Part shown: positions 1 through 64,000 of the stretch, piece after piece | How the letters are laid out: each line of letters begins with the position of its first letter | How positions within the stretch are numbered: position 1 is the first letter of the stretch | Origin: Gammaproteobacteria bacterium | GTDB taxonomy: Bacteria > Pseudomonadota > Gammaproteobacteria > Ga0077536 | Length of the DNA stretch: 64,000 nucleotides | Assembly (NCBI GenBank): GCA_963662545.2 | Contig: CAXXLL010000002.1 | Span: 640,001-704,000, forward strand | Reading direction: 5' to 3' | Made by a program: the position numbers and the translations under genes | The notes under the pieces: model-generated | Told to the model about the DNA's origin: nothing | What the model saw: the letters and a program-made list of their open reading frames with translations, nothing else | Databases searched by the model: none

Positions 1-155
1 GATCAACGGGAATCTGCCCCCTGTTACTTTCTATACCTAGTACTTCTTGCCCTGGTCTTTCACCCGAATCTCATGGTTCAACACCAGTTCTTTTCCCATT
101 TATAACCTTGACATACTTATACAGATTGCCTATACTGATACCAAGGAGATTGGAT

Positions 156-1007
156 ATGGCTACATTCTACGAATTTCAAAAACAGTTCCCGGACGACGAT
201 GCGTGCTTGCATCAGATTATGCTGTCCCGCTACGGCGGCACACGTCTTGATTGCCCTAAGTGTCTGAAACCAAGCAAGTTTCACCGAATAAAAAAACAGC
301 GTAATTATGTCTGCCAGTATTGCGGACATCATCTTTACCCCTGTGTTGGAACGCCCATGGAAAACACGCACCTCCCGCTGCACAAGTGGCTCTATGCGAT
401 GTTCTTGTTCTCTGAGTCCCGCCATGGCGTCGCAGCCATGGAGCTTAAGCGGCAGTTGGGGATCCCTTACAAAACGGCGTGGCGCATGGCTCACGAGATC
501 CGCAAGTATATGGCCGAAGTGGACGGCGAGATCCCGCTGAGCGGCACCGTAGAGGCGGACGAAACCTACGTCGGCGGCAAGGTTAAGGGCAAAGGACGGG
601 GCTACACAGGCAATAAGACCATCGTGTTTGGGATGCTCGAACGGGGCGGCGACGTGATGACGAAGGTAGTCCCAAACGTGCGTAAGAAGACCCTGCAACC
701 CATCATCAAGGCGAACGTCGAAGCGGGTAGCACCGTTCATACCGACGAGTTGAAGTCCTACACCGGACTCAATAAAGCCGGCTATGACCATGAGACGGTC
801 AACCACGGCGCGGGCGAGTATGTAGACGGCGAGAGCCACGTCAACGGCATGGAAGGATACTGGGCGCGCCTCAAGCTTTCGATTCGCGGGACGCACGTCC
901 ACGTTTCCGGGAAGCACCTTGAGAAGTACGCGAAGGAGTTTGAGTATCGTTACAATCGGCGCCGGAATCCTTCCGCGATTTTCGACGATCTGGTGGCGAA
1001 CCTCTAA
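156..1007 (+). CDS. IS1595-family transposase (zinc ribbon + ISXO2-like DDE domain)
   Basis: CPKC...CQYC ribbon; VEADETYVGG, VHTDE, HVNGMEGYW and EFEYRYNRR motifs; AAGGAG upstream of ATG 156. Confidence 0.9.
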   Translation: MATFYEFQKQFPDDDACLHQIMLSRYGGTRLDCPKCLKPSKFHRIKKQRNYVCQYCGHHLYPCVGTPMENTHLPLHKWLYAMFLFSESRHGVAAMELKRQLGIPYKTAWRMAHEIRKYMAEVDGEIPLSGTVEADETYVGGKVKGKGRGYTGNKTIVFGMLERGGDVMTKVVPNVRKKTLQPIIKANVEAGSTVHTDELKSYTGLNKAGYDHETVNHGAGEYVDGESHVNGMEGYWARLKLSIRGTHVHVSGKHLEKYAKEFEYRYNRRRNPSAIFDDLVANL

Positions 1008-1333
1008 CCACCATTCCCTCGAACAGCGCATCGAAACGTGGCGATAAAATTTTCCTCATCACAGACCCTCCGTTTAGTAGGCGCCCTTACTGGTCAATCC
1101 ATTCAACCATCTTGAGACCATCTTTTTTATTGGAGTGGAAAAACACCTTTTTTTTGAAGGTAAGGACATGATCTAGGCGACTGGGCCTTCCATACTTCAA
1201 CCTGCATTCGATTAGTCCTTCGTGACCACCTTCCTCAAGACTTGGTATTTTAATAGCGTGATCATCGAACCAACCTTGCCCTCGTGCAGCGATTGTTATT
1301 TCTTCTGTTTGATATTCTTTCCTTGGCGGGTAC

Positions 1334-1714
1334 TCACCCATAAACTGAGTCTTTAAATCTTCCTTTGAATTGAATCGGAAATATAGCCGCGCTTTCTAGT
1401 CCGAATCCAAGCCGTACGGCAACCAAGCGCTTATCATCGCCGACTATCCTAGTGACCCGAATGTCGCGGAACACGAGCTTATGCAATGCACTATTTCTAT
1501 AGCGCCATTCATCAAATCGCAAAAGCCCAGTGGTGGCTCCCGCAAACGCTAAAATAACCCCGACGGTCCAATAAAATAGCGGAACCTCCTGAAGCCAACC
1601 CATCACACCAGCTCCAACGGTGAGTGCGCCGGGCCAGACATAAACCCGCACCGTTTCTCGCATAGCTTCTCCTGCGATAAAGCGCCACACTCGAGTAAGC
1701 ACAGAGTTCTGCAT
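1334..1714 (-). CDS. Hypothetical membrane protein (may be frameshifted with 1087-1341)
   Basis: Two hydrophobic segments; overlaps the downstream 84-aa ORF; lower GC. Confidence 0.4.
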   Translation of the reverse strand: MQNSVLTRVWRFIAGEAMRETVRVYVWPGALTVGAGVMGWLQEVPLFYWTVGVILAFAGATTGLLRFDEWRYRNSALHKLVFRDIRVTRIVGDDKRLVAVRLGFGLESAAIFPIQFKGRFKDSVYG

Positions 1715-1808
1715 CGACGCGCAGTATAATGCGCTCCGTTACGTATGTAAAGGTTATAAACGCGGTTCTTTTGGTACTGACAAGTTAGACTCGCTGCATG
1801 GAGGTTCA

Positions 1809-2432
1809 TTAGAAGCGCTTGACACAACAACTGACACACGCCGCGTGGTCCGGGTCCACATCAAGCGTTACGATGCCGCGTTTGTGAATGACCTCGCGAA
1901 GTTCAAGGTCTACCCAGCTTTTGAAGACTTCGAAACCGCGCTCCCGATAACTTTCAACTGCTTGTCCACCCATGAACGACATCACGGCGCGGTGTGAAGG
2001 GCTGGCTTTCGCGATGATGCCCGCAAATCCACGCGTGCGTGCCCAGCGCAACAGGAAGTCCAACATCTTGAGACCAATGCCCTGGCCTTGATAACGCGCG
2101 TCCCGATCTTCGGTGTCTTCCAGTTGGCCGATGTGATAGCAAAATAGTGCCAGAATATTCGATGGCAGATCAGGCGCATCGTCGCCGAAATCCCCCCAGT
2201 ACCGCGGATCCCATAGGCCATTCGGCGAACGCAGCGCACGGCAATAAGGTCGGAACTGCAATTGGGCAACGTGCTGTTCCCCGTCGAAAGCTAATACAGC
2301 GCTTGAACCGACCTCGCGTATTCGGGCTGCGAGGGCTGATGCGTCGCCCTGGCATCTTATAGGGACCCGTGTAATGTCCGCCAAAGTCATTAACCGGTAG
2401 CGAATTTCCTCGACCTTCAATTTCGGCTCCAT
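1809..2432 (-). CDS. GNAT-family N-acetyltransferase
   Basis: YQGQGIG acetyl-CoA binding motif; YRERGF. Confidence 0.75.
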   Translation of the reverse strand: MEPKLKVEEIRYRLMTLADITRVPIRCQGDASALAARIREVGSSAVLAFDGEQHVAQLQFRPYCRALRSPNGLWDPRYWGDFGDDAPDLPSNILALFCYHIGQLEDTEDRDARYQGQGIGLKMLDFLLRWARTRGFAGIIAKASPSHRAVMSFMGGQAVESYRERGFEVFKSWVDLELREVIHKRGIVTLDVDPDHAACVSCCVKRF

Positions 2433-2571
2433 AGCCTGGCGATATCTATGTCAATGACCTATTCTATGTTTATAGATCATTTTGGCAATACCGCGCTTGC
2501 TGCAACATTCAACAGGCAGCTCACGCTGAAGCCTGTGTCTCATCCGCTCGGGCCGGCCTGGAGGAAAAAAT

Positions 2572-4038
2572 ATGCAGATTGAATATCCGCGCAGCTTTTG
2601 GCTCGACGAGGCGCTGGCCGCCGACGATTCCGATCCTTCTCCGGAGCTTGATACCGATATCCGCGCTGACGTGTGCATCGTCGGGGGCGGATACACCGGG
2701 CTTTGGACGGCGCTGCGGCTCAAAGAAGCGGAACCGTCTATCGACGTCGTCTTGATCGAAAAAGACCTGTGTGCATCCGGCGCGAGTGGGCGCAATGCGG
2801 GTTACCTGTTGTCGATGTGGGCCAAGTATCTGTCGCTCGAAAAAGTCTGTGGCGAGAGTGAAGCGCTGCGTATGGCCGAGGCCTCGGACGGAGCTGTTTC
2901 CAAGGTTATGCAGTTCTGCACCGATAACGACATCGACGCCGATGTGCGCTGTGACGGCTGGTTGTGGGTAGCAACGAACGCGGCCCAGCAGGGTTTGTGG
3001 AACCAAACGATCGACGCTATCGGTCGTCATGGTCTCTCGCCTATCGTCGAATGGTCCGGCGATGAAGCGGCTGCACGCACCGGTTCGAATATCCACACCG
3101 GCGGTGCTTTCGAACGTCACGCGGCGCGTGTTCAGCCGGCGCTGTTGGGCAGAGGGCTGCGGCGCGTCGCGCTCGAACGGGGGGTTAGGATTTATGAACA
3201 CACGCCGCTGGGATCCCTGCTCCACGGGAACCCGGCTGTCTTGCGGACGCCGAAGGGTAAGGTCACGGCGGATCGCGTCGTGCTCGCGATGAATGCCTGG
3301 GCCTCGCGTTGGGCCGAGGTGCGCAAGGCCATCGTTGTCGTCACGGGCGATATGTTCGTTACGCCGCCGATTCCGGATAGGCTCGAGCAGATCGGTTGGA
3401 GCGACGGCCTGACAGCATCGGACGGGCGCGCCCTCATTCAATACTACCGGACCACGCGCGATGGACGCCTTGCTTACGGCAAGGGCGGCATGTCCGGGAC
3501 GTTTTCTTTTGGTGGCAGAGTCGGCGCCGAAGTCGAAGGTGCGTCGATGTACGAGGACTTACTGGTCGATGCCATGCATACGACGTTCCCGGATCTGGCC
3601 GATGTTGGCATGGCCAAGAGCTGGCGCGGCCCGATCGACCGTTCGAAAAGCGGCTTACCGCTGTTTTGGCATCTGGGCGCGCTGAAGAACGTCTTTTATG
3701 CGGTCGGATTTTCCGGTAACGGGATCGGCCCGTGTCATTTAGCGGGACGGATCCTGACCTCACTCGCGCTAGAGCGGCAGGACGAATGGTCAAAATGTCC
3801 TTTAGTCCGCGGCCCCACACGAGATTTTCCACCGGAGCCGTTTCGTTTAATCGGTTCAAAACTGATCCGCCACGCCCTCATCGCAAAAGACCGCGCCGAC
3901 GACGAGGGCCGCGAGCCGCCGCTCGCCGCGCGCCTGGCCGTGCGGCTCGCTCCGGCTGGCGTGTCACCGTTCAAGGCAGCCGATAAAGAAACACCTGAAT
4001 CAGGTGGAACGGCGACACCGGCTCCGGCGGGTCGATAG
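2572..4038 (+). CDS. FAD-dependent oxidoreductase (DAO/PuuB-OrdL-like)
   Basis: IVGGGYTGLW dinucleotide fold, GASGRNAG, GFSGNGIG; GGAGG RBS. Confidence 0.85.
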   Translation: MQIEYPRSFWLDEALAADDSDPSPELDTDIRADVCIVGGGYTGLWTALRLKEAEPSIDVVLIEKDLCASGASGRNAGYLLSMWAKYLSLEKVCGESEALRMAEASDGAVSKVMQFCTDNDIDADVRCDGWLWVATNAAQQGLWNQTIDAIGRHGLSPIVEWSGDEAAARTGSNIHTGGAFERHAARVQPALLGRGLRRVALERGVRIYEHTPLGSLLHGNPAVLRTPKGKVTADRVVLAMNAWASRWAEVRKAIVVVTGDMFVTPPIPDRLEQIGWSDGLTASDGRALIQYYRTTRDGRLAYGKGGMSGTFSFGGRVGAEVEGASMYEDLLVDAMHTTFPDLADVGMAKSWRGPIDRSKSGLPLFWHLGALKNVFYAVGFSGNGIGPCHLAGRILTSLALERQDEWSKCPLVRGPTRDFPPEPFRLIGSKLIRHALIAKDRADDEGREPPLAARLAVRLAPAGVSPFKAADKETPESGGTATPAPAGR

Positions 4039-4053
4039 GGCGGAAGTGGCGGT

Positions 4054-4689
4054 CTACTTTCTGAAATCAATGGCCATGCGCATTTCCATCGGCACGCCAT
4101 GTCGCAGGGGCACGGGAGCGGTCGTCTCGACGAGGCAGTCAAAGCCCAGCGAACGGTAGAATGCGACCGCGGGGTTATCCGACAGGACATCGAGGTGCAA
4201 CGCGCGTAGACCCGCCTGCGTAGCTTTGTCGATCGCGTTCTGCACCAGTTTCGCGCCGATGCCTTTTCCGCGCTGTGATTCCTTAACCGCCAGCGCGTGA
4301 ATGTAGTAAACCCTCGAAGGAATGGCCGCATTCAGGTAACTGCACTGATACGTGCGATCGGCAATAAGCGAGAGTTTTTCAGCAGAGACCTCGCCCGCTT
4401 CGATCAATGCGGGCCACAAGGGCGCCAAGGCTTTTTTCCGTTGCTCGAACTCGGGTGCATGAAAGCCTACTTCGATGCCGAGTAGTTCGTCGTCATCGAG
4501 CGCAAGCGTTGTGCCGTCATAGGCAAACAATGTGCCGGGCGTACGCCATGAGGCATTCACAATTTGATCGAACAATTCGCGCCCATCGAATTGGTAATCG
4601 TAGGTCACCGGCCCGGTGACATGCATCAAATCCGCAAATTCGTCTGCATATCGCGTCGTGTGCGCCTCGGTAGCCTGGACTATTTCCAT
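4054..4689 (-). CDS. GNAT-family N-acetyltransferase
   Basis: QRGKGIG and NPAVAFYRSLGF motifs. Confidence 0.85.
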   Translation of the reverse strand: MEIVQATEAHTTRYADEFADLMHVTGPVTYDYQFDGRELFDQIVNASWRTPGTLFAYDGTTLALDDDELLGIEVGFHAPEFEQRKKALAPLWPALIEAGEVSAEKLSLIADRTYQCSYLNAAIPSRVYYIHALAVKESQRGKGIGAKLVQNAIDKATQAGLRALHLDVLSDNPAVAFYRSLGFDCLVETTAPVPLRHGVPMEMRMAIDFRK

Positions 4690-4735
4690 ACCTGCTACCT
4701 AAGGAACCTCTGAATAAATCATGGTGCGGTGTTCA

Positions 4736-5707
4736 TTACCCGCTTGCTTCATCCACGGCTTCGAGCACCCGCGCGAATGCTTCGATGCTTTCGCTGGTGG
4801 TCGGCTCAAGACAAATTTGCAGATGCGCGATCCCCTCGCGTTGATATTCGAGCAGCACCTTTGCGATCTCCTCGGGCGCGCCTGCTAGCGGCACCAGCGG
4901 ACCTTCTTCCACCCAATTTTCAGTTGGCAACTTATCCCACCAGGGGTCGGCATTGGCATCGGCGACTAATGCTGTCACGGTGCGTTCGAGGGTGGTCGGG
5001 TCACGGCCTTCGTTCGTGCAGGCTTCATCAACAATCGGGCGCAGACGCCGGATACCGTCGACCTTATTGTGCGTGTCATCGTAGTAAGCGTTCCAAAGGT
5101 CGGCGTACTTTGCCATGCAAGCCATCATGCGTGGCTGCACCGTCCCCATTAGAATGGGTGGCCCCTGGGGGCGTGGCCCGCGGGGTTTAAGTTCGCATTC
5201 GCGGGCAAAATGATATTTCCCTTCGAAGTCGACCTCGCCATTGCGCAACAGCCCGTGCAGGATCTGGATCGCTTCCTCAAACCGGCTGACTTTATAGTTG
5301 AAGGGAAACCCGAAGGCGTCGTATTCGTGTTTGTGATATCCCGAACCAAGGCCGAGAATCAAACGGCCATCGCTAATCTCTTCGACGGTGTCTGCCATCT
5401 TGGCGAGCAACGCGGGGTTACGCCATCCCATCGCCAAGACCAGCGTCCCGAGCTCCACTCGGTTCGTCACAGCGGCGATCGCAGATAGTAAGGACCACAC
5501 CTCCCATACACCGCGCGCGTCGTCTTCACCGTCGAGCTTATAAAGCAGATGATCGACCAACCACAGCGAGTCGAAACCGACGTCCTCGGCGACGCGCGCC
5601 ATGTCGCTGACTGCGCGCCAACCGCGCACGCCAGGCCCACGCATACCTTCGGCTTGCGGCAGCAACAAACCGATCTTCAGACTTCGAGAACCACTTGCCG
5701 CTGTCAT
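4736..5707 (-). CDS. LLM-class flavin-dependent oxidoreductase
   Basis: GFDSLWLVDH, RNPALLAKMA and GRLILGLGSG motifs; start set at MTAASG. Confidence 0.85.
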   Translation of the reverse strand: MTAASGSRSLKIGLLLPQAEGMRGPGVRGWRAVSDMARVAEDVGFDSLWLVDHLLYKLDGEDDARGVWEVWSLLSAIAAVTNRVELGTLVLAMGWRNPALLAKMADTVEEISDGRLILGLGSGYHKHEYDAFGFPFNYKVSRFEEAIQILHGLLRNGEVDFEGKYHFARECELKPRGPRPQGPPILMGTVQPRMMACMAKYADLWNAYYDDTHNKVDGIRRLRPIVDEACTNEGRDPTTLERTVTALVADANADPWWDKLPTENWVEEGPLVPLAGAPEEIAKVLLEYQREGIAHLQICLEPTTSESIEAFARVLEAVDEASG

Positions 5708-5720
5708 TGAACTTCGCCTT

Positions 5721-6317
5721 TCAACGCTCAGCGATCGCGACCGCCGTCTGTCCGATTTTTCGACACCAGGACTGCCAGCTTCCTTTCTTACGCGAGTGCG
5801 GTCCGGCATGCGCCTGGAGCGCCGCACCGTCGATTATGGCGGTAATCAGCCGTGCCTTCTCGCTGAGTGCCGCGGTACTGCCGGAGACGCCAAAACGACG
5901 CATTGCATCCACTAAAATGTCGAAGTGCCGTTTATAAATCTCTTCGGACAACTGCCGGAAACGACGGTTGTGCAGGTGTAGCAAGGTCAAGACCGGCCAG
6001 ATATTACCGCCGATGCCGGTGTACTCCTGCAGCAGTAAATCCGAAAGCTGATCGACATAGTCTTTGAGACTGGTAGCGTTTTCGCTCAGCGAACGTATCG
6101 TCGCGAGGTTGTGTTCGAACTCCGCGCGGATGACGGCTTCGAGCAGATCGCCCCGGGTCGGAAAGTAGTACTGCAGGTTGCCAAGCTGCATGTCCGTCCG
6201 TTTCGCTATCTCGCGCATGACGAAACCTTCGAGGCCTTGGGTGGCAAGAGTGTCCCTTGCGGTCTCCAGGATCCGCGTGCGGCTGGCTTCGCCGCGTTTC
6301 ATCGCTAGTTCGCTCAT
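5721..6317 (-). CDS. TetR/AcrR-family transcriptional regulator
   Basis: N-terminal HTH RILETARD...GNLQYYFPTRGDL; divergent from the hydantoinase operon. Confidence 0.9.
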   Translation of the reverse strand: MSELAMKRGEASRTRILETARDTLATQGLEGFVMREIAKRTDMQLGNLQYYFPTRGDLLEAVIRAEFEHNLATIRSLSENATSLKDYVDQLSDLLLQEYTGIGGNIWPVLTLLHLHNRRFRQLSEEIYKRHFDILVDAMRRFGVSGSTAALSEKARLITAIIDGAALQAHAGPHSRKKGSWQSWCRKIGQTAVAIAER

Positions 6318-6336
6318 AGCGGCCAAGAATAGGTCA

Positions 6337-6366
6337 TTGACATAATAATACAAGCGCGTTTAGATA
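6337..6366 (+). promoter_or_regulatory. Possible sigma70 promoter of the hydantoinase operon
   Basis: Perfect TTGACA at 6337 in an AT-rich intergenic region; only a weak -10 (TTAGAT). Confidence 0.35.
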
Positions 6367-6401
6367 GTGACGCTACGTTAAACCCCACGGAGGAGTTCGC
6401 G

Positions 6402-8309
6402 ATGGCCACTGTAATCCAAGACGATACAGTAAGAGATTTCGATCCAATCACGTTCAGTGTCATTCGTAACCGTTTCGAGGCCATCGGTCAGGAAATGACC
6501 CTCGCGATGGAGCAAACGGCATGGACCTCGGTGATCGCCCTGGCCCGCGACTACTCCTGCATGCTTTACGACGCTCACCCGGACGGCCCGCGGCAGATCA
6601 CGATGGCCGAATGTATACCGATCCACTGCAACAGCATTCGCGAATTGTTAATCGAGATCGTTCGTGTTTTCGAAGGCGACATCCATGACGGCGACATCTA
6701 CATGGCGAACGATCCCTATCGGGGCAACACCCACATTCCGGATCTCGTCACGGCGCAGCCGGTATTCGTGGAGGGCAAGCATGTGTTCTGGACGGTGGCG
6801 CGCGGACATCAGCTCGACTGCGGGGCTGCCGAGGCGTCGAGCATCGTTCCCGCAGCGCGCTCTGTCTTTCAGGAAGGTATCGTGATCCCGCCGATTAAAC
6901 TCGTCGACCGCGGGAATGAACGGCACGACATCGTCGAGCTGTACCTCGCGAACGTTCGCTACCGCGACGCCTTGCACGGCGACCTGCGAGCGCAGCTCGG
7001 CGCGTGTGGCGTAGCGCGTAAGGGGCTCATAGCACTTTGCGCGCAATACGGCCGCGATGAGGTGATGCGCTATAGCGACGGGCTGATGGACTACGCCGAT
7101 CATCGGGCGACCGAAGAGTTTCGCCGTATCCCTGACGGCGTTTTCGAGGGCCTGACCTGGACCGATACCGACGGCAATGGTGCGGTGGACATTCCGATCA
7201 AAGTCACGATCACCAAAAACGGCGCCGATATTCACGTCCATTACGATGGCGGTCCGCCCTCGACCGGCTCGTTCAACGCGACCTACGCGGTGATGATGGC
7301 GACGTCCACAATCCCGTTTCTGTATTACATCGATTCGGACATTCCGCACAATCACGGCGTTCTCCAGCACATCACGGCCGACGCGGTAGAAGGCACGATC
7401 TGCATGGCCAAATGGCCGGCAGCCGTCGGTGGTGCGACGACGAACCCGGCTGATCCCATGCACGAAGTGATCAACATCGCGATGGCCGAGGCCATCCCCG
7501 AACGCGTACCGGCCGGCTCATGCCATGCGGGACACATGCCGAATTTCAACGGTATCGACAAACGAAATGACAAGGAGTGGGGCTGCATGCTGTTCAACGG
7601 CATGGGCGGTTCGGGTGGTGCAAAGGACGCGGACGGCTGGCCGATGATCGGGACGATTGCGGGCATGGGAGGATTGACGTCCGCCTCTATCGAAGAAGTT
7701 GAACTGCTCTATCCGCTGCACATCGATTTCAACGAGATCGAAACGGATTCCATGGGCATGGGCCAGTGGATCGGGGGGGCTGGGCTGCGCACGCGCTTTC
7801 GGCCCATTGCCGGCGATATGGAGGCGGTCTCATTCGGAGAAGGCTCGAAGAATCCTCCTCACGGGGTAAATGGCGGGACCAGGAGTGCGGGCGGTGGCAT
7901 CTACGTTGAACATGAAGACGGCGCCCGTACCTTCACCTCCGTGGCTGGCCAAACACTGGTCCGCGAAGGTGAGTCATGGACTGGCTATTCGTCCGGCGGC
8001 GGCGGCTGGGGCAATCCCGTTGACCGCGATGCAGAATTAGTCCGCCGTAATCTTCGTGATGGGTGGATCGGCGAAGAGTCCGCGCGCGCTATTTTTGGTG
8101 TGGTATTAAACGACGACTTCGAAAGAACGCTCGATACCTCAGCGACGGAAAAGCTACGCACCGAGCTTCGTGCTTTCAAGCGTCCGATGGTGGATCCCAT
8201 CGAGCCGGCTGCCGGCAAGTGGATAGAGCAAAACATGCGCCCCGGCGATCGATTTATCGAAGCGCCGACGATTGCGGAACACTTTAGCGATTCGGGCGCC
8301 GAGTCGTAG
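6402..8309 (+). CDS. Hydantoinase B/oxoprolinase family protein
   Basis: DPITFSVI, NDPYRGNTHIPD, FQEGIVIPP and SGGGGWGNP motifs. Confidence 0.92.
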   Translation: MATVIQDDTVRDFDPITFSVIRNRFEAIGQEMTLAMEQTAWTSVIALARDYSCMLYDAHPDGPRQITMAECIPIHCNSIRELLIEIVRVFEGDIHDGDIYMANDPYRGNTHIPDLVTAQPVFVEGKHVFWTVARGHQLDCGAAEASSIVPAARSVFQEGIVIPPIKLVDRGNERHDIVELYLANVRYRDALHGDLRAQLGACGVARKGLIALCAQYGRDEVMRYSDGLMDYADHRATEEFRRIPDGVFEGLTWTDTDGNGAVDIPIKVTITKNGADIHVHYDGGPPSTGSFNATYAVMMATSTIPFLYYIDSDIPHNHGVLQHITADAVEGTICMAKWPAAVGGATTNPADPMHEVINIAMAEAIPERVPAGSCHAGHMPNFNGIDKRNDKEWGCMLFNGMGGSGGAKDADGWPMIGTIAGMGGLTSASIEEVELLYPLHIDFNEIETDSMGMGQWIGGAGLRTRFRPIAGDMEAVSFGEGSKNPPHGVNGGTRSAGGGIYVEHEDGARTFTSVAGQTLVREGESWTGYSSGGGGWGNPVDRDAELVRRNLRDGWIGEESARAIFGVVLNDDFERTLDTSATEKLRTELRAFKRPMVDPIEPAAGKWIEQNMRPGDRFIEAPTIAEHFSDSGAES

Positions 8310-8311
8310 CG

Positions 8312-10378
8312 ATGACAAATCGGATTGGAATCGATATCGGTGGCACGTTCACCGATGTCGTATTGCTGCAGGATAACGGGCAGTTCCTGGTTTACAAGGA
8401 AGATTCAACCCCCGACGAACCGCTGCACGCGATCACGGCCGGGCTCGCTGGGATTGCCGCGGAAGTGGACATGAGTGTTGAAGCGCTGTTGCAATCTACC
8501 GAGTTTCTGGTCCATGGCCAGACCATGGCCACCAATGCGCTGATTCAGCGCAACGGTCCCGTCGTCGGTTTGCTCTGTACCGAGGGGTTCCGCGACGTCC
8601 TTCATCTTGGCCGCGGCTCCAAGCCGGAGCGTTTTAACGTGCATCTGCAAAAATCCGAAGACCTTATTCCGCGCTATCTGCGCCTCGGCGTTCCTGAGCG
8701 CACCGCCGCCGACGGTGCCGAAGTCAAACCGCTGGACGAAGACGCCGTACGCGAGGCAGCGCGCACATTTGACAAGCACCGGGTCAAGGCGGTCGCCATC
8801 GCCTACCTTTGGTCGATTCTCGATGCGACCCATGAAAAGCGCACGGCCGAAATCGTCCAGGAAGAACTGCCCGGCGTCGACGTCTTGTGTTCATCCGATA
8901 TTCTGCCGGAGATCCGCGAGTGGGAACGTACTTCGTCGACCGTCCTGAGCGCGTATATCGCGCCTATCATCGGCGACTACCTGCGTGCGTTCGAAACCGA
9001 GATGGAAAAAGGTGGGATGCCCCATCGGCCGCTCATCATGCAGGTAAATGGCGGCTGTGCGGCCGTTCCCGATCTGTTGGCGCGCCCGGTTAACGCGATC
9101 GCTTCAGGACCGGCGGCGGGTCCTGCTGCGGCCGCATACTACGCGTCGAGCACGAAAGCCCCGGATCGCCTAATCGTGATCGACATGGGCGGTACCAGTT
9201 TCGATGTCTGCTTGCTGCGCGATGGTGAACCGGTGATGTCGAGCGACATTAAGGTTGCCGATCAGCCCATCGGTGTTAACGGGGTAGAGGTACTGTCCGT
9301 CGGTGCCGGCGGCGGCTCCGTGGCGTGGCTCGATAGCGGCAACTCGCTCAGGGTTGGGCCGCGCAGCGCCGGCTCCCAGCCAGGACCGGCCTGCTACGGG
9401 CGCGGCGGCAGCGAGCCTGCGGTTACTGATGCCAATCTGGTCGTTGGACGCATGGCGGCCAGTGCGTTCCTGGGTGGTCGCCGCTCACTCGATATAAACC
9501 TTGCGATCAAGGCGATAGCCACGCATATCGCAACGCCGCTGGGCCTGGACGTTAATACCGCGGCAGCCGGGATCCTGACCATTGTGAATTCAAATATGGC
9601 CACGGCCATTCGCGCCGTCTCGATCGAGCGCGGCATAGACCCACGTGACTATGTCATGGTGGCCGGGGGCGGCGCCGGCGGACTTCACGCCGCGGAACTG
9701 GCGCGCATGCTTGGCATCGGCGAGGTGTTGATTCCGAGATCGGCGGGCGGACTGTGTGCCTTCGGTATGGCCGTGACACCGGTGAGACACGATTACGTTC
9801 GCCTCGCACATTGTTACTCGAACGCACCGGGGGTAGCTGCTCGCATCAGCGGCGTGTTCGACAGCCTGGTGGCCGAGGGCAGCGCGCATCTGGAGTCCGA
9901 CGGTTTCAAATCGGACGAAATTCGCTTTTCGCGCCATCTCGAAGGACGCTACCCGGGACAGGTCCATAATCTCACCGTGCCGCTGTCGGACGGACCCATC
10001 GACGATGCGTTCCTGCGCCGTCTGGAAGCGGATTTCCATACCGAACACGACAAGCGATTCACCTACGCGATGCGCGATCAACCGGTCGAATGCCTGCACT
10101 GGCGGCTCGTAGCGACCGGCAGCCGACCGGCGCCGCAAGGGCGACTGGCACGGCAATCCGATGGCAGGTCCAAGCGGTCCGGACGACGCACGGCATACAT
10201 GGCCGCGGTGAATGCCGAAGTAGCGACCGACATTTGGCAGGGCGATGCGCTGGCAGCGGGGGATCGTATCACCGGTCCGGCCATTGTCGAATTCGCAACC
10301 ACGACTATCGTCGTCAACCCCGACGACAGGCTGGTCGTTCAAGCGGATGGTAGTTCGCTGCTGACCATCGCTCTCTAG
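8312..10378 (+). CDS. Hydantoinase A/oxoprolinase family protein (ATP-dependent)
   Basis: [23 protein letters not shown] and GAGGGS motifs. Confidence 0.93.
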
Positions 10379-10418
10379 CCCGCGTTGCCCGGGCGTTACC
10401 GACACAGGAGTTCTCGCA

Positions 10419-11783
10419 ATGCTCACCGACCTCCAAGGTATCGATCTCGAGTCCCACCTTCATCCTTATACCAACTTTGCTGATATCGCCGAGCGCGGGC
10501 CGCTGATCATGAACGACGCGCAGGGTGTACGTGTGCGCGATCTTAAGGGTCGCGAATACATCGATGCGATGTCGGGTCTGTGGTGTTGTGATGTCGGTTA
10601 CGGCCGCCTGGAAATCGCTGAGGCGATTGCCGAGCAGGCACGTCGGCTCGCGTTTTTCCACTCGTTTTTCGGTATGGCGACCGAGCCGACGATCCGTCTA
10701 GCCGATCGTCTCAAGCGGCTCATGCCCTGGTCCATGGCGCGAGTTTTCTTTGGGCTATCGGGTTCCGACGCAAACGACACTCAGATCAAGCTCGTGTGGC
10801 TTTACAACCATCTCCGGGGTAAACCGGAGAAAACAAAAATCCTCTCGCACCATATGGGTTATCACGGCATCACGCTGGGCGCATCCAGCATGACCGGGCT
10901 ACCCGCGGTGCACGCTTACATGAATCTGCCGCTCCCCGGATTCCTACACCTGTCGACGCCACACTATTACCGCGAGGCCGAGCCGGGAATGAGTGAAGCC
11001 GACTTCGTCGGGAAATTGGTCGGCGAGCTGGAGGCGACCGTCGAACGCGAAGGCGCAGACACTATCGCGGCGTTCATCGCCGAGCCCGTGATGGGTGCGG
11101 GCGGCGTGATCGGGCCGCCCGAGGGCTACTATCCGGCGATGCAGGAGGTGCTGCGACGCCACGACATCCTTTTCATCGCTGATGAGGTGATCTGTGGCTT
11201 CGGTCGGCTCGGTACACCCTGGGGAAGTCTTGCCCTCGGCATCGAGCCGGATCTCGTGACGATTGCGAAAGGTCTCACGAGTGGCTATGCGCCGTTGTCG
11301 GCATCGCTCATTTCCGAGCGTATTTGGTCGGTGATCGCGGACCACGAGGCCGAGATCCCCCAGTTCAATCACGGCCAGACCTACAGTGGGCATCCCATCA
11401 GTACCGCCGCGGCACTCGCGAATCTCGACATCATGGAACGCGAGTCGCTGTTCGAACGCGCGGCGGATACCGGCGTGTACCTGCAGCAACGACTGCGCGC
11501 GGAGTTTGCTGACCATCCCCACGTGGGTGAAGTCCGCGGGCTCGGCATGATCGGTGCGATCGAGGTCGTCAAAGACCGGGACAGCCGTGGCACCTTCGAC
11601 CCGGATCTGAAGATGCCGCTCAGGATTTTCCACAAGCTCCTCGACAAGGGCGTCATCGCCCGCGCAATCGGCGTGTCTGGCATTGCGGTGTGCCCGCCCT
11701 ATGTCATCGAACGCCATGACATCGACATCATCGTTGACGCCATTCGGGAGACTGTCGACGAGCTTGTGCGCGCCGTGGTTTGA
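10419..11783 (+). CDS. Class III PLP aminotransferase (omega-amino acid type)
   Basis: [28 protein letters not shown] and HGQTYSGHP motifs. Confidence 0.92.
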
Positions 11784-11853
11784 GTGCTCCGCCTTACAGC
11801 GCGCGAGGGCACGTTAACGGACGAGGTATCACAGCGTTGGGAGATAATTGCGT

Positions 11854-12192
11854 ATGAGCGGAATCAAAGTGGTCGATGTTAGCGAAGCCGAAGTGTACGA
11901 AGAGCCAACGCTCGTTAGCCGCCGGGTGATCCGCAAGGAACACGGCGCCGAAAGCATGTCGCTTAACATCTCGACCTTGCACGAAGGCTATGACGATCCG
12001 GCGGTCACCTACCCGGAACACGATGAAGTCGTCTACATCCTCACCGGGACGGTCGAATTCACCTTCGATGGACAAACACAATCGCTCGGCAAGGGCAAGG
12101 CGATCTACATTCCGCGCGGTCAGACATACGGTTATAAGGTGACCGAGGGCCCCAACGACGTCGTCGCTGTTTTTACACCGGCCAAATTTTGA
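11854..12192 (+). CDS. Cupin domain protein
   Basis: HDEVVYILTG...IYIPRG cupin motifs; in operon. Confidence 0.8.
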   Translation: MSGIKVVDVSEAEVYEEPTLVSRRVIRKEHGAESMSLNISTLHEGYDDPAVTYPEHDEVVYILTGTVEFTFDGQTQSLGKGKAIYIPRGQTYGYKVTEGPNDVVAVFTPAKF

Positions 12193-12286
12193 TCATGGCG
12201 CGCTAGAACGGCATGTCCAGCGATGGGTCGCTTGGTCAGAAATGAACTGGCTGTGCCCATGACGTATGCAATATGGTTCTACCGTC

Positions 12287-14239
12287 ATGTTTGACCACCT
12301 GATCTCGCCGATTACGCTCAGAAGTCGGACCTTTCGTAACCGCATCTTCTCGTCTGGCCACCAGACCCTGCTCGCGCGCAGGGGCTTGATTACCGATGCA
12401 TTCGTCGCCTATCACGAAGCACGCGCCCGCGGCGGTGCCGGTCTCATCATTACCGAGGCTGTATCTGCGCACGAGTCCGCGTATTTCAATGAATACGTGC
12501 CGTCCGGTTTTCTCGACGAGTCGATCCCCGGTTTTCGCCAACTCGCGGAGGTCGTTCATGGACATGATTGTGGTCTAATCGGGCAACTCTTCCATCCCGG
12601 CGCCGAAGTCGCGGCAATCCTTGATGACGGCAGCCGTCCCGTGGCGTGGGCGCCTTCGATGCATCAGCAAGAGCGCTATCTAGTGACTGCCCGGCCGATG
12701 CCGGTATCAATGATCCGCGACGTAATCGAAGGCTACGGTGACACTGCCGCGCGCATGGTTACCGCAGGGCTCGATGGTGTTGAAGTACTCGCAAGCCATG
12801 GTTACCTGCCGATCCAGTTCTGCAATCCCCGGGTCAATCACCGCACCGACGACTATGGCGGCAGTTTCGAGAAGCGCCTGCGCTTCCTGAACGAAGTGCA
12901 CGACACGATACGCGCAAAAATCGGTACGGACGTCGTCATTGGTTTACGGATTTCCGCGGGCGATCGGATGGTTGAAGGATTCAGTGAAGACGAGGCGCTC
13001 GAAGTATTGGGTGCGCTCGATTCCGCAGATCGCTTCGATTACTTCAACATCACCTTGGGCTCGTCTGCGACCACCGAAGGCGCGGTGCATATCGTGCCAC
13101 CGATGTCGATCGAACCGGCCTATGTTGCGCCCTACGCTGAGCGCGTTAAACGCGCCACCAGCCGCGCCATTCTTGTGACCGGACGATTCAACCGGCCGCA
13201 GGACGCCGAAATCGCGCTTGAGGCAGGGCAGGCGGATATGATCGGTATGACGCGCGCACAGATCTGCGATCCAGACATGGCGCGTAAAGCCCGCGAGCAA
13301 AGACCCGATGATATTCGTGTTTGCATCGCGTGCAACCAGACCTGCATCGGGCACTACGCCCTCGGCGCGCCGATCTCGTGCATTCAACATCCGGAAACCG
13401 GGCGCGAGCTCGAATTCGGCGAGCGTGTGCCTGCTACAAAGCCGCGCGAAGTAATGGTTATCGGCGGCGGTCCCGCCGGCCTCAAGGCGGCCGCGGTCGC
13501 CGCCGAAAGAGGCCACCGCGTCTCCCTCTATGAAAAGAATGCGCGACTCGGCGGCCAGACGCTGCTGGCCCAACTGTTACCGGACCGCAGCGAATTTGGT
13601 GGCATCACCACTAACCTGGAGCGCGAAGCCCGTAGCGCCGGTGTCAACATCAATACGGGTGTTGAAATGACGGGCGATACAATTCGTGCGGCCTGCGCGG
13701 ATGTCGTGATCATCGCCTCAGGGGCAACGCCGTACATGCCGGAGATAGAATTCGGCGACAGCGCGCAGGTCGTCAACGCCTGGCAGGTGATTAACGATGA
13801 AGTCGACTGCGGATCGCGCGTTGTGGTCGCCGATTGGCGTGGTGACTGGGTGAGCCTAGGCCTCGCAATGAAGCTCGCTCGCGCCGGCCACCACGTGCGC
13901 CTCGCGACGGTGGCGAACTGCGCCGGCGTGAACGTCGAATATTACACGCGTGATTCGCTGATTGCGGAACTCGACCGACTCGGCGTCGAGTTTACCCATT
14001 ACGCGCGCCTCGCGGGTGCCGATGAAAATACTGTGTACTTCGTCCACGCAAGCGGCGGGCATGCAATGGAATTCGAGAGCAATACGCTGGTCGTTGCGTA
14101 CGGACATCAGAGCGAGATGGTTCTATCGAACAGCCTCGAAGGCTACGGTGCGGAAATTCACATAATCGGCGATGCTTTGTCGCCGCGCACCGCCGAAGAG
14201 GCAGTCCTCGAAGGATTGAAAGTTGGAAGCCAAATCTGA
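12287..14239 (+). CDS. NADH:flavin oxidoreductase (OYE barrel + 4Fe-4S + FAD; TMADH/DCR-like)
   Basis: SHGYL, RTDDYGGS, CIACNQTC...C cluster motif, IGGGPAG. Confidence 0.9.
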   Translation: MFDHLISPITLRSRTFRNRIFSSGHQTLLARRGLITDAFVAYHEARARGGAGLIITEAVSAHESAYFNEYVPSGFLDESIPGFRQLAEVVHGHDCGLIGQLFHPGAEVAAILDDGSRPVAWAPSMHQQERYLVTARPMPVSMIRDVIEGYGDTAARMVTAGLDGVEVLASHGYLPIQFCNPRVNHRTDDYGGSFEKRLRFLNEVHDTIRAKIGTDVVIGLRISAGDRMVEGFSEDEALEVLGALDSADRFDYFNITLGSSATTEGAVHIVPPMSIEPAYVAPYAERVKRATSRAILVTGRFNRPQDAEIALEAGQADMIGMTRAQICDPDMARKAREQRPDDIRVCIACNQTCIGHYALGAPISCIQHPETGRELEFGERVPATKPREVMVIGGGPAGLKAAAVAAERGHRVSLYEKNARLGGQTLLAQLLPDRSEFGGITTNLEREARSAGVNINTGVEMTGDTIRAACADVVIIASGATPYMPEIEFGDSAQVVNAWQVINDEVDCGSRVVVADWRGDWVSLGLAMKLARAGHHVRLATVANCAGVNVEYYTRDSLIAELDRLGVEFTHYARLAGADENTVYFVHASGGHAMEFESNTLVVAYGHQSEMVLSNSLEGYGAEIHIIGDALSPRTAEEAVLEGLKVGSQI

Positions 14240-15262
14240 GCGGAGCAAGTACTGCTGCAATAGAATTTCAGTGATGCGTTCTGCGGGTCGCCTGACGACG
14301 TTAAAAGTAAATGGAGGGTACTGACGAGTTAAGCCAGGATAAAGAATATTCACCGCAGGATCCGATTAAAATCGATGTACAAGCGCTATCGATTCCCTGC
14401 CCCTGCTATATATTCGTCCGGGTTGATTTAGCAGGGGTGTTGAAGTTTCGTCATCCCTGATAATTCCCTGTTAACTTCGGGCGCGTTTTCTAGCAGCGTG
14501 CCGTAACGCGCTATAAAATCAGGATATTTGTAAAGCTCTGCTGGGTTTTCTGGCGGAAATCGAAAGATTTTCCCTGTACTTTCCCTGTAAACAGGGGAGA
14601 ACTGTTCGCACCAGACTTCCTCCATCGCCATAACATTCAGTAAGCTTCTGTATTTACTGGATGGATGTCCGTAGGTCCAAACTCTAGCCACTTTTCTACC
14701 CGCAACTCGATCGCTCAAACGCGCTGAACAGACCACGCAGAACCGGCTTCGTTCGTGGGTAGGGCAGCGACCTCGGCAACATTGCCTATCTACGCGCCTC
14801 CGTTAGTCGCGCAAATCAGTACGGAATGTCACTCGGCTATTGGATTTGCTCAAGAGGGGGCGATGCAGCACCGTTAGAGTCGACAACGATATTCATGTTT
14901 GTCCTCATCGCGAATGCCCTGACGATGGTCGGGGTGGGTGAGGCGCTTTGGCCAGAGGGTGGGAAGGAGAAATAAGAAGCCGTCGATTGAGCCGACGTCC
15001 GCTCACCCCGAAAGCAGCCATGACCGGCGATGCGAATCCCACACTTGACCATGACGGCTTTCGGCTGTGGATTCAACCGGTCGATGCAACATCTAATCTC
15101 ACTTACGTTAGGCCGTCACGCTCCCGCTTGAAGATTGGGAGCGCGTCGGCCCGGGTCGGGACTAAGTCATTCTCGACGCGTAAGAGCCCGTGACGGCAAG
15201 GCAAAAGGCAAGATCTGAGACACCGGGACAGTTTGGGTAGGGGCATCTAACGTGACAGCGGG

Positions 15263-15595
15263 CTAGAGCCTATTGCCGCGAAAAATCGTCATGTGGTCCT
15301 TCGGTTCTGATCCGAGCAGTGCGCGTCCACCGGATTCGTCTTGTTTAGGGCATCTGTTAATGTAGATGGGAGGGGGTATTTTGCCGGCTGCTTTATACTT
15401 ATCTACTCGAATTTGAATTCTCTCCTCCAAAGGTAGCGTGCAATCCTCTTGCATACTAAGTTGGGCAGGCTCGGAGCTGTTCGGATCGCTCACTGTTTTT
15501 CCCTGGTTACCGAGGTGGGGCGCACCGCGGTTATAAGTCGCAGTCGCACACCCAGCGGCCAACACGCACAACGCACAGATGACTACTTTTCGCAT
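15263..15595 (-). CDS. Putative lipoprotein
   Basis: Signal peptide with LAAGC lipobox. Confidence 0.55.
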   Translation of the reverse strand: MRKVVICALCVLAAGCATATYNRGAPHLGNQGKTVSDPNSSEPAQLSMQEDCTLPLEERIQIRVDKYKAAGKIPPPIYINRCPKQDESGGRALLGSEPKDHMTIFRGNRL

Positions 15596-15786
15596 ATCAC
15601 TACGCTCTCAGACTTTTTCTAATGTTAAGTGTAGGCCGCCAGCAAAGGAACACAACCCACAACCCACAAAACACCAACCCCAAGGTAATCGCCAGTTAAT
15701 CGGTTCCGTGTCGCTCCTCCCCTTCATTTTGTAAATGGAGTCGCAAAGGATAGCATAGCCAGGATCGAATCCGCCGTAAGAAGAAA

Positions 15787-15917
15787 GTCCGGTTTGGGTC
15801 GTGAGCCGCCGCCTCGCGGCAGCGCAGCAATACTCTAGATTACGTCGGCAATACCCTCGTAAGCAGACATTAAGTAGCGTTTAGCTGCGTGCACATTATG
15901 AGCGTCGGCTTCCGGCC
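15787..15917 (+). repeat. Tri-modular repeat R1 (right arm displaced to 18996-19011 by IS1182)
   Basis: GGGTC 15796, GGCC 15914; central GTCGGCAATACCCTCGTAAGCAGAC module. Confidence 0.9.
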
Positions 15918-16107
15918 GAGGCCGTGTCAAAAGTCGGAATACGGTGGGGTCATGTTGAGAATACACGCGCAGACGAACGTCGGTGCCGTTCACCGGCCGC
16001 GATAACCGCCCCCTCAATCGACCGGCAAATGAAACGTTCTTCAGAACCGCCCCTGAGGCCGCCCTTGGAACTCTGAAACCGCCGGTTCTTTCAGGCGAAA
16101 GAGGGCG

Positions 16108-17537
16108 TCATACCCCCATCGCCGCGATTAAAGCGCCCGCCCCCTTGATTTGGAGAACGCGCTTCAGGTTATAAGCCAGCACGTGCAGACTCATCTCCGT
16201 ACTCACCCGTGGCAGCGTCTTCGTTAAGAAGTGCGTCGCTCCCATCCAGGCTTTCAGCGTCCCGAAGGGATGCTCGACCGTTTGTCGACGCAGTTGCATC
16301 TTCTCCGGAGCCGCGTGCAGTCGTGCCTGCATCTCGTCGAGCACATCTTCACGCTCCCAGCGTTTGACCCGACGCTCGAGACCGGTCGTACACTTCGCCT
16401 TGATCGGACAGTCCTTGCACGCCGTCGTCCAATAGACATTTAGCGTCAGCCCCTTCTCAATGCTGACGCAGCGCCATGTCAACGCTTCTCCCGCCGGGCA
16501 CCGGTATTGATCCTGCTCTGGCTCGTAGACAAAGTCTTGTTTGCCATACCGTCCTTTCTTCTTGCTTGGTGAAGTCAATGGCTTGGGCACGTAGGTGCGT
16601 ATCCCTTCATCCTCGCACGCCACGACCTCGGTTCCCGTGTAGTAACCCCGGTCACTCACCACCTCGAGATCGTCATGTCCGGTTGCGTCACGCGCCTGCT
16701 CGGCTATCGTCGCCAGATGCGCGCGGTCGCTACCCACGTTTGTCACCTCGTGCGCCACTATCAGATGGTTCTTGGACTCTACCGCCGCCTGCACGTTGTA
16801 GCCCACTATCCCGGTGCCCCGGGTCTTCATCGCGCGCGAATCCGGATCGCTCAGCGAGAGCTGCTGGTCTGGCTCAGCCAACCTGCGCTGCTCTAATGCC
16901 TTCAGACGCGACATCTCCTCTTCGAGCTGCTTCAGCTTGGCTTGTAAACCACTCACCTTCGCCTCCGGCATCGACGGTTGCGCTTGGTCGGCCTCATCCA
17001 ACTCAGCCAGGTAACGCGCTATATGCCGCTCAAGGCGCGCTTGACGCGCCTTCATCTTCGACTCAGTGAAGTTCTTGTCCCGTGAGTTCACCGCTTTGAA
17101 CTTGCTGCCGTCTATCGCCACCAGCGCTTGGCTGAACAGCTTGAGACGACGGCATACACCAATAAACTCACGGCACACCCCGACGATGCCTTTGCCGTTG
17201 TCCTTGCGGAAGTTGGCTATCGTCTTGTGGTCAGGCATCAGCCGACGCGTCAACCACATCACTTCGACGTTGCGTTGCGTCTCGCGCTCCAATCGCCGGC
17301 TCGACTGGAGGCGATTGAGGTAGCCGTAGATATACAGCTTCAACAGCGTCGCAGGGTCATAGGCCGGCCGGCCCAGCGCGCGAGGCTGATGACGCTCGAA
17401 GCCCAGGCCTTTCAGATCGAGTGCCTCGACAAACGCCTCAATCACCCTGATAGCGTTGTCTTCTGTGATGTAGTCGTCGAGTCGTTCCGGGAATAGTGTG
17501 CTCTGGGTTCGGTCTTCGCCTTCAACGAATCGCGTCA
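16108..17537 (-). pseudogene. IS1182 transposase separated from its start codon (ATG at 18931) by IS256
   Basis: SSRRLERE, AIDGSKF, DRGY and VEHPFGTLK motifs; the N-terminal MTR lies beyond the IS256. Confidence 0.85.
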
Positions 17538-18921
17538 GAGTTATTGTCAAAAGTGGTGTTCAGGCGGTTGAATCAAGCGGCGACCTGATTGACCCTTGTC
17601 ACCTCGATACCATCTTCAAATTTAACTCCAGTAATCACCTTGGCCAGGTAGTCGAATCCACGTAGGCGTCGCCAATTCTTCTGCGCACACCGCCCCAGCT
17701 TGAACATCATATGGAGCATGCCGTCCCGAGAGAGACCGCCCTTGGAGCGCCGGGTCCGGTGCCGGATCGTAGCGAAGGTGGATTCAATCGGATTGCTCGT
17801 GCGAATGCTTTGCCAATGTGGTGCCGGAAAATCATAGAACGCCAGCAACTCCTCACGGTCTTTCTGTAGGCACAGGGTCGCCTTGGGATACTTCGGTTCA
17901 TAGGTCTTGAGGAACAGCTCGAACGCCTTCTCGGCGTCGGCCTTTGTCGCGGCCTGCCAGATCGCGTGCAGGGCTTGCTTGGCTTTGGCCTGTGCCGACT
18001 TCGGTAGGCAGTTCAGCACGTTCATCGTCTTGTGCATCCAGCAGCGTTGCTGGCGGGTCTCACCGTAGACTTCCTCCAGTGCGGCCCAGAAGCCCATGGC
18101 ACCGTCCCCGATCGCCAGCTTGGGAATATTCATCCCGCGTGACTTCAATTTCAGCAACACCTCGCGCCAGCTCTGCGTGGACTCCCGCACACCATCCTCC
18201 ATCGCCAAAAAACGCTTCTCGCCTCGCTCATTGACGCCGATCACCACCAACGCACACAGCTTCGTGTGCTCCGCCCGCAGGCCACTGTAGACACCGTCCG
18301 CCCACACCTACACCCAGCGGTCTTGGTCCAATCGCCCCTCGCACCAGTCGCGGTATTCTTGCGCCCACACCTGCTTCAAGCGCGACACGGTGCTCGCCGA
18401 CAGGCCCTTCGCCTGCGGCCCCAACAAAACTTCCAGCGCAGCGCCCATTTCGCCACTGGAAACGCCCTTCAAATACAGCCACGGCACGGCCGCCTCCAAG
18501 GTTCTTGTCTTGCGCACATACGGCGGCACCAGCGCTGAACGGAAGGTCACCGGCTCGCCGAGCTTCGAACGAACCTTCGGGATCCTCACCGTCACCGGCC
18601 CCAAGCCCGTCTGCAACTGGCGTTCCGGCAAATAGCCGTTGCGAACCACACCTGCTTTGTCGTCCACCGTGCGATGTCCTGAATACTGCGCCATATATTC
18701 TGCCAGCTCGATTTCAACCGCTCGTTCAATCAGAGCACGAGCACCGTTTCTCAAGACCTCCGTCAACGGATCTGGTATTCCTTCTCGACCTGATAATTCA
18801 ACAACGTTACTCTCTCATGGTGGCGTATCCTCTTTGGTTGGCTTGCTGCTTGGTAACAACATTTCAACCAGATACGCCGCCTTTATTCAATTCGCTCAAA
18901 CACCAGATTCAGTTATAACTC
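17538..18921 (-). mobile_element. IS256-family element with inactivated transposase
   Basis: IRs GAGTTAT...TGGTG; 9-bp TSD ATCGCGTCA (17529-37 and 18922-30); QRCWMHK and RTSNPIES motifs; internal TAG at 18308-10. Confidence 0.9.
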
Positions 18922-19068
18922 ATCGCGTCATTCGGAACACCTAGGCGGGTCTTTCGATCAGTATGCACATCCTCGCAGACTTTTGACACAGCCTCGGCCA
19001 ACAGTGGACATCGAGCAATGCATTGTGGCGCCGAACTCTGTTATCGCTCCGAAGCGCGGACGAGATGC

Positions 19069-19569
19069 CTATTTTCTAGGCCCTATAGTTTTAGGTTCGT
19101 CGAACAGTGTTGGCTCAATAGGTATACCGTCAACCGTCATCGCATGTTCGACGTAGGTCTCCACTCCAGCCGGGATGACTGTTCCATGCTGTGCAACGCC
19201 GAGGTATATCTGTTTAGAATTTTTCGGCGTTCGTTCGAACCAATTCGGATCATCGAAAGTACCGGCGTGAACTCCGGCCATATCTGGAAATCGTTCCCAA
19301 GTGATGAATAGGTTCGTGCCACACGTCGCACAGAAGTGAAGGTAGAGCCATTTCCCACTTCCTTCGGAACGGTGTTCATAGATATTTGCGTTACCATTAG
19401 TGACCGAGAAATTTACTTCATCGAACGTCGGTAAAATGATGTACGCTCCGCCCGTAGATTTTTGGCACATCCGACAATGGCACATCCAGACCGTAAGGGG
19501 TTGTGATAAGACCGCATATCGTACCCCTCCGCAAAGACATCCGCCTTCTGCAACTGACATCGTACTCAC
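19069..19569 (-). CDS. GFA/CENP-V family protein
   Basis: GGCLCGGVRY, CHCRMCQ and FCATCGT zinc motifs. Confidence 0.9.
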   Translation of the reverse strand: MSTMSVAEGGCLCGGVRYAVLSQPLTVWMCHCRMCQKSTGGAYIILPTFDEVNFSVTNGNANIYEHRSEGSGKWLYLHFCATCGTNLFITWERFPDMAGVHAGTFDDPNWFERTPKNSKQIYLGVAQHGTVIPAGVETYVEHAMTVDGIPIEPTLFDEPKTIGPRK

Positions 19570-19580
19570 CCTAATTAAGT

Positions 19581-20965
19581 GGGTCTACGCGGATTCATGT
19601 GGGTAAATTCTGAATTAGACCAAGTGTAAACCATTGAAATCATGTAGACATTCAGAGATTTCGTATGGGGTGAAAGTGGTTTCATTTTGTGGGTAGGCTA
19701 AGGCCATGAAGAATCCCAAGTCGATCCGAGCGCTGTTTGCGTTCCCTAGTTTTACCGCCGCATCGAAATTGGTGGGCATGTTTGGTGATCGGTATGCCCG
19801 TGTGATCCAACTCAAGAGGCGAAAAAAACAGCGATCTGTTCTCACTGTGCTCACCGGTGCCGCGGGCGTTACGACAAGAAGGTGCTGCGAGTACGAGACC
19901 TGTCAGTTGCCGGATGGCGAATCTACCTGGAGTTCGAACGCTGGCGTGTCAGTTGCCGGAGGTGCGGCGGCGTGCAGGTAGAACATCTTGACTGGCTGGC
20001 AAAGAACCCTCGCTATACGCAGCGCTTTGCCATGCAGGTGGGCAAGCTGTGCCGGGACATGCCGAACCAGGCTGTCGCCGAGAGGGAACGCCTGCACCAC
20101 AGCACGGTGAAAGACCTCGATAAGCTGTACATGCAAAAGCAGGTTGAGCTGGCGGGCATGCCAGCACCCCGGGCCATCGGTATTGATGAGATCTCCATCC
20201 GCAAAGGACATAACTACCGGGTCATCGTCAGTGACCTGGATCGGGGGCGTCCTATCTGGGTCGGTGGTGAAGGTCGCAAAGAGGCTGACATCGACCTGTT
20301 TTTCCAGGCATTGGGCGAGAACAAGAGCGCTCGCATCGAACTGGCGGCGATGGACATGTGGAAGCCGTTCCGTAACTCGGTCATGAACAACGCACCGCAG
20401 GCGCGGATCATCTATGACAAGTTCCATATCATGCGCCACCTCTCAAAGGCTCTCGATGAAGTCCGGCGCCGTGAATACAAACGTCTCCGCGGCAAGGACA
20501 GGAGTTACATCAAAGGCCAGCGATATACCTTGCTCTCGCGACGCGAGAACCTGAATCTGGATGGCAGACGAGCCCTGAAAAAACTGCTCCAGGCCAACCG
20601 GCGTCTGAACACCGCCTACGTCCTCAAGGAAACCTTCGGCCAACTCTGGGACTACCGTACCGAGCGCGGCGCGCGTGCCTTTTTCGAGCGCTGGAAGGAC
20701 AGTCTGAAATGGCAGCGATTGGCGCCGTATCGCAAGTTTGCTGAGCTGATTGAATCCCATTGGGATGGCATTGCTTCCTATTGTGATGCTAAGAATAAAG
20801 TCAGTCTTGGATTGGTCGAAGGGGTCAACAACAAAATCCGGGTCCTGCAACGACGCGCCTATGGCTATCGTGATGAGGAATTCCTCAAACTGAAAATCAT
20901 TGCGGCATTTCTTCCGCCACTACCCAGAAATGCCAATATCAACCCACACGTTTCCGCGTAGACCC
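19581..20965 (+). mobile_element. ISL3-family element
   Basis: IRs GGGTCTACGCGGA / TCCGCGTAGACCC; 8-bp TSD AATTAAGT. Confidence 0.92.
19706..20961 (+). CDS. ISL3 transposase in two frames joined by a -1 shift at an A7 run (19822-28)
   Basis: IGIDE, AAMDMW, DKFHI and EGVNNKI..RRAYGYR motifs; CSHC finger follows the shift. Confidence 0.85.
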
Positions 20966-21121
20966 AATTAAGTTTACTTCAGTTAAGCATATTAAGGTTC
21001 GATCTATAGAGAACAGTTAGTAACCTATGCCTCTGATCGCGTCGTGATATTTTGCCGGCAGCGCAAACATTACTTTAACAAAGCTAGCGTAATCCAAAGG
21101 GTATCTTTGAACACTGTGAAT

Positions 21122-21252
21122 GTCGCCTTGGGGTCGTCAGCAGCCTGATTGGGGCGGTGCAGCACCTTTCAGCAACACGTCTGCTGTCCCCTCGTAAGCG
21201 GTCATTAAGTAGCGTTCGACGACGCGACTATGACGGACGGCGGCTCTCGGCC
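21122..21252 (+). repeat. Tri-modular repeat R2 (right arm at 21412-21427 after MITE)
   Basis: GGGTC 21131, GGCC 21249. Confidence 0.9.
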
Positions 21253-21411
21253 GAGGCTGTGTCAAAAGTATTTTCGAATTTTGAAAGTGGGAGAAGTTTA
21301 GCCCGATTCGTCTACCTTAGGCGGTGCGTTCCCTTAATCAATCGTGCATAACAACCTAAGTGGGGAAAATTTTCACGGCGGGCTCCATTTTTCGACTTTT
21401 GACACAGCCTC
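21253..21411. mobile_element. MITE-A (159 bp, IS1182-type ends)
   Basis: IRs GAGGCTGTGTCAAAAGT; GGCC TSD; same sequence as 34221-34379. Confidence 0.9.
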
Positions 21412-21506
21412 GGCCATTTGCAGACGTCGATCGATTTCGGATTCTGTTATTTGAGTGTCCTCTTTAGCGATGTATCTGGAACATGTTCTGAGTACAGTGC
21501 CAGTAA

Positions 21507-21714
21507 GTCTCGATATCGAACACGCGCTTGAGGCGTTGCGCCCATGTCATAGCGGTGCGGCGCTGGGCGGGCGTCTTGTCTTCGGTGCGATCGCGCGGTG
21601 GCCGTCCCCGCCCGGCCGGCGTGACGGCGGCACGATGGGCGCTGTTGGGGGCGAACACGCCGTGGAAGCGCGTCAGGTTGACCCGGGGCTTGGGCACCAG
21701 GGCGACCAGGCGCA
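21507..21714 (-). pseudogene. IS91/ISCR rolling-circle transposase C-terminal remnant
   Basis: PRVNLTRFHGVFAPNS...MTWAQRLKRVFDIE. Confidence 0.85.
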
Positions 21715-22020
21715 AGCGGCGACGGCTTGCACGATAGTCTCGACACCTTGCGTGCGGGCGGCCGTTATGTTTTCTTCGGCGCGACGCGGGGCAACGCCGA
21801 GAAGGGCGTTAACATGGCCAAGCTCTTTTTTCGCCAAATCCGGATCCAGGGTACGACGATGGGCCGGCCACAGGAATTTAAGGACATGGTCGATTTTGTC
21901 AATTTGCACGGTATCGAACCCGTTATCGACGAGGTCGTCCCATTCGAACAGGCGGTCGCCGCCCATCAGCGCCTGCTGGATGCCGAACAGATGGGCAAGA
22001 TAGTCCTCGAGATTGCATGA
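21715..22020 (+). pseudogene. C-terminal fragment of a zinc-binding/quinone oxidoreductase-type dehydrogenase
   Basis: GGRYVFFGAT...QGTTMG...PVIDEV...QMGKIVL; N-terminus missing. Confidence 0.75.
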
Positions 22021-22039
22021 GCGCTTGGCGCCCTTTTAA

Positions 22040-22630
22040 ATGAACCGCTTTATCGGACGGCTCGCACTCGTTACGCTGTTCAGTGCGTGCACCACGGTCG
22101 CGGCACAGGATTTCAAAAGCGGTGAACGCCTGTTGATCCCGGTACCGGACGGTTGGGAAAAGGTATACCACAAGCGTGTAAAGGACGTCGCGCAGGCGGA
22201 ATACGTGCCGGAAAGTCAGAGCCGTGATATATGGGACGAGATGATCACGGCCCAGATCCTATTTGGCCGCGCCAAGGTGTTACCGGATAAAGTATTGCTG
22301 AGCGTTGCCGACGGCGCGAGCAAGCGTTGTGAGCTATTCGAAGTCCGGCCGCTTGAGTTCGACAACAAGGCCGTCTACCGCACGCTCGGCATCGTCGTAT
22401 TGTGCGGTTCCAATACGCGCACCGGGCAGGGCGAACTCGTTTTCGTCAGGGCGATCGGCGGCACCTACAATTTTTACATCGTGCAGAAAATTTGGCGGAC
22501 GCCGGAGTTCGATATATCTACGGAGTTGCCGGTGCCCCTCGCCGAACGCCAGACCTGGCTCGAATACCTCACGTCCATTGATGTCTGCGATCTGGGTCTA
22601 GGGAACTGTCCGGAATCGGTGAAGGAATAA
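22040..22630 (+). CDS. Hypothetical secreted protein
   Basis: Signal-peptide-like N-terminus; 196-aa ORF. Confidence 0.6.
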   Translation: MNRFIGRLALVTLFSACTTVAAQDFKSGERLLIPVPDGWEKVYHKRVKDVAQAEYVPESQSRDIWDEMITAQILFGRAKVLPDKVLLSVADGASKRCELFEVRPLEFDNKAVYRTLGIVVLCGSNTRTGQGELVFVRAIGGTYNFYIVQKIWRTPEFDISTELPVPLAERQTWLEYLTSIDVCDLGLGNCPESVKE

Positions 22631-22655
22631 GCGGCATTGGGGCTAGCCCGCCCCG

Positions 22656-23747
22656 TTACGCGACCGCTTTACGTTCGCCGAATCCGGTTTGAAATCGTGG
22701 CGCCACCTCGTTGGCGAACATCGTCATCGACCGCTCAATTTTTTCGAACGGCAAAGCGTACAGATCGCAATGCGCGACGAAATGGTTGTAACCCATCTCG
22801 ATGTGGCGTTCGATTTTCTCGGCCACTGTGTCCGGTGAACCGACAAACAAGAGATCCAACACCTGTTCCATAACCTCCGGTTTCCCCAGGCTTTTCAGCA
22901 TATTGAACAGCGCCATCCAGGATTCATAGCCCTTGATCTTGTCGAAGCGCGTGCTATCCACGGTGTAGTGTCTTTGTTGCAATTGAAAAAAACGGGTCAT
23001 GGTTTCGCGTGCAATCGCGTAGGCCTCTGCGTCGGTCTCGGCAATGACCGTCGGCACCCAATTAATGCGGTCGGCGCTCGTATCGCCGCCAATTTCCGCG
23101 GTGACCTTCGCCCATTCCTTGATGTTTGCCTCCTGAACCTCCGGGTCGGGATAACCCGCATTCAACACCGGCAGACCCATTTCGGCGTATTTGCGGGCGC
23201 TGGTCGGATTCGCATACGGCCCGTAAAACGTGATGTTTTCCGTCCTTGCCCGCGGTCGCAGTTCAACCTCCCGGGTGACGCTCACGAACTCGCCCTCATA
23301 GGTAAAGCTGCCCCCGGCCAACGCTTTTCGCAGGATCGCCAGCGCATCATTGAAGCGCCCCTGGGCGTCCGGCATGGGCACGCCGTAGGCCTCATGTTCC
23401 ATCGGCGCCGTCCCGCGACCCACGCCCATATAGAGATGCCCATCGGTTTGGTTCGACAACATCGCGATCTCGGCCGCGAGGCGCAACGGCTGATACCATG
23501 GCAGCACTAAGACGCAGGTGCCGAGACCCAGTTCCGGGCATTGCGAAGCGATCTGGGAGAGCGTGATCATCGGGCTCGGTGTTGCATAGTAGTCGGTGAA
23601 ATGATGCTCGGCCACCCAGACCGCCTCATAGCCCAGATCCCGCCCCAGCCGAGCGATCTTCATGCGTGTTTGGTAGATTGTGTGGTCGTCCGAACCGAGT
23701 GCATCCGTCGGGTTTGCGGAAAAATCAAAATGAATGTCCTGTGTCAC
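22656..23747 (-). CDS. LLM-class (luciferase alpha-like) monooxygenase
   Basis: VWVAEHHF, PLRLAAEIAML, GVGRG and VGSPDTV motifs. Confidence 0.9.
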   Translation of the reverse strand: MTQDIHFDFSANPTDALGSDDHTIYQTRMKIARLGRDLGYEAVWVAEHHFTDYYATPSPMITLSQIASQCPELGLGTCVLVLPWYQPLRLAAEIAMLSNQTDGHLYMGVGRGTAPMEHEAYGVPMPDAQGRFNDALAILRKALAGGSFTYEGEFVSVTREVELRPRARTENITFYGPYANPTSARKYAEMGLPVLNAGYPDPEVQEANIKEWAKVTAEIGGDTSADRINWVPTVIAETDAEAYAIARETMTRFFQLQQRHYTVDSTRFDKIKGYESWMALFNMLKSLGKPEVMEQVLDLLFVGSPDTVAEKIERHIEMGYNHFVAHCDLYALPFEKIERSMTMFANEVAPRFQTGFGERKAVA

Positions 23748-23823
23748 TGACGATCCTCCAATAAACCAAGCCTAAGATAATGGCGCATTTTCACATGTAA
23801 CGGCGGCTTATGACACCCGTGAT

Positions 23824-24129
23824 GTCCGTTATGGGTCCAGGCTGTCCGAAAACTCCGAAAAATCGTTACGTGACGAAAAGTTCCCCCACTTGTTGTCCTC
23901 ATAGCAGATGAATTAGGGATCACACTGTTCGAATTGATCAAGTTGGATAACGCATCCCCCACTTTCCAAATTCGAAATTAGTTTTCGGACAGGCTGGGTC
24001 GTTAGCGGCCCCGTCGCCACAGCACTGCACTGCTAAGCATTATGTCTGCAGTACCCTCAATAGCGGTCGTCCAATAGCGTTCGGTGGCACGAGCATGACG
24101 CGCGGCGGCTGTCGGCAAAAAACGGTCAT
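23824..24129 (+). repeat. Tri-modular repeat R3 containing MITE-B
   Basis: GGTC duplicated at 23834 and 23997; body 24001-24129. Confidence 0.9.
23838..23996. mobile_element. MITE-B (159 bp), inverted relative to the other two copies
   Basis: IRs CAGGCTGTCCGAAAACT; GGTC TSD. Confidence 0.88.
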
Positions 24130-24361
24130 GAACATCTTCAACTTTGCAAAAGAAAACCCCGCGCTGAGGAACACTTTGCAAAAGAAAACCCCGCGGAGGT
24201 GGAGCTTCGTATTCTGATAGCGATCCGGCATCCCTTCCGCCTAAGAATCTCCACAAGCGGAACTGGCGGGCCTTATCGACTAAGGCTCGATGCACCCCTA
24301 AACTCGAGCACGGATGCCAGGCCTCATTGCTTCGCTATTTCCCGCATTCGTAAAGCGTAGT

Positions 24362-25285
24362 TCAGACTTGGCTGAGCGCCTCGATCTGGATCTTGAGCCA
24401 AGCCTGCTGTACGACGCCAACCTTGCCGAGATGGTCGCGGTTCGTATAGAGGCTCATGTGGTCAACGCCTCTTACCGAGGCGAAGCTCTTGTTCGGGTTG
24501 GCAATCGCGTTGAAGGCTTCCGCTTCCAAATCGGCCGACGTGATGTTATCGCCCGCGGCTAGGGTCATCATGACTGGCGTCTCAACGATCCGCTCACTGA
24601 AGGGGCTGACCTTATAACTCATCAGCAATTCGACCGACTCGATCGTATTATAGTGTTCGTGAAGCGGCGCCTCATTCTGTTTGATGGCGTCAAAACCCTT
24701 GTAGACATGCGGGAACGGCCAAGAGCTTATTTCCTCGTTAGGTTCCAATGTCGACATCGGCAACATGGCGCTCGGTTCACCCTTTTGGCGCTGCCGACGG
24801 TCTTCCAAGATCAGTTTGTTGAGCTGTGCAAAGCGTGTTTCCCCGTGGCAGCGTCGCATTGTCTGAAAGCCGTCGACCACTGGGATGGTCGAGATTGCAA
24901 AGGCCGGACGAGGGTCTAGAGCAGACGCGATCAGTACGTGACCGCCGCTATAGGAGATACCCCAAATACCGATCTTCCTATTGTCGATACCAGGAAGCGA
25001 CTCGGCGAAGGTGAGCGCGTTGCGGTAATCCTCGATCTGATTCCACGGATTGATGTGTTGTCGCGGCTCACCAGTGCTTTCGCCGAAATTCCGATAGTCG
25101 AACCGTAGTGTGGCGCAGCCTATATCATGAAACCACGTGGCGTAGTGGGGCATCACGATCTCCTTCGTGTAGCACCACCCGCCAGCCATTATGACCAACG
25201 GCACGTCCCCGCCGGCATTCTCCGGCATCGTCAGTACACCAACGCAGGTATCCCCACAACTATTGAAGTTCACTGTTTCCGACAT
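24362..25285 (-). CDS. Alpha/beta hydrolase (S15/YcjY-like)
   Basis: FDYRNFGES motif, GISYSGG nucleophile elbow, C-terminal His. Confidence 0.85.
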   Translation of the reverse strand: MSETVNFNSCGDTCVGVLTMPENAGGDVPLVIMAGGWCYTKEIVMPHYATWFHDIGCATLRFDYRNFGESTGEPRQHINPWNQIEDYRNALTFAESLPGIDNRKIGIWGISYSGGHVLIASALDPRPAFAISTIPVVDGFQTMRRCHGETRFAQLNKLILEDRRQRQKGEPSAMLPMSTLEPNEEISSWPFPHVYKGFDAIKQNEAPLHEHYNTIESVELLMSYKVSPFSERIVETPVMMTLAAGDNITSADLEAEAFNAIANPNKSFASVRGVDHMSLYTNRDHLGKVGVVQQAWLKIQIEALSQV

Positions 25286-25421
25286 GGGCTTTCTCCCGGA
25301 CCTAGTTGTTTTCGTTTGCGAAAACATTGACAACTGCAGATCACTCGGTCAAAAGACACGAGCACCTAATGAACGAGATCCCGGTAAGTCTACGCCACAA
25401 AGTCAGGCAGGTGCGCGCCGT

Positions 25422-25606
25422 CTAAGCTCGCGTTTGATTTGTCCATGCACGCCGCGCTTTTGACCGGACCGGCAAGACGCGTAGGGACTTGGGCGCGTTA
25501 TGGCAGGAGTAACCCTTGTCGACATAGACGCGCTCCGGTGCGACACCAATCCAGTTGGTCAAATCTTCGATGACGGTCCTGAGGGTGCTGTCGTCATAAG
25601 GGTTTG
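25422..25606 (-). pseudogene. IS5-family transposase remnant
   Basis: NPYD..TL...ERVYVDKGY..HN resembles the IS5 DDE region; cut at repeat R4. Confidence 0.6.
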
Positions 25607-25608
25607 AG

Positions 25609-25751
25609 GTCCGCAAAGGGTCGTCACCCGCCTAATCGCGGCACTGCAGCACTTCTCAAGGTTACGTCTGCAATGCGCTCGTAAGTGGTCGTCGAGGTCC
25701 CTCAAGCGTCGAGTCGAGAGGGTACGGCTGCAGTCGGCCACAAGCGGCCAT
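25609..25751 (+). repeat. Tri-modular repeat R4 (uninterrupted)
   Basis: GGGTC 25618, GTCTGCAATGCGCTCGTAAGTGGTC, GGCC 25736. Confidence 0.92.
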
Positions 25752-25779
25752 CACATTCGTACAGACCAAGTTCGTCAAT

Positions 25780-26370
25780 CGTCGATGGGGGCGATAATCT
25801 TGACCATGCCGCTCCACGCCTGGCAGGTCTCGTTATCGATGTTGAACAGGCTTTGGGGCGTTGTGCCCATGTCATGGCAGCGCGTCGTTGGGCCGGTTCC
25901 TGGTCGCCGCGACGAGCGGGCGTGACCTGGGCGCGCAGCGGGCTATTCGGCGCAAAGACGCCGTGGTAGCGGATGAGGTTGACGCGGGGGTTGGGAATGA
26001 GTGCCGCGAGGCGTGCCACCAGATCGAGCGGCTCGAAAAAGACATGGGTGGTGCCATCGCGATAAGGCGTTTTGAGCGCGTATCGCACGAGGCCCTGTGA
26101 GGTGAGTGACAGGCGCTGTTCGGAGAGCGCGGGTCGGGTGATATAGCGGCACAGTCGTTCGAGTTTCTTTTGTTCCCAGGGCTCGGTGGCGACGCCAGCG
26201 TGCAACGAAAAGCCCGAGGCTTTGGCGAGTCTCTCGCCGGGCGGGTCCTGTTCGCTCTGCGCCGGCAGGGTTTGCAGGGTGAAGGCCTGGTGGCCTTGCC
26301 GTGGTCCCAGGCGAATATCGCGGCGTAATGCGACGGCTCGGGCGTATCCACGATTGATGACATGTCGGTT
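25780..26370 (-). pseudogene. IS91/ISCR transposase remnant
   Basis: GFSLHAGV, KLERLCRYITRPA, YRDGTTHVFFEPLD and YHGVFAPNS motifs. Confidence 0.88.
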
Positions 26371-26948
26371 GGACGCCTGAATAGATGCCCCAATTAAACA
26401 CCAGGTCTGGACTGTAGCGGCACATATTATTCGCCCACAAGCGGGCTCCGATCCGCTCCCCATAGGCGCCCGCTTGCTGGCGAAATACGGAGGGTCCTTC
26501 CGGCCTGGTCGAAACTCGAATGGGAGGTCAGCACTGTGATCGCATGCCCGTTCGGATCCGCCATCCGGAAATACCAGTGGCCGTACCCCAGCCGAGCGCC
26601 GATCTCTCCGGTTCGAGCCCCGCTTCCTGCAGTCGGGTTCGGTATCGTTCGAGGTGCTCGCGCTCGTGTTGGGGGATCATGCTGTCGACCGGCCCGATGT
26701 GGCCGGAATACCCGGCGTTGGAGGCTGGAAATTCTGGTAACAGGTACGCCCTATCCCCGCCGTCACCGGCGGCGGCTAACCCGTCTGTTAGAAACGATCT
26801 GAAGTAAATATACTGTGGGAGAACCGTTACGTAAGTTACGAGGAATACTTATGGCGCCCCGCCTGGAACTCGTCGACGTCGGCAGTCCGATGAAGTGGCT
26901 GGACGCTCACGGATCGCCTCGTCGAAGCACTTATCAAGGATATCGTAA

Positions 26949-27848
26949 ATGCCGGGTTCGGCGCGATTGAGCTGCTGCATCACCTTCGATTTCGATGCGA
27001 TGTCGTCCTGGATCGGATCGGCGAAGAGCGAAAATCCGAGCATGATTTCGCGCGGGCAGTTCGGGGCGGTCGCGGTGCCGCGGATACTCAACCTGTTGCG
27101 CAGATACGCCGTACATGCGAGCTTCGCCGTTCCCGGCCATACGGCCTACGCCTACCCCGACGTGGTCAAGCGGATCGCCGGCGACGGCCACGAAATCCTG
27201 CATCACGGCTGGGTGCACGAGAACCCGGCGCGCCTCGACGAAGTCGGTGAACGACGCGTCCTCGAGCGCGGCATCGAGGCCCTCGAATGCGTGCTTGGCA
27301 GGCGACCGGTGGGCTACCGCTCGCCGGCCTGGGATCTAAGCAAATCGTCGATCGCGCTGCTACTCGAATACCGGTTTCTCTACGATTCGAGCTGCATGGG
27401 GCACGATAGCTACCCGTATTATCTGCGCGTGGGCGATGAAGGGTCGCGCGATGCCGCGTACCAGTTTGGCGAAACGGTTGATCTCGTCGAGCTTCCCGTG
27501 ACCTGGGGGCTGGATGATTTTCCGCTGTCGGAATACGTCCCCGGATTCAATGAGGGACTGCGTCCCGCGGCGCAGGTCGAAGAATTGTGGCGTGGCGATT
27601 TCGATTACGCGCTGGAGAACGCCCCGGGCGGGATCTTCACGCTGACGCTCCATCCCCAGGTGATCGGGCGGGGTAACCGGATGCGGATGCTGGAACGCCT
27701 CCTCGAATACTTCGCTTCTCATGAGGGTGTCGAATTCGTTTCGATGGAACGCTACGCAAGCGCGTGGAAGACCCAAAACCCGCTCGAACAATGGAAACGC
27801 GATAATCCCGATATCACCGGAGAAAACGCCATCACAGATCGACGCTGA
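26949..27848 (+). CDS. Polysaccharide deacetylase (PuuE/PgdA-like CE4)
   Basis: TFDFD, HGWVHE, GYRSPAW, YDSS and LHPQVIGR motifs. Confidence 0.88.
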   Translation: MPGSARLSCCITFDFDAMSSWIGSAKSENPSMISRGQFGAVAVPRILNLLRRYAVHASFAVPGHTAYAYPDVVKRIAGDGHEILHHGWVHENPARLDEVGERRVLERGIEALECVLGRRPVGYRSPAWDLSKSSIALLLEYRFLYDSSCMGHDSYPYYLRVGDEGSRDAAYQFGETVDLVELPVTWGLDDFPLSEYVPGFNEGLRPAAQVEELWRGDFDYALENAPGGIFTLTLHPQVIGRGNRMRMLERLLEYFASHEGVEFVSMERYASAWKTQNPLEQWKRDNPDITGENAITDRR

Positions 27849-27854
27849 TTCCAC

Positions 27855-28413
27855 ATGAAGACTTTTCCCCACCTTGAAGTCAAAGGCGACGCGGCGGCGC
27901 GCGGCGGCGCTCACGGCGAGGCGTTTCGCGAGCGGATCGAGAAGACGTTTTCGTTCTACATGGACGACCTCTTTGCGTCGAGCCCTCTGTCGGGAGCGGA
28001 GATCGAGGCGCGCGCGAACCGGATCAAGGCACTGACCGTGGAAGCCGCGCCCGACTGTGCTGCGGAAATCTCCGGGATCGCGGCTGGCGCCAATCTCGAA
28101 GAATGGAAACTCTTCGTGCTCAACGCCCGCACGGAGATTCTGAATGCGAAGGTCACCGAATGTACGGCTTTCTACTTCGCGGAATCGCGGGTGCTCGCGC
28201 AGAACTGGGACTGGGTCGAACCGCTGGAAGACCTGGCCGTCGTCATCACGCACGAAAGAGACGACGGGCGGCGATACGCAGTCTTCGTTGAGCCCGGCAT
28301 GATCGGAAAGATTGGGCTCAACAGCGATGGGATCGGGGTATGCCTAAACATTCTGTTCACGCCGCACGATTTGAGCGGCCTGCCGATCCATATCCTGAAC
28401 GGCGCGTTACTGG
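27855..28413 (+). pseudogene. C45-family autoproteolytic acyltransferase/peptidase, 3'-truncated and fused in frame to IS3 orfB
   Basis: RGGAHGE, NARTE, ECT (catalytic Cys), QNWDW and KIGLNSDG motifs; then the IS3 SDRGPQY. Confidence 0.8.
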
Positions 28414-28737
28414 ATTCCGACCGCGGACCGCAATACACCAGCGATGACTTCCGAGCGCTACTGGCGCGTTACGGGATCGAATGCAGTATGAGTGGTCGTG
28501 GTAGTTGTTACGACAATGCACCGGTCGAAAGCTTTTTCGCGCTACTCAAGCGCGAGCGCATTCGCCGACGCACTTACGCTTCTCGAGAGGACGCCAAGGC
28601 TGATGTGTTCGACTACATCGAGCGTTTCTACAACCGATGTCGGCGTCATGGCTACCTGGACTATTCCAGTCCGGTAGACTTTGAAAGGCAGGCAGTGAAG
28701 ACTTAATCAACTGGTCCGAAATTCTGGGGCCGAACCA
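28414..28737 (+). mobile_element. IS3-family right-end fragment (same element as 49878-51121)
   Basis: Near-identical to ~50798-51121 including IRR; followed by repeat module 3 (CTCGGCCATTTGCAGATG, partial repeat R5). Confidence 0.88.
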
Positions 28738-28835
28738 CTCGGCCATTTGCAGATGTCGATCGATTTCGGATTCTGTTATTTGAGTGTCCGCTTTAGCGAT
28801 GTATCTGGAACATGTTCTGAGTACAGTGCCAGTAG

Positions 28836-29390
28836 GTCTCGATATCGAACACGCGCTTGAGGCGTTGCGCCCATGTCATAGCGGTGCGGCGCTGGGCGGG
28901 CGTCTTGTCTTCGGTGCTATCGCGCGGTGGCCGTCCCCGCCCGGCCGGCGTGACGGCGGCACGATGGGCGCTGTTGGGGGCAAAGACGCCGTGGTAGCAG
29001 ATGAGATTGACGCGCGGTTTGGGGATCAGAGCGGCCAGGCGTGCAATAAAGTCCATCGGTTCGAAGAACACGTAGGTGGTGCCGTCACGATGGGAGGTTT
29101 TGAGTTCGTAGCGCACGAGGCCGTTGGCAGCCAGCGAGAGGCGTTTTTCGGAGAGCGCGGGGCGGGTGATGTAGCGGGTGAGACGTTCGAGCTTGTTGCG
29201 TTCCCACGGTGCGGCGGCCACGCCGGCATGAACGGAGAAGCCGCCCGCCTTGGCCGAGCGCGCGCTGGTGCGCGCAGGCTCAGCTTGGGCCGGCAAGGTT
29301 TGAAGTGTGAAAGCCTTGCGCCCTTGGCGGGGCCCGAAGGCAATGCGGTAGATGATGGAACTGCCGAGCACCTGGGCCAAGCCATCGTCA
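28836..29390 (-). pseudogene. IS91/ISCR transposase remnant
   Basis: SIIYRIAFGP, KLERLTRYITRPA, YHGVFAPNS and MTWAQRLKRVF motifs. Confidence 0.88.
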
Positions 29391-29630
29391 TCGCGAGGCT
29401 CGAGCTTGGCTGGCGCGAAAGCCAGCAGATTGTAGCCCGTCGGATCGATTGTCGACCAGTCCTCTAGGGCCCATCGGCTTGCTTCCGTTGATTGCCCGGG
29501 GCGGTTGCATGTCGTCGTGGTCGATTACCCGATCCGAGGCGATACCGAGCTCGTGTCTGGACGAGGCGATCACAGTCGGATATCGTCCGTCCCCTCGATC
29601 AGCCGGCAATCCGCGAAGGGATGAAAAACA

Positions 29631-30161
29631 ATGAATGATCAGGGAAGCACCAGCTTACACGATCCGGCACGCTGGCTTGCGGTGATACGAATCGCGGTCG
29701 GTCTCTGGTTCATCAAAGCTCTCTGGACCAAATGGGTTTTGCTTGGAGGCGTGCTTCCGATACCCGTAGCCTCGGAACGTTGGGTCGAGTCGATGACACG
29801 GATCGTCTCCGGCTATCTCGAGGGCCACCCGCTGCCGTGGTACCGGGATTTTCTGGAGAACACGGTATTGGCCAATGCAGAGCTGTTTGCAAATTTGACG
29901 GCAATCGGTGAGGTTGCGATCGGTATCGGTCTGGTTTTTGGGTTTATGACCGGGGTCGCCTCGATGATCGGATTGTTGGTCACCAGTGCCTATGTGCTGG
30001 CTGGTCTCGGTTTGATACTTCCAAGGCAGGGACTCCGTCTGTTGGTGTGGATCTCCACGCTGGCATTTCTGTTCGCCCGAGCCGGGCGCGTTTGGGGTCT
30101 GGACGGGTGGATTGCTCGTAAGTATCCCGACTCGTTCCTCGCGCGTTTCCCGCTTTCCTGA
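29631..30161 (+). CDS. DoxX/TQO small subunit-like membrane protein
   Basis: RIAVGLWF, WYRDFL, GEVAIGIGL and GRVWGLDG motifs. Confidence 0.75.
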   Translation: MNDQGSTSLHDPARWLAVIRIAVGLWFIKALWTKWVLLGGVLPIPVASERWVESMTRIVSGYLEGHPLPWYRDFLENTVLANAELFANLTAIGEVAIGIGLVFGFMTGVASMIGLLVTSAYVLAGLGLILPRQGLRLLVWISTLAFLFARAGRVWGLDGWIARKYPDSFLARFPLS

Positions 30162-30193
30162 CGGTGGCCCTCAAAAAGGACGGGTCGACACCC

Positions 30194-30655
30194 GCGCATA
30201 GGTAGAACAAAGGCCCTTTTCGGTATGTCGGCCGAGTATTCTGAGGTCATCGAACAACTGTCGAGCTGAACTTCGACACGGTGTTGGTCTGGGTCTCGCG
30301 CCTGAGTCGGCAGAAATCTCGCACTTCAGGGTGATTTTGCGATTGTTCCGAGCGTCGGGATAACAACAACTCTGCCACCTCGTTGGCATCGCAGCTGCGG
30401 GTGTTAGTCGCGCAGTTGGCGTGCATCAGCCAAACAAGCTGGCCTGAGGCGGTCCCCGAGACGGTGGCGAACGCCGGGCGGCGCCTAAAGCATCTTTGCG
30501 CTCGAGGTGCGTCAGGATCTCCTCGATCACGACAGGTTCTTCGATGCAGGCGATGATGCGCACAGTACCCGCAGGCTCTGCAGATGGTGATGTCGATTTG
30601 AAACACGCGCTTGAGTCTTTGTGACCATGTCACTGCGGCGGGGCGCTCTGCGAAC
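30194..30655 (-). pseudogene. IS91/ISCR 3' remnant with oriIS-like end
   Basis: WSQRLKRVFQIDI; IIACIEEP; minus-strand end AAAAGGGCCTTTGTTCTACCTATGCGC. Confidence 0.8.
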
Positions 30656-30657
30656 CT

Positions 30658-30800
30658 GACCGCATTGGCCCGTCAGCGGCCCCTTCGCGGCAGTTCAACA
30701 CTGTTCTAGATCAGGTCTGCAATCCTCTCGTAAGCGGTCGTGCGGCAGTGTTCAGCGGTGCGGTTAAGGTGCAGAGCGGTAGTCGGCCAGCACCGGACAT
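30658..30800 (+). repeat. Tri-modular repeat R6
   Basis: GGCCC 30667 (variant core), GGCC 30785. Confidence 0.9.
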
Positions 30801-30860
30801 TCACAGTGATCTCGGTCGTCGCTATCCTACGTGTTCGTTTACAGACGGGAGGTGTTAGAT

Positions 30861-31379
30861 ATGAATTTCGAGGCGATTAGTGCTACGGCCGAGAGTTTGG
30901 GTGCTCTCGGCGTAATATTATCGGTGCTCTACCTTGCGTACGAAGTTCGCTCGAACACTCGCACGATGCGCGCTGATGCGGGCACCAAGTCCCAGATGGA
31001 ATGGTCACGATACAACTTGATCATTTCCGAACATCAGGACAGAGACACGATAGTTCGTATATTCGATCCAAATGAAAAGTTGGATAATTTCAGTGACAAG
31101 GAAAGGACTGCCATTACTTTCGCGTTTCGTGCTTTCGCACAGCAGGTGGAAGCACAATATTTTCAATATAAGGCGAATTTGCTCGACCCAGAAGTTTGGG
31201 AGGCCCGCCTGACTTCGTTTAGTGGCCTCGTGCAATTCCCTGCATCTGCCGAGTGGTGGGCAGATGAATCGACGCTGCCTATTTACACAAAGTCGTTTCT
31301 CGACTGTGTCGAGTCGGTCGGAAGAGTCGAGCTATCCCAAACTACGACGGTTGGGACAGGCACTCAGAAGATATCTTAA
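30861..31379 (+). CDS. Hypothetical protein with N-terminal TM helix (homolog of 59706-60242)
   Basis: MNFEAISATAESLGALGVILSVLYLAYEVR...WW; GGAGG RBS. Confidence 0.75.
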   Translation: MNFEAISATAESLGALGVILSVLYLAYEVRSNTRTMRADAGTKSQMEWSRYNLIISEHQDRDTIVRIFDPNEKLDNFSDKERTAITFAFRAFAQQVEAQYFQYKANLLDPEVWEARLTSFSGLVQFPASAEWWADESTLPIYTKSFLDCVESVGRVELSQTTTVGTGTQKIS

Positions 31380-31485
31380 CTTTGTAGCCAGCGTGTGGAA
31401 CCGAATCCGGGGAAGCGAACTAACGTATTTAAAGGACACCACTGACATTTCCAGTTTGGGTCGAGGATGACCGCAAAGGGTCGTC

Positions 31486-31703
31486 TGGTTTTGCCCCAGT
31501 TTAATGGACAGTTTCGTAAAGACCGCATGTCTGCTTTTCGAAAGCCGCCGGGCTGATGTTACCGAGATAGCCATGGCGGCGTTTTCGATTGTAAAAGCAT
31601 TCGATGTAATCGAACACATCGGCCCGGGCTTCGTCTCGAGTTCGGTAACGCACGCGATTGACGCGCTCTCGTTTGAGTAACCCAAAGAAGCTCTCGACGA
31701 CGG
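31486..31703 (-). mobile_element. IS3-family right-end remnant abutting a module-1 half repeat (R7, 31469-31485)
   Basis: VESFFGLLKRER...FYNRKRRH; IR TGGTTTTGCCCCAG. Confidence 0.8.
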
Positions 31704-32012
31704 CGGTGCCGTTCAGCTCCCCCGACACTTTCGCCTTGTATGACCCTTCGACGACCTCCTCTGAACCATTTCTCTCGCAGAGTCGAACATATGAGAATGT
31801 CCCTTTGTATTTTCCTATCTCTTTTCCTACAGGCATGAATCTTGCCCTTTTTTCGTTGATTGTTTCGAAGACGCGGCTGCCGATGCAGCGCGGAATCACG
31901 TTATCACAAAGGAACAACGAGTAGCAGGAATGCGCACAAGTATCACGGACACCAATCCGCTGACCATGTCACGCTCAAAAATCGTTGTCGGGTCTTGCCT
32001 TTTACCCGCGAT

Positions 32013-32319
32013 GAAAGCTTTGGGTCGGTAGCTGCCGAGCCACCGCAGCGCAGCACAGCTAGAGATTACGTCTGCAATGCGCTCGGAAGCGGTCGTCTCG
32101 CAGCTTTCAGTGGAGCGTTAGCTGAACAGGACGGGTCACGGCCGAGGCTGTGTGAAAACTCAAAAATACGATGACGGAAGTAAAATTTTTCCCACCAGCA
32201 CAGTAATTAAGCACCTCGAAAAGGGATCGGCATTCCAATTAGAGTCAATTTCGAGTGTAGTTCCCCCACTTTTGAAAAACGAAAATAGTTTTCACACAGC
32301 CTCGGCCATAAGCGGGCAC
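32013..32319 (+). repeat. Tri-modular repeat R8 containing MITE-C
   Basis: GGGTC 32022; GGCC 32140 duplicated at 32304. Confidence 0.9.
32144..32303. mobile_element. MITE-C (160 bp)
   Basis: IRs GAGGCTGTGTGAAAACT; GGCC TSD. Confidence 0.88.
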
Positions 32320-32411
32320 CGTGGGCTGCCAAAAAGAAACTTGCCGAGCCAGGTTCTTTCTCTTGAAATCCAGCAAGCCCCAGTCTCATCGAGCGGGGGG
32401 TTCGGGTCAGG

Positions 32412-33980
32412 TCACACTCCGGTCTCGCCTGCTTCGCGGGCGCGATCCCGCATGCTGCGCTCATCCCGTTCGAGATAGTACTTTGCCAGGCCGATCAGCA
32501 CGGCTGCGCCAAGGTTCGCGCAAATCGCCGTAACCAAACCCTTGCGCAGGTCGCCGGTCAAATCAGACACGAGGCCGACGGTGAACGGCCCGAGCGCTAA
32601 GCCGATCAGTGTCACGCTGAGGATATATGCGGCGGACGCGGTGCCGCGCATTCGCGGGAGCACCAGATCCGTGATGGTCGATCCCCCGACACCAAGCCAT
32701 GCCGCACCGGTGAACGCTACCACCGCGTTAAGTAAGAAGGCCAGCGTGGTGGACAAGGTGTAGAGCATCCAAATGCCAACCGGTACCGGTACCAGAGCTG
32801 AGATGATTGCGACGTTGAGACGACCGCACGGGTTGCGGGCACGCCAAAAGTCGGCGAGTACCCCACCCAGAGTGACCCCCAGAAATCCGAATGCCGCAGT
32901 GATGCCACCCAACGTGAAACCGAGCTGACCGATGGGAACTTTATGATAGCGGATAAAAAACGGTGCGCTGAAGTAGGCCAGCCCGTATGTGGAAAACGCG
33001 AGGAGTGAGAGGCCCAGCACGACCAAAACCCACGAGCGGGTCTTCAGGATGAGCGTTGCGGTTGGCGGATCGCGCAACGCCAGGCTTTGCGCCCAGGAAA
33101 TCGTCGCGTAAAAGCCGATTGCCAGCGCAATCCACTGTGCCGGGTTGCCGAGAGATACGATAAGCGCCCAAGCAACAAGCGCCAATCCAACGAGCGCGAA
33201 CAGGTTGCGCGCGATCCCCCGGGGCCCTGCGCCACGACGATACAGATTTAGGATCGTGAGGCCGGGTAAGACGGCGCAAAGCTCGCTTCCGAATTCCCGA
33301 AACGGGTGCGGCTCGGGCGGTGAGGTGATGCCGTCCATCGTCCCGCGCGCCGGTTCACGCAACGTCCGTACCCACAACGCAAGTATCAGGCCCGGAAGCC
33401 CGACGACAAAGAACGCTACTTGCCATCCAGCCAACCCGAAGGGTGCGCTGCCTGCTGAAAAAGTGTCGTTCCACCTTTGCACTACCTGGCCGCCGATCAA
33501 GATCCCGAGCCCCGCACCGACGTAGACCCCACTCGTCAGGATCGCAATCACCGTAGCGCGTCGGGCAGGTGCGAAAGAATCCGAGAGCATCGAATACGCA
33601 CAAGGCCCCGTGCCGGCTTCCCCGACCCCGACCGCGATCCGCGCGATGCCGAGTTCGAGGAAATTGCGTGCAAATCCCGAGAACGCGGTGGCGGTGCTCC
33701 AGAACGCCACAGCGTAAGCGACGAAAGTACGCCGCACCCAAACGTCGGCCAAGCGTCCGAAGGGAATGCCAAAGAGCGCGTAGAAAACTGCAAAGGCGGT
33801 CCCGTAGAGAAAGCCCATCTGGGCGTCGCTTAGAGCGAGGTCGCCTTTAATCTCTTCGTTGAGGATCGCGAGGATTTGCCGGTCGACGAAATTGAAGACG
33901 TAAACCAGCATGAGAATGCCGAGGGTGTAACACGAGTAGCGGAACTCGCCGGGCGTCTGGGCAGGTTTCTCGGGCGGCAC
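32412..33980 (-). CDS. MFS transporter (Spinster-like)
   Basis: FNFVDRQIL, GRLAD..RR, GVGEAG and WQVAFFVVGLPG motifs. Confidence 0.9.
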   Translation of the reverse strand: MPPEKPAQTPGEFRYSCYTLGILMLVYVFNFVDRQILAILNEEIKGDLALSDAQMGFLYGTAFAVFYALFGIPFGRLADVWVRRTFVAYAVAFWSTATAFSGFARNFLELGIARIAVGVGEAGTGPCAYSMLSDSFAPARRATVIAILTSGVYVGAGLGILIGGQVVQRWNDTFSAGSAPFGLAGWQVAFFVVGLPGLILALWVRTLREPARGTMDGITSPPEPHPFREFGSELCAVLPGLTILNLYRRGAGPRGIARNLFALVGLALVAWALIVSLGNPAQWIALAIGFYATISWAQSLALRDPPTATLILKTRSWVLVVLGLSLLAFSTYGLAYFSAPFFIRYHKVPIGQLGFTLGGITAAFGFLGVTLGGVLADFWRARNPCGRLNVAIISALVPVPVGIWMLYTLSTTLAFLLNAVVAFTGAAWLGVGGSTITDLVLPRMRGTASAAYILSVTLIGLALGPFTVGLVSDLTGDLRKGLVTAICANLGAAVLIGLAKYYLERDERSMRDRAREAGETGV

Positions 33981-34111
33981 GGCGGTGCAATCTACTCGCT
34001 GGATGGAAGCGCACCCAGAGTATAAGGCGGTTGACGTTCCTTTATGGCATTTGCGTCAGCTTGTGCGCCCGCATCGACGCATGAGCGGTTTCCGCTCACC
34101 GCCCATTTCCT

Positions 34112-34395
34112 GCCTCCTCGCGGCAGTGCAGCATCGCTCCAGATTAAGTCTGCAATACGCTCCATAGCGGTCGTCCGGTAGCGTTCGGGGCGCGACCCTG
34201 ACTCGCGGCTGCAGTCGGCCGAGGCTGTGTCAAAAGTATTTTCGAATTTTGAAAGTGGGAGAAGTTTAGCCCGATTCGTCTACCTTAGGCGGTGCGTTCC
34301 CTTAATCAATCGTGCATAACAACCTAAGTGGGGAAAATTTTCACGGCGGGCTCCATTTTTCGACTTTTGACACAGCCTCGGCCACAACCGGACAT
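34112..34395 (+). repeat. Tri-modular repeat R9 (5'-truncated) containing MITE-A copy 2
   Basis: CTCGCGGCAGTGCAGCA...GTCTGCAATACGCTCCATAGCGGTC; GGCC at 34217 and 34380. Confidence 0.88.
34221..34379. mobile_element. MITE-A copy 2 (159 bp)
   Basis: Same sequence as 21253-21411; GGCC TSD. Confidence 0.9.
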
Positions 34396-34520
34396 ACTGC
34401 TCAAGCTAATTAACGGCACATCATCAATTGCTACACTTTTAATACCGTCGGCGAAAAAGGGTATGTGAATGACGTTCGACGAGGTTCAATCCTGATGCGC
34501 ACAAACACGGGGAGCAGCCG

Positions 34521-35192
34521 GTGAGCTTTTACGAAAACAGAATCTTGCCGCGGATCATCGATCGCATTTGTGGCCACCGCGCGTTTGCGGATCAACGCGC
34601 GAAACTAATCCCGCAGGCGATCGGTCGCGTCCTCGAGGTCGGTTATGGCACCGGTACGAGTTTGCAATGGTACGACGCCGACAAAGTTGAACAGGTCATT
34701 GCCCTGGACCCAGCTGCAGGCGCGATGGAACTCGCGGCGGAACGTGAACGCGGTTCCTCAATTGCGGTTGAACATGTCGCCTTACGTGGCGAAGAAATTC
34801 CGCTCGACGCGGAAAGTGTGGATACCGTGGTCGTCGCCTACACTTTATGCACGATTCCCGATGTCGAATCGGCGATTGCCGGGATGCGCAGGGTGCTTAA
34901 ACCAGGCGGTAAGCTCTTGTTCATGGAGCACGGTCAATCACCCAACGCCAACATAAAACGTTGGCAGGAGCGCTTGAACCGTCCCTGGGGCATCGTCTTC
35001 GGCGGCTGTAATTTGCTGCGCCAACCGCCAATGCTGCTGGCGGAGGCCGGTTTCGTCCTCGATCATCGTGAAGAGCTTGAGGTGCCGTCGCCGCCGCCAA
35101 TTCCTGGAATCACTCTGGTCAAGTACAACTATCTGGGTGTCGCGCGTCGCGCGTCGTGCGTCGTGCGTAGGCAAAAACGTACGCAGGCTTGA
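34521..35192 (+). CDS. Class I SAM-dependent methyltransferase
   Basis: VLEVGYGTG, TLCTIPD and RVLKPGGKLLFMEHG motifs. Confidence 0.9.
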   Translation: MSFYENRILPRIIDRICGHRAFADQRAKLIPQAIGRVLEVGYGTGTSLQWYDADKVEQVIALDPAAGAMELAAERERGSSIAVEHVALRGEEIPLDAESVDTVVVAYTLCTIPDVESAIAGMRRVLKPGGKLLFMEHGQSPNANIKRWQERLNRPWGIVFGGCNLLRQPPMLLAEAGFVLDHREELEVPSPPPIPGITLVKYNYLGVARRASCVVRRQKRTQA

Positions 35193-35255
35193 TCAGATCA
35201 GGACATAACTTGTAAGAACTCAGACTTGCTCTGACAGTTCCGCCACGCAAATTAA

Positions 35256-35329
35256 TGTCCGCTATCGAAAACATTCCGCTCATACTTCGGGATGGCGATT
35301 TCGGCAGCTCTCGGCCATGGACGGACAAT
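35256..35329 (+). repeat. Degenerate partial repeat R10
   Basis: GTCCGCT module start and GGCAGCTCTCGGCCATGGACGGACA module 3. Confidence 0.5.
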
Positions 35330-35403
35330 GTTTGTGCCCGGTGGTATACCAAATTGCAGGCTCTAGGCTATCCTTATCACGAGGCTATTCCTATAAGGAA
35401 CGT

Positions 35404-35727
35404 ATGCACAATTTGGTACAGTGTCTGTTGTTCATCGGTTTACTCAGCATCGGCACGGGCAAGGCCGTGCAGGCCGACGACCTGCGCGGTTTCGTTCTCG
35501 CCAGCTCCTGCGTAAGCTGTCACGGTGATGCTTCACCGAACGGTGCGGGTATCCCCGCCATCGTCGGAAGGGACGCCGCGTTTATCGCCGATGCACTGAA
35601 AAATTTTCGTTCAGGCGCGCGCGTATCGACCATCATGCAAAGGCTCGCGCGTGGTTACGACGACGCAGAAGTTGAACTTATTGCCGCATGGCTGGCCAAA
35701 ACTCAGTCCACAATTGTGAGACCCTGA
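35404..35727 (+). CDS. fccA: Flavocytochrome c, monoheme cytochrome subunit
   Basis: Signal peptide, CVSCH, STIMQRLARGY; abuts fccB. Confidence 0.85.
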   Translation: MHNLVQCLLFIGLLSIGTGKAVQADDLRGFVLASSCVSCHGDASPNGAGIPAIVGRDAAFIADALKNFRSGARVSTIMQRLARGYDDAEVELIAAWLAKTQSTIVRP

Positions 35728-36999
35728 ATGCAACGCCGTAATTTTCTCGGGCAATCGGCTGGGATAGCAGCGCTCGCCATGCTGACACCATGGCGAGCGA
35801 CCGCGACAACGTCTGCGCGGACGATCATTATTGGCGGTGGATTCGGCGGAGCGACCTGTGCGCGCTATCTGCGCTTACTCGATCCCGGCCTCGCCGTCAC
35901 ATTGATCGAAAGCGACGCCGCCTTCGTAACCTGCCCTTTCAGTAACCTCGTACTCGCAGGAATGCGCACCGTTGACGAAATCACGCATACGTACGCCCGA
36001 CTTCGAGCGTCCGCGATCACAGTGATTCACGATACAGCGACCGCAATTGATGCCGACAATCGTCGCGTAGCGCTCGCCAGTGGTAAGCAACTGGACTATG
36101 ACCGGCTCATCGTCGCCCCTGGGATCGCACTGAAGTTCGACGCTGTACCTGGCTACGACACGGCCGCGGCCGAGCTCATGCCGCATGCCTGGAAGGCTGG
36201 CGCACAGACATTATTGCTACGCCGGCAACTCGAGGCGATGAACGACGGAGGTGTGGTTGTGATTGCGGCGCCGGCCAATCCGTTCCGTTGCCCGCCCGGA
36301 CCTTATGAACGCGCCAGCTTGATTGCGCACTATCTGAAGCAGCACAAACCGAGATCCAAGATCCTGATTCTGGACACCAAAGACAAATTTTCAAAGCAGA
36401 GTCTGTTCCAGCAGGGTTGGAACGCGCTCTATCCGGGCATGATTGAATGGGTCGCCGGATCCGCCGGTGGGTTGGTTGAACGTGTGGAGGCCGCGTCGCG
36501 GACCCTGGTGACCGAGTCCGGTTTTACTGAACACCGCGCCGACGTGGTAAATTTCATCCCGCCGCAAGAGGCCGGGCAAATCGCGCAGCAAGCCGAACTC
36601 ACGGATGCTTCCGGTTGGTGCCCGGTTAATCAGCTCAGTTTCGAGTCGCTGCGTATTCCCGGTATACACGTTCTCGGTGATGCCGCGATAGCCGGTGCGA
36701 TGCCAAAATCAGGCTTTTCCGCCAACAGCCAGGCGAAAGTTTGTGCGGCTGCAATCGTCGCAGCATTGCGCGGTGACCCGATACCGGAAGCTTCCTACGC
36801 CAACACCTGTTATAGCCTTGTCGGCCCCGATTACGGAATCTCGGTCAGTGCGGTATATGCCCTTACTGATAGTGCCATCGCCGCCGTTAAGGGCGCCGGA
36901 GGATTAAGTCCGAGCGATGCCGATCCCGCGTTTCGCGCGCGCGAGGCGGCCTACGCTCGCGGTTGGTATTCCAGTATTACAGCCGATACCTGGGGCTAG
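35728..36999 (+). CDS. fccB: Flavocytochrome c sulfide dehydrogenase flavoprotein (FccB/SoxF)
   Basis: Tat RRNFL; GGGFGGAT, CPFSN, PFRCPPGPYER and NTCYS motifs. Confidence 0.92.
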   Translation: MQRRNFLGQSAGIAALAMLTPWRATATTSARTIIIGGGFGGATCARYLRLLDPGLAVTLIESDAAFVTCPFSNLVLAGMRTVDEITHTYARLRASAITVIHDTATAIDADNRRVALASGKQLDYDRLIVAPGIALKFDAVPGYDTAAAELMPHAWKAGAQTLLLRRQLEAMNDGGVVVIAAPANPFRCPPGPYERASLIAHYLKQHKPRSKILILDTKDKFSKQSLFQQGWNALYPGMIEWVAGSAGGLVERVEAASRTLVTESGFTEHRADVVNFIPPQEAGQIAQQAELTDASGWCPVNQLSFESLRIPGIHVLGDAAIAGAMPKSGFSANSQAKVCAAAIVAALRGDPIPEASYANTCYSLVGPDYGISVSAVYALTDSAIAAVKGAGGLSPSDADPAFRAREAAYARGWYSSITADTWG

Positions 37000-37037
37000 C
37001 CGACGCTCGACTGCGCCCTTCCTTCGCTGCCGCTGAT

Positions 37038-37303
37038 GGCCGCAATGGGTCCAGGCTGTCCGAAAACTAATTTCGATTTTGGAAAGTGGGGTATGCGTTA
37101 TCCAATTTGATCAATTTGCGCAGTGTGGTCCCTAATTTATCTGCTATGGGGACAACAAGTGGGGAAACTTTTCGTCGCGTAACGATTTTTCGGAGTTTTC
37201 GGACAGCCTGGGTCGTCAGCGGCCTCATCGCCGCGTTGCACCACTACTAAACGTTACGTCTGCAATCCTCTCAATAGCGGTCGTGCGGCAGTGTTCAGCG
37301 GCG
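37038..37303 (+). repeat. Tri-modular repeat R11 (3'-truncated, fused to ISCR tail) containing MITE-B
   Basis: GGTC at 37048 and 37211; module 2 present. Confidence 0.88.
37052..37210. mobile_element. MITE-B copy 2 (159 bp)
   Basis: IRs CAGGCTGTCCGAAAACT; GGTC TSD. Confidence 0.9.
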
Positions 37304-37771
37304 ACTGAAGACCTAACGCCTCTTGAACGCCGAGCAGCGATGAATTGGGCGCAGCGCCTGAAGCGGGTATTCAACATCGACGTCGAGACCTGCAATAGCT
37401 GTGGCGGGCAGGTCAAGATCATCGCGTGCATCGAGGATCCTGTGGTAATCGAGAAGATTCTCACCCATATCGAGCGCAAAGAAACTTCAACAGGCGCCTC
37501 GCGTTTGCCACCGTCTCGGGGGCCGCCGCAGGCCAGTTTGTTCGCCTAATACACGGACAACCGTGCGAGCAACACTGGCAGCTGCGATACCGACGAAGCG
37601 GCAGGGTCGCTGTCGAGCCGAGGGTCGAAGAGCCCAAAAATTAGCACCTAAGTGTGAGATTCTCCGGGCTCGGCCAGCCGACACCGCCTGCAAGCGCGCG
37701 TTGACGGCTGTGCGAGCACCTGCGGACACTCGATGAAGTTGCGGAAAAGGGCGTTTGTTCGTCTTATACGC
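37304..37771 (+). pseudogene. IS91/ISCR 3' remnant with oriIS-like end
   Basis: MNWAQRLKRVFNIDVETCNSCGG..IIACIEDP..RGPP; ends AAAAGGGCGTTTGTTCGTCTTATACGC. Confidence 0.88.
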
Positions 37772-37782
37772 TAATGTCCGCG

Positions 37783-39195
37783 CTATGATCTCACTGTCGG
37801 CTTGATGTTCTGGTTGAAGCGAAACATATTAGTGGGATCGTATTTATTCTTCAGCGCGACCAGGCGCTTATATTTCTCCGGTCCATAGGCAGCCATCACC
37901 CGATCGTCGCCTTCGTCGTCCTGCGGCCCCAGGTAATTGACATAAACCGAGTCCTCGTTGAACGGCGCCATGGCATCAAAGAAATCCCGTGTCCAGGCGA
38001 CGATCTGTTCATTGTTTGACGGGTCTGAGGTCATGCCCATGATCAATGAACTGTAACGGGCATCGCGGTGGTTGAAGGCGGTGTCATCCTTGCCGACACG
38101 TCGAACGCCGTTACCGACCTGCTCGATCATAAAGACCGATTCCGGCGTGGGGATCCTCGACACGAAATCGAGGATCACCTCGATAGTGTCGGCATTGAGT
38201 TTTTTCAGAAAATTGGACTTCCAATAATTCTGAAGTTTTTCTGGAAAAACTTCATCCGATGCTTGTTGATAGTCTACGTAGGTCGTTGGAACAATATCGT
38301 CGCTGATGGGCGAGCCGAACTCTCTCAGTGGTCGCAAGTACTTCTTACCCTCGTGTATGCCGCCGAAATAACAGACTTCAACCCCGAGCGCTAGTGGGCC
38401 ATCAGGTAATGTCGCGAACTGCACTAAGGAAACCAGATCATCGGGGGACGACTCGGTAAATTCGTCGTAAAACGTGAGCACGTCGCGGGCGGCGTCCAGC
38501 GGATGCCATATCACACCTCCTAGTACCTCACCTACCGGATGAACTTGATACTCAAACGACGTCACGACACCGAAATTTCCGCCGCCGCCGCGCAGTCCCC
38601 AAAACAGTTCTTCGTTTTGATCGGCGCTCACCGTCATCAGTCGCCCGTCGGCGGTGACGACATCAGCGGATAACAGGTTGTCACAAGCGAGTCCGTGTCG
38701 CCCGCCGAGCCAACCCCAGCCACCGCCCAAGGTCAATCCCGCTACGCCGGTACGTGATACAGCCCCGCCCGTACTGGCCAGGCCGAACGTCTGCGTCTCG
38801 CGATCGTAATCCTTCCAGGTTGCGCCACCCTCGGCTCTTGCGATGCGCGTCGCTACATCAACGTGAATACTTTTCATCAACGATAGATCGATCATCAAGC
38901 CGCCATCACACACGGCATTGCCCGAAACGTTGTGACCGCCGCCACGAATGGACACGCTAAGCACATTCGACCGCGCGAAGTTGACTGCTGCAATCACGTC
39001 CGAGACACCGGCGCATCGGACGATCAAATCCGGTCGGTGGTCAATCATTTCGTTCCATATCGTGCGGGCTTCGTCATACCCCGCATCGTGAGCTTGAAAG
39101 ACCGAACCGCGCAGGCCTATTTTGAATTCATCGATAATAGATTGATCGAGGCCCATACTATCCGAGCTATCACTGGCGGTATGTGTAACAGACAT
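37783..39195 (-). CDS. FAD-binding oxidoreductase, BBE/6-hydroxynicotine oxidase-like
   Basis: RGGGHN (covalent His), GGGGNFGVVT, YVNY and KYDPTNMFRFNQNI motifs. Confidence 0.92.
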   Translation of the reverse strand: MSVTHTASDSSDSMGLDQSIIDEFKIGLRGSVFQAHDAGYDEARTIWNEMIDHRPDLIVRCAGVSDVIAAVNFARSNVLSVSIRGGGHNVSGNAVCDGGLMIDLSLMKSIHVDVATRIARAEGGATWKDYDRETQTFGLASTGGAVSRTGVAGLTLGGGWGWLGGRHGLACDNLLSADVVTADGRLMTVSADQNEELFWGLRGGGGNFGVVTSFEYQVHPVGEVLGGVIWHPLDAARDVLTFYDEFTESSPDDLVSLVQFATLPDGPLALGVEVCYFGGIHEGKKYLRPLREFGSPISDDIVPTTYVDYQQASDEVFPEKLQNYWKSNFLKKLNADTIEVILDFVSRIPTPESVFMIEQVGNGVRRVGKDDTAFNHRDARYSSLIMGMTSDPSNNEQIVAWTRDFFDAMAPFNEDSVYVNYLGPQDDEGDDRVMAAYGPEKYKRLVALKNKYDPTNMFRFNQNIKPTVRS

Positions 39196-39591
39196 CTTGG
39201 TTCTCCCCTTCGCAATGACGACACTGCTTTGGAACCAATACTACGATGATTGAATCAAAAGTGCCCTTTCTACGCCGATTTTCGATCCGATTAAAAGATC
39301 AAAGGTTCGTTATCTTCCAAACGCAGTCATTGCCTGCTCAAACTATAGTTTGTTCGCGGTTGCGAGATTTAATTTCACTTGTTCTCTCATGATCGGACGA
39401 GAAAGCTTAATCGACGAAATCATGGAATTTCGCGACCATCATTGGCGCTGCAGGTCGAAGTGATTGTAAATTCGGCGTGCGCGCTTTACTTATAAGCTGT
39501 CGGCATTCATGCTGCAGAATAGTAAAATGAATCGTTCAGCGATGAATGCGAATGCGGCACTACAATAATCTTACAGTCAGAGGAAATAGCG

Positions 39592-40005
39592 ATGACTGAT
39601 AAATTTGGCGGCGCCTGCATGTGCGGCGCAGTGCGCTACAAGTGCAAATCCGAACCGGCTGCAACGGTCGTTTGTCATTGTCGGGATTGCCAGAAGCACA
39701 CGGGTAGCGCCTTTGCGACCGCGATGTTCTTTCTCAAAACCGACGTTGATATAACTGGCGAGCTAAAATCGTTTGATAAAAAAACGGATGCCGGCAACGT
39801 CATGACGAGAACGTTTTGCGGCATATGTGGTTCACATATTACGGAGTTTACGACTGGATTCCCCGAGCACGTCGTGGTGCATGCCGGGACGCTGGATGAT
39901 CCGACCCGGGTGAATCCCGATTCGCAGTGCTGGACGCCAAGAACCTTGCACTGGATCAACGACGTCGGCGGCTTGCACGGTTTCGAACAAGACCCGGAAT
40001 TTTAG
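39592..40005 (+). CDS. GFA/CENP-V family protein
   Basis: GACMCGAVRY, CHCRDCQ and FCGICGS motifs. Confidence 0.9.
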   Translation: MTDKFGGACMCGAVRYKCKSEPAATVVCHCRDCQKHTGSAFATAMFFLKTDVDITGELKSFDKKTDAGNVMTRTFCGICGSHITEFTTGFPEHVVVHAGTLDDPTRVNPDSQCWTPRTLHWINDVGGLHGFEQDPEF

Positions 40006-40085
40006 TCGCCCGATAGACGGAATTGATCAGCCATGTCGCGTGATACCTCGGCGATCGATACCGTCCAATTGCCTGGAAACCCGTT

Positions 40086-40847
40086 ATGAAAGAGCATGAA
40101 GAAGCCTATGCGATGCCATTGGCCGCACCGACCTTCACGCCGCCGCCGTTCTACGCAACACCCTACAGCCGCATTATCCTGATGGTCTACAAGGCGGACC
40201 CGGATGCGGTCGCCTGGGAGGTGCCGGAACCGCTCGAGATGGCAGAGGACGGCGTCATGCTGGCCTGGATCGGCGATATGGGCCAGCCGACTCACACTAT
40301 TGACGTTTATCACGAAGCGCTTACCGCGATTAAGGTGAAGTATCTACGATGGTCGGGCTGGTACATCAATTACATTTGGGTGGACCACGACATGGCGCTC
40401 ACTTTCGAGCGCGAAATATACGGCTGGCCGGCCAACCTGTGTGAATCGACGTCGCTGCAATTTCACGGCAGTCAAATTCTCGCGGACTGTGTACGTTATG
40501 GTGAGCAGTTGATGCGCATAAGTATGAACATCACCAGCCCACCGCCGCAGGGCCGCGAGACGCCGCTCGAGGATGAATTCGGGCGATTGGTTGGCGGGGA
40601 TTTTCTACAGATCCGAAAATTTCCGGCACCGGAGAAAGACGGCATTCCGATCAAGCAACTCCTGCTCATTCCATCGACCGATTTCAAGGTTCACGAAATC
40701 TGGTCGGGGCCTGCGGTGCTCGAACTCGGCAGCTCAGGACTTTACCCACACCTGCATAAACTGAATCCGATCGAAATCCTTGGAGCCTGGTACACGAAAT
40801 CCTCATGGATCGTGCCGTATCCTGAAATTCTTTGGGAGAACAAATAG
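40086..40847 (+). CDS. Acetoacetate decarboxylase family protein
   Basis: AYAMPL, VPEPLE, YHEA and REIYGWP motifs; the catalytic Lys position appears substituted (PAN). Confidence 0.75.
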   Translation: MKEHEEAYAMPLAAPTFTPPPFYATPYSRIILMVYKADPDAVAWEVPEPLEMAEDGVMLAWIGDMGQPTHTIDVYHEALTAIKVKYLRWSGWYINYIWVDHDMALTFEREIYGWPANLCESTSLQFHGSQILADCVRYGEQLMRISMNITSPPPQGRETPLEDEFGRLVGGDFLQIRKFPAPEKDGIPIKQLLLIPSTDFKVHEIWSGPAVLELGSSGLYPHLHKLNPIEILGAWYTKSSWIVPYPEILWENK

Positions 40848-41105
40848 GAGCGGGAGGCTCCAGGTCCTACCTGCCTTTGGTGATGAGCGCTGTTCTGTTT
40901 TGCGCCGGCGTGGCTATTGAGCCCTTCGAGACATGAGATGCTACGTAACGCGAATGATTTTAACGCCTTTTATAACTCCCTCTTCCTGTGTGACCGTGGC
41001 TCGGGCATTGCGACATAGGTAAAGACATAGAAACTCCAAGATGCGAAGGCATTGTTGGCGGAGTGGGAGTAAAGAAGCCGCATTCTCCGAGGTCTGCAAA
41101 GGGTC

Positions 41106-42789
41106 CAGGCTGTCCATAAACTCACTTTGCGGAGCACTTGACGGCTCATCCGGGCTGTTTGGTAGCGGCGTCATCACGATGCGCTGATTCTGCGCGTCCA
41201 ACAGCGTTTGAGAAACTCGACGCCAAAGTGGCGAAGGACATTCGCCGCCGCGGTCTATCCAACACCCGGAGGATGTTTCGGGAAAAAGGCGGGTTCCTAT
41301 GACTGTATCGCTTCTATGAGTGGCGCAACCCCGAGTATCGCCATCGCCCGTTTCATGTTGTACGCCAGCACGTGCAAACTCATCTCCGTACCCACGTTCT
41401 TCAGCGTTTTCATTTGGAAGTGTGTCGACCCCATCCAGGATTTCAACGTGCCGAAGGGATGTTCGACGGTCTGTCGTCGAACGCGCATGCGCGCGGGCTC
41501 TTTGTCCAACCTTGCTTCAACCGCTTCGAGCACGGCTTCGTGCTCCCAGCGGCTGACGCGTCGTTCTTTCCCCGTCGTGCACTTGCCTTTGAGCGCACAT
41601 GAACCACACGTCGATGCCCAGTAACGGTAGATTGTTAATCCGTCTTGGTGTGTTTCCGTGCGGCGCGTCAGTCGCTCTCCCGCCGGACATTCGTATTCGT
41701 CATCATCGGGCTTATAAATGAAATCCCGTTTGCCGAAGAGGCCCTTCGCCAGATTGCCCGAGGTCTGGGGTTTCGGCAGATAAGTCGTGACCCCCGCTTC
41801 ATCACACGCCAGGCTCTCCTCGCTCCTGTAGTAACCCCGGTCCGCGACAACCTCCAGGTGCTCAACACCGAGTGCTTCCTTCGCTTGCTTTGCCATGGCG
41901 GCGAGCGCCGCTCGGTCATGACCCACGTTCGTCACCTCGTGCGTCACGATCATATGATGTTTAGCGTCAACCGCCGCCTGTACGTTGTAGCCCACCATCC
42001 CCGTACCGCGCCCGCTGGTCGCCATCGAGCGGGCGTCTGGATCAGTCAGTGAGATCTGTTGGCCCGGTGCCTCAAGCATCCGGGCTTCCAACTTTTTTAG
42101 GCGCGCCATCTCCTCTTTCAGTCGGCTGATTTTATCCGCCAGTCGCTCCGTTTTGTCCTTCGCAACCGCTGCTTCCTGACGGTCAGCACTCGCCATCTGA
42201 CCCAGATACCGCTCAATGCTCTCGTCAATCTGCGCCAACCGACGCTTCAGCTTCGCCTTGGTGAAGTTCCGCTCCCGGTTGTTCACCGCCTTGAACTTGC
42301 TGCCATCAATCGCTACAAATGCCTCCGAGAATAATTCCAGCTTCCGGCACAGCATCACAAACTCCCGGCACACCAGACGAATGGCGACACCGTTGTCCTT
42401 CCTGAAATCCGCGATGGTTCTAAAGTCAGGCGCTAAGCGACCCGTCAGCCACATCAACTCCACATTGCGCTGCGCTTCACGCGCCAGCCGTCGCGATGAC
42501 TGAACTCGATTCAGGTAGCCGTATACGTAAAGTTTTAAAAGGGTTCTCGGATCGAAGCCCGGCCGACCCGCGGCCTTGGCCTCCGACTGGAAACCTAGAC
42601 CGGAAATATCCAGCTCGTCGATGAATACATCAATCACGCGCACCGCACTGTCTTCGCCGATGTAATCATCCAGTCGCTCTGGAAACAGCGTCGCTTGGTA
42701 GCGATCTTCGCCTTCAATGAATCCACTCATCAGACGATTCCTTGCGCGAAAGGTCGATTATAGATTCATGGGAGTTTTCGGACAGCCTG
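41106..42789 (-). mobile_element. IS1182-family element
   Basis: IRs CAGGCTGTCCATAAACTC / GAGTTTTCGGACAGCCTG; GGTC TSD. Confidence 0.92.
41297..42730 (-). CDS. IS1182 transposase
   Basis: SSRRLAREA, AIDGSKF, ADRGY and VEHPFGTLK motifs. Confidence 0.93.
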   Translation of the reverse strand: MSGFIEGEDRYQATLFPERLDDYIGEDSAVRVIDVFIDELDISGLGFQSEAKAAGRPGFDPRTLLKLYVYGYLNRVQSSRRLAREAQRNVELMWLTGRLAPDFRTIADFRKDNGVAIRLVCREFVMLCRKLELFSEAFVAIDGSKFKAVNNRERNFTKAKLKRRLAQIDESIERYLGQMASADRQEAAVAKDKTERLADKISRLKEEMARLKKLEARMLEAPGQQISLTDPDARSMATSGRGTGMVGYNVQAAVDAKHHMIVTHEVTNVGHDRAALAAMAKQAKEALGVEHLEVVADRGYYRSEESLACDEAGVTTYLPKPQTSGNLAKGLFGKRDFIYKPDDDEYECPAGERLTRRTETHQDGLTIYRYWASTCGSCALKGKCTTGKERRVSRWEHEAVLEAVEARLDKEPARMRVRRQTVEHPFGTLKSWMGSTHFQMKTLKNVGTEMSLHVLAYNMKRAMAILGVAPLIEAIQS

Positions 42790-43011
42790 GGTCGTAAGCC
42801 GCCCGCTCGCGGCAGTGCAGCACTGCTAGAGGTTAGGTCTGGGATACCCTCGTAAGCGGCCATTCCCTTCTCATAAAAAGCATCGCAGCGCTTGACTTCG
42901 GCTCGCGGCTAAGAGCGGTCCCGAATATAAACGGTGTTCGTCGAGAATTGCTATGCTTACAGAACTGCCCTCGGGTGAACATCCAATAAGACGATGTCGG
43001 GAGATCGGACC

Positions 43012-44877
43012 ATGAGAAATCTGCACCTGTTACCCCTGTTTGGATCCCTGTTCGCGTCGCTCGCTGCGTACGCTGAACCCGCAGCCGAAAAGTCGAAGGG
43101 ACTGGACGGCGCCGCACTGTACGCCGAACACTGTATCGAATGCCACGGGCGCGCCGCAATTTCCCCATCGTTGACGGCATTATCGAACATGACCGCCGAG
43201 GAAATTCACAAGGAACTGTGGTTCGGCGTCATGGCACAGTTTGTCAATGGCATGGACGATGCGAAGCGATGGACGATAGCCAAGTGGATCGCCGACCATA
43301 AACCCGAAAAGGGCACGCGCGGTGCCGGCGTGACCATGTGCAAAGACAAGACGCCGCTGGTACCCGATGCGGAGCATGACTGGCCTGGACTGTCGAACGA
43401 CAACCGCTACAACCGGCATGTGACTAATGCGCAGCTCACCGCTGCGGGGTTAGCGAACCTCAAGGTCAAGTGGGCCGTAGCCTTCCCGCAGGTCCACGCG
43501 TACCAGGGTGGTGGGCACCCGGTCGCCGTCGTCGGTGACCGATTGTTCGTAGGTAATCTCAATCAATGGGTCTACTCGCTCGATGCGGACACCGGGTGTG
43601 CCCACTGGGCGTTTCGTGCGGAATGGCGGATCCGATCGAACATCGCGGTGTCCGACGGTATCGCCGTGTTTGGCGATCTGGGGGCCAACGTCTACGCTGT
43701 AGATGCGGAAACGGGCCAATTGCTGTGGCGCGACCGGGCGGATTGGACGCCGACCTCACGCATTACGGGCAACGTGACGGCGCACGACGGCATGGTTTAC
43801 GTGCCCGTGTCCTCCTTCCAAGAAGTGCTCAATATTGGCAAACATAGGGAATACCCGTGCTGTACGTTTCGCGGCAGCATCGTCGCCTATGACCTGCGTA
43901 CCGGTGAGCGCAAGTGGAAGTCCTACACCATCGACAAGGAATTCGGGTATCTGGGCACGACGAAAGCCGGCACGAATCGCTACGGTCCCTCGGGGGTCGT
44001 GGTGTTCTCGGCCGTCACGGTCGACGACAAGCGCGGCCTGCTTTACGTGCCAACCGGCAACCAGATGACTGAGCCGGTCGTGCGCGAATCCGACGCCATG
44101 TTGGCGTTGGACATGAAAACCGGCGCCAAGCGCTGGGTGACTTCACTGGCACCCGAGCAGATGGGCGGCCAGGACATCTACCACCTGGGCTGCGAAAAGT
44201 GGGTGGATCCCGAACAGAAAACCTGTTCGCCCTTAAACCCGACGGGACATGGTGACCGGGATATCGTGTCGCCCGCGGTGCTGGTGGAACGATCGGACGG
44301 TAAGGAGATCATCGTGACCGGATCCAAGGACGGCATGCTTTACGGCCTGGATCCGGATGACAGCGGCAAAGTCCTGTGGCAGATCCGCCTCGGCGCCGGC
44401 GGAGAGCTCGGCGGCATCCAATGGGGATTCTCGAGCGACGGCATAAATGCCTACGTACCCGTCATCGATATGGATGTGGACATGAAGGCGAACGGGTCCT
44501 TCACGGCGGTCGATCTCCTGACCGGTAAATCCATCTGGCGTATACAGGATATGACGCCTGATTGTGAAGGTAAGACGTCACCCCCGTGCAGCAACGCCTT
44601 CAGCTTGCCCAGTACCGTGGCGGGCGACGTCGTTTTCACGGGCACCGGCGACGGCGTACTGCGCGCTTACGATACCGCGACCGGCAAGCCGGTGTGGACG
44701 TTCGATACCGTGCGCGAATATGAAACGGTTAACGGCCGCAAAGGGTTCGGTGGGGGGCTCGGCTCGTTCGGGGGGCCCGTCATCGTGAAAAACCGGTTAT
44801 ACGTTTCATCCGGCATGGATCAGTTCAATATTGGGCTGCCCGGAAACGTACTGATCGCGTTCGAGATCCCCGAATAA
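43012..44877 (+). CDS. PQQ-dependent quinohemoprotein, polyvinyl-alcohol dehydrogenase-like
   Basis: Signal peptide, CIECH heme, PQQ beta-propeller repeats, YPCCTFRGS, GGIQWG, PGNVLIAF. Confidence 0.85.
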   Translation: MRNLHLLPLFGSLFASLAAYAEPAAEKSKGLDGAALYAEHCIECHGRAAISPSLTALSNMTAEEIHKELWFGVMAQFVNGMDDAKRWTIAKWIADHKPEKGTRGAGVTMCKDKTPLVPDAEHDWPGLSNDNRYNRHVTNAQLTAAGLANLKVKWAVAFPQVHAYQGGGHPVAVVGDRLFVGNLNQWVYSLDADTGCAHWAFRAEWRIRSNIAVSDGIAVFGDLGANVYAVDAETGQLLWRDRADWTPTSRITGNVTAHDGMVYVPVSSFQEVLNIGKHREYPCCTFRGSIVAYDLRTGERKWKSYTIDKEFGYLGTTKAGTNRYGPSGVVVFSAVTVDDKRGLLYVPTGNQMTEPVVRESDAMLALDMKTGAKRWVTSLAPEQMGGQDIYHLGCEKWVDPEQKTCSPLNPTGHGDRDIVSPAVLVERSDGKEIIVTGSKDGMLYGLDPDDSGKVLWQIRLGAGGELGGIQWGFSSDGINAYVPVIDMDVDMKANGSFTAVDLLTGKSIWRIQDMTPDCEGKTSPPCSNAFSLPSTVAGDVVFTGTGDGVLRAYDTATGKPVWTFDTVREYETVNGRKGFGGGLGSFGGPVIVKNRLYVSSGMDQFNIGLPGNVLIAFEIPE

Positions 44878-44884
44878 GGGTACC

Positions 44885-45028
44885 GTGACGGCGATTAGAT
44901 CGGAGGACGTTATTCAAAGCGTGGCGGACGCGTTGCAATACATCTCGTATTACCATCCGCCCGACTACATCGCCAACCTCGCGCGCGCCTACGAGCTCGA
45001 AGAGTCGCAGGCCGGCGTGGCCGCTTAG
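44885..45028 (+). pseudogene. fumA: N-terminal fragment of class I fumarate hydratase, cut at repeat R13
   Basis: IQSVADALQYISYYHPPDYI...AYELEES, then runs into the repeat. Confidence 0.8.
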
Positions 45029-45149
45029 GGTCGTCGGCGGCCTCCTCGCGGCACTGCAGCACTGTTTTAGATTGCGTCTGCTATTCCCTCCATAGCGGTC
45101 GTCCAATAGCGTTCAGCGGAACGTTTACAGAGCACTTCAGCTTACAGCC
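45019..45149 (+). repeat. Tri-modular repeat R13
   Basis: GGGTC 45028, AGCC 45146. Confidence 0.9.
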
Positions 45150-45362
45150 GAGGCTTTTCTTGCAACGCTCGACATTCCGATCTCGGCACCGAGCCTAGGC
45201 GGACCCGAAACGTTGGTGACGTGCCCTGCCATCACTTCGCACGCGGGACTGTCGATAGCAGCGCGCGAACGCCTAGGTGTCAGCAACGCTTTGATCCGCT
45301 GCTCGACGGGTTTGGAGGACGCTGATGAGCTGATTGCTGATTTCGCCCAAGCCCTCGGTTGA
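45147..45362 (+). pseudogene. C-terminal fragment of a Cys/Met trans-sulfuration PLP enzyme, starting at repeat R13
   Basis: APSLGGPETLV..PAITSHAGLS...LIRCSTGLEDADELIADFAQAL*. Confidence 0.8.
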
Positions 45363-45443
45363 TACCCGTGTATCATCCGGGTTCAAGGAACTTTCGGCCG
45401 CACGCCCATGTCCGGATGTATTGCGGCGATAGTGGAAAACTCC

Positions 45444-46943
45444 ATGAATCATTTTGATGTCGTCATCGTCGGCGCAGGCCTGTCGGGCATCGGCGCGGCT
45501 CGTCAATTGCAGGACAAATGTCCCGGCAAGACGTTCGCGATTCTGGAAGGGCGTGAAACGATCGGCGGCACCTGGGATCTGTTTCGTTACCCCGGTGTCC
45601 GTTCGGACAGTGATATGTATACGATGGGATACGACTCTAAGCCCTGGCTCAACCCCAAAGCGATTGCTGACGGACCGTCAATTTTGGACTACGTGAAGGA
45701 GGCCGCCACGGAGCGCGCCATCGTCGAGCACATCCACTTTGGTCATAAGGCCCGCGCGGCCAACTGGTCGAGCGAGCAATCCCGCTGGACCATCGAAGCC
45801 AAGCGCACGAATGGCGGCTTGGCTCAGTTCACCTGTAATTTTCTGTTTATGTGCAGTGGCTACTACAGCTACGATGAAGGTTACACCCCCGAGTTCGACG
45901 GCATAGACGATTTTAAGGGCCAGATCATCCATCCTCAGAAATGGCCGGACGACCTCGACTATGCCGGCAAGCGCGTGGTGATCATCGGCAGCGGCGCGAC
46001 CGCGATGACGCTGGTCCCGGCCATGGCCGAGACAGCCGGTCAGGTCACGATGCTGCAGCGTTCGCCGACTTACGTGGTGTCGCTCCCGGCCGAAGACGCA
46101 ATCGCCGAAACGCTCAAGAAGTATCTGCCGGAGAAGCTCGCGTATCGCATCATCCGCCGGAAGAACGTGCAGTTTCAGCGCTACATCTACCGCCAAACGC
46201 GAGTGAATCCCGAGAAGTTCAAGCAGAAACTCTTGAGTCTGGTGCGTAAGCACCTCGGGTCCGACTACGATATCAACAAGCACTTCACGCCTGATTACAA
46301 CCCCTGGGATCAGCGTCTTTGTCTCGTGCCGGATGCCGACTTGTTCAAGGCGATAAATTCCGGCAAAGCGGCGGTGGCGACCGATCAAATCGAACGCTTT
46401 ACGCCTACCGGAATTCAGCTCAAGTCCGGAGGCGAACTCGAAGCCGACATCATCGTTACCGCGACGGGTCTCAACCTCGTCGTACTGGGCGACGCGACCT
46501 TCAGTGTCGACGGCAAACCCATTGATTTCCCGCAGACCTACTCCTACAAAGGTTTGATGTTTTCGGATGTACCCAACCTCGTGTACACCCTAGGCTATAT
46601 CAATGCGTCCTGGACTTTACGCTCGGAATTGGTGGCGGAATATGTATGCCGGCTGGTGAATCGCATGACTGAGTTGAATGCCAGCCAGTGCACCCCGCGC
46701 TTGCGCGAAGAAGATGAAGGCATGGAGCGGCGATTGATGGTCGAGGATTTCACCCCGGGCTACATGCAGCGGACCATGCATCTATTTCCGAGGCAAGGTG
46801 ATCGCGACCCCTGGCGCTTCACGCAAAATTATGCGGCCGACAAGAAGAAAATCCGTCACGCGCCGCTGGAAGATGGGGTCTTGAACTTCAGTCGAAATCG
46901 TCCGCCTGAGTTTTCAGAGATCAAAGGGGCCGTTAACGAATGA
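45444..46943 (+). CDS. Baeyer-Villiger monooxygenase (EthA-like)
   Basis: GAGLSG, GGTWDLFRYPG, FKGQIIHPQKWP BVMO fingerprint, GSGATA. Confidence 0.92.
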   Translation: MNHFDVVIVGAGLSGIGAARQLQDKCPGKTFAILEGRETIGGTWDLFRYPGVRSDSDMYTMGYDSKPWLNPKAIADGPSILDYVKEAATERAIVEHIHFGHKARAANWSSEQSRWTIEAKRTNGGLAQFTCNFLFMCSGYYSYDEGYTPEFDGIDDFKGQIIHPQKWPDDLDYAGKRVVIIGSGATAMTLVPAMAETAGQVTMLQRSPTYVVSLPAEDAIAETLKKYLPEKLAYRIIRRKNVQFQRYIYRQTRVNPEKFKQKLLSLVRKHLGSDYDINKHFTPDYNPWDQRLCLVPDADLFKAINSGKAAVATDQIERFTPTGIQLKSGGELEADIIVTATGLNLVVLGDATFSVDGKPIDFPQTYSYKGLMFSDVPNLVYTLGYINASWTLRSELVAEYVCRLVNRMTELNASQCTPRLREEDEGMERRLMVEDFTPGYMQRTMHLFPRQGDRDPWRFTQNYAADKKKIRHAPLEDGVLNFSRNRPPEFSEIKGAVNE

Positions 46944-47162
46944 TAGGTTTAATAATTCTCCGTTGTCACCTAACCCTCTAATTCACCTTGGCTTAGCCGA
47001 ATCTTCGCTTTCTCGCCATTTCTGCCGCACCGTTCCACCTACCCTTGAAGACCGCTCCGCATTTTTCGATAAACACAGTCATGCCTTTTTTCTGGTCCTC
47101 GGTAGAAAACGCCAGGGCCACCGCTCCAGTCGGAGAAGGAAGCAAGGTAATCTACCGTCGAT

Positions 47163-48993
47163 GTCCGCTGTGGGTCCAGAGTGTGTGAAAACTCTGCATC
47201 AGATAAGATCACTCTTTCGGTCCTGGGGAGTCGTTGATGAGCGGGTTCATTGAAGGCGCGGACCGCCGCCAAACAACGCTGTTTCCCGAGTGTCTGGACG
47301 ATTATGTCGCTGAGGAGAGTGCGGTGCGGGTCATCGATGTGTTCGTCGATGAGTTGGATCTGTCAGGTCTGAGTTTCAGAACCGATGCGCATGAGACGGG
47401 TCGACCGGGGTATCACCCGGCGACGATGCTGAAGCTCTATATCTACGGTTACCTGAACCGGGTTCAATCGAGCCGTCGCCTGGAACGGGAGGCGCAGCGG
47501 AACGTGGAACTGATGTGGCTGACGGGTCGTCTGGCGCCTGATTTCAAGACCATTGCCGATTTCCGCAAAGATAACGGTGACGCCATTCGTCTGGTATGCC
47601 GGGAGTTCGTGATGCTGTGCCGTAAGCTGCAGCTGTTTTCGGAAGCCTTCGTGGCGATAGATGGCAGCAAGTTCAAAGCGGTAAACAACCGTGACCGGAA
47701 CTTCACGAAGGCGAAGCTGAAACGTCGGTTGCAGCAGATTGACGAGAGCGTTGAGCGGTACCTGGCGGAAATTGCAAGTGCCGACCGCCAGGAGCGTGCG
47801 GTGTCAGGTGACAAGTCGCAGCGTTTGAAGGACAAGATCGAGGTACTGAAGGAAGAGATAGGCCGCCTAAAAAAGCTCGAGGTACGGCTCGAGGAGACGC
47901 CGGACCATCAGGTCTCACTGACGGACCCGGACGCGCGCTCGATGGCGACGAGCGGCCGTGGCAGCGGCATGGTGGGGTACAACGTGCAGACGGCGGTCGA
48001 CACGAAGAGTCATCTGATTGTGGCACATGAAGTGACGAACGTAGGTCATGACCGGGCGCAACTGTCGAACATGTCGGAGAAAGCCAAAGAGGCGCTGGAT
48101 AAGAAGGAGTTGACCGTCGTTGCGGATCGCGGGTACTTCAGTGGCGAAGAGATCTTGGCGTGCGCTAAAGCCGGCATCACGACCTATCTGCCGAAACCGC
48201 AGACCTCGGGTAACCAGGCGAAGGGCTTGTTTGGCAAGCGCGACTTCATTTACCAACCCGAAGAGGATGCGTATGAATGCCCGGCCGGTGAGCGACTGAT
48301 TTACCGGTTCACCCGAGTGGAGAAAGGCAAGCAGATCCGGCGCTACTGGAGTTCGGCGTGTCCCCGCTGCCCGATCAAATCTAAATGCACAACGGGTCGA
48401 TACCGGCGCGTCAGCCGTTGGGAACATGAAGCGGTTGTTGAAGCGGTGCAGGCGCGATTGGATCGTGAACCTGACCCTATGCGTGTCCGCCGAGAGACGG
48501 TCGAGCATCCATTTGGCACGATCAAATCCTGGATGGGTTCGACCCACTTCCAGATGCGCACGCTGAAACACGTTGGTACGGAAATGAGTCTGCACGTGCT
48601 CGCTTACAACATGAAACGCGTGATGAATCTACTGGGTGTCGCTACGCTCATCGAAGCGATGACGGCATGAGACCCTCTGTGGCCTCGAAAACTCCCTGAT
48701 CCACGGCTTCACTGCCGGCTTCTGGGGCCGTTCTAAGGAATGTTCCATTAACTAACCGATCGCATTGGACCGCGAGCGCGGCCGTCGTAACCGCGCCGCG
48801 TTGCGTCTGACGAGGAGTTCTCGACGTGATTCCTCTTCATTCCGAGTTTTCACACACTCTGGGTCGGTAGCTGCCTGATCACCGCGGCGCAACGCTGCTC
48901 TAGTTTACGTCTACAATGCGCTCGGAAGCGGTCATCGAGTTGCTTTAAGCGTTAAGTCGAGAGGGTACGACGGCTCTCGGCCAAGTGTGGGCC
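47163..48993 (+). repeat. Tri-modular repeat R14 split by IS1182 (47163-47176 + 48862-48993)
   Basis: GGTC duplicated; GGCC 48979. Confidence 0.88.
47177..48861 (+). mobile_element. IS1182-family element (1685 bp), copy 1
   Basis: IRs CAGAGTGTGTGAAAACTC; GGTC TSD; CDS 47237-48670. Confidence 0.93.
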
Positions 48994-49133
48994 CGAACAG
49001 CACGCACGCCTCGATCATTCATCGGCAAGTTGCTATACCGCAGCGCTGACTTGAAAGCGGCTATTTAATGGGGATAGCAAAAGCTGGCGGATATTGGTAA
49101 ACGTATCCGATAGCGCGACGGGGGAAAGAGGCC

Positions 49134-49763
49134 ATGTACATTCCCAAGGCACATCAAATTTCGGATAGAGCGATACTTGATGAGTTCATCACGATGAACG
49201 GTTTTGCGACGCTCATCAGCACCGTGGACGGCTCCCCCTTTGCGACCCATCTGCCGATGATCCTCGATCGGACTGAGTCGGCGCAGGGAGTTCTCCTGGG
49301 GCATGTCGCGCGCGCTAATCCTCACTGGCGCGCGTTCGACGGCCAGAGGGAGGCGCTCGCGATTTTCCACGGCCCTCATACCTACATTTCCCCTAGTTGG
49401 TGTGTGACCCCCCTCGCTCTACCCACCTGGAACTATGCGGTGGTGCACGTATACGGCGCTCCTCGTGTCGTCGATGAGGAAGAATGGCGCTCCAACCTGG
49501 TGGACAGACTGATTGCCATCCACGAAGCGGGCATGCCTGAACCGTGGCCAGGGGAGTTTCCCGCCGACTTCAAAGCCAATCTCTTGCAAGCGATCGTGGG
49601 GTTTGTCATAGAAATCGAGCGAGTGGAGGGCAAGTTTAAACTGGCTCAGAACCGCCCGCTTGAGGACCAGCTGGGGATTGTGCGTCACCTTGAAGCAAGC
49701 CGTGACCCTGTAGCCCAGGCATTGGGAGCACTCACGAAGAAACAGCTCAGCGCCACGGATTGA
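49134..49763 (+). CDS. paiB: FMN-binding negative transcriptional regulator PaiB family
   Basis: MYIP, GHVARANPHW, YISPSW, PTWNY and GKFKLAQN motifs. Confidence 0.9.
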   Translation: MYIPKAHQISDRAILDEFITMNGFATLISTVDGSPFATHLPMILDRTESAQGVLLGHVARANPHWRAFDGQREALAIFHGPHTYISPSWCVTPLALPTWNYAVVHVYGAPRVVDEEEWRSNLVDRLIAIHEAGMPEPWPGEFPADFKANLLQAIVGFVIEIERVEGKFKLAQNRPLEDQLGIVRHLEASRDPVAQALGALTKKQLSATD

Positions 49764-49877
49764 TTGATCGAGCACGAAGAGCCTGAAATGAACCCAGAAG
49801 TTATTGCGAGGGTGGAGACTAGCCAAAAAAAAACGCCTTAGTACGAGGTTTTTATTTTTGCAACCAGGTCCGCTATG

Positions 49878-51121
49878 TGGTTTGGCCCCGGTATTTCGGA
49901 CCACCTAATTCGGCACGATAATGTGCTGGGAGGTGTGTCATGGGGAGAAGACAACGCTATAGCGCGGAGTTCAAAAGACAAGCACTTAGGCGAGCTGACG
50001 AGCCCGGGGTGACGGGTGCTCTGGTGTGCGAGGAGCTTGGGATCAGTACGCGACAGCTTCGGCGGTGGCAGGATTTGGTAAGTGAGCACGGGGAGAAGGC
50101 TGCGTTCCCAGGCCACGGCAAGAGCCGCGACGAGGAGATGACGCGACTCAAGCGCGAACTGAGCAAGGTCACAGAGGAGCGTGATTTTTTAAAAGAAGCG
50201 GCGAGGTACTTTGCCAGGGAGTCGAAGTGAGATACGGCTGTATCCACCGGCGGCGGCGCCAGCACTCGGTCAGGATGATGTGCGGGTTGTTGCGTGTCTC
50301 GCGTAGCGGTTACTACGACTGGTGCGGTCGTGGCGAGAGTGCGAGACAGCGCCGGGACCGGCGTCTGTTACCCCTGATCCGAGGCCTGCACCTGGAGAGT
50401 GGCGGTGTCTACGGCGCACGCAAGGTGCAACGCGAACTGGCCGAGCTCGGTGAGCCTTGCGGACGGCACAAAGTGGCCCGCTTGATACACGATGCCGGAC
50501 TCAAAGGTTGTCCGAAGCGCCGATTTCGCCGGCTTGCTGAGCGCCCGCCGAGCTACCCGGTTGCAGCGAACTTGCTCAACCAGGACTTCAAGGCCAGCCG
50601 GGTCAACGCGCGCTGGGCGTCGGATATTACCTACCTCTCGACACGCCAGGGATGGCTGTACCTGGCGGTAGTGATGGACCTCTATTCGCGACGCATTGTG
50701 GGCTGGTCGATGGACCGGCGGACCGGCCGACACCGGGTGGTGGACGCGATGAAGATGGCGCTGGGGCAACGTCAGCCGAGCGCCCCGTTGCTCCATCATT
50801 CCGACCGTGGACCGCAATACACCAGCGATGACTTCCGAGCGCTACTGGCGCGTTACGGGATCGAATGCAGTATGAGTGGTCGTGGTAGTTGTTACGACAA
50901 TGCACCGGTCGAAAGCTTTTTCGCGCTACTCAAGCGCGAGCGCATTCGCCGACGCACTTACGCTTCTCGAGAGGACGCCAAGGCTGATGTGTTCGACTAC
51001 ATCGAGCGTTTCTACAACCGATGTCGGCGTCATGGCTACCTGGACTATTCCAGTCCGGTAGACTTTGAAAGGCAGGCAGTGAAGACTTAATCAACTGGTC
51101 CGAAATTCTGGGGCCGAACCA
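49878..51121 (+). mobile_element. IS3-family element (orfA 49940-50230, orfB 50227-51090) between the outer arms of repeat R15
   Basis: TG...CA IRs; WASDITY, HHSDRGPQY and ESFF motifs; flanks GTCCGCTATG and GTCGGCCATAAGCGGCCAT; no TSD. Confidence 0.92.
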
Positions 51122-51327
51122 GTCGGCCATAAGCGGCCATCCGAGTCGCCTGGCTAACTCAATTTTGATGGCTGGAGCGAGCCATATTCCTGACGACCGC
51201 CCCAAAAAAATACTGCGCGCAGGTATTCGAGCCATGCCCGCTCCGACACCTTATATATATGTGCCCTTAATCGCTGTACTGGTGGGCTGTTCTACGCCCT
51301 ACCAGAAGAAGGGTTTTTCCGGCGGAT

Positions 51328-51573
51328 AGCATATTGGCGCACAGTCCAAGGCCGCCCCACGTACTTGGTCGCGCGTGGCCCGCGCACAAAGGGCTCGAAT
51401 CCCGGCATCGAATCGACGTGTTCCAACTCGGCCAGGTCGGCCGCCGTATAAACGGGTTTAACGACGATTCCCTCCGCCGTCAGCCAGTCAAGCGCGTCTG
51501 GCGAGGCCGCCTTTGACTCCTTTAGCGCCCGCGCGCTTCAATCAGATAGGGCTTTTTCAGAACCTGTTGTCAC
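51328..51573 (-). pseudogene. scpA: N-terminal fragment of methylmalonyl-CoA mutase
   Basis: VKPVYTAADL...MPGFEPFVRGPRATKYVGRPWTVRQYA; internal stop and frameshift. Confidence 0.75.
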
Positions 51574-51835
51574 TCGAGAACCTCCGGAATATACGGCGAT
51601 CCGGGCGCCTATACCCCGCCTGCGGTGCGGGCGTCTGGGAGCCGCGAATTATAGCCCGCGATCCGTCTAGACGCACGTAAGGTTCTGCATTACAGGACTT
51701 TTCCGGTGCCTACAGATCGTTTACGGAAGGCCCGCGGGACCTAACTCGTTATACTGGACGGGCCCGCGTCGGGCACGTCACCGCCCGGTGAGCCGCACGT
51801 AATAGCAATCAAAGACGAAATCCCCTAAACACATC

Positions 51836-53050
51836 ATGGATTTCTCACTTTCAGCCGATCAAATCGAGCTCCAGAGTCACTGCCGCGAACTCGCGCGCAC
51901 GTTTGCTGAGACGTCCGACCGGCATGATCGCGAAGCATCCGCGCCGGAAGAGAATTACCGTGCGCTACGTGAAGCCGGCCTGTTCGGGATGCTAACGCCC
52001 AAGAACTTGGGCGGGATGGGCGCCGGCCTGCTCGGACACACGATCGCGATGGAAGAACTCGCCCAGGGCTGCGCCGCGACAGCGATGAGCTTCAACATGC
52101 ATAACGTGGCCGCTTATACGCTAACGGTAACCGACGCATTCGGCGACGCCGTACGCGAACGCGCTGCACAACTGTTTGTCGTCGAACGCAAGTTAATGGC
52201 GAATCTCATTTCGGAGGCCGGCACGACCAATCTTTTGTACTCGACGCGCGCAAGTTCGACCCAGGCGCGACGGGTAGATGGCGGTTATCTGTTAAACGGC
52301 CGCAAGGCTTTCGCTTCTATGATCTCCTCGGCCGACATGGCGTTGATTTGCGTGCATCCGGAACATATCGAGAACCTCGAATCGGTGATCATGGTAATCG
52401 TCGATACCGACGCGCCCGGTCTCACGATCGAACCGGTGTGGGATACGCTGGGTATGCGAGCAACCCGCAGTGACAACGTTTTGCTCGAAGATTGCTTCGT
52501 ACCGGCGGAATTTGCCTTCGATCATGTCGTTGTTCCCAGCATCGGCGAATTCCTGGCGACTCATGAATCGATGATCAACCTGCCCTATACCGCCGTTTAC
52601 ATGGGCCTTGGGCTCGCAACGCTGGCCGCGATCAAAGCCGTTGTAAAGGGACGGCGACCCAAGGGTTACACCCAACCGCTGTCTTATCACCCCGATATCC
52701 GGCGGCGCATAGCCATCATCAACGCAGAACTCGAGAGCGCGCGTTGGCTGTTGCGCTACGCGGCCTGGCTCGCCGACAACGAAGGCCAAACGCCGGCCGC
52801 GCAGACGGCGTTGTTCCGCGCGAAATACGTCGTTGGCGAGGCCGTAGCCGCGGCAACGCGATCGGCACTCGAAATGGGCGGCGCGCATGGGTTGTTCAAA
52901 GGCTCGGCGATAGAACGTTTGTTTCGCGACGGCGCCACCGCCACAATGATGCAACCCAGCACCGACGTTTGTCTGGGCCAGATCAGCCTCGATGAATTAG
53001 ACCTCGAGCAAACGCAGGTCCAATCTCCGTTGGCCCGTTCCGACGACTGA
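51836..53050 (+). CDS. Acyl-CoA dehydrogenase family protein
   Basis: MDFSLS, LNGRKAFAS, WDTLGMRATRS and IERLFRD motifs. Confidence 0.9.
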   Translation: MDFSLSADQIELQSHCRELARTFAETSDRHDREASAPEENYRALREAGLFGMLTPKNLGGMGAGLLGHTIAMEELAQGCAATAMSFNMHNVAAYTLTVTDAFGDAVRERAAQLFVVERKLMANLISEAGTTNLLYSTRASSTQARRVDGGYLLNGRKAFASMISSADMALICVHPEHIENLESVIMVIVDTDAPGLTIEPVWDTLGMRATRSDNVLLEDCFVPAEFAFDHVVVPSIGEFLATHESMINLPYTAVYMGLGLATLAAIKAVVKGRRPKGYTQPLSYHPDIRRRIAIINAELESARWLLRYAAWLADNEGQTPAAQTALFRAKYVVGEAVAAATRSALEMGGAHGLFKGSAIERLFRDGATATMMQPSTDVCLGQISLDELDLEQTQVQSPLARSDD

Positions 53051-53313
53051 CGCAGTATGCCGCGTCACCACTCGCGGTTCGGGTGATGATCGCAACCCTA
53101 TAATCGAGTTCTTACCCGGTTATCTCGCCGTACTAATTGGATCCCGCCTTTTCCAACTGCACGGATTCCTGAAGCGTTGTCGTGAATTCGAACGAGGGCG
53201 GGGTCTTCGATGCAGGCGATGACTGTAGAGCACCGCACCTGCGTATGGCTTTTGGATCTATTTTCACAGTCGGGTTGTGCTGGAAGTAAGCGTTCTAAAC
53301 CTGGAACTCCGAG

Positions 53314-53456
53314 GACCACTTTGGGTCGTCAGCGGCCGAATCGCGGCAGCGGATCACCGCCCTAGATTACGTCTGCAGTGCGCTCCATAGCAGTCGTCGA
53401 GTAACGTTCACCGACGCGTTAACCGATGACGACGGCAGTCGGCCAATAACCGATAT
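53314..53456 (+). repeat. Tri-modular repeat R16 (uninterrupted)
   Basis: Modules start at 53314, 53371 and 53431; GGGTC 53323, GGCC 53441. Confidence 0.92.
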
Positions 53457-53769
53457 ATCCCGAATCTGCTACCAGTCAAGCGAATAATTAAATTCGCCCA
53501 ATATCCTGGCACTGAGTGACTAAAATGGTGGCGCTGAGAAAAAATATTACGTGCTAATGCCCGGCTTTAAAATCGGCGGTTGGGGCCCATAATTGTAGTT
53601 GGGTACAAAAAGAAGAGAGGAAATTTAGCAAGTGCCAGTGCCGCCATCAGGATTGAAGTTGGCTTTACTAATTGACCATATAATGGAACCGGATAAAAAC
53701 TGGTTTATCGCGCCAGAAGGTCATTTCTGGTATTGGGTGCCAGCTGACTCTGCACTCTTTCCCCTTTTC

Positions 53770-54942
53770 TTACTCGCGCCGCAGCCGCTCCGTGACTGCA
53801 ATAGGCGTCGGGAAATTCAATACGATTAAGTAGGGAGATACGATAAAAGTGAACAGCGTGCTCGCCTGAATCAAGTACGCTGCGGTCGTACCAATCACTC
53901 CCAGCTCCGCCGCCACTACCGCAATAAGCAGCGAAAACTCACTGAGCTGGCCCAACCTCACGCCCACTTCACGCGCCAGGGCATCCGTTTCCCCAGAACG
54001 GCGGATCAGGAACGCGAAAACGAGCGGCTTGAACAACAAAGTCAGTGCCGCTAGCAGGCACGCGGGAAACACCACCACCGGTAACATGTTCAAATCGAAA
54101 CTCGCGCCCAGCGAAAAGAAAAAAATAACCAGAAAAAAGTCCCTCACTGGTTTGAGGGTCTCGGCGATAAACAACGAAACAGGGTTCGTGGCCATCGCCA
54201 CGCCGGCGATGAAGGCCCCAACCTCGGCAGACAGGCCGAGAAAGGTTGCAAGCTCAGCCATACCAAGACACCAGCCGACCATCAGTAGAAAAATGTACTC
54301 GTGGATTCCGTCAAAGCGGCGCATCAGCGGTACCAAAACGTAGCGCTGTCCGAGAAACGCAACAATGACGAGTACCGGCACGGACACCAGCAATATCAGC
54401 AGGTCAAACGTCGGAATTGCTCCGCGGCCAAAAAAACGAACGAGTAACAAGACCACGACCGCGATGAGGTCTTGCAACAAGAGCACACTGATGATGAGCT
54501 CACCCGTGCGCTGGTGATGCAATACCATGGTTGGCAGCAACTTCAGTCCGATGATGGTGCTCGAGAACATGAGCGCCGCACCCAGCACAAGACACTCAAC
54601 GAGATCGAGACCGAACAGCCAACCTACCACCGCGACGGAAAGGCCGAATACACCGCAACTGACCACCGTTATAAAAGTAGTTTGGCGCAACAGGGCGAAC
54701 AGCTTTTGGGGGTGGAGGTTAAGCCCAAGCAAAAACAGCAGGAAAATTATTCCAATATGGGCGATCTCCGTGATCACGAGCGTATTGGTCACCAGGGCGA
54801 AGCCCCAAGGGCCAAACAGGATCCCGAGCAGAATGTAGCTGACCAGTAACGCCTGACGCGCGTACAGTGCAGCGGTGGCCAGGGCCGCCGCTCCTGTGAA
54901 AATTAGGAAGATGGTGAAGAGAACCGGATCCGGGGTGGTCAT
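53770..54942 (-). CDS. Cation:proton antiporter (CPA2, KefC-like membrane domain)
   Basis: Polytopic; FSSTIIGLK, LLLQDL, GAFIAG and GQLSEFS motifs. Confidence 0.9.
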   Translation of the reverse strand: MTTPDPVLFTIFLIFTGAAALATAALYARQALLVSYILLGILFGPWGFALVTNTLVITEIAHIGIIFLLFLLGLNLHPQKLFALLRQTTFITVVSCGVFGLSVAVVGWLFGLDLVECLVLGAALMFSSTIIGLKLLPTMVLHHQRTGELIISVLLLQDLIAVVVLLLVRFFGRGAIPTFDLLILLVSVPVLVIVAFLGQRYVLVPLMRRFDGIHEYIFLLMVGWCLGMAELATFLGLSAEVGAFIAGVAMATNPVSLFIAETLKPVRDFFLVIFFFSLGASFDLNMLPVVVFPACLLAALTLLFKPLVFAFLIRRSGETDALAREVGVRLGQLSEFSLLIAVVAAELGVIGTTAAYLIQASTLFTFIVSPYLIVLNFPTPIAVTERLRRE

Positions 54943-55137
54943 GACTTCGTCGTGCGCGAACACATATGCGTAACGTCCGTCAAAGTATTCGTGATTTTGG
55001 GAGCTTTGCGGTGCAGTATATTTAACTCGCCCAACGTGACCTACCCGCATTCTTTGGTCCAGTTTTAGAGTAAGTTTACACAGCTTGATTCAGGTTTGGC
55101 ACGTCGTCCTCGGGAAGCGCGGTTTCGGGATCCGGCA

Positions 55138-55236
55138 GCCCGTGAGATGCTGGGAGGGATTTACGAGTGGTTTATAGAAGGCTTTGACACCAAAGACCTG
55201 CGAGAGGCGAAGGTGCTGTTAGAGGAATTGGAATAA
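55138..55236 (+). pseudogene. C-terminal fragment of an adenylate cyclase/AAA-TPR protein
   Basis: AREMLGGIYEWFIEGFDTKDLREAKVLLEELE*. Confidence 0.7.
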
Positions 55237-55255
55237 AGCAACCACGTTTGCCTAT

Positions 55256-55561
55256 GTCTCCTTAGGGTCTAGGCTGTCCGAAAACTAATTTCGATTTTGG
55301 AAAGTGGGGTATGCGTTATCCAATTTGATCAATTTGCGCAGTGTGGTCCCTAATTTATCTGCTATGGGGACAACAAGTGGGGAAACTTTTCGTCGCGTAA
55401 CGATTTTTCGGAGTTTTCGGACAGCCTGGGTCGTCAGCGGCCTGATCGCGGCAGTGCAGCGCTAGAGACGGTTACGTCTGCAATGCGCTCGTAAGCGTTC
55501 GTCCAGCAGCGTTCGGCGGACCGTTAACCAAGGAGTTCGGCTCCCAGCCAACAGCGGTCAT
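55256..55561 (+). repeat. Tri-modular repeat R17 containing MITE-B copy 3
   Basis: GGTC at 55266 and 55429; AGCC 55546. Confidence 0.9.
55270..55428. mobile_element. MITE-B copy 3 (159 bp)
   Basis: Nearly identical to 37052-37210; GGTC TSD. Confidence 0.9.
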
Positions 55562-55626
55562 CGGGAACGGGCAAAAGGCAGGATCTGGCCTCGCAGGCGC
55601 GGATACCAGTCGCGTGAGCCCCTGTA

Positions 55627-57555
55627 TCAGGATTGATCGGTCGTGGCCATCGTCGGAAATCGCACGGTCGCGCCTGGCGTGACCTTGTGCAAATCAAGCC
55701 CCGGGTTGTACTGCCGGAACAGCCATACGGGCACATCGTATTGCCTCAGCGACAGTATCCATATTGACTCGCCCGATCGAATCGTGTGTTCCGTCACACC
55801 AGTTATCACGTTTTTGCGGAAGAAGCTGTCCTGCTGTGTACGGTGATACGCCTCGCGAAGAACCTCGAAGCCTTGCACGTCGACATCGTTGAATTCGAGC
55901 CTGATGCGCTGACCAACCTCCATAGGAGTGCGGAATTTAAGTCCGTTGATGTCACGCAGCCGTTGCGTGCGAATTCCGAGCCAATCCGCATAATGACCAA
56001 GAGTCTCGAGTGGCTGTATTTCGATCGTGTTGTCCTCGGCAACGCTGTAGTCGCTGGGGTCGGACAACAACGAGGTCTGTATCGTCTCCATGAGGCTCGA
56101 CACTAGGTCGCTCACCAGAGCCGTGGGATCAAGCTCCTCGACCTCGGGTTCTTCAGGCCCTGCCTTGGCGGCGCTGGCAACGACAACTGGCTCGGGGGCC
56201 TCAGCCGTCGCTGGCGCGCTCGCGACAGGCGCCGGACCTGCACCGGGCAATCGCAGCCGTTGCCCCCCCCTGATTCGGTGCTGACTGCTAAGTCCGTTCA
56301 GCGCGACGAGCGTCGAGACGCGCGTGCTGTATCTCTCAGCGATTTCCGAGAGAGTGTCGCCACGCGCGACCGTATGAAAGAGATCGGGTAACTGCGCGTT
56401 GTGCCAGCTGTCGGCAGGAACACTGGCAACGAGCTCATCGATCGACCCATTGATCATTCTCCCGGGCATGAGCACATTGAAACCGCGCGGCACGTGTTTG
56501 CTGCCTTGCCAGACTGTCGGCTGCAGGGCCGGATTGTGTTTCTTTATCTGTGTTTGAGTGACGCCGAGGGCCTGTGCAAGGTCGCTCGCCGGCACGAACC
56601 CCGGAAGCTTCGCCTCAGCATAAACAGTCGGCGTGTCACGAACGATGCCGGGAAAATAGTTGTCTGAATTCTGATCGACTTCTTTCGCCGCAAGAAACTC
56701 TGCGTAGAAATTGCGGGATGCAAAACCGAAAGTGCGACCATTGTAGTTGCGTAGTATGTCTACGTAGGCCGTGTCGCCGTGACGACGCATGGCGCGACGG
56801 ACGCCAGACAAGCCATGGTTGTAGGCCGTGATTGCCATCGGCCAGTTGCCGGTAATCGAATAGTTGTAAGCCAGGAGCTTGCCTGCGCCGCGGGTTGCCT
56901 CGAACGGGTCATTTCGGTCGTCGATAACGTGGTTGACGCGCATGTATCGACGCGCCGTACTGCGCGTGAACTGCCAGATGCCGGAGGCGCCGACGTGCGA
57001 TCGTGCGTCGGGATTGTAGGAAGACTCAACGTGCGGCAGCGCCGCAAGTTCGACCGGAACACCCAGCGCGGTGAATTCGGACTCAATGAAATCACGCCAG
57101 CGACCGGAGCGCTTGAGACCCTCCTGGAATCGGTCCGAGAGACCTTGTTGATAACGAATGCGGCCCGCAGCGGCCTTGAGTGTCGCGTTGTCGACATCAG
57201 CCGGCCATAGCGCGAGTATGCGCGCTTCTTCCGCAGTCAGGTTGTCACCTATGCCGTTTGCCAGTGATCGCAGCACCGCGGTGAGGGCATCGCGGCGCTT
57301 ATCAACCCGTCGGTTGCGCTCGCGGCGGCTGAGATTCGTCGGTATATCGATGCGCCCGTAGATGACGCCGAGATGACGATTATCGTGCAGCACTCCCTCG
57401 TCACTGTCATACCGCGCGAATATCGAGACCCAGAAATTGACGTCGGGCTGTAATTCCGGGGGAAAAGGGAAGGTCTCTCCTGCATTGGAAGACGCGCCGG
57501 GAAGCACTAGGAGTAGTAGTAGCCCCGCGAGCCAATATCGACTTTTTCTTGCCAT
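55627..57555 (-). CDS. Lytic transglycosylase (MltD-like SLT) with LysM domains
   Basis: LPHVESSY, GIWQF and AYNHG motifs; LysM HTVARGDTLSEIA. Confidence 0.9.
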   Translation of the reverse strand: MARKSRYWLAGLLLLLVLPGASSNAGETFPFPPELQPDVNFWVSIFARYDSDEGVLHDNRHLGVIYGRIDIPTNLSRRERNRRVDKRRDALTAVLRSLANGIGDNLTAEEARILALWPADVDNATLKAAAGRIRYQQGLSDRFQEGLKRSGRWRDFIESEFTALGVPVELAALPHVESSYNPDARSHVGASGIWQFTRSTARRYMRVNHVIDDRNDPFEATRGAGKLLAYNYSITGNWPMAITAYNHGLSGVRRAMRRHGDTAYVDILRNYNGRTFGFASRNFYAEFLAAKEVDQNSDNYFPGIVRDTPTVYAEAKLPGFVPASDLAQALGVTQTQIKKHNPALQPTVWQGSKHVPRGFNVLMPGRMINGSIDELVASVPADSWHNAQLPDLFHTVARGDTLSEIAERYSTRVSTLVALNGLSSQHRIRGGQRLRLPGAGPAPVASAPATAEAPEPVVVASAAKAGPEEPEVEELDPTALVSDLVSSLMETIQTSLLSDPSDYSVAEDNTIEIQPLETLGHYADWLGIRTQRLRDINGLKFRTPMEVGQRIRLEFNDVDVQGFEVLREAYHRTQQDSFFRKNVITGVTEHTIRSGESIWILSLRQYDVPVWLFRQYNPGLDLHKVTPGATVRFPTMATTDQS

Positions 57556-57798
57556 TTTTTTCAACAGAATATCTGACTCTCGTGGAAAAGTTGTTGTCCT
57601 CCCCAGATTGTCCGCCTCCACTGCACGAAATGCTGCCATGGTATATGCCAGACGACCTAGCAGGCCAAGCCGAATAGCAGTTCGCCAATGCGAATGACAC
57701 CACTCAGGTTAACAAATGCGCTCCAGCCGACACTTGACTGCGTCCTTCCTTCGCTACCGATCCGGTGGGTGAAATACGCCTAGTAATCTGTCCTCGAT

Positions 57799-57942
57799 GA
57801 CCGCTTCGGGTCGTCAGCGGCCTTGTCGCGGCAGCGCATCACTGTTCTAGATTAGGTCTGTAATGCTCTCCATAGCGGTCGGCGAGTCGCCTTAATGGCG
57901 GCTACGGATGAGCGGTTCGGCTCTAAGCCAAGAGGACGACAT
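57799..57942 (+). repeat. Tri-modular repeat R18
   Basis: GGGTC 57808, AGCC 57926. Confidence 0.9.
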
Positions 57943-57951
57943 TCCTTGATA

Positions 57952-59648
57952 GTGTCCGTCCATAAACAGGCATTTTCTTCGATGGGCACGGAGAAATCGA
58001 GGTGTTGAAAGTAGGTTGTTGGAGCGGTAGCGGCGGTTCGGTGGGGGTCGAAGGGCTCTTCGAGCGTAATTGTGAGTACGTTCGCCGGCCGCAGAGCGCT
58101 GCAACCCAAAGTCGCCCGTTCGACGATATCGAGGAGGTCAGTTAGTGCGAGTGAACGTCGCTATTCGAGTTGATAGCGCGCGAGCAGGCTGAGGTTGTAG
58201 GCGACCACAGAAGACCACACGTAGGCTTCGAAGTGCGGCAGGCTCTTCCAGGTGCAACGTGCCAATCCGTATGCACGCTTCAGGCAGGAGATACCGGCCT
58301 CGATGCCGGCGCGGAAGTTGCGCAAGCGTCGATAGACCCACTGACTCTTGACCATGTCGGCGATCGCGAGCCCGCGCTTCTTGTGGAAGGCAACGTCTTC
58401 GATGCCTTCTGCTTTCGCCGCCCGGAGATTGTCGAGGCTCGCATAGCCGCCATCGGCGGCGACCTGTCGTGGCATCGTCCCGTAGTGTGTTCGATGCCGT
58501 TCGAGCATCGGCATGAAGCGCTGACTATCGACCGGATTGCCTCGCTCGATGACCACGTCGAGGATGAGGCCACTGCGCCCCGAAGCCAGATTGATTTTGT
58601 GTCCGTACTGAACGTCGCGCGCACCCTTTATGATGATGTCGGTATGCGGCTCGAACAAGCTCACGCACTTCTCGCTCGCGGGGACCTTCTCACCGCCGAA
58701 CACCCGCCGCTCAGTTTGCGAAATCACCTGCAGAACAAGTGTTTCGTAGTGCGCTACCTGCGCTAGCCAGTCCGGCAGTTCAACGCCGGTGACGCCCGGG
58801 CTCAGCAGCTGCTCACGTACCCTCGCTACCGCTTCCAAGGTTGAACGCGTCGCCCCAATCAAATCGCGATACAGACGTTGGCGTTGCTTCGCACCACGCG
58901 CATACCACAGCGCCCGCGCACGCTTCTTCGCCAATCGAGTGTGGTTCACGAAGCACAACTCCGGCGCGCCAGGCAACTCGCGCGCCTGTGCGAGCAGACG
59001 AACCACAACACGCACGCCATCCCACAGCAGATGACTGTCGCTCGGCGCGTGGATGGCACTGTCCGTTACCGTGCTATCAATCCGTACACGCTGTGCCGGC
59101 TCAATGCGCGTCTCTTTCGCCGTCGCCAGCAGGGCGCGATGAATAGACTCCCACGTCGATACCTGGATCGCCGAGACCACCCGCTGTAAGGCAGACTTCT
59201 TCGGACGTTCATTACCCGGCAACCGGGCGAAGGCCTGAAAGCTCGCCGAGTCCTGCAGGTGAAAGGCCAGCTCCTCGTAACTCAATTGCCGGTGCTGCTT
59301 GAGCACCGCGCAGCGCAGCACCGACTCCGCCGACAGTCCGCGTCGACCGGTGGGCTTCAAACCCCGCCGACACAGATCGTTCATGACCGGCGTGAGGACC
59401 TTGGGGTGAGCATCGAGCCACTCGGACATGCCCTGCAGCTCTCGCCCCAGGTCATGGTCAGCAAACAGCTCGTATATACTCGCTTGGGCCGTGCGTTTCT
59501 GACGCATTCCCCCTCCTGTGGTGTCGATGATTGTGTGGAAAATCAGAGGTTTGAAGTTCCATTAGATCACGACCCACCGGAGGTTTCGATCCCTTAAGCG
59601 ACAAATTTTCCTTTTTATTTCAACCGCATCGCGTTTAGGGATGCACAC
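57952..59648 (-). mobile_element. ISNCY/IS5-like element (transposase 58161-59507)
   Basis: IRs GTGTCCGTCCATAAAC / GTTTAGGGATGCACAC; TTGATA duplicated; RIDSTV, ADGGY and FRAGIEAGIS motifs. Confidence 0.88.
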
Positions 59649-59705
59649 TTGATAGCGGTCGTACGGTTATCCTATCCCTTCAATCAGCAACGGAAGGTAT
59701 TGACT

Positions 59706-60242
59706 ATGAACTGGAACGTTGCGGGAGCGATTGGTGAAGTAGTCGGGGCGGCCGCAGTCGTAATTTCCGTCATGTACCTGGCGGTTCAGATTCGCAAACA
59801 GACCGAGGAATACAGATTATCTGCTACACGCGAAATTGCCGCTCAATTCATGGACGGTTTGAAGGTTCCCATAGCCGATGAGGGTCTGTGCGAGATATAT
59901 CTGAAAGGTATCCAAAATTACAAATCGCTGCCGGAAGCAAAACGGTTAAGGATCAGTCTACTATTTCAGCATCAGATAAGAGTTATGGAGCTGCAATACT
60001 TTCACAGTAAAAAAAGGAATATTGATGCTTCATTTTTGGACTCAATAAATCGCACTTTATCCGAAATTTTGAGCTTTCCCGGCGTACAACAATGGTGGGA
60101 AACGACACACTACAGCTTTGAAGACGGGTTTCAACAACACATAGAACATTTGCTCTCGGAATCCAAAACCAAGTCGTATCCAAGTACATTCAGTACAAAG
60201 AAGAAGGCGCAAACTAATAGCGTGGGCGAGTTCGACACTTGA
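59706..60242 (+). CDS. Hypothetical protein with N-terminal TM helix (homolog of 30861-31379)
   Basis: MNWNVAGAIGEVVGAAAVVISVMYLAVQIR...PGVQQWW; lower GC. Confidence 0.75.
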   Translation: MNWNVAGAIGEVVGAAAVVISVMYLAVQIRKQTEEYRLSATREIAAQFMDGLKVPIADEGLCEIYLKGIQNYKSLPEAKRLRISLLFQHQIRVMELQYFHSKKRNIDASFLDSINRTLSEILSFPGVQQWWETTHYSFEDGFQQHIEHLLSESKTKSYPSTFSTKKKAQTNSVGEFDT

Positions 60243-60306
60243 TTGCGACCCAGGTCAAAACGCCTTTTATCGAATGAAAAGGATGCTGAGTAACGCAGCG
60301 CAACAA

Positions 60307-62138
60307 GTCCGCTGTGGGTCCAGAGTGTGTGAAAACTCTGCATCAGATAAGATCACTCTTTCGGTCCTGGGGAGTCGTTGATGAGCGGGTTCATTGAAGG
60401 CGCGGACCGCCGCCAAACAACGCTGTTTCCCGAGTGTCTGGACGATTATGTCGCTGAGGAGAGTGCGGTGCGGGTCATCGATGTGTTCGTCGATGAGTTG
60501 GATCTGTCAGGTCTGAGTTTCAGAACCGATGCGCATGAGACGGGTCGACCGGGGTATCACCCGGCGACGATGCTGAAGCTCTATATCTACGGTTACCTGA
60601 ACCGGGTTCAATCGAGCCGTCGCCTGGAACGGGAGGCGCAGCGGAACGTGGAACTGATGTGGCTGACGGGTCGTCTGGCGCCTGATTTCAAGACCATTGC
60701 CGATTTCCGCAAAGATAACGGTGACGCCATTCGTCTGGTATGCCGGGAGTTCGTGATGCTGTGCCGTAAGCTGCAGCTGTTTTCGGAAGCCTTCGTGGCG
60801 ATAGATGGCAGCAAGTTCAAAGCGGTAAACAACCGTGACCGGAACTTCACGAAGGCGAAGCTGAAACGTCGGTTGCAGCAGATTGACGAGAGCGTTGAGC
60901 GGTACCTGGCGGAAATTGCAAGTGCCGACCGCCAGGAGCGTGCGGTGTCAGGTGACAAGTCGCAGCGTTTGAAGGACAAGATCGAGGTACTGAAGGAAGA
61001 GATAGGCCGCCTAAAAAAGCTCGAGGTACGGCTCGAGGAGACGCCGGACCATCAGGTCTCACTGACGGACCCGGACGCGCGCTCGATGGCGACGAGCGGC
61101 CGTGGCAGCGGCATGGTGGGGTACAACGTGCAGACGGCGGTCGACACGAAGAGTCATCTGATTGTGGCACATGAAGTGACGAACGTAGGTCATGACCGGG
61201 CGCAACTGTCGAACATGTCGGAGAAAGCCAAAGAGGCGCTGGATAAGAAGGAGTTGACCGTCGTTGCGGATCGCGGGTACTTCAGTGGCGAAGAGATCTT
61301 GGCGTGCGCTAAAGCCGGCATCACGACCTATCTGCCGAAACCGCAGACCTCGGGTAACCAGGCGAAGGGCTTGTTTGGCAAGCGCGACTTCATTTACCAA
61401 CCCGAAGAGGATGCGTATGAATGCCCGGCCGGTGAGCGACTGATTTACCGGTTCACCCGAGTGGAGAAAGGCAAGCAGATCCGGCGCTACTGGAGTTCGG
61501 CGTGTCCCCGCTGCCCGATCAAATCTAAATGCACAACGGGTCGATACCGGCGCGTCAGCCGTTGGGAACATGAAGCGGTTGTTGAAGCGGTGCAGGCGCG
61601 ATTGGATCGTGAACCTGACCCTATGCGTGTCCGCCGAGAGACGGTCGAGCATCCATTTGGCACGATCAAATCCTGGATGGGTTCGACCCACTTCCAGATG
61701 CGCACGCTGAAACACGTTGGTACGGAAATGAGTCTGCACGTGCTCGCTTACAACATGAAACGCGTGATGAATCTACTGGGTGTCGCTACGCTCATCGAAG
61801 CGATGACGGCATGAGACCCTCTGTGGCCTCGAAAACTCCCTGATCCACGGCTTCACTGCCGGCTTCTGGGGCCGTTCTAAGGAATGTTCCATTAACTAAC
61901 CGATCGCATTGGACCGCGAGCGCGGCCGTCGTAACCGCGCCGCGTTGCGTCTGACGAGGAGTTCTCGACGTGATTCCTCTTCATTCCGAGTTTTCACACA
62001 CTCTGGGTCGATAGCCGCCTCATCGGGGCAGGGCAGCACCACCAAGCGACACGTCTGGATTACTTTCGAAAGCGGCCATCCTGCTTCTGTTGGCATCACC
62101 TCTGAGGGTGACTTCGGCTCTCGGCCAAGTGCCGTCGT
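60307..62138 (+). repeat. Tri-modular repeat R19 split by IS1182 (60307-60320 + 62006-62138)
   Basis: GGTC duplicated; GGCC 62123. Confidence 0.88.
60321..62005 (+). mobile_element. IS1182-family element (1685 bp), copy 2
   Basis: Same IRs and identical protein to 47177-48861; CDS 60381-61814. Confidence 0.93.
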
Positions 62139-62400
62139 TCAATGTGGCGACACATAACAACAGCTTACGGATCAGAAAACGGTCGTTCGTGCAACGTGCC
62201 TCATAATGCCTGGTTGACGCATTCCGGACCTTGTGCGATTTTCCTCCGGAGGTGCTTCCATTTACTCGGCCGGTCGTCAAAATTTGTAGCACTGGCCTTT
62301 GAAGGGGCGTCAAATCGGGAATGTTGGCTGAACGGCGTCGTCACGTTGATCGCCTAAAGCTCGCGCTTGAACTTCACAGTCAAATTCTTATTTGAGTCAC

Positions 62401-62926
62401 ATGAACGAGCAGATCCATTACGCAAGCGGAATCCTGACCCTGCTCATCGAATCGCTCGCCAGTGCGCTACCCGGAATCTTCGCCGGCCTGGTCGTCATCG
62501 TTGCCTTTTTCATCGCCGCCGTCATGAGCCGCAAGCTGTTGCGCCGTTTGTCGGCGCGGGTCGAGGCCGACAAGCGCCCGCTAGTAGAGCTAGCCGGCGA
62601 GACACTGTTCTATGTCGTGATCGCCATCGGCCTGGTCACGGGTCTCGGCACGATGGGAATCGATGTCTCCGCGCTGATCGCCGGCTTGGGCTTGACTGGC
62701 TTCGCGCTCGGTTTCGCCCTGCGCGACGCGGTCTCCAATTTGATCGCCGGCGTGCTAATCCTGCTGTATCAGCCCTTCGGTTACGGTGACAAGATCACGG
62801 TGGGCGGCAATAGCGGCACGGTGATTGGCATTAACCCGCTACACGGTTCTGGAAGCCGATGGCGGGACCGTCGTCCACGTGCCCAACAGCACTATGTTCA
62901 GCAATAGCGTCACGGTCGAGGCGTGA
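62401..62926 (+). pseudogene. Small mechanosensitive channel (MscS family), frameshifted near 62836
   Basis: GFALGFALRDAVSNLIAG, PFGYGD; the alternate frame continues RYTVLE...VHVPNSTMF. Confidence 0.8.
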
Positions 62927-62998
62927 ACCGGAGATAGCGCCGTATAAAACGGTGTGGCGGCCAACCTTTGACTGCGCCCTTCCTTCGATGCCGCTGAT

Positions 62999-63130
62999 GT
63001 CCATTATTGGGTCGTTAGCCGCCGCCTCGCGGCAGTGCAGCACAGCTCTAGATTACGTCTGCAATGCGCTCCATAGCGGTCGTCCAGTAGCGTTCGGTGG
63101 CGTGAACATCACGAGGGGCGGCTCTCGGCC
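62999..63130 (+). repeat. Tri-modular repeat R20
   Basis: GGGTC 63009, GGCC 63127. Confidence 0.92.
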
Positions 63131-63190
63131 GGCGGACAATAAGGTCGGCTGACAAGACATTGCCGTTGCCGTTGCAAAGGAGTTGTGACG

Positions 63191-63247
63191 ATGCCACGAA
63201 GACCACGGATGAACCTGCCGGGTGTGCCCGTGCATGTCGTTTAGCGA
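63191..63247 (+). pseudogene. N-terminal remnant of a RAYT/IS200-like Y1 HUH transposase
   Basis: AAGGAG RBS then MPRRPRMNLPGVPVHVV*R (expected HVVQRG). Confidence 0.6.
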
Positions 63248-63251
63248 TAAA

Positions 63252-64000
63252 TCAATCTGGCTTCTGTCTACTGTCCGGGATAACGTCGCCATTCGGCGTC
63301 ATACCCTTTAGAAATTTGAAGAGGTCACTGTCCGTGGAAAGGACCAGGGTCGTGTTCTCCGCGATGATGGACTTGTAGGACTGCATGGTCCGCGTGAATT
63401 CATAGAACGCCACCGCCTCAGGGCTCTGGTTGTAAGCCCGCGCGTAGATTTCGGTGGCTTTCGCGTCCGCCATGCCGCGGATCTCCTCGACCTGCCGGTA
63501 TGCTTCAGACTGGATCTTGTTCAGGTCACGCACACGATTGCCGCGGATTCTGGCGGCCTCGCCATGACCTTCCGAGAGGAAGCGTTCCGCGATCTGGCGC
63601 CGCTCACTGATCATTCGATCGTAGATTTTCGGGCGCACACTTTCGTTGTAGTTGATTCGCTTGAACCGAATATCGAGCAATTCGATACCGAACACGCGAA
63701 CCTTCTCGGCAGCCGATTCAAAGATCTCCTGCTCGACGAGTTTGCGTCCCTTGTGGATCGGCACCAGTGATCCCATGTCCAGCTCCTTTTCCGCGTCGGT
63801 CAGGAGGGCGTCGCGCAGCGGCACGCGGTCTTTGGTGGTACGGATGATCTCGATCAGCTCATGCTTGGCGACAGCGTTACGCGTCTCGCTGCCCAGAATA
63901 TCGTCCAAGCGGGACTGCGCACTGCGTTCATCGCGCAAGCGCAGAAAGTACTGGAGAGGATCGGTAATTCGCCAGCGGGCGAAGAGATCGACCGAGATAT
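63252..64000 (-). CDS. hflC: Protease modulator HflC (SPFH), 5' end outside the window
   Basis: RWRITDPL, KRINY, RMISERRQIA, FYEFTRTM and STDSDLFK motifs. Confidence 0.88.
   Translation of the reverse strand, partial: ISVDLFARWRITDPLQYFLRLRDERSAQSRLDDILGSETRNAVAKHELIEIIRTTKDRVPLRDALLTDAEKELDMGSLVPIHKGRKLVEQEIFESAAEKVRVFGIELLDIRFKRINYNESVRPKIYDRMISERRQIAERFLSEGHGEAARIRGNRVRDLNKIQSEAYRQVEEIRGMADAKATEIYARAYNQSPEAVAFYEFTRTMQSYKSIIAENTTLVLSTDSDLFKFLKGMTPNGDVIPDSRQKPD

Follow-up and report, generated by a model that had tools for sequence, protein, structure and literature searches.

Why should ten insertions of one transposon family, found within a single window (here the whole 64,000-nucleotide stretch of gammaproteobacterial DNA that was analysed), all lie in copies of the same repeat, and why should elements with different terminal bases occupy different parts of it? 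All ten have 17-bp inverted ends and a 4-bp target duplication, and a BLAST census of the window (C2 655918-702005) returned exactly ten IS1182-type elements; they are listed here together with one nested element, left and right arm denoting parts of the host repeat described below.

15918..18995, minus strand: ISg, GAG-ended IS1182-family insertion sequence (IS), 3078 bp including a nested IS; transposase open reading frame (ORF) 16108-17550, 425 bits
17538..18921, minus strand: IS256-family element nested in ISg (Transposase_mut, split ORFs); about 17 dispersed copies match
21253..21411, unstranded: MITE-A, 159 bp; ends GAGGCTGTGTCAAAAGT, equal to the ISg right end; GGCC duplication, right arm
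23838..23996, unstranded: MITE-B, 159 bp; ends CAGGCTGTCCGAAAACT, equal to the ISc right end; GGTC duplication, left arm
32144..32303, unstranded: MITE-C with GAG tips, 160 bp; GGCC duplication, right arm
34221..34379, unstranded: second copy of MITE-A, 100% identical to 21253-21411; GGCC duplication, right arm
37052..37210, unstranded: MITE-B; GGTC duplication, left arm
41106..42789, minus strand: ISc, CAG-ended IS1182-family IS, 1684 bp; transposase 41297-42730, 448 bits; GGTC, left arm
47177..48861, plus strand: ISc2, CAG-ended IS1182-family IS, 1685 bp; transposase 47234-48670, 466 bits; GGTC, left arm
55270..55428, unstranded: MITE-B with left tip TAG; GGTC duplication, left arm
60321..62005, plus strand: second window copy of ISc2, identical to 47177-48861; GGTC (62006-62009), left arm

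A preliminary description of this DNA had already located the ten, and its coordinates were borne out for each, including the TAG variant at 55270, as was its observation that within the window CAG ends go with GGTC in module 1 of the repeat and GAG ends with GGCC in module 3 (10/10). ISg sits in the right arm of the repeat copy 15794..15918, between GGCC duplications at 15914-17 and 18996-99, and the N-terminus of its transposase, start included, has been replaced by the nested IS256-family element (ISg query 1621-3004; approximately 17 dispersed genomic copies). Since GGCC reads identically on both strands, the point at which the duplication gives way to the inverted repeat in GAG-ended elements was set against uninterrupted repeats, which have a single GGCC.

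Judged by their sequences, ISc, ISc2, and ISg are members of the IS1182 family: on the NCBIfam IS1182 model (NF033551, cut-off 270 bits), ISc2 scores 466.5, ISc 448.3, and ISg 425.4 bits, and all four transposase ORFs of the window (477-480 aa, those of the two ISc2 copies being identical) contain the Pfam domains DUF772, DDE_Tnp_1_6, and DDE_Tnp_1. Single-ORF elements of the family measure approximately 1.6-1.7 kb and end in inverted repeats of some 16-17 bp; ISc and ISc2, at 1684-1685 bp with one ORF and 17-bp ends, agree with the family in size and ends, and the 4-bp duplication agrees with its short duplications. Across the genome, 17 loci score above the cut-off of the model. ISc2 is present in 14 genomic copies, and the intact ORFs together with the 100% identity of 12 of these copies suggest recent activity. 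The short elements have the properties of MITEs, being non-coding, 159-160 bp long, furnished with the ends of resident IS, flanked by the same duplication, and present in many copies (MITE-A 10, MITE-B 5, MITE-C about 21). MITE-A matches the right end of ISg, MITE-B the right end of ISc, and MITE-C the ends of ISc2, and all three evidently derive from resident IS1182-family elements; the scores and the common ends thus agree with the initial assignment to IS1182-type elements with related MITEs.

The host repeat is about 125 nt long and yields approximately 120 matches in the genome; over 100 copies are grouped into about 11 strand-consistent clusters, and 16 lie in the window.

15794..15918, plus strand: repeat copy; right arm holds ISg
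21129..21253, plus strand: repeat copy; right arm holds MITE-A
23994..24118, plus strand: repeat copy; left arm holds MITE-B
25616..25740, plus strand: repeat copy; both arms empty
30665..30789, plus strand: repeat copy; both arms empty, left arm with GGCCCG in place of GGGTCG
32020..32144, plus strand: repeat copy; right arm holds GAG-tipped MITE-C
34112..34221, plus strand: repeat copy without left arm; right arm holds MITE-A
37208..37332, plus strand: repeat copy; left arm holds MITE-B, right arm degenerate
42787..42911, plus strand: repeat copy; left arm holds ISc
45026..45150, plus strand: repeat copy; both arms empty
48859..48983, plus strand: repeat copy; left arm holds ISc2
53321..53445, plus strand: repeat copy; both arms empty
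55426..55550, plus strand: repeat copy; left arm holds MITE-B
57806..57930, plus strand: repeat copy; both arms empty
62003..62127, plus strand: repeat copy; left arm holds ISc2
63007..63131, plus strand: repeat copy; both arms empty, nearest to the family consensus

Modules 1 and 3, first taken for different targets, are in fact two copies of one interrupted palindrome of about 28 bp, ATGTCCGCTnnK-GGYC-GnnAGCSGCC, and the 'modules' of the array are to be read in this way. The insertion point coincides with the palindrome centre, exact to the nucleotide, and what separates the left arm from the right is position -1 together with the third duplicated base (G-GGTC versus T-GGCC, the hyphen preceding the duplicated bases). 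At two paralogous empty sites GGTC/GACC is present once, as against twice in the occupied copy, which proves the 4-bp duplication. Flank logos of the genomic copies, a check that the preliminary description had proposed, returned end-type-specific sites: among 37 unique CAG-type sites, -1 G, GGTC, +1 G, +6 C, and -8 C are each found in 37/37 and +8 G in 36/37, and among 11 unique GAG-type sites, -1 T, GGCC, +1 G, +6 C, +8 G, and -8 C are each found in 11/11. Module 2 has a half-site only, and its GGTC, present in 84/105 repeats, carries insertions in 0/84; outside the 125-nt repeat, solo arms are occupied at 4/18 on-type sites. Comparison of occupied with empty sites gave weak position effects, uncorrected for about 60 tests.

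A hairpin or cruciform reading of the arms was rejected for poor folding, since among 104 unique 30-nt sites the mean z was -0.05 to -0.54 and only 26/104 formed 4 or more pairs with the duplication in a loop. These folds thus give no support here to the structural model put forward for IS1272, and a double-stranded reading is favoured by default only.

The full-length copies in the genome number 53, namely 38 CAG-ended, 13 GAG-ended, and two degenerate. All CAG-ended copies lie in G-GGTC (38/38) and all GAG-ended copies in T-GGCC (13/13), giving a table of end type against site of 38/0/0/13 (Fisher p = 2e-12), or 37/0/0/11 (p = 4e-11) for unique flanks only; flank pairs are unique, marking independent insertions, for 37/38 CAG-type and 11/13 GAG-type copies. 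The genome with elements removed by script offers 54,488 GGTC/GACC and 34,418 GGCC sites, and the same flanking motif accompanies 51/51 well-formed full-length insertions; copies at arbitrary GGTC or GGCC sites, which would have told against the preliminary reading, are absent among them. A 22-position motif scan (at most 1 mismatch) finds 137 sites versus 17 in a shuffled genome and recovers 48/51 insertions, with G-GGTC sites occupied at 35/69, all by CAG-ended elements, T-GGCC sites at 13/40, all by GAG-ended elements, and off-type sites at 0/28. As a control, a 1.7-kb IS5-like element has 0/23 copies in the motif. The target pattern is far beyond chance, and selection against insertions elsewhere could sharpen it in the standing copies. 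Insertions occur in both orientations, with an orientation bias.

Related IS1182 elements elsewhere show a perfect 4-bp duplication at 49 unique proteobacterial loci (GGCC at 25, GGTC/GACC at 21, other at 3), and their half-site, nnnAGCnGCC, is the same as here. In this genome the host repeat, too, limits how far the motif can vary, and the positions read by the transposase therefore rest mainly on the other-genome logo, in which 98 half-sites have +6 C in 80, +8 G in 91, +10 C in 78, +4 A in 54, and +5 G in 56. A loose palindrome motif (at most 2 mismatches) was uninformative in related loci, with 501 matches versus 325 in shuffled ones. Since the relatives share the half-site and the repeat model is matched at only 1/83 related loci, the elements are palindrome specialists, not array specialists, and with the occupied solo arms and the 49 loci, the earlier description of them as specialised parasites of the array is not borne out in that wording. 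The proposed comparison of transposase phylogeny with target was affirmative: duplication classes cluster on the tree, with 8 changes versus a shuffled mean of 19.4 and 0/500 shuffles as low. The suggested two target specificities are cleanly split in this genome, but end type is no general code elsewhere, all four combinations (CAG+GGCC, CAG+GGTC, GAG+GGCC, and GAG+GGTC) being present in other genomes.

Probably, then, IS1182 transposases select the palindrome, and two lineages of them split the arms by its centre. Under this explanation, the three co-resident IS (ISc, ISc2, and ISg) encode DDE transposases, and the three MITE families, which have the same 17-bp ends, would be moved in trans. 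The transposition complex would select an interrupted palindrome of about 28 bp, (A)TGTCnGCTnnK-GGYC-GnnAGCSGCC, and cut the strands 4 bp apart at its centre, so that the central tetranucleotide becomes duplicated. The palindrome preference may go back to a broader clade of IS1182 elements in proteobacteria; because the palindrome occurs twice per repeat, in the left and right arms of more than 100 repeats in about 11 arrays, nearly all insertions fall in arrays. The two transposase lineages would tell the arms apart by the centre, in that ISc and ISc2, with MITE-B and CAG-tipped MITE-C, would accept G-GGTC-G, and ISg, with MITE-A and GAG-tipped MITE-C, would accept T-GGCC-G; the inverted-repeat tip would mark which transposase moves the element and would not be a universal target code. 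A symmetric transposase assembly would recognise double-stranded DNA, with the centre and position -1 as the likely discriminating bases. The sole ISg copy lost its transposase start to the IS256-family insertion, and present-day mobilisation of MITE-A therefore cannot be assumed.

Alternatively, the first three to five bases of the inverted repeat (CAGRS versus GAGGC) might directly set the tetranucleotide, for instance via contacts in the strand-transfer complex, whatever the transposase. The tip-to-site table of this genome would fit such a code, and so would the two forms of MITE-C, which are 80-87% identical inside (as the copy at 32144..32303 is to the CAG-tipped copies) and whose targets follow their differing tips: GGTC is the site of all 18 CAG-tipped copies and GGCC that of the GAG-tipped ones (two full, one partial). 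A direct code is nevertheless unlikely, because tips and duplications mix in other genomes (rows counted by eye: CAG/CAG tips with GGCC at 24 loci and GGTC/GACC at 10; GAG/GAG tips with GGCC at 2 and GGTC/GACC at 6; GAG/CTG tips with GGTC/GACC at 6), a GAG-ended MITE lies in G-GGTC at a congener locus (L109), and, as an exception within this genome, a GAG-tipped fragment adjoins GACC at C3 2018397. Another possibility, weak specificity for any GGTC or GGCC with the arms as harmless places where insertions survive, would suit the high occupancy and the arrays, which are accessory, IS-rich regions; it is rendered very improbable by the placement of all 51 well-formed copies at the same motif nucleotide, the emptiness of the module-2 GGTC in the same harmless repeat, the absence of this restriction from other IS families in the same arrays (0/23 in the motif), and the recurrence of the half-site in unrelated contexts of other genomes.

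Regarding the arrays themselves, the centre of the left-arm GGTC is a recurrent breakpoint of homology between paralogous cassettes in a pairwise test, which was used because a histogram of duplication end-points against repeat coordinates was noisy; the right arm, though used by GAG-type elements, shows no such breakpoints. Integrase genes paired with IS91-family transposase genes are found within the arrays or next to them, and the right end of an IS91-like element adjoins a AnnAGCGGACAT half-site. The repeats resemble integron attC sites in being co-oriented and in separating gene cassettes. An IntI integrase such as accompanies attC sites is not indicated, the array recombinases scoring 174-187 bits on TIGR02249 (cut-off 265) and similarly on Xer models. 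When the whole repeat was examined for an attC-like fold, the RNAalifold consensus of 15 copies was weak (-4.9 kcal/mol, 12 pairs) with no compensatory change, and Rfam gave no family at gathering score for window positions 15000-64000. It is conceivable, though doubtful, that an undescribed cassette-array system, driven by the Xer/IntI-like recombinase and/or the IS91-family Y2 transposase that the arrays encode, uses the left-arm palindrome for crossover or cleavage, and that CAG-type IS1182 elements insert exactly at its exchange point. If so, these elements would rival cassette exchange, block it, or piggy-back on it, and IS1182 flanks could be used to search other genomes for such sites. 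That the array's own tyrosine recombinase or Y2 transposase places the elements, with the tetranucleotide as a shared crossover core and no DDE transposition, draws on the same breakpoint, gene pairs, and half-site and is the least probable account, given that each IS has its own IS1182 transposase ORF (the ISg start being lost) and 12/14 ISc2 copies are identical, that the 49 loci elsewhere have the same duplications and half-sites, and the 2.5-kb flanks of related loci encode an integrase or an IS91 transposase in 0/83 cases, that the right arm is used yet free of breakpoints, and that both insertion orientations occur.

Several other IS are known to favour repeats: IS1397 and ISKpn1 insert in BIMEs, ISPpu9 and ISPpu10 in REP sequences, and the IS1111-attC group in integron attC sites, all of which belong to the IS3 and IS110 families and move by different chemistry. 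The elements described here similarly insert with nucleotide precision inside another repeat family; unlike IS1397 and IS1111-attC, they belong to a DDE IS1182 clade, of which two co-resident lineages divide two near-identical sites in a single repeat. Membership of the IS110 (DEDD) or IS3 family was rejected, the transposases being IS1182, and the resemblance is behavioural only. Closer at hand, the passages of PMC5678879 on IS1272 describe targeting of inverted repeats, refer to Siguier et al. on the choice of palindromic targets by the IS1182 family, and sketch a route by which nothing but the loop separating the repeat arms is duplicated. IS1272/TnSha1 thus shares with the present elements the transposase family, the inverted-repeat target, and, on that route, the equivalent of the 4-bp centre; in the same passages, however, IS1272 is reported to replace a stem-loop without duplication at targets without common sequence (PMC5678879), whereas the present elements leave the palindrome in place and duplicate 4 bp, at targets with a strong sequence consensus and a poor hairpin. 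ISPse1 of Paracoccus seriniphilus, also of the IS1182 family (1653 bp, 16-bp inverted repeats (16/16), 4-bp direct repeat; PMC3281130), is comparable with the present elements of 1684-1685 bp, 17 bp, and 4 bp, and the passages on it give no target motif or MITE partners, both of which are present here. Palindrome targeting by IS1182 is already in print (PMC5678879), and the elements here are an unusually informative further case; the literature search yielded no account of IS1182 elements inserted in a repeat of this kind, bioRxiv 10.1101/2024.06.02.596822 and PMC6053426 having no bearing on the matter.

IS1182 target choice is poorly defined, the print record found saying only that some members prefer palindromes, and this genome provides a natural data set of about 109 candidate sites, about half filled, in which two related transposases distinguish sites that differ in two bases, MITE-C has swapped its tips and, with them, its target, and module 2 serves as a half-site control that is never used. 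The sequence rules of target capture are directly testable in simple plasmid assays. For annotation, insertions split about half of the left arms in a large cassette-like array, and studies of the array must therefore first remove them. Assembled contigs from four public runs over positions 46700-49300 included none that bridged an empty site, which is uninformative because contigs break at this multi-copy IS; in run X1, one contig has the left end of the IS attached to the right flank, in the opposite orientation.

The window holds 16 copies of the repeat of about 125 nt, from 15794 to 63131, all on the + strand and at a spacing of 1–5 kb, and the repeat is interrupted by ten mobile elements. 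Four of these carry ORFs of 477–480 aa (Pfam DUF772, DDE_Tnp_1 and DDE_Tnp_1_6) that score 425–466 bits on the NCBIfam IS1182 model, for which the cut-off is 270; the remaining six are non-coding and 159–160 bp in length. A BLAST census of IS1182-type elements in the window recovers the same ten and no others, and every one of the coordinates, ends and duplications assigned to them in the preliminary description proved correct when rechecked:

41106–42789, CAG-ended, duplication GGTC
47177–48861, CAG-ended, duplication GGTC
60321–62005, CAG-ended, duplication GGTC
23838–23996, CAG-ended, duplication GGTC
37052–37210, CAG-ended, duplication GGTC
55270–55428, CAG-ended class with left tip TAG, duplication GGTC
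15918–18995, GAG-ended (ISg), duplication GGCC
21253–21411, GAG-ended, duplication GGCC
34221–34379, GAG-ended, duplication GGCC
32144–32303, GAG-ended, duplication GGCC

The IS at 15918 reaches 3078 bp because an IS256-family element (17538–18921), which takes the place of the first residues of the ISg transposase, is nested inside it; this IS256-family element has about 17 further dispersed genomic copies, mostly outside the arrays. At window 47176/48863, a contig from a metagenome connects the IS left end with the repeat flank in the orientation opposite to that of the window.

Across the 5.58-Mb genome (three contigs, with the window at C2:640001–704000), 53 full-length copies are found of the three IS families (CAG-ended ISc and ISc2, GAG-ended ISg) and of three families of short, gene-less relatives with the same ends (MITE-A, MITE-B and MITE-C).

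Full-length copies by family
ISc2: 14 copies, 12 of them 100% identical
ISc: 1 copy, plus a half copy
ISg: 1 copy
MITE-A: 10 copies, plus 1 degenerate
MITE-B: 5 copies
MITE-C: 21 copies (tips CAG in 18 and GAG in 2; one end deleted in the remaining copy)

GGTC flanks every one of the 38 CAG-ended copies and GGCC every one of the 13 GAG-ended copies (Fisher p = 2e-12; 4e-11 when each distinct flank pair is counted once, 37 + 11), which confirms the site-specific insertions originally described and extends them from 10 to 51 genome-wide. Partial elements with one intact end follow the same rule in seven of eight cases, the exception being a GAG-tipped fragment at C3 2018397 that adjoins GACC. 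The 4-bp duplication is shown directly, since the paralogous empty counterparts of two occupied sites carry a single tetranucleotide; PMC3281130 likewise lists a 4-bp direct repeat for ISPse1 of the IS1182 family. When each element is deleted in silico and the junction is scored against the repeat model, 47 of the 53 sites match across the junction (45 with E ≤ 5e-18, 2 weakly); the other six, each either a solo arm or part of a variant repeat, still carry arm sequence. Comparable targeting is known for IS1397, which inserts in BIMEs, and for IS1111 elements, which insert in attC.

With all sites oriented from the cassette side inwards, the 37 unique CAG-type sites give the target consensus ATGTCnGCTnnG-GGTC-GTnAGCnGCC, and the 11 unique GAG-type sites give AnGTCnGnTnnT-GGCC-GnnAGCCGAC. 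Positions -4, -5, -6, -8 and -10 pair with +4, +5, +6, +8 and +10 in 73–100% of sites, so that each module is an interrupted palindrome with the tetranucleotide that becomes duplicated at its centre. Modules 1 and 3, the left and right arms of the repeat, are two copies of one palindrome; two differences consistently set them apart, one at position -1 (G or T) and one at the third central base (T or C). Module 2 has one half-site only, and among the 105 repeats examined, 84 of which have GGTC there, none is occupied by an element in this module. Allowing at most one mismatch, the 22-position motif occurs at 137 sites in the element-free genome versus 17 after shuffling.

Occupancy by site centre (base at position -1, then the duplicated tetranucleotide)
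G, GGTC: 35 of 69 occupied, by CAG-ended elements only
T, GGCC: 13 of 40 occupied, by GAG-ended elements only
Off-type sites: 0 of 28 occupied

The full repeat is not needed, because on-type solo sites outside it are also occupied (4 of 18). As a control, a 1.7-kb IS5-like element (window 57950–59649) lies in the palindrome motif in 0 of 23 copies; it encodes a 448-aa ORF with DUF772 and DDE_Tnp_1, about 50 matches to its transposase gene occur across the genome, of which 23 are full-length identical BLAST blocks, and its insertion sites are CTAGC-like.

Palindromic targeting by the IS1182 family is already known, and this genome constitutes a data-rich new case. PMC5678879 describes the family member IS1272 as targeting inverted repeats, attributes palindromic targets in the family to Siguier et al., and draws a pathway that duplicates the loop alone. 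A stem-loop model of the kind proposed for IS1272 fits the present arms less well, since as single strands they make poor hairpins (z between -0.05 and -0.54, with the centre in the loop in 26 of 104); recognition of duplex DNA by sequence is therefore favoured. Full-text literature searches returned no description of the repeat of about 125 nt, nor any account in which two sites within a single repeat are shared out between IS1182 elements.

The three transposases were aligned, and scanning a single genome from each species with this alignment yields 79 loci, mostly in Gamma- and Betaproteobacteria, with hosts that include Woeseiaceae and other MAGs, Pseudomonas, Halomonas and Methyloglobulus; both ends could be parsed in 62. 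Among 49 unique loci with a perfect 4-bp duplication and flanks of at least 20 nt, the duplication is GGCC in 25, GGTC/GACC in 21 and another tetranucleotide in 3, and six further loci have mismatched duplications. The 98 half-sites from these other genomes (+4 A 54, +5 G 56, +6 C 80, +8 G 91, +10 C 78) give nnnAGCnGCC, the same as the arms in this genome. The 125-nt repeat model is matched at one of 83 related loci (L031), and neither the integrase nor the IS91-type transposase of the array is found in their 2.5-kb flanks (0 of 83). This shared half-site, nearly always without the repeat, shows that the palindrome preference belongs to this IS1182 clade; it is by chance that each copy of the repeat in this genome supplies the palindrome twice. 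Of the proposal that these are specialised parasites of the array with at least two specificities, the targeting and two specificities stand in this genome; the specialism for the array does not, and the elements are specialists for the palindrome, in common with a widespread IS1182 clade. A fourth IS1182-family lineage in the genome (C2 1713459–1715080, 404 bits) has TATTGTGTTGAAAAAC ends, tip TAT and duplication ATCC, and its site, which resembles a palindrome, is not in the arrays.

For full-length copies, tip and target correlate perfectly in this genome. MITE-C provides a natural tip swap: its forms share 80–87% internal identity, with CAGAC/CAGAG tips in GGTC and GAGGC tips in GGCC; the interiors of MITE-A and MITE-B are also related (58–60% identity over the same length). 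End type does not survive as a general code for the target, since tip and duplication are mixed in other genomes, as counted by eye from locus rows:

CAG/CAG tips: GGCC 24, GGTC/GACC 10
GAG/GAG tips: GGCC 2, GGTC/GACC 6
GAG/CTG tips: GGCC 0, GGTC/GACC 6

In the congener G001 the GAG-tipped MITEs inspected (L110, L115 and the pair L112/L113) lie in GGCC, another (L116) has GACC/GGCC, and a GAG-type IS duplicates GAAC; in the congener G002, a GAG-tipped MITE (L109) lies in GGTC preceded by G, and a CAG-type IS of a further genome, G009, duplicates GGCA within a perfect palindrome. Duplication class is clustered on the transposase tree (8 changes versus 19.4 expected; 0 of 500 shuffles as low), on which ISc and ISc2, 76% identical, both fall within a GGTC-rich clade and ISg, 59% identical to ISc2, is placed elsewhere. 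The tip probably indicates by which transposase an element is mobilised, and the lineage of that transposase probably decides which centre is accepted. Measured against the left arm, which is asymmetric, ISc2 shows an orientation bias (12:2, binomial p = 0.013), as does MITE-C (16:2); because of the history common to the arrays, and despite unique flanks, this bias is suggestive only.

The repeat itself, with about 120 nhmmer matches in about 11 strand-consistent clusters on contigs C2 and C3, was found, in a search of 40 relatives, in members of the same genus alone, and its co-oriented copies separate diverse metabolic genes.

Repeat arrays, with smaller clusters in addition
C2: 613–749 kb, 1620–1641 kb, 2569–2588 kb
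C3: 355–379 kb, 887–931 kb, 2543–2567 kb

Gene pairs of an Xer/IntI-like tyrosine recombinase, below every curated cut-off, and an IS91-family Y2 transposase (423–430 bits on NF033538) occur in or beside the arrays, and three near-identical copies inside arrays define a 2.83-kb element.

Element with tyrosine recombinase and IS91-family transposase (L001–L003)
C3 6584–9421
C3 920803–923640
C2 623520–627523

The right end of this element (...CCCTTAAC) directly adjoins a AnnAGCGGACAT half-site of the palindrome. In left-arm pairs with identical outer flanks, inner identity is only at repeat level in 7 of 9 (0.70–0.83, baseline median 0.72), and in pairs with identical inner sides the outer flanks are unrelated in 9 of 11; the same pairwise test detects no such breakpoints at the right arm. 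This break of cassette homology at the left-arm centre suggests that GGTC would also be the junction of cassette exchange. Identity of the repeat with a canonical attC was rejected, as there is no IntI above cut-off and the fold is without support. A cassette of about 2 kb is common to three arrays (C2 1620.5–1624.3 kb, C2 2578.5–2582.2 kb and C3 910.0–913.7 kb), with its left homology limit inside the repeat, near ...TAGATTAC followed by GTCTGCA, and in one copy ISc2 sits at this very GGTC but points the opposite way. Four repeat copies of the window have IS91-type gene fragments and a shared 60-nt stretch as immediate neighbours:

Y2_Tnp fragments and shared 60-nt stretch
25702–26463 (- strand)
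21409–21708
28738–29234
30593–30652

Transposase genes of the IS3 family (rve; window 27855–28706 and 50227–51090) and the ISL3 family (19882–20961) are also present in the array, and window 28414–28713 is identical to 50798–51097.

Follow-up and report, generated by a model that had tools for sequence, protein, structure and literature searches.

To our knowledge, integrons are the only well-understood system in which unrelated genes are stockpiled at a repeated site in one orientation. Correia/NEMIS, ERIC and RUP are MITEs or intergenic repeats of 100-150 nt. Multi-part recombination sites are used by resolvases and Xer recombinases (res, the IRS of Tn4430, cer/psi and the pdif modules), and the pdif sites are 28 bp long and alternate in orientation. 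Among insertion sequences (IS), the IS1111-attC group targets attC and the IS110 family targets REP. Integron cassette arrays that have no neighbouring integrase are termed CALIN (IntegronFinder, PMC4889954).

The locus described here lies in a window of 64 kb, by which we mean the whole stretch of DNA that was analysed, from a bacterium of an uncultured and probably sponge-associated genus. As in a CALIN, co-oriented sites of ~100-150 nt stand in arrays and part unrelated accessory genes with no integrase nearby. In addition, one gene family is common to the repeat arrays and the true cassettes of the genome, and some IS families target the sites specifically. However, the repeat has neither R''/R' boxes nor a stable single-strand hairpin, and it is the sequence rather than the fold that is conserved. 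The modules are larger than those of a CALIN (median spacing 2.3 kb versus ~0.6 kb in the genome's own integron) and hold genes both ways, probably with their own promoters, and the copies in one array are ~66% identical.

Sixteen direct copies of a 77-nt core segment were found in the window, with 62-91% identity to a reference copy (14 copies over 125 nt). They lie between 15794 and 63131, every one on the + strand, which confirms the 16 near-complete, single-strand copies of the initial annotation; the repeat search of the window likewise confirmed that the first 15.7 kb contain no copy, and the spacing, put at ~1-5 kb, is 1.0-5.6 kb. A 19-nt core motif, allowing up to three mismatches, gave 10 matches, all on the + strand, whereas 0.02 were expected from 100 shuffles, none of which reached 10. 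Four further partial copies had been proposed; the sequences are present, as matches to the D11 motif at 18978, 21394, 32286 and 34362, but are best explained as right ends displaced by IS. The copies are as follows.

15784..15917, + strand: R1, left inverted repeat and core (15796-15917); right end displaced by an IS to about 18996-19010
21131..21252, + strand: R2 core; an IS1182-type end adjoins CGGCC on the right
23996..24117, + strand: R3 core; a MITE of ~155-175 nt at GGGTC on the left, left inverted repeat at ~23824-23836
25606..25752, + strand: R4, core 25618-25739, with both flanking inverted repeats
30655..30801, + strand: R5, core 30667-30788, then ~59 nt to an MNW-family gene (ATG 30861, stop 31379)
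32022..32143, + strand: R6 core; an IS1182-type end adjoins the right edge
34104..34221, + strand: R7, left-truncated (nhmmer model columns 18-147)
37210..37331, + strand: R8 core; a MITE at the left edge, right third replaced, then a C-terminal IS91-family transposase fragment
42789..42910, + strand: R9 core, upstream of the PQQ-dehydrogenase module
45028..45149, + strand: R10 core
48861..48982, + strand: R11 core; GGGTC adjoined by the right end of an IS1182-family element
53311..53457, + strand: R12, core 53323-53444
55428..55549, + strand: R13 core; a MITE (about 55271-55427) at the left edge
57796..57942, + strand: R14, core 57808-57929, preceded by a degenerate short attC-like sequence (D12 motif, 57726-57768)
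62005..62126, + strand: R15 core; GGGTC adjoined by the right end of an IS1182-family element
62997..63143, + strand: R16, core 63009-63130, nearest to the consensus; preceded immediately by the left half of a short attC-like site (62960-63002)

The window is part of a run of 39 copies over 136 kb. The genome as a whole contains 121 copies, 112 of which fall in 12 arrays that make up 5.1% of its length, and 10 of the 12 arrays are uniform in orientation (33/33, 17/17, 11/11, 9/9, 8/8, 6/6, 4/4 and three of 3/3); the other two switch once each, with IS transposases at the switch. Random scatter over the genome is thus refuted. In size, non-coding nature, imperfect terminal inverted repeats, a copy number of about a hundred and confinement to one lineage, the repeat resembles Correia/NEMIS, ERIC and RUP, but it differs from them in this clustering and near-perfect co-orientation, in an interior that is better conserved than the ends, and in that neither a target duplication nor a parent element was seen. 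Dispersed repeats of the REP/BIME/ERIC type were rejected on the same grounds of clustering and co-orientation and because the repeat forms no palindromic hairpin. CRISPR was rejected on account of the repeat length (~147 nt) and the irregular spacing (median 2,256 bp, range 211-13,344 bp over 100 intervals), and no Cas families were detected among the 40 window ORFs compared with Pfam. As far as the repeat itself is concerned, the proposed distinction from both integron attC and CRISPR stands, the attC boxes and fold (see below) being absent as well.

The repeat was found in one genus only: all three of the species searched carry it, and 32 other genera gave nothing beyond a single weak match. 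The three species are that of the window (G000) and two sister species (G001 and G002), both of which have arrays in fragmented assemblies. In a genome collection, from which records of the window's own genome or a very near one may be left out, the 19-mer occurs in two stretches, the first from a MAG and the second from Pseudomonas graminis, where its single match is taken for chance. No described element matching the repeat was found in Rfam or in the literature searched. In particular, Rfam gave no match at the gathering score across the whole window and none at E values up to 1 for three copies, and no tRNA or tmRNA gene was found, so that an Rfam RNA family, a tRNA and a tmRNA were rejected as identities of the repeat.

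The unit, initially put at ~140 bp, is a real repeat but is better described as a 122-nt core (GGGTCG...CTCGGCC) with imperfect inverted repeats of ~12 nt on either side, ~147 nt in total. Its termini are GATGTCCGCTnT...AAnAGCGGACATC, and the imperfect terminal inverted repeats of ~17 nt consist of ATGTCCGCTnTGGGTCG and its complement. The conserved blocks of the core include an imperfect palindrome of about 15 + 13 + 15 nt (ATCGCGGCAGTGCAGCAC / spacer / ATTACGTCTGCAATGCGC). Many core columns have a single base in at least 90% of the copies; the flanking inverted repeats are less conserved, and both are present in 12 of 55 copies. At most 29 of 67 copies are open in any one reading frame, and on inspection the variable positions lack a third-base pattern.

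Cores that are neighbours resemble each other no more than distant ones do (median identities of 66.9% for neighbours and 66.1% for copies in other arrays), and the nearest relative of a core in the window's genome is the adjacent copy in 0 of 87 cases and a copy in another array in 69 of 87, which excludes tandem duplication. Identity between species (63.3%) is nearly equal to that within the genome. Together with the near-invariant core columns and the less conserved inverted repeats, this suggests that the interior sequence has been under long-term constraint.

Our preferred reading, which we advance tentatively and hold to be somewhat short of probable, is that gene modules are inserted, always the same way round, at the repeat, which would be a double-stranded site of recombination or junction. 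Specific to the lineage and read in double-stranded form, this junction element would separate accessory-gene modules, and recombination at the repeats would build and reshuffle the arrays. A module with one copy of its own could join a resident copy in only one orientation, as would follow from a conservative, site-specific recombinase that acts in trans on a circular intermediate; all copies would then point one way, however the genes within the module are oriented. The conserved core blocks, including the imperfect palindrome, are putative protein-binding sites. The likeness to resolvase and Xer sites seen here is one of architecture, that is, ~120 bp of double-stranded DNA with an imperfect palindrome and further conserved motifs. 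As in those systems, direct repeats of the site bracket DNA that is able to move as a unit, and, as in pdif modules, the cargo lies in either orientation and in different contexts. Unlike those systems, the arrays have no adjacent cognate recombinase and a far higher copy number, and the break points do not fall at one point. Clustering and orientation, the exclusion of tandem duplication, interior constraint, module movement, mosaic copies and the genus-limited range were counted in support of the junction-site reading.

The relation of the repeat to integrons was considered separately. The window contains no intI, as had been noted, but the genome is not integrase-less: two intI genes score above the TIGR02249 cut-off (C2:996654-997670 and C3:1527128-1528210). 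Each is accompanied by a canonical attC array of its own, and the nearer gene is ~248 kb from the window's array. An ad hoc box-pair and hairpin scan for canonical attC in the window gave one weak match, inside a gene (7592-7704) and not at a repeat, whereas the same scan found seven sites in a 12.6-kb integron region and 0, 0 and 0 in shuffles; the reported absence of canonical attC from the window was thus borne out. As an integron attC the repeat was rejected because the R'' (RYYYAAC) and R' (GTTRRRY) boxes are missing from its ends, with none in the 70-nt flanks of 12 copies, and because it forms no stable single-strand hairpin; for the true attCs of this genome, the folding energy over 110 nt is -29 to -50 kcal/mol. 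In DNA folding of five copies on both strands, z ranged from -1.11 to +0.55 against 100 dinucleotide shuffles each, and in the consensus fold no pair has two-sided changes in more than 3 of 67 sequences. Integron cassettes are mostly promoterless single ORFs that run with the site, a pattern from which the modules depart in lying in both orientations and, in several cases, having two or three genes. Nor is the array a complete integron, no intI or attI adjoining it.

Nevertheless, traces of integron sites occur next to the repeat. The D12 motif, read as the left half of an attC-like site of ~75 nt, has 19 matches genome-wide, about 10 of which adjoin the left inverted repeat by our own count, the core following next or beyond an inserted IS or MITE; in five of these the junction lies directly after CCGCT. 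Stand-alone sites of this type are co-oriented inside arrays, and at one site (C2:727058) both inverted repeats are present without a core. Such features would be expected if the repeat were a MITE-like, non-autonomous element that inserted in a fixed orientation at co-oriented, old integron cassette junctions (CALIN), having inherited its co-orientation from attC and not moving the cargo itself. True integrons and CALINs exist in the genome, the repeat is small and non-coding with imperfect terminal inverted repeats, as a MITE is, and the MNW gene family described below occurs in both settings. We nonetheless consider this explanation unlikely. The outer flanks of the 12 full copies are no more complementary than cross-paired flanks (-17.7 versus -16.8 kcal/mol, p = 0.21), and these are the same 12 copies that lack R''/R' boxes. 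A selfish burst predicts the opposite of an interior better conserved than the ends at a mean identity of ~66%. Furthermore, the modules exceed integron cassettes in size, are often multi-gene and lie in both orientations, one module lies between repeats in three contexts, no target duplication is visible in the flanks, and an unsystematic look revealed no parent or autonomous element. Copies in or next to attC-like halves, which favour a colonising element, were counted against the junction-site reading.

The intervals between repeats had been described as unrelated cargo in both orientations. This is correct, but much of the supposed cargo consists of IS elements inserted into the repeats themselves.

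15918..18995, - strand: IS1182-family element after CGGCC of R1 (transposase 16108-17550; IS256-family transposase fragment 17573-18307)
~41101-42788, - strand: relative of the IS1182-family element at 47157..48860
47157..48860, + strand: IS1182-family element at GGGTC with a 5-bp duplication (transposase 47234-48670; ~14 genomic copies)
57937..59665, - strand: IS with a DDE_Tnp_1 transposase (58161-59507; ~54 genomic copies)
60300-62004: twin of the IS1182-family element at 47157..48860

The IS at 57937..59665 is missing at that site in one metagenome run, in which 57944 is joined to 59648. For several IS families the point of insertion in the repeat is fixed: GGGTC/GGCCG, with a 5-bp duplication, for IS1182-family elements and a derived MITE, and the position after GGCCA for IS91-type elements. 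IS elements are dense in the arrays and belong to at least seven families (IS1182, IS256, ISL3, IS3, IS91, IS630, and IS4 or IS5-like). The repeat is a preferred IS target, as attC and REP are for other IS, although the IS families at work here are not the known ones and the target is not itself an attC or a REP.

IS91-family elements can mobilise adjacent DNA, and the modules might be decayed one-ended products of rolling-circle accretion (HUH, IS91/ISCR-like), laid head to tail with the repeat as the end-to-end junction. Two IS91-family elements with an upstream tyrosine recombinase have all six of their copies within or at most 5 kb from arrays, all co-oriented with the repeats, and recognisable IS91-family junctions occur at the right edge of the repeat. 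The left end adjoins the core or a remnant in two of three type-A copies (the third adjoins a type-B right end), the repeat's right inverted repeat follows the right end in two of three type-B copies, and fragments of a third Y2-transposase family adjoin several copies. However, the left end of the resident IS91-type element has no similarity to the core, and the element is missing from G001 and G002, which have arrays; the best matches there are 34-36% identical, both assemblies being fragmented. The repeat was therefore rejected as the end of an IS91/ISCR-type element. Y2 fragments are also common outside arrays and cargo is sometimes inverted relative to the repeat, and we regard such accretion as quite improbable. 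When conserved neighbouring genes were sought, as had been suggested, no recombinase was consistently next to the arrays, and the only recombinase genes enriched in them are IS91-type. The lack of a consistently adjoining recombinase, together with the absence of the enriched IS91-type recombinases from G001 and G002, was counted against the junction-site reading.

By our own count, the cargo units of the window number 10 on the + strand and 8 on the - strand; several have two or three genes, with ORFs of up to 670 aa. One of them can be followed between loci.

42948..44988, + strand: PQQ-dehydrogenase module; identity of 97.1% to a repeat-free locus (C3:2732105-2734146) over 2,042 nt

This module lies between two repeats in two arrays of the window's genome and in an array of G001, while the repeat-free locus is its source. 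Other modules are 93-98% identical between species, whereas the remaining shared segments of those species are ~78-90% identical. The window's cargo is dispersed over many contigs in G001 and G002, and it is not syntenic among the three species, so fixed synteny does not hold. The same modules turn up in more than one array, and their break points lie within the repeat or at its edge. Mosaic copies, which share the right flank but not the left, record a partner change inside the element, two centrally and two at CGGCC.

These exchanges could also have arisen without dedicated machinery. In that case the repeat would be an ancient dispersed sequence, either selfish or a binding site for a host protein, and its conserved blocks would offer portable homology for homologous recombination or short-patch gene conversion in an IS-rich region. 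The break points of shared modules lie at several positions, in or next to the longest conserved stretches, and whole intervals that include parts of both flanking cores are duplicated between arrays. Linkage among the five core blocks is almost nil (adjacent r = 0.17, 0.13 and 0.08; otherwise about 0) and decays with distance, which fits diffuse homologous exchange as well as or better than a single crossover point. The crowding of the arrays with IS points the same way. However, homologous exchange would preserve rather than create co-orientation or clustering, copies, 66% identical overall, share identical stretches of just ~20-30 nt, copies within arrays are not homogenised, and the strong interior constraint is left unexplained; we judge this explanation unlikely. 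Scattered break points, unlinked core blocks and module ends that in other species sometimes lie away from the repeat were counted against the junction-site reading. Of the initial interpretation, which is supported in part, the recombination site stays putative, given break points at several places, almost unlinked core blocks and an enzyme that was not found. Circular or excised forms were not observed either, which was likewise counted against the junction-site reading; at contig joints between repeats, however, the sides are 20-37 nt, too short to reveal such a form.

On the junction-site reading, one may go further and suppose a second, integron-independent gene-capture platform, in which a trans-acting recombinase acts on a ~120-bp double-stranded site rather than on a folded attC and modules of any internal orientation pass in and out, giving arrays of up to 39 modules and 136 kb that coexist and share cassette genes with classical integrons. 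We regard this as doubtful but worth stating. The repeat reproduces the integron layout at genome scale (112 copies, 12 arrays) with a site that fails the structural tests for attC, in a genome that also has classical integrons. If a dedicated enzyme exists, uncultured and apparently sponge-associated bacteria would have a gene-capture route that is new, and the repeat would be a double-stranded recombination site of a new kind. If there is none, the arrays would be a clear natural case of a conserved intergenic repeat that organises accessory genes into modules and draws IS elements of several families to fixed positions.

Members of the MNW gene family (49 matches) are found in two settings, as ordinary cassettes of canonical arrays and at ~55-65 nt downstream from the repeat. 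By our own count, 16 of the 49 matches start at most ~110 nt downstream of a co-oriented copy, mostly at 55-65 nt, and in our reading of the flanks a promoter-like TTCAnG-N17-TATGCT lies between. Accordingly, the repeat might be an upstream leader or operator of this family, and the arrays old tandem duplications of leader and gene with later insertions. This possibility is already weakened by the lack of greater similarity between adjacent copies, and we hold it to be highly improbable: by the same count, such a gene follows closely in only 16 of 121 copies, the family also occurs in canonical cassettes without the repeat, and one member faces away from the left end of a copy in the same geometry.

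Finally, contigs might have been falsely joined at the repeats. Stretches that are 100% identical occur on two contigs, e.g. C2:2578480-2582224 and C3:909997-913741, and could be assembly redundancy. However, arrays were found in three separately assembled species, and a joining artefact, which the independent assemblies do not support, is in our view exceedingly unlikely. R12 and both its modules are spanned with 0 differences by a 4,209-nt contig of an independent public run, and of the 22 runs listed, 14 contain half or more of the words sampled across a 6.7-kb stretch (nine studies among the rows with any part).

The repeat exists at the place given in the initial annotation, as 16 direct copies, all on the + strand between window positions 15794 and 63131, in which a 77-nt segment shows 62-91% identity to the reference copy; over 125 nt, the repeat search found 14 copies. 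A 19-nt core motif (up to 3 mismatches) has 10 matches in the window, all on the + strand, against 0.02 expected from 100 shuffles. According to the alignment of the copies, the unit consists of a 122-nt core, from GGGTCG to CTCGGCC, which is flanked, where no insertion sequence (IS) has been inserted, by inverted repeats of about 12 nt, GATGTCCGCTnT and AAnAGCGGACATC. Counting the core ends in with these flanking sequences, the terminal inverted repeats are imperfect and about 17 nt long. The four additional sequences first listed as partial copies are present (family D11 of the repeat search), but they are best explained as the right ends of repeats that were pushed away by IS insertion.

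Several mobile elements use the repeat as a target. IS1182-family elements and a MITE derived from them (about 155-175 nt, with ends AGGCTGTCCGAAAACT) have GGGTC, at the core's left edge, as their insertion point and make a 5-bp duplication there. Related elements use the symmetrical point of the opposite inverted repeat, after CGGCC at the right edge. Insertion of the IS1182 and MITE elements, whose targets are GGGTC or GGCCG inside the inverted repeats, is a sequence-specific target choice. The central spacer of the repeat contains IS630-type and IS4-type elements.

IS1182-type insertions and derived MITE copies in the window
15918-18995, IS1182-type insertion
23842-23995, derived MITE
37043-37211, derived MITE
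41101-42788, IS1182-type insertion
47157-48860, IS1182-type insertion
55271-55427, derived MITE
60300-62004, IS1182-type insertion

The window's own genome, G000, is an assembly of 5.58 Mb with 58% G+C in three contigs. When it was scanned with an nhmmer profile of the 16 copies, 121 matches were obtained at E <= 1e-3 (65 on the + and 56 on the - strand), 112 of which fall into 12 arrays of at least three copies; these arrays total 283,717 bp and make up 5.1% of the genome. Spacing between copies has a median of 2,256 bp (interquartile range 1,041-3,290, range 211-13,344, n = 100 intervals). Ten arrays are single-oriented, with 33, 17, 11, 9, 8, 6, 4, 3, 3 and 3 copies, and the remaining two show one orientation switch each (----++++++ and ---++). 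The DNA at both switches contains ISL3, IS1182-type and other DDE transposases and ordinary genes, and no recombinase was found there; the simplest reading is IS-mediated inversion. The array of the window, on contig C2, extends beyond both window sides.

Stretches of the window array
C2:612977-633989, + strand, left stretch, 6 copies
C2:655786-748872, + strand, main stretch, 33 copies

Forty relatives were scanned with a sequence-only covariance model of the repeat. It is present in the two other species of the same genus: G001 has 26 matches, including 14 co-oriented copies in an array on one contig, and G002 has 7, while the 32 other genera gave no match except a weak one (E = 8e-4). The array observation is confirmed and extended to further arrays in the genome and to sister species. 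Within a collection of one genome per species, from which records of the window's own genome or a very near one may be absent, the 19-mer occurs in two stretches only, a MAG contig and Pseudomonas graminis; we take the single match in the latter for chance. The named relatives of one window protein come from uncultured Gammaproteobacteria or Pseudomonadota MAGs, and several of the public runs that hold the region are labelled sponge metagenome.

Among 104 near-full cores, 101 are distinct. Two pairs of stretches are 100% identical between contigs (C2:2578480-2582224 with C3:909997-913741, and C2:2586680-2588015 with C3:12090-13425), near contig ends in one case, and may be either recent segmental duplications or assembly redundancy. 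Core identity was compared by the position of the copies:

Median core identity between copies
Array neighbours, 66.9%
Same array, non-neighbours, 65.0%
Other arrays, 66.1%
Other species, 63.3%

None of 87 G000 cores has a neighbour as its nearest relative; for 69 of the 87, the nearest relative is a copy from a different array. Since neighbours are no closer to each other and no nearest relative is adjacent, both growth of the arrays by local tandem duplication and local homogenisation of the copies are excluded. The family is of old origin and thoroughly mixed.

Six pairs of copies, of which five are independent, agree in the right flank but differ in the left. For two pairs, identity starts in the middle of the core, near GCAGCAC / TGCTCTAGATTAC / GTCTGC, and for two others, one of which is between species, it starts at the right edge, CGGCC; one more pair is accounted for by an IS, and by eye we found a third central and a third right-edge start. 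There is no single break point among the copies, because identity starts at the core centre or at the right edge, depending on the pair. The linkage between core blocks, measured by distance correlation over 101 distinct cores, agrees with this: it is weak between adjacent blocks (r = 0.17, p = 0.007; r = 0.13, p = 0.003; r = 0.08, p = 0.06) and absent between non-adjacent ones (-0.06 to -0.01). Homologous exchange without a dedicated enzyme would be one explanation for the arrays, which we consider rather unlikely. Many core columns hold one base in at least 90% of the copies, so selection must act on the conserved interior blocks at the level of sequence; a conserved part of 75 bp takes in the left and centre of the core. 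Conservation is weaker in the flanking inverted repeats, and 12 of 55 copies have both in recognisable form.

Cargo was annotated by comparing 40 window ORFs, 36 of them from the array region, with Pfam. The modules, that is, the gene cargo between two copies, encode ordinary enzymes and transporters: GFA; a luciferase-like monooxygenase; an alpha/beta hydrolase; a polysaccharide deacetylase; DoxD; MFS; a methyltransferase with cytochrome c and flavocytochrome c sulfide dehydrogenase; a BBE oxidase; GFA with acetoacetate decarboxylase; a PQQ dehydrogenase; a flavin monooxygenase; an FMN-binding protein; an acyl-CoA dehydrogenase; a Na/H exchanger; an SLT-LysM protein; a truncated MscS; and a band-7 protein. 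As first described, the cargo is unrelated and occurs in both orientations (by our count, 10 units on the + and 8 on the - strand). The remaining window cargo consists of IS of the IS1182, IS256, ISL3, IS3 and IS91 families and a DDE_Tnp_1 element that has about 54 copies in the genome.

Modules are shared among arrays and species. For example, the PQQ-dehydrogenase module (window 42948-44988) lies at a distance of 38 nt from the preceding core and 40 nt from the following one. A repeat-free locus on another contig matches this module with 97.1% identity over 2,042 nt, and the module also lies between two repeats, with other neighbours, in a second G000 array and in a G001 array. Other modules show 93-98% identity between G000 and G001, and most other common segments 78-90%. 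Against this latter range, the 98% identity of the DoxD module (window 29534-30195 and G001:C17:30880-31541) suggests a recent exchange between the species. Cargo order is not kept between species: homologues of the window cargo are spread over many G001 and G002 contigs, some at loci without repeats. Modules can also be inverted relative to the repeats, as a 556-nt segment lies at the right core edge in one array and at the left core edge in another, and one gene of the MNW family (see below) is directed outwards from a copy's left end at the spacing that others show at the right end.

Co-orientation without a similarity gradient between neighbours, constraint on the interior sequence and sharing of modules make a cassette-type array built on a site other than attC the most economical reading, which we regard as possible rather than probable. 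Of this reading, already proposed in the initial annotation, the co-orientation and the module sharing stand; we infer site-specific recombination as its mechanism, but the break points do not fall at one position and no candidate enzyme held up. That the site is not an integron attC is borne out by an ad hoc scan, which gave one weak match in the window, inside a gene and away from any repeat; as a control, the same scan found 7 sites in a 12.6-kb integron region and none in three shuffles. Other identities were rejected as well. In six-frame translation of 67 copies, any given reading frame is open in at most 29, and by inspection the variable positions are not third codon positions, so the repeat is not coding sequence. 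Folding of five copies as single-stranded DNA, on both strands, gave z-scores of -1.11 to +0.55, which excludes a folded hairpin. As a structured RNA, the consensus fold of 67 copies has 26 predicted pairs that are mostly broken by variation (pair 52-85 is paired in 35 of 67 copies), and two-sided changes occur at any pair in at most 3 of 67 sequences. Rfam gave no match at the gathering score in the whole window and none at E <= 1 over three copies, and ARAGORN found no tRNA or tmRNA in the window. The titles and opening parts of abstracts retrieved from the literature describe no element resembling the repeat.

True integrons are present elsewhere in the genome. Two integrases score 462.5 and 461.1 bits against the TIGR02249 cut-off of 265 and are genuine integron integrases. 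The canonical attC sites of G000 are about 110 nt long, have the textbook ends ACCTAAC...GTTAGGT, and are spaced at about 0.6 kb; they adjoin the intI genes and form clusters elsewhere.

Integron components of G000
C2:996654-997670, intI gene, profile score above the TIGR02249 cut-off
C3:1527128-1528210, intI gene, profile score above the TIGR02249 cut-off
C2:985244-997670, complete integron, intI and canonical attC
C3:1524815-1528210, complete integron, intI and canonical attC
C3:1917898-1949543, attC cluster without integrase
C2:1163242-1168088, attC cluster without integrase
C2:1371995-1372700, attC cluster without integrase
C2:2113058-2113737, attC cluster without integrase

Three links between these integrons and the repeat keep alive a rival reading, that the repeat is a MITE which colonised old cassette junctions. 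The first is the MNW family, whose proteins are about 170 aa long, begin with the consensus MNWEAIGA, carry a hydrophobic segment at the N terminus and have no Pfam domain. It has 49 genomic matches (median identity about 27%), one at window 30861-31379. By our count, 16 of the 49 genes start within about 110 nt, mostly 55-65 nt, downstream of a co-oriented repeat, with what reads as promoter-like sequence in between, and at least 15 others are ordinary cassettes in canonical attC arrays. The second is the D12 motif, with 19 matches in the genome, which lies to the left of some cores and looks to us like the left half of a second, canonical-looking attC family of about 75 nt. About 10 of the 19 matches, by our count, border on a left inverted repeat, and the core then follows either at once or past an IS or MITE insertion; five such cases have the junction directly after CCGCT. 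The third is the site C2:727058, in an attC-like context within an array, where the left and right inverted repeats are adjacent (GATGTCCGCAAAG CCAGAAGCGGAC) and the 122-nt core is missing. Against this reading, none of the 12 copies that have both inverted repeats has R''/R' boxes, and their outer flanks do not exceed cross-paired flanks in complementarity (p = 0.21). We consider the colonising element rather unlikely, to the same degree as homologous exchange without an enzyme.

Note that the attC-like hairpin family of about 75 nt has the form GCCGACGCTTGACCGCG...GTCAAGCG...GTTAGGC, that some repeat copies lie within or just after it, and that its stand-alone sites are inside arrays and co-oriented.

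Sites of the attC-like family of about 75 nt (others occur)
Window 36999-37041
Window 57726-57768
Window 62960-63002
C3:371674-371722 of G000
C2:1375396-1375446 of G000

For the MNW family itself, the related-locus search found no relatives in named genomes, and a protein search gave 18 matches, all unnamed or 'hypothetical' and without Pfam domains. An atlas lead to DUF6082 is weak, being carried by 32% of the members of a second-ranked cluster.

The initial annotation suggested looking for a conserved neighbouring recombinase or HUH gene; no candidate lies consistently beside the arrays. Two IS91-family elements are associated with the arrays. Their Y2 transposase has 384 aa in type A and 397 aa in type B, and both types have a tyrosine recombinase gene (293 or 319 aa) upstream. 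All six copies are inside an array or no more than 5 kb from one, in the same orientation as the repeats; an IS256-type element interrupts one of the six.

IS91-family elements, types A and B (approximate coordinates)
C2:613114-615620
C2:623594-627500
C2:627530-629850
C2:1616781-1619284
C3:6584-9421
C3:920816-923401

Wherever a flank can be recognised, the junction follows GGCCA, at the repeat's right edge. The type-A left end abuts a core or core remnant in two of three copies and a type-B right end in the third, and the type-B right end is followed by the right inverted repeat in two of three. Accretion of the arrays by rolling-circle transposition seems to us very improbable, and the remaining rivals have small probabilities. 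The left end of the IS91-family element shows no similarity to the core, and the in-array tyrosine recombinases, being the first genes of these elements, were rejected as the array enzyme: they have no close homologues in G001 and G002, where the best matches reach 34-36% identity, although these two assemblies are fragmented. Small tyrosine recombinases near two arrays are mutually unrelated and occur once each. An integrase of about 397 aa present in four copies is P4-like and far from arrays. It has a P4-type arm-binding domain, and at its loci (C3:2174520-2177530 and three others) two further ORFs, 313 and 328 aa long, follow in the same direction; these loci may represent a multi-copy integrative element.

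Public metagenome evidence was taken from assembled contigs, of which those of runs X14, X18 and X19 cover the stretch in short pieces only. At least half of the words sampled from a 6.7-kb stretch are present in 14 of the 22 runs listed, and one RNA run contains a small part of the stretch. Repeat-to-repeat joints in contigs have sides of only 20-37 nt and could derive from any of the 121 copies. Run X18 contains an 893-nt 'skip' after R11, one of the window copies; the endpoint of this skip is an IS3-type element's left end, so the skip may come from another locus. A 4,209-nt contig spans the copy R12 and both flanking modules with 0 differences. Finally, the 1.7-kb IS at window 57944-59648, an element with about 54 genomic copies, is precisely absent in one metagenome run, the shorter side of the joint being 121 nt.

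Follow-up and report, generated by a model that had tools for sequence, protein, structure and literature searches.

The consensus for integron attC sites holds inverted core sites, R'' (RYYYAAC) on the 5' side and R' (GTTRRRY) on the 3' side. Mobile elements that target attC sites include the IS1111-attC group and the group IIC-attC introns. In the part of the integron literature on which we draw here, attC sites are described by their R and L boxes, and clusters of attC sites that lack an integrase are termed CALIN (PMC4889954). Among the architectures described in that text, CALIN is the nearest to the locus reported here (PMC4889954), an array of co-oriented repeat units with genes between them, one of which, R13, sits between fragments of two unrelated housekeeping genes. 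No published description of such an array was found in a full-text literature search.

We analysed 64,000 nucleotides of DNA; the window, below, means this whole stretch. A unit profile built from window and MAG copies (nhmmer) found exactly 16 units, all on the + strand and spread over 47 kb, and none in 1-15784; repeat search alone counted 14-16 copies in this family, from 15.8 to 63.1 kb. The array measures at least 48 kb. The units that matter most for what follows are these:

15785..63131, + strand: array of 16 co-oriented ~148-nt units, reaching to the right window end or beyond (nhmmer; repeat families D1 and D2)
41088..42925, + strand: unit R42801, next before R13, interrupted at 41105-42790 by a type-A IS1182-family element of 1686 bp
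45017..45149, + strand: repeat unit R13 (R45040), left arm and middle complete, right arm cut after AGCC (nhmmer, alignments)
47160..48997, + strand: unit R48873, next after R13, interrupted at 47176-48862 by a type-A-like IS1182-family element

With insertions removed, the unit is a discrete ~148 nt bounded by two imperfect inverted arms of ~27 nt, each made up of an outer box (ATGTCCGC), a short spacer and an inner box (GGGTCG or CGGCC). The left arm reads ATGTCCGC, a 3-nt spacer and GGGTCGtcAGCgGCC; it is followed by a conserved middle, ACGTCTGCAAT.C.CTC..AAGCGGTCGT, then by a variable stretch, and finally by the right arm, CGGCTCTCGGCC, aaca and GCGGACAT. The same two ends recur in 16 window copies and in seven further copies on four MAG contigs. 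Copies are mutually 60-91% identical over 77-125 nt, and some are mosaics of one another (37047-37301 matches 55265-55519 at 91%). We considered that the unit might be the 3' end of a gene, read in a minus-strand frame ending ...ERYWTTAYERIADVI*, and dropped the idea since in-frame stops occur in most copies and the residue changes with the variable codon. Rfam returned no match, either for the whole window at the gathering threshold or for 14.2-15.8 kb at E<=1.

Most cassettes consist of whole genes, in either direction, with intergenic spacers next to the units; the genes are large, and some cassettes hold two or three of them. GFA-family genes (glutathione-dependent formaldehyde-activating-like) recur as cargo, at 19069-19569 (-) and 39592-40005 (+) in the window and at 1075-1533 of the MAG locus L003; the one window/MAG pair compared is 31% identical. 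An MscS-like ORF of 171 aa (62392-62907, +), which covers the first 37 of 68 beta-domain positions and ends ~90 nt before R63021, is probably truncated at its C terminus. Two further regularities concern the DNA next to the units. A 43-nt sequence (GCCGACGCTCGACTGCGCCCTTCCTTCG...) lies directly left of three of them (36999-37041, 57726-57768 and 62960-63002), and these units therefore form a subfamily with a common extended left flank. In addition, a terminator-like stem with a T-run, oriented for a minus-strand gene, stands ~5-25 nt from the right end of four units; the stems were located by alignment:

24126-24190 and 32321-32360 of the window: terminator-like stems
~1880-1925 of L002 and ~2800-2875 of L003: terminator-like stems

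The array shares several features with CALIN and sedentary chromosomal integrons as the available text portrays them: numerous sites of ~150 nt in one orientation, akin to one another yet diverged, with no adjacent integrase, sites that are more alike within an array, and insertion sequences that colonise it (PMC4889954). A CALIN is recognised by at least two clustered, co-oriented sites with cassettes between them, and here every one of the 16 window units is on the + strand. In contrast to CALIN, the units have neither attC polarity nor an attC hairpin, their middle is conserved, and the genes between them are large, run in either direction and sometimes come in twos or threes. The polarity of the attC boxes is absent, the arms reading ...tttGGGTCG... 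on the left and ...CGGCCaac... on the right with no conserved AAC...GTT pair. Hairpin folding fails as well: ten single-strand DNA folds (five units, both strands) gave z values of +0.28 to -1.39 against shuffles, and the consensus fold of 15 unit copies had 12 pairs and not one compensatory change. Judged by their sequence and folding, the units are very probably not integron attC sites, in agreement with the original prediction that this arrangement differs from tidy single-ORF integron cassettes. An intI gene or remnant was likewise not seen, there being no tyrosine-recombinase domain in the scanned window ORFs, and the array continues past the right window end. The Pfam scan, which included 11 ORFs of 14.1-15.6 kb left of the array, revealed no tyrosine or serine recombinase domain in any of the ORFs covered, and no transposase able to act on the units was found in the window. 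Xer/dif (pdif) modules differ as well, being flanked by 28-bp XerC/XerD sites in alternating orientation where the units here are ~148 nt and all in direct orientation.

It could still be argued that the units belong to an unusual lineage of attC sites and that the R13 junction is a fused or damaged cassette. Co-oriented sites between cassettes with no integrase nearby are what the CALIN text leads one to expect (PMC4889954), fused cassettes with partial loss of attC are on record in the portion of the cassette literature that bears on this (PMC4670013), each arm has two boxes and a short spacer, and the ISs that target the units recall the attC-targeting elements. Nevertheless, the inner boxes read TTGG...CCAA and not ...AAC...GTT... 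whichever strand is taken, the single-strand folds are no better than shuffles, compensatory pairs are lacking, and the cassette genes face both directions. We regard this explanation as very improbable.

When 185,579 species genomes were searched for a two-block pattern of 22 bases, which matches nine of the 16 window copies, six loci came back. Five were confirmed by the unit profile, on four MAG contigs; the remaining one, L007, was a chance pattern match with no profile match and was set aside. The contigs are binned to Pseudomonadota, Poribacteria and Chloroflexota, with two of the loci (L004 and L005) overlapping on a single contig; these short contigs could be mis-binned. Their units keep one orientation per contig and stand 0.9-1.9 kb apart (2, 2 and 2-3 units per contig), with single-gene cassettes between them that encode an alpha/beta hydrolase, a GFA protein, a YbaK-like protein, a pilin and a pair of overlapping small ORFs. 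Cargo common to the window and the MAG loci was looked for by blastn, and none was found except the units themselves and a block upstream of the array that is described below; the other two window/MAG protein pairs compared were unrelated or weakly related. The unit had no match in a plasmid collection. In L003, a reverse-transcriptase ORF (362-934, +) that matches RVT_1 positions 1-87 of 205 stops where the unit at 921-1065 (-) has its right end.

With five true loci among 185,579 species genomes, the units are rare and clustered, not dispersed, and this rarity, clustering and co-orientation therefore argue against an ordinary dispersed MITE. The corresponding account of R13 would have one MITE-like copy insert into fumA, followed by recombination or deletion, involving two copies or the DNA beside one, that brought in the fragment of the second gene, the "array" being native chromosome sprinkled with MITEs. 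Small size (~148 nt), ~27-nt imperfect terminal inverted repeats and TG...CA-like termini do suit a MITE, as do the precise left joint inside a gene and the mosaic structure of the units. Against these stand the single orientation of 16/16 window copies and of those on each MAG contig, where a MITE would be dispersed in both orientations; the lack of a consistent target-site duplication at unit ends in the alignments inspected; the absence of copies from the first 15.8 kb of the window; the handful of loci elsewhere; and the lack, in the window, of a partner element that has these ends. We consider this account unlikely.

Ten of the 16 units carry an IS or MITE insertion at fixed unit points. 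The insertions belong to two related IS1182-family types, each with ~160-bp gene-less derivatives (MITEs). The family assignment is based on the Pfam domains DUF772 and DDE_Tnp_1 and on plasmid relatives annotated as IS1182 family; the plasmid collection gave two matches to the ISs, both of that family. Type-B elements have the ends GAGGCTGTGTCAAAAGT. The mobile elements of the window are as follows:

23837-23997, 37051-37211, 41105-42790, 47176-48862, 55269-55429 and 60320-62006: type A, in the left inner box of six units
15918-18995, 21253-21411, 32144-32303 and 34221-34379: type B, each flanked on either side by GGCC, at the GGCC of the right arm in four units
17573-18766, - strand: IS256/Mutator-type transposase gene, split in two, nested in the type-B element of the first unit
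19882-20961, + strand: ISL3-type transposase gene
3-1007, + strand: IS1595-type transposase gene at the left window edge
25705-26676, 28796-29524, ~21510-21700 and 30250-30672, - strand: four IS91-like Y2-transposase fragments, none complete

Two pairs of IS segments are 100% identical: 47163-47462 and 60307-60606, which belong to two copies of one IS1182-family element, and 28414-28713 and 50798-51097, which are two IS3-family ends, one from a truncated copy. These pairs suggest recent IS activity in the array. Insertion at one fixed place in an array repeat is also how the attC-targeting elements behave, and it affects 10/16 units here; unlike those elements, the ones in this array are IS1182-family DDE elements and ~160-bp MITEs, of two types, one for each unit arm.

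The Y2 fragments bring to mind ISCR/IS91 rolling-circle capture, in which unrelated gene pieces lie beside a repeated end. All four adjoin just three units (R21143, R25630 and R30679), copy 1 is frameshifted near ...MTWAQR, one piece runs into the right end of R25630 (25756), and another is cut by the left end of R30679 (30654). A complete Y2 (HUH) transposase beside captured DNA was looked for and only fragments were present in the window; among 20 ORFs of the four MAG loci, Pfam gave no Y2 match. The array thus departs from ISCR/IS91 capture in having Y2 pieces beside just three units, one of them itself cut by a unit end. We do not take the unit for the natural end of the IS91-like element, given that the Y2 pieces meet units at differing points and that one is cut by the left end of a unit.

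Against this background, two housekeeping gene fragments meet at R13. The genes and fragments on either side of it are:

42994..44877, + strand: intact quinohaemoprotein dehydrogenase (PQQ beta-propeller plus cytochrome c), PVA-dehydrogenase-like, 627 aa; cargo left of R13 (Pfam PQQ, PQQ_2, Cytochrome_CBB3)
44885..45013, + strand: fumA', the first 43 codons of a class I fumarate hydratase (protein search and tblastn)
45147..45362, + strand: PLP', the last 71 codons and stop of a Cys/Met-metabolism PLP enzyme (tblastn, Pfam, PDB)
45408..46943, + strand: intact Baeyer-Villiger-type flavin monooxygenase (BVMO), 511 aa; cargo right of R13 (Pfam FMO-like, Pyr_redox)

As the original prediction had it, each fragment lies beside an intact cargo gene. 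The 627-aa dehydrogenase is covered at 98-100% by homologues of 621-636 aa, the best of which shows 96% identity across 99% of the query; in some sources these homologues are called polyvinyl alcohol dehydrogenase (cytochrome). Its stop codon lies 7 nt upstream of the start of fumA'. The 511-aa monooxygenase, also whole, contains GGTWDLFRYPG and FKGQIIHPQKWP, the latter of which we take to be a fingerprint, and begins 45 nt after the stop of PLP'. For 42.7-47.2 kb, the plasmid collection yielded one 140-nt match, to the BVMO gene, on a Burkholderia replicon and with no PLP neighbour. Each flank of R13 is contiguous DNA of ordinary chromosomal type, a whole gene plus part of its neighbour.

The N terminus of a class I fumarase was proposed to run directly into R13, and it does, 43 codons ending 3 nt before 45017. 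P0110 and P0111, two class I fumarate hydratases of 508 aa, begin with the same 43 residues (100% identity); in tblastn, residues 1-43 of P0110 fall on 44885-45013, with 97.7% identity and not 100% because the window copy opens with GTG. Beyond A43, the window continues with G-V-A-A-stop and the references with A-R-D-A-M. The protein search with fumA' returned 6004 proteins at E<=0.001. Matches to Pfam (Fumerase, profile positions 2-35, E=0.0048) and NCBIfam (PRK06246, positions 1-44, E=0.028) are weak alone, and a PDB search with the piece gave no useful match. Since the N terminus is very conserved within the clade (75-100% identity among 120 proteins listed, of the 6004), perfect identity says little about the age of the break. 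Homology to fumA ends at 45013 and the conserved TG of R13 begins at 45017, a gap of 3 nt, so that the break coincides with the natural end of the unit to within 3 nt. The rest of fumA was not found in the window (tblastn of P0110), and neither was the missing front of the PLP gene (tblastn of P0002); the original layout therefore cannot be rebuilt from the window.

A process acting at the unit end is needed for this joint; it could have been insertion of a unit, or of a unit plus cassette, into fumA, or else a step in cassette formation. Alternatively, the left junction could mark where a deletion ended or be left over from cassette formation.

The right side of R13 is built differently. The unit is complete on its left side, where the arm reads TGGCCGC tta GGGTCG..., and lacks its right tip, the outer box whose consensus is aacaGCGGACAT. 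The C-terminal codons of the PLP enzyme, about 71 of them, were said to begin at the AGCC of the repeat core, which is borne out: tblastn of the 381-aa P0002 aligns residues 311-381 at 45147-45359 with 87% identity (62/71), the alignment starting exactly at 45147. This position is inside the AGCC of the unit (45146-45149), in its last GCC. Pfam agrees (Cys_Met_Meta_PP, PF01053, profile positions 311-380 of 381, E=5e-18), as do trans-sulfuration enzymes in the PDB (E down to 5e-14) and NCBIfam, and the three residues upstream of 45147 bear no likeness to the PLP homologues. The right junction lies inside R13, at GGCC, and the last ~13 nt of the unit, its outer box, are gone. The same GGCC is the insertion point of type-B IS1182-family elements in four other units. 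The profile match of R13 (45018-45152, +, E=2.5e-34) covers profile positions 4-138 of 145; the end at position 138 is common to R13 and three type-B-interrupted units (R15808, R21143 and R34112), with R32034 ending at 137. Nine other units end at 140-144, and two with no type-B element, R63021 (136) and R37222 (137), are also short.

The junction itself is marked by a short word:

45147..45155, + strand: junction 9-mer GCCGAGGCT, made up of the GCC that closes the unit and the opening 6 nt of the terminal repeat of type-B ISs

It occurs eight times in the window, against 0.91 expected. Seven of these mark places where a unit meets a type-B IS; the eighth, at R13, also encodes A311-E-A of the PLP enzyme. 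This inner position, at the GGCC that the ISs use, together with a 9-mer proper to unit/IS joints, points to a secondary deletion at the right junction rather than to a captured piece ligated there, and from the sequence we read it as a short-homology deletion and not as a capture event. The 9-mer match could instead be due to chance, GAGGCT also being simply PLP coding sequence (A-E-A). That a 6-nt match to the IS end should fall by chance at exactly the junction of R13 is, however, unlikely.

The original prediction took the cargo to be raw chromosomal pieces, captured with bits of their neighbours and ligated at the repeat, and proposed mapping the breakpoints. The part that concerns the flanks stands, both being contiguous DNA with partial neighbour genes, and both breakpoints do fall within a few bases of repeat landmarks. 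They are not equivalent, however, one being the natural end of the unit and the other an internal GGCC, and the right joint looks like a deletion. For both junctions to be primary, with chromosomal pieces cut out and joined at the repeat, truncated border genes would have to be a signature of cassette formation. The left joint, precise at the unit end, agrees with such a process, as do the Y2 pieces that abut R25630 on its right and R30679 on its left and the reverse-transcriptase gene cut at a unit in L003; moreover, if GGCC were the crossover point, the start of PLP' there would be a secondary-site event. On the other side, R13 alone is without a right outer box, and its junction 9-mer is that of a unit/IS joint. 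Truncated housekeeping genes also do not form a general pattern of the array: stop-to-stop ORFs within 160 nt of units were taken (125 listed, of which 18 already annotated or at R13 were left out), and among the resulting 107 flank ORFs at the other 15 units Pfam (E<=0.05) identified no further one, a negative that is weak because Pfam misses short pieces. Most cassettes are, as noted, whole genes with spacers. Capture at both junctions seems to us rather unlikely. The truncated mobile-element genes at unit ends (25756, 30654 and L003) fit it too, and to that extent count against the explanation that we prefer.

The junction also resembles certain products of integron recombination, within what the source texts cover. 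Like fused integron cassettes, R13 is a recombination site minus part of itself joined to foreign coding sequence (PMC4670013), and like the products of integrase acting at secondary sites, where cassettes can land inside genes outside att sites (10.1101/2022.09.11.507474, PMC4670013), its left end lies within a gene. It is unlike fused cassettes in that its loss falls at an IS target, with a 9-nt match to the unit/IS joint, and in that no integrase is known for the units. A more trivial origin, two loci joined by the assembler through a common repeat, would put the junction at a repeat, where it is. Copies that are 60-91% identical are nevertheless too diverged to collapse easily, the sequence of R13 is its own throughout, and a chimera would leave unexplained the loss of exactly the right tip at the IS target; we think an assembly chimera most improbable.

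The explanation that we favour, while holding it somewhat short of an even chance, is that R13 records the insertion of a unit end into fumA and a later short-homology deletion, within a cassette array that is not an integron. The fragments, the breakpoints, the anatomy of the units, the IS target sites and the 9-mer counts are directly observed; we infer the order of events, the mechanism of deletion and a role for the units as recombination sites. In a first step, the process that installs units would have acted at a non-canonical place, inside fumA directly after the PVA-dehydrogenase-like gene; most likely this would be site-specific recombination by an enzyme encoded outside the window, and its outcome would be the precise joint of fumA codon 43 to the natural left end of the unit. 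The second step would begin with a type-B IS1182-family element or MITE in the GGCC of R13, as in four other units. A RecA-independent short-homology deletion would then have joined the unit/IS joint (GCC|GAGGCT) to the identical 9-mer in a downstream PLP gene, at the cost of the IS, the right tip of the unit, any DNA in between and the first 310 PLP codons. The original layout would thus have had a whole PLP gene, with the BVMO gene, downstream in the same array. This explanation requires a type-B element that is now absent from R13, and it has against it that the window yielded no recombinase or transposase suited to the units and that no circular or empty-site form was seen.

The non-integron array is a more unusual feature than the R13 junction. 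A conserved block lies to its left:

14813..15066, + strand: conserved block upstream of the first unit, with a tiny hydrophobic ORF and unit-like boxes (blastn, alignment)

Situated about 720 nt left of the first unit, the block is 78% identical over 253 nt to L004/L005 (L005 95-352), at one end of the Chloroflexota-binned contig. Its tiny hydrophobic ORF ends ...MFVLIANALTMVGVGEALWPEGGKEK* and has been kept with synonymous changes; a stretch of >90% identity that contains the unit-like boxes ACGTCCGC ... GACGGCTTTCGGC follows, and the similarity stops directly after a module-3-like CGGC (a GGCC-like motif). The layout differs between the two loci, the block lying right of two units, in unit orientation, on the Chloroflexota-binned contig and left of the units in the window. 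It may be the primary site of the array ("unit 0") or a small toxin-like locus. The plasmid collection contained no match to it. The small ORFs beside the block in the window and in L005 were compared as possible homologues and proved unrelated, and MAFFT gave no support to the idea that the odd left arm of R34112 is a hybrid with "unit 0".

These features would be consistent with an undescribed cassette platform, with ~148-nt double-stranded sites, inverted arms of two boxes each, a recombinase encoded elsewhere, a start at "unit 0" and exchange at the right-arm GGCC, although we hold this to be doubtful. If it were true, the fumA' joint would preserve, like a fossil, the attachment of a unit to raw chromosomal DNA, so that the birth of a cassette would be seen directly, and PLP' would have been joined on by an exchange with a secondary site, at the crossover point.

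The question bears on how gene cassettes are made. Cassette systems would form a wider class if they included separators that are not attC sites but act like them; the units here are co-oriented and clustered, occur on contigs binned to several uncultured lineages and have site-specific IS parasites of their own. The precise joint at codon 43 of a conserved fumarase gene is a dated trace, of a rare kind, left where a unit met ordinary chromosomal DNA. Should R13 be just a deletion scar, it would still show cleanly how arrays of this sort are eroded by the ISs that target their units.

Follow-up and report, generated by a model that had tools for sequence, protein, structure and literature searches.

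The 64,000-nucleotide stretch of DNA analysed here, which we call the window, comes from a Gammaproteobacteria bacterium (GCA_963662545.2, CAXXLL010000002.1:640001-704000) and carries, at least 16 times and between unrelated genes, a unit of about 145 nt made of three dyad-symmetric modules. By nhmmer we have found 16 copies, all of them on the plus strand (E 5.6e-37 to 2.9e-46) and spanning 15.8-63.1 kb, and a direct-repeat listing of the window gave 14 and 16 copies. Separate HMMs for the left, middle and right third of the unit revealed no extra copies in the window, in whose first 14.9 kb no unit was recognised by HMM. The copy under study, r53321 (53312-53456, plus strand, nhmmer E 5.1e-42), is complete at 145 nt, is gapless in the alignment and has the following modules:

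53312-53339, plus strand: module 1 (M1), with the 5' arm at 53312-53320, GGGTC in the loop at 53323-53327 and the 3' arm at 53331-53339.
53369-53397, plus strand: module 2 (M2), the best conserved one (arm entropy 0.38-0.44 bits), which fits the pattern used for scanning.
53429-53456, plus strand: module 3 (M3), with the 5' arm at 53429-53437, the GGCC core at 53441-53444 and the 3' arm at 53448-53456.

A preliminary description of this copy had the modules start at 53314, 53371 and 53431; the three-module architecture stands, each of these starts lying 2 nt inside the bounds that we have found, whereas the spacer between the hexamer arms measures 12-13 nt and not the 11-12 nt given there. The loops centre on GGGTC in M1, T.C.CTC in M2 and CGGCC in M3, in a fixed order. 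The asymmetry of wobble pairs (T.G versus C.A), which is 20:2 in M2, 1:8 in M3 and 4:6 in M1, together with a weak resemblance of the loops, faintly hints that M2 may be inverted relative to M1 and M3, as happens in bacterial interspersed mosaic elements (BIMEs).

The other window copies, together with two remnants recognised by eye, are listed below. Ten copies are split by an IS or a MITE of the IS1182 type, so that the earlier report of ISs lying inside repeat copies is correct; its numbering of copies up to R20 could not be reproduced, and 16 copies and the two remnants were seen instead.

~14930-15090, plus strand: degenerate unit at the left array end, seen by eye and below the HMM thresholds, with a single palindrome at 14997-15019.
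15785-15917, plus strand: r15794 as far as the M3 core, its M3 3' arm resuming at ~19003-19011 (nhmmer, alignment).
21120-21252, plus strand: r21129 as far as the M3 core, with the M3 3' arm at ~21419-21427 (nhmmer, alignment).
23822-23837, plus strand: left M1 half of r23994 (5' arm and GGGTC), detached by a MITE.
23996-24129, plus strand: r23994 from GGGTC through the M3 3' arm (nhmmer, alignment).
25607-25751, plus strand: r25616, complete, followed by a truncated ISCR2-like gene fragment.
~28746: module-3 remnant seen by eye, adjoining an IS3 end at GGCC.
30656-30800, plus strand: r30665, complete, with GGCCC replacing GGGTC and an ISCR-like C-terminal fragment at its left edge.
32011-32143, plus strand: r32020 as far as the M3 core, with the M3 3' arm at ~32311-32319.
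34104-34220, plus strand: r34098, with M1 lost and a 1-nt deletion in spacer 2, the sole window copy with an indel.
37036-37051, plus strand: left M1 half of r37208.
37210-37300, plus strand: remainder of r37208, replaced from about column 98 by an ISCR-like gene fragment (37301-37528).
41090-41105, plus strand: left M1 half of r42787.
42789-42922, plus strand: remainder of r42787 (nhmmer, alignment).
45017-45161, plus strand: r45026, complete (nhmmer, alignment).
47161-47176, plus strand: left M1 half of r48859.
48861-48994, plus strand: remainder of r48859 (nhmmer, alignment).
55254-55269, plus strand: left M1 half of r55426.
55428-55561, plus strand: remainder of r55426 (nhmmer, alignment).
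57797-57941, plus strand: r57806, complete (nhmmer, alignment).
60305-60320, plus strand: left M1 half of r62003.
62005-62138, plus strand: remainder of r62003 (nhmmer, alignment).
62998-63142, plus strand: r63007, complete, the best match for four other window copies.

The MAFFT alignment of the 16 copies has 151 columns, 21 of them invariant, and a single 1-nt gap, in r34098. At the left array end, the window sequence at 14813-15065 is 78% identical to positions 113-364 of L039, one of the loci from other genomes described below. The IS1182-type elements of the window are ten, namely four ISs and six MITEs of 159/160 bp with the same terminal repeats:

15918-18999: IS1182-like IS with a nested IS256-like (Transposase_mut) element, at the GGCC of M3 of r15794 (Pfam, TIRs, self-BLAST).
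21253-21411: 159-bp MITE in the M3 loop of r21129, with GGCC on either side.
23838-23995/23996: 159-bp MITE in the M1 loop of r23994, with GGTC duplicated.
32144-32303: 160-bp MITE in the M3 loop of r32020.
34221-34379: 159-bp MITE in the M3 loop of r34098, identical to the MITE at 21253-21411.
37052-37209/37210: 159-bp MITE in the M1 loop of r37208.
41106-42788: IS1182-like IS in the M1 loop of r42787 (Pfam, self-BLAST, TIRs).
47177-48860: IS1182-like IS in the M1 loop of r48859, its first 300 nt identical to the copy at 60321.
55270-55427: 159-bp MITE in the M1 loop of r55426, with 1 mismatch to the MITE at 37052.
60321-62004: IS1182-like IS in the M1 loop of r62003 (Pfam, self-BLAST, TIRs).

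The terminal repeats of these elements have 19 matches in the window when 0.09 are expected, all of them at units, and all ten elements lie in the loops of M1 (six) or M3 (four), with none in M2. Insertions into M1 have GGTC on both sides of the insert and those into M3 have GGCC on both sides. The GGTC and GGCC loop centres of M1 and M3 are thus homing sites of one family of IS1182-type ISs and MITEs, and this is why ISs occur inside the repeat copies. The family has been active recently, since two pairs of MITEs are identical or 1 nt apart. Members of the IS1182 family are reported to target hairpins and palindromes, and IS1272/TnSha1 resemble the present elements in homing to palindromes and in repeated independent hits on one target; their insertion, however, is a blunt cut of the stem with loss of the target, whereas here a fixed 4-bp loop centre is found on both sides (PMC4923244). 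In other genera, REPs have been reported as targets of ISs (PMC3733652).

The window also contains five ISCR-like fragments that adjoin units, all of them truncated at the junction. The ORF at 25702-26463 (minus strand), which has a Y2_Tnp domain and is 66% identical to residues 264-428 of the transposase of ISVsa3 (ISCR2-type), extends into r25616, and the fragments at 30447-30687 and 37301-37528 retain the true C-terminus of the gene and have no unit downstream of it.

With respect to the gene context, the units are found in almost every gap of an IS-rich stretch with unrelated accessory genes, at a density of 16 copies in 48 kb, one to three such genes in either direction lying between successive units at gene-to-unit distances of 72-314 nt. 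All 15 neighbouring pairs are co-oriented, and ORF maps show that this orientation is independent of the direction of the neighbouring genes, as there are units in convergent, tandem and divergent gaps and r34098 sits between two gene starts. Neighbouring units are 63% identical and distant ones 65%, and for 8 of 15 window units the most similar copy belongs to another genome; as neighbours are no more alike than distant units, tandem duplication or gene conversion along the array was discarded. Anchoring at tRNA genes was discarded as well, because the window contains no tRNA and among 10 other loci scanned tRNAs lie near units in L009 and L010 only. The orientation, density and relationships of the units are untypical of REPs and fit an array built by site-specific insertion of segments made of a gene plus a site.

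The main property of the unit is its constant length. Between GGGTC and the GGCC core of M3, where an invariant offset of 118 nt was described before, 15 of 16 window copies indeed measure 118 nt, the exception being r34098, whose 5' end is cut and which has a 1-nt deletion. The same value is found in 19 of the 20 aligned long-form copies, a set that includes five copies of other genomes (two in L009 and one each in L018, L039 and L051) and in which the second L009 copy has 120 nt. The spacing between landmarks, 47 and 69 nt, is likewise fixed in 19 of these 20 copies. The 15 intact window copies have a mean pairwise identity of 64.5% (range 55-78%) and contain at least 184 substitutions over 122 columns (437 in a star-tree count) and no indels, whereas five other diverged pairs from the same window, taken from ISCR-like pseudogene fragments, IS3 ends and IS1182 copies, show one gap opening per 10-42 mismatches (gap openings/mismatches 11/113, 1/42, 3/67, 3/69 and 24/435). 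The earlier contention that length is conserved beyond neutral decay is thus supported by the contrast between indels and substitutions. It was also said that the linkers diverge freely, but the columns of spacer 1 have an entropy of 0.81 bits and those of spacer 2 one of 1.33 bits, compared with about 1.8 bits in the flanks. The arms of M1 and M2 and the 5' arm of M3 have 0.38-1.0 bits and the 3' arm of M3 has 1.43 bits; the M2 pattern matches 9 times in the window when 0.00 matches are expected. Conservation along the unit has no 10-11-bp helical periodicity (maximum power 1.31, below the 95% null value of 2.24). The window copies are old, and purifying selection acts on their arms and part of spacer 1, but most of all on the exact spacing. 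Constant length alone cannot separate host function from selection for mobilisation, because the IS1182-derived MITEs of the window are length-constant too, their subfamilies differing by 64 substitutions against 95 identities (~60% identity) with 0 gaps.

The repeat is not restricted to this genome. Scanning one genome per species for a degenerate M2 pattern, with 2 kb of flank on each side, yielded 67 loci, of which only L009, L018, L039 and L051 have the long form; most of the others belong to Hyphomicrobiales (Bradyrhizobium, Pseudolabrys and others), Rhodospirillales and unclassified proteobacterial MAGs and contain a short form of the unit. This short form, of ~120 bp, consists of three near-perfect palindromes of 28-29 bp whose arms are ATGTCCGCT and AGCGGACAT and whose loops, all three different, follow the order seen in the window copies, and its M1 is homologous to M1 of the long form. 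Judging from these sequence relationships, the window copies are a long-spacer subfamily (~145 nt) of a wider palindromic family. In 34 aligned short-form units 82.7% of the cells are paired, compared with 33-42% with slid partners and 80.9% after shuffling (the observed value was reached in 1 of 500 shuffles), which indicates that palindromy is a genuine feature of the short-form family and that any covariation in it is weak. The M1-M3 distance of the short form varies from 88 to 94 nt, so that exact length is peculiar to the long-form subfamily.

An HMM of the short form found 100 distinct places in 61 loci. In loci with at least two units in 4 kb, 20 of 22 neighbouring pairs are co-oriented, 3 of these 20 being contiguous palindrome runs. 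Short-form units lie in the intergenic spaces of ordinary genes of many kinds, and the core-type genes for ClpS, MoaE/MoeA and phasin are among those found between units; of 109 flanking ORFs scanned, only three have transposase domains and one an integrase domain. Four Bradyrhizobium species share a unit of 104-124 bp, 87-95% identical, which occupies four different contexts and ends sharply at the outer arms. Inspection of seven short-form copies together with their flanks showed that the outer arms of the palindromes form the edges of the unit, without visible duplication of the target. The repeat has thus spread into unrelated intergenic contexts as a unit with sharp boundaries. The exact M2 pattern has at most two matches per genome, a figure to be read with the sensitivity of this pattern, which detects just 9 of the 16 copies in the window and, in L052 and L036, where several copies occur, roughly one unit in every 3-4; counting with a loose single-palindrome regex was abandoned as too noisy (99 and 98 hits versus 75-90 in shuffles). 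In a plasmid collection neither the long nor the short form had matches, and a near search with 24 kb returned IS matches only; this absence of plasmid-collection matches is the only argument here on identity with RIMEs. In the literature, the arm sequences led only to unrelated papers, and among the papers listed on mosaic elements between genes, targets of IS1182, orientation of REPs and arrays resembling integrons none described the element.

The preliminary description attributed the conserved length to a protein-bound structure or to a folded ssDNA/RNA structure, and our results argue against the second of these. RNAalifold with the 16 copies gave 12 pairs (a 4-bp local helix, a 5-pair helix within M2 and a 3-pair end-to-end contact), none of them preserved through two-sided change and with a covariation term of +0.61, and with 20 copies, on either strand, just a 4-pair helix of nearly invariant bases and no covariation. 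After removing the ISs in silico, the arms of the window copies are paired in 58% (M1), 70% (M2) and 56% (M3) of the cells, and redealt 3' letters reached the observed pairing in 738 (M1) and 852 (M2) of 1000 permutations, so that this pairing is no more than column composition gives; in M2 a T.T mismatch is conserved in 12 of 15 copies. DNA folds of r53321 were not significant (z -0.94 and -0.52). Rfam 15 had no match in the whole window at the gathering score and none in 52900-58100, which contains three units, at E up to 1, and in 10 loci only tRNA and tRNA-Sec matched. An attC-like long hairpin and a structured RNA were rejected on these grounds, and binding of a protein to duplex DNA is favoured by elimination.

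The explanation that we prefer, although we give it only about even chances, is that the unit is a non-coding composite site of REP/BIME-like type with a fixed geometry, bound as duplex DNA by a putative protein. This protein would be sequence-specific, would probably act as a dimer on each palindrome, would occupy the three sites on duplex DNA and would be sensitive to their mutual distance, in a mode resembling the binding of host proteins to BIMEs or the use of multi-subsite recombination sites, and the unit would not act as folded RNA or as a stable ssDNA hairpin. Recognition of the duplex is suggested by arms that are conserved yet non-complementary and without compensation, by the exact spacing and by an orientation independent of the genes. 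No candidate for the binding protein emerged from the analysis, and the lack of helical periodicity in the conservation tells against this explanation. The uniform orientation of the copies is left unaccounted for by this explanation, and needs a strand- or replication-linked process or the formation of the array by site-specific insertion.

BIMEs are enterobacterial clusters of REP palindromic units with alternating unit orientation, which bind IHF, DNA gyrase or DNA polymerase I and into whose units IS1397 and ISKpn1 insert. The present unit is similar in being extragenic, in having palindromic units of ~30 bp at regular spacing (47/69 nt), separated by motifs that are in part conserved (0.81 bits in spacer 1), in a plausible role as a protein-binding site at the DNA level and in palindrome loops that serve as IS insertion sites. 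In contrast to BIMEs, it has no GTAG tag and no RAYT gene (Y1_Tnp) among the ORFs scanned (50 in the window, 109 in the flanks and 47 further ones), it consists of exactly three units with three distinct loops in a fixed order, it preserves its exact length in 19 of 20 long-form copies, and whole units are co-oriented over tens of kb, uniform orientation not being known as a property of BIMEs. The copy number also appears to be low, when REPs occur more than 100 times per genome.

As for the REPs themselves, the modules are 28-29 bp long and intergenic both in the window and in the loci, which agrees with extragenic palindromes of 20-40 bp. REPs have further been defined by an unpaired GTAG or CGTC/TGTC tag, a 4-5-nt loop and a CCA tail (PMC3733652), but here TGTC/CGTC is inside a 9-bp stem, the loops have 10-11 nt and there is no consistent CCA tail, and for this reason we class the unit as REP/BIME-like and not as a REP member. 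The unit can also be compared with the CGTC-tagged REPs of Alphaproteobacteria, which are palindromic, have a host range that includes Bradyrhizobium, bear CGTC/TGTC at the 5' end of the arm and have no known dedicated transposase (PMC3733652). They differ from our unit in an unpaired tag, stems of 8-9 bp starting with AT, loops of 4-5 nt and a CCA tail, although a Bradyrhizobium variant, CGTC-1, with 'loops of different length' is possibly the same as the present unit (PMC3733652).

A different possibility, which we consider unlikely but the most serious competitor, is that the unit is a selfish non-autonomous mobile element, similar to a REPIN or a MITE, moved in trans by a putative transposase requiring fixed distances between the palindromes. 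Constant length would then reflect selection for mobilisation among master copies, and the orientation would come from strand-specific insertion coupled to replication, as in the ssDNA transposition of the IS200/IS605 type; lagging-strand targeting is documented for hairpin-recognising HUH transposases (PMC6006769). The sharp edges and the dispersal at 87-95% identity in Bradyrhizobium would be expected of such an element, as would the star-like pattern of identities around the hub r63007, and the equally length-constant MITEs of the window are also in line with it; furthermore, it accounts for the uniform orientation that the duplex-site explanation leaves aside. However, the window copies are at most 78% identical, when the active MITEs and ISs here reach 99-100%, and old dead copies should have acquired indels at the control rate, yet there are none. 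Moreover, the unit lacks the two features by which a MITE is recognised, since apart from its palindrome arms there are no terminal inverted repeats and no target-site duplication is visible; no Y1 (RAYT) transposase appeared among the ORFs scanned, and the fragments of IS91/ISCR type, which are truncated pseudogenes, have no unit at their own 3' end.

Less probable still, in our judgement, is that the units are the recombination sites of a gene-cassette array that is not an integron. Each unit would be res-like, with three palindromes that bind dimers of a recombinase encoded outside the window, and the successive insertion of circular segments made of a gene plus a site would produce a co-oriented array of unrelated genes; such a system would occur in Proteobacteria, including lineages of Alphaproteobacteria, a class that reportedly lacks integrons (Cury et al. 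2016). This would explain why 16 of 16 window copies are on the plus strand between unrelated accessory genes, the co-orientation of neighbouring pairs in the window and in the other loci, the lack of special similarity between neighbours and the best matches of 8 of 15 units in other genomes. In L009, L018 and L039, moreover, one small gene lies between two co-oriented units, and the geometry is conserved amid divergent sequence, as in attC sites. The arrays of attC sites in integrons (the VCRs of Vibrio and the CALINs, which lack an integrase) are comparable in having co-oriented sites of ~120-145 nt between unrelated accessory genes, whose geometry is kept more than their sequence and which are targeted by specialised ISs. 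The unit is nevertheless not a single long imperfect hairpin of the R''-L''/L'-R' kind with a GTTRRRY crossover, no R''/R' GTTRRRY boxes were seen by eye at its edges, there is no intI among the 50 window ORFs, and genes lie here in both directions, with some multi-gene intervals and variable gene-site distances.

The res sites of Tn3-type serine resolvases, of ~120 bp, have three imperfect dyad-symmetric subsites whose spacing matters, as appears to be the case here; the differences are that no resolvase gene is found among the 50 window ORFs, that the three modules are nearly equal in size and that many sites in direct repeat are present instead of one per replicon. It also speaks against cassettes that Pfam detected no recombinase or Phage_integrase among the 50 window ORFs, the right array end being beyond the window, and that the one integrase in the 109 flanking ORFs, from L063, is not conserved: tblastn with it matched only L063 itself, a 37-residue piece in L007 and, weakly, L014, and no homologue was found in three sister Bradyrhizobium loci, so a conserved neighbouring integrase was discarded. 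In addition, short-form units lie among core genes (clpS, moaE/moeA, phasin), unit-gene distances range over the 72-314 nt given above, and no cassette common to different arrays was found.

That the unit works as RNA, its three hairpins forming a small RNA or serving to terminate transcription or to stabilise the 3' end of an mRNA, seems very improbable to us. The short-form modules are good palindromes, as their pairing shows, each unit of L052 lies just beyond the 3' end of a gene, and REPs elsewhere can stabilise mRNA or terminate transcription (PMC6006769, PMC3733652). Against this, the results above include no covariation on either strand, degenerate arms with a fixed T.T mismatch in the window, folds without significance and no Rfam match to the unit, and the orientation stays constant amid convergent, divergent and tandem genes, including r34098 between two gene starts.

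Finally, that the unit is what remains of a coding sequence or of the end of a transposon, such as the 3' end/oriIS of the adjoining IS91/ISCR-like elements, is scarcely credible: the Y2_Tnp ORF running into r25616 and the five adjoining fragments bring it to mind, but comparison with the ISVsa3 transposase from a plasmid record ruled out that the unit is the C-terminus/oriIS of an IS91/ISCR2-like gene, ISVsa3-type residues past ~445-453 being missing where the unit starts, the fragments that bear the C-terminus have no unit downstream, so that in the ISCR-like fragments of the window no unit stands at the oriIS/terIS end of a Y2-transposase element, and a coding origin is excluded by codon-position entropies of 0.95/0.88/0.96 with no 3-base periodicity and by the lack of a frame open across all copies.

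Extragenic palindromic repeats are common and their function is poorly understood. For those of Alphaproteobacteria no mobilising enzyme is known (PMC3733652). Beyond the preliminary description, we have shown here that the unit belongs to a wider family of palindromic repeats, and the subfamily in the window offers an unusually clean case of constraint, with a three-site geometry that is exact in 19 of 20 copies from at least five genomes at ~65% mean identity between window copies, in a family that also has a uniform orientation and a dedicated IS/MITE family that homes to the loops of two modules. As hot spots of insertion, the units mark a highly plastic region of the genome. The protein partner, the spacing requirement and the strand bias are all directly testable, and, if it were true that the arrays are built by site-specific recombination, they would represent a second system of cassette capture, independent of integrons.

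In one of the long-form loci (L009) a tRNA-Sec gene (1106-1197) lies ~750 nt from the closest unit, and in locus L010 a tRNA gene (2196-2269) is found at ~120 nt from the unit; no tRNA genes were found in the window. Paralogous ABC_sub_bind (PF04392) genes adjoin a unit in five Pseudolabrys-type and Bradyrhizobium loci (L010, L025, L052, L066, and L067), and in the first three of these the similarity between loci continues past the unit into the gene's 3' end. Within the window, a truncated gene for an MscS-type channel ends 91 nt ahead of the complete unit r63007; apart from it, most genes of the array appear complete, as judged from their Pfam coverage.

62392-62907: truncated MscS-type channel gene, 171 aa; the beta-domain match ends at position 37 of the 68 of the profile

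Window positions 14813-15065 present 78% identity over 253 nt to L039:113-364, a contig of another genome. This stretch, which contains a degenerate unit, is located upstream of the array in the window, whereas in L039 it lies on the downstream side of the units. Furthermore, two long-form loci are alike over ~110 nt immediately past module 3 (L009:1836-1949 and L018:2878-2989; 246 nt at 73.6% for the whole alignment), a similarity that we did not see in the window.

An ISVsa3/ISCR2-like transposase gene (IS91 family) is present in the window as five truncated fragments, all of which end at the junction with a repeat unit and have in common a ~60-nt stretch coding for a WAQRLKRVF motif. Those at 30.4 and 37.4 kb are inverted copies on either side of a 6.6-kb segment that contains four units, and a further remnant lies ~90 nt upstream of unit r53321.

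21482-21712, 25778-26316, 28811-29404, 30447-30687, 37301-37528: ISVsa3/ISCR2-like fragments
53188-53223: ISVsa3/ISCR2-like remnant, 12 residues

Some other mobile elements are located inside the units. All six MITEs of the window, which carry IS1182-type terminal repeats, lie in unit loops; their subfamilies are ~40% different from each other with no gaps, and two pairs differ by 0 or 1 nt. The first unit of the window holds nested ISs, and two IS3-family copies with 99.4% identity to each other were also present.

21253-21411, 23838-23995, 32144-32303, 34221-34379, 37052-37209, 55270-55427: MITEs of 159/160 bp
15918-18999: IS256-like element inside an IS1182-like element, which is itself inserted into the first unit at its module 3
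17573-18766: IS256-like (Transposase_mut) gene, broken into two ORFs, hosted by the IS1182-like element
28414-28746, 50798-51130: IS3-family copies
28690-28800: region around the IS3-family end at 28746

Because the IS3-family end at 28746 directly adjoins the GGCC of a module-3 remnant, the module-3 loop appears to be used by this second IS family as well.
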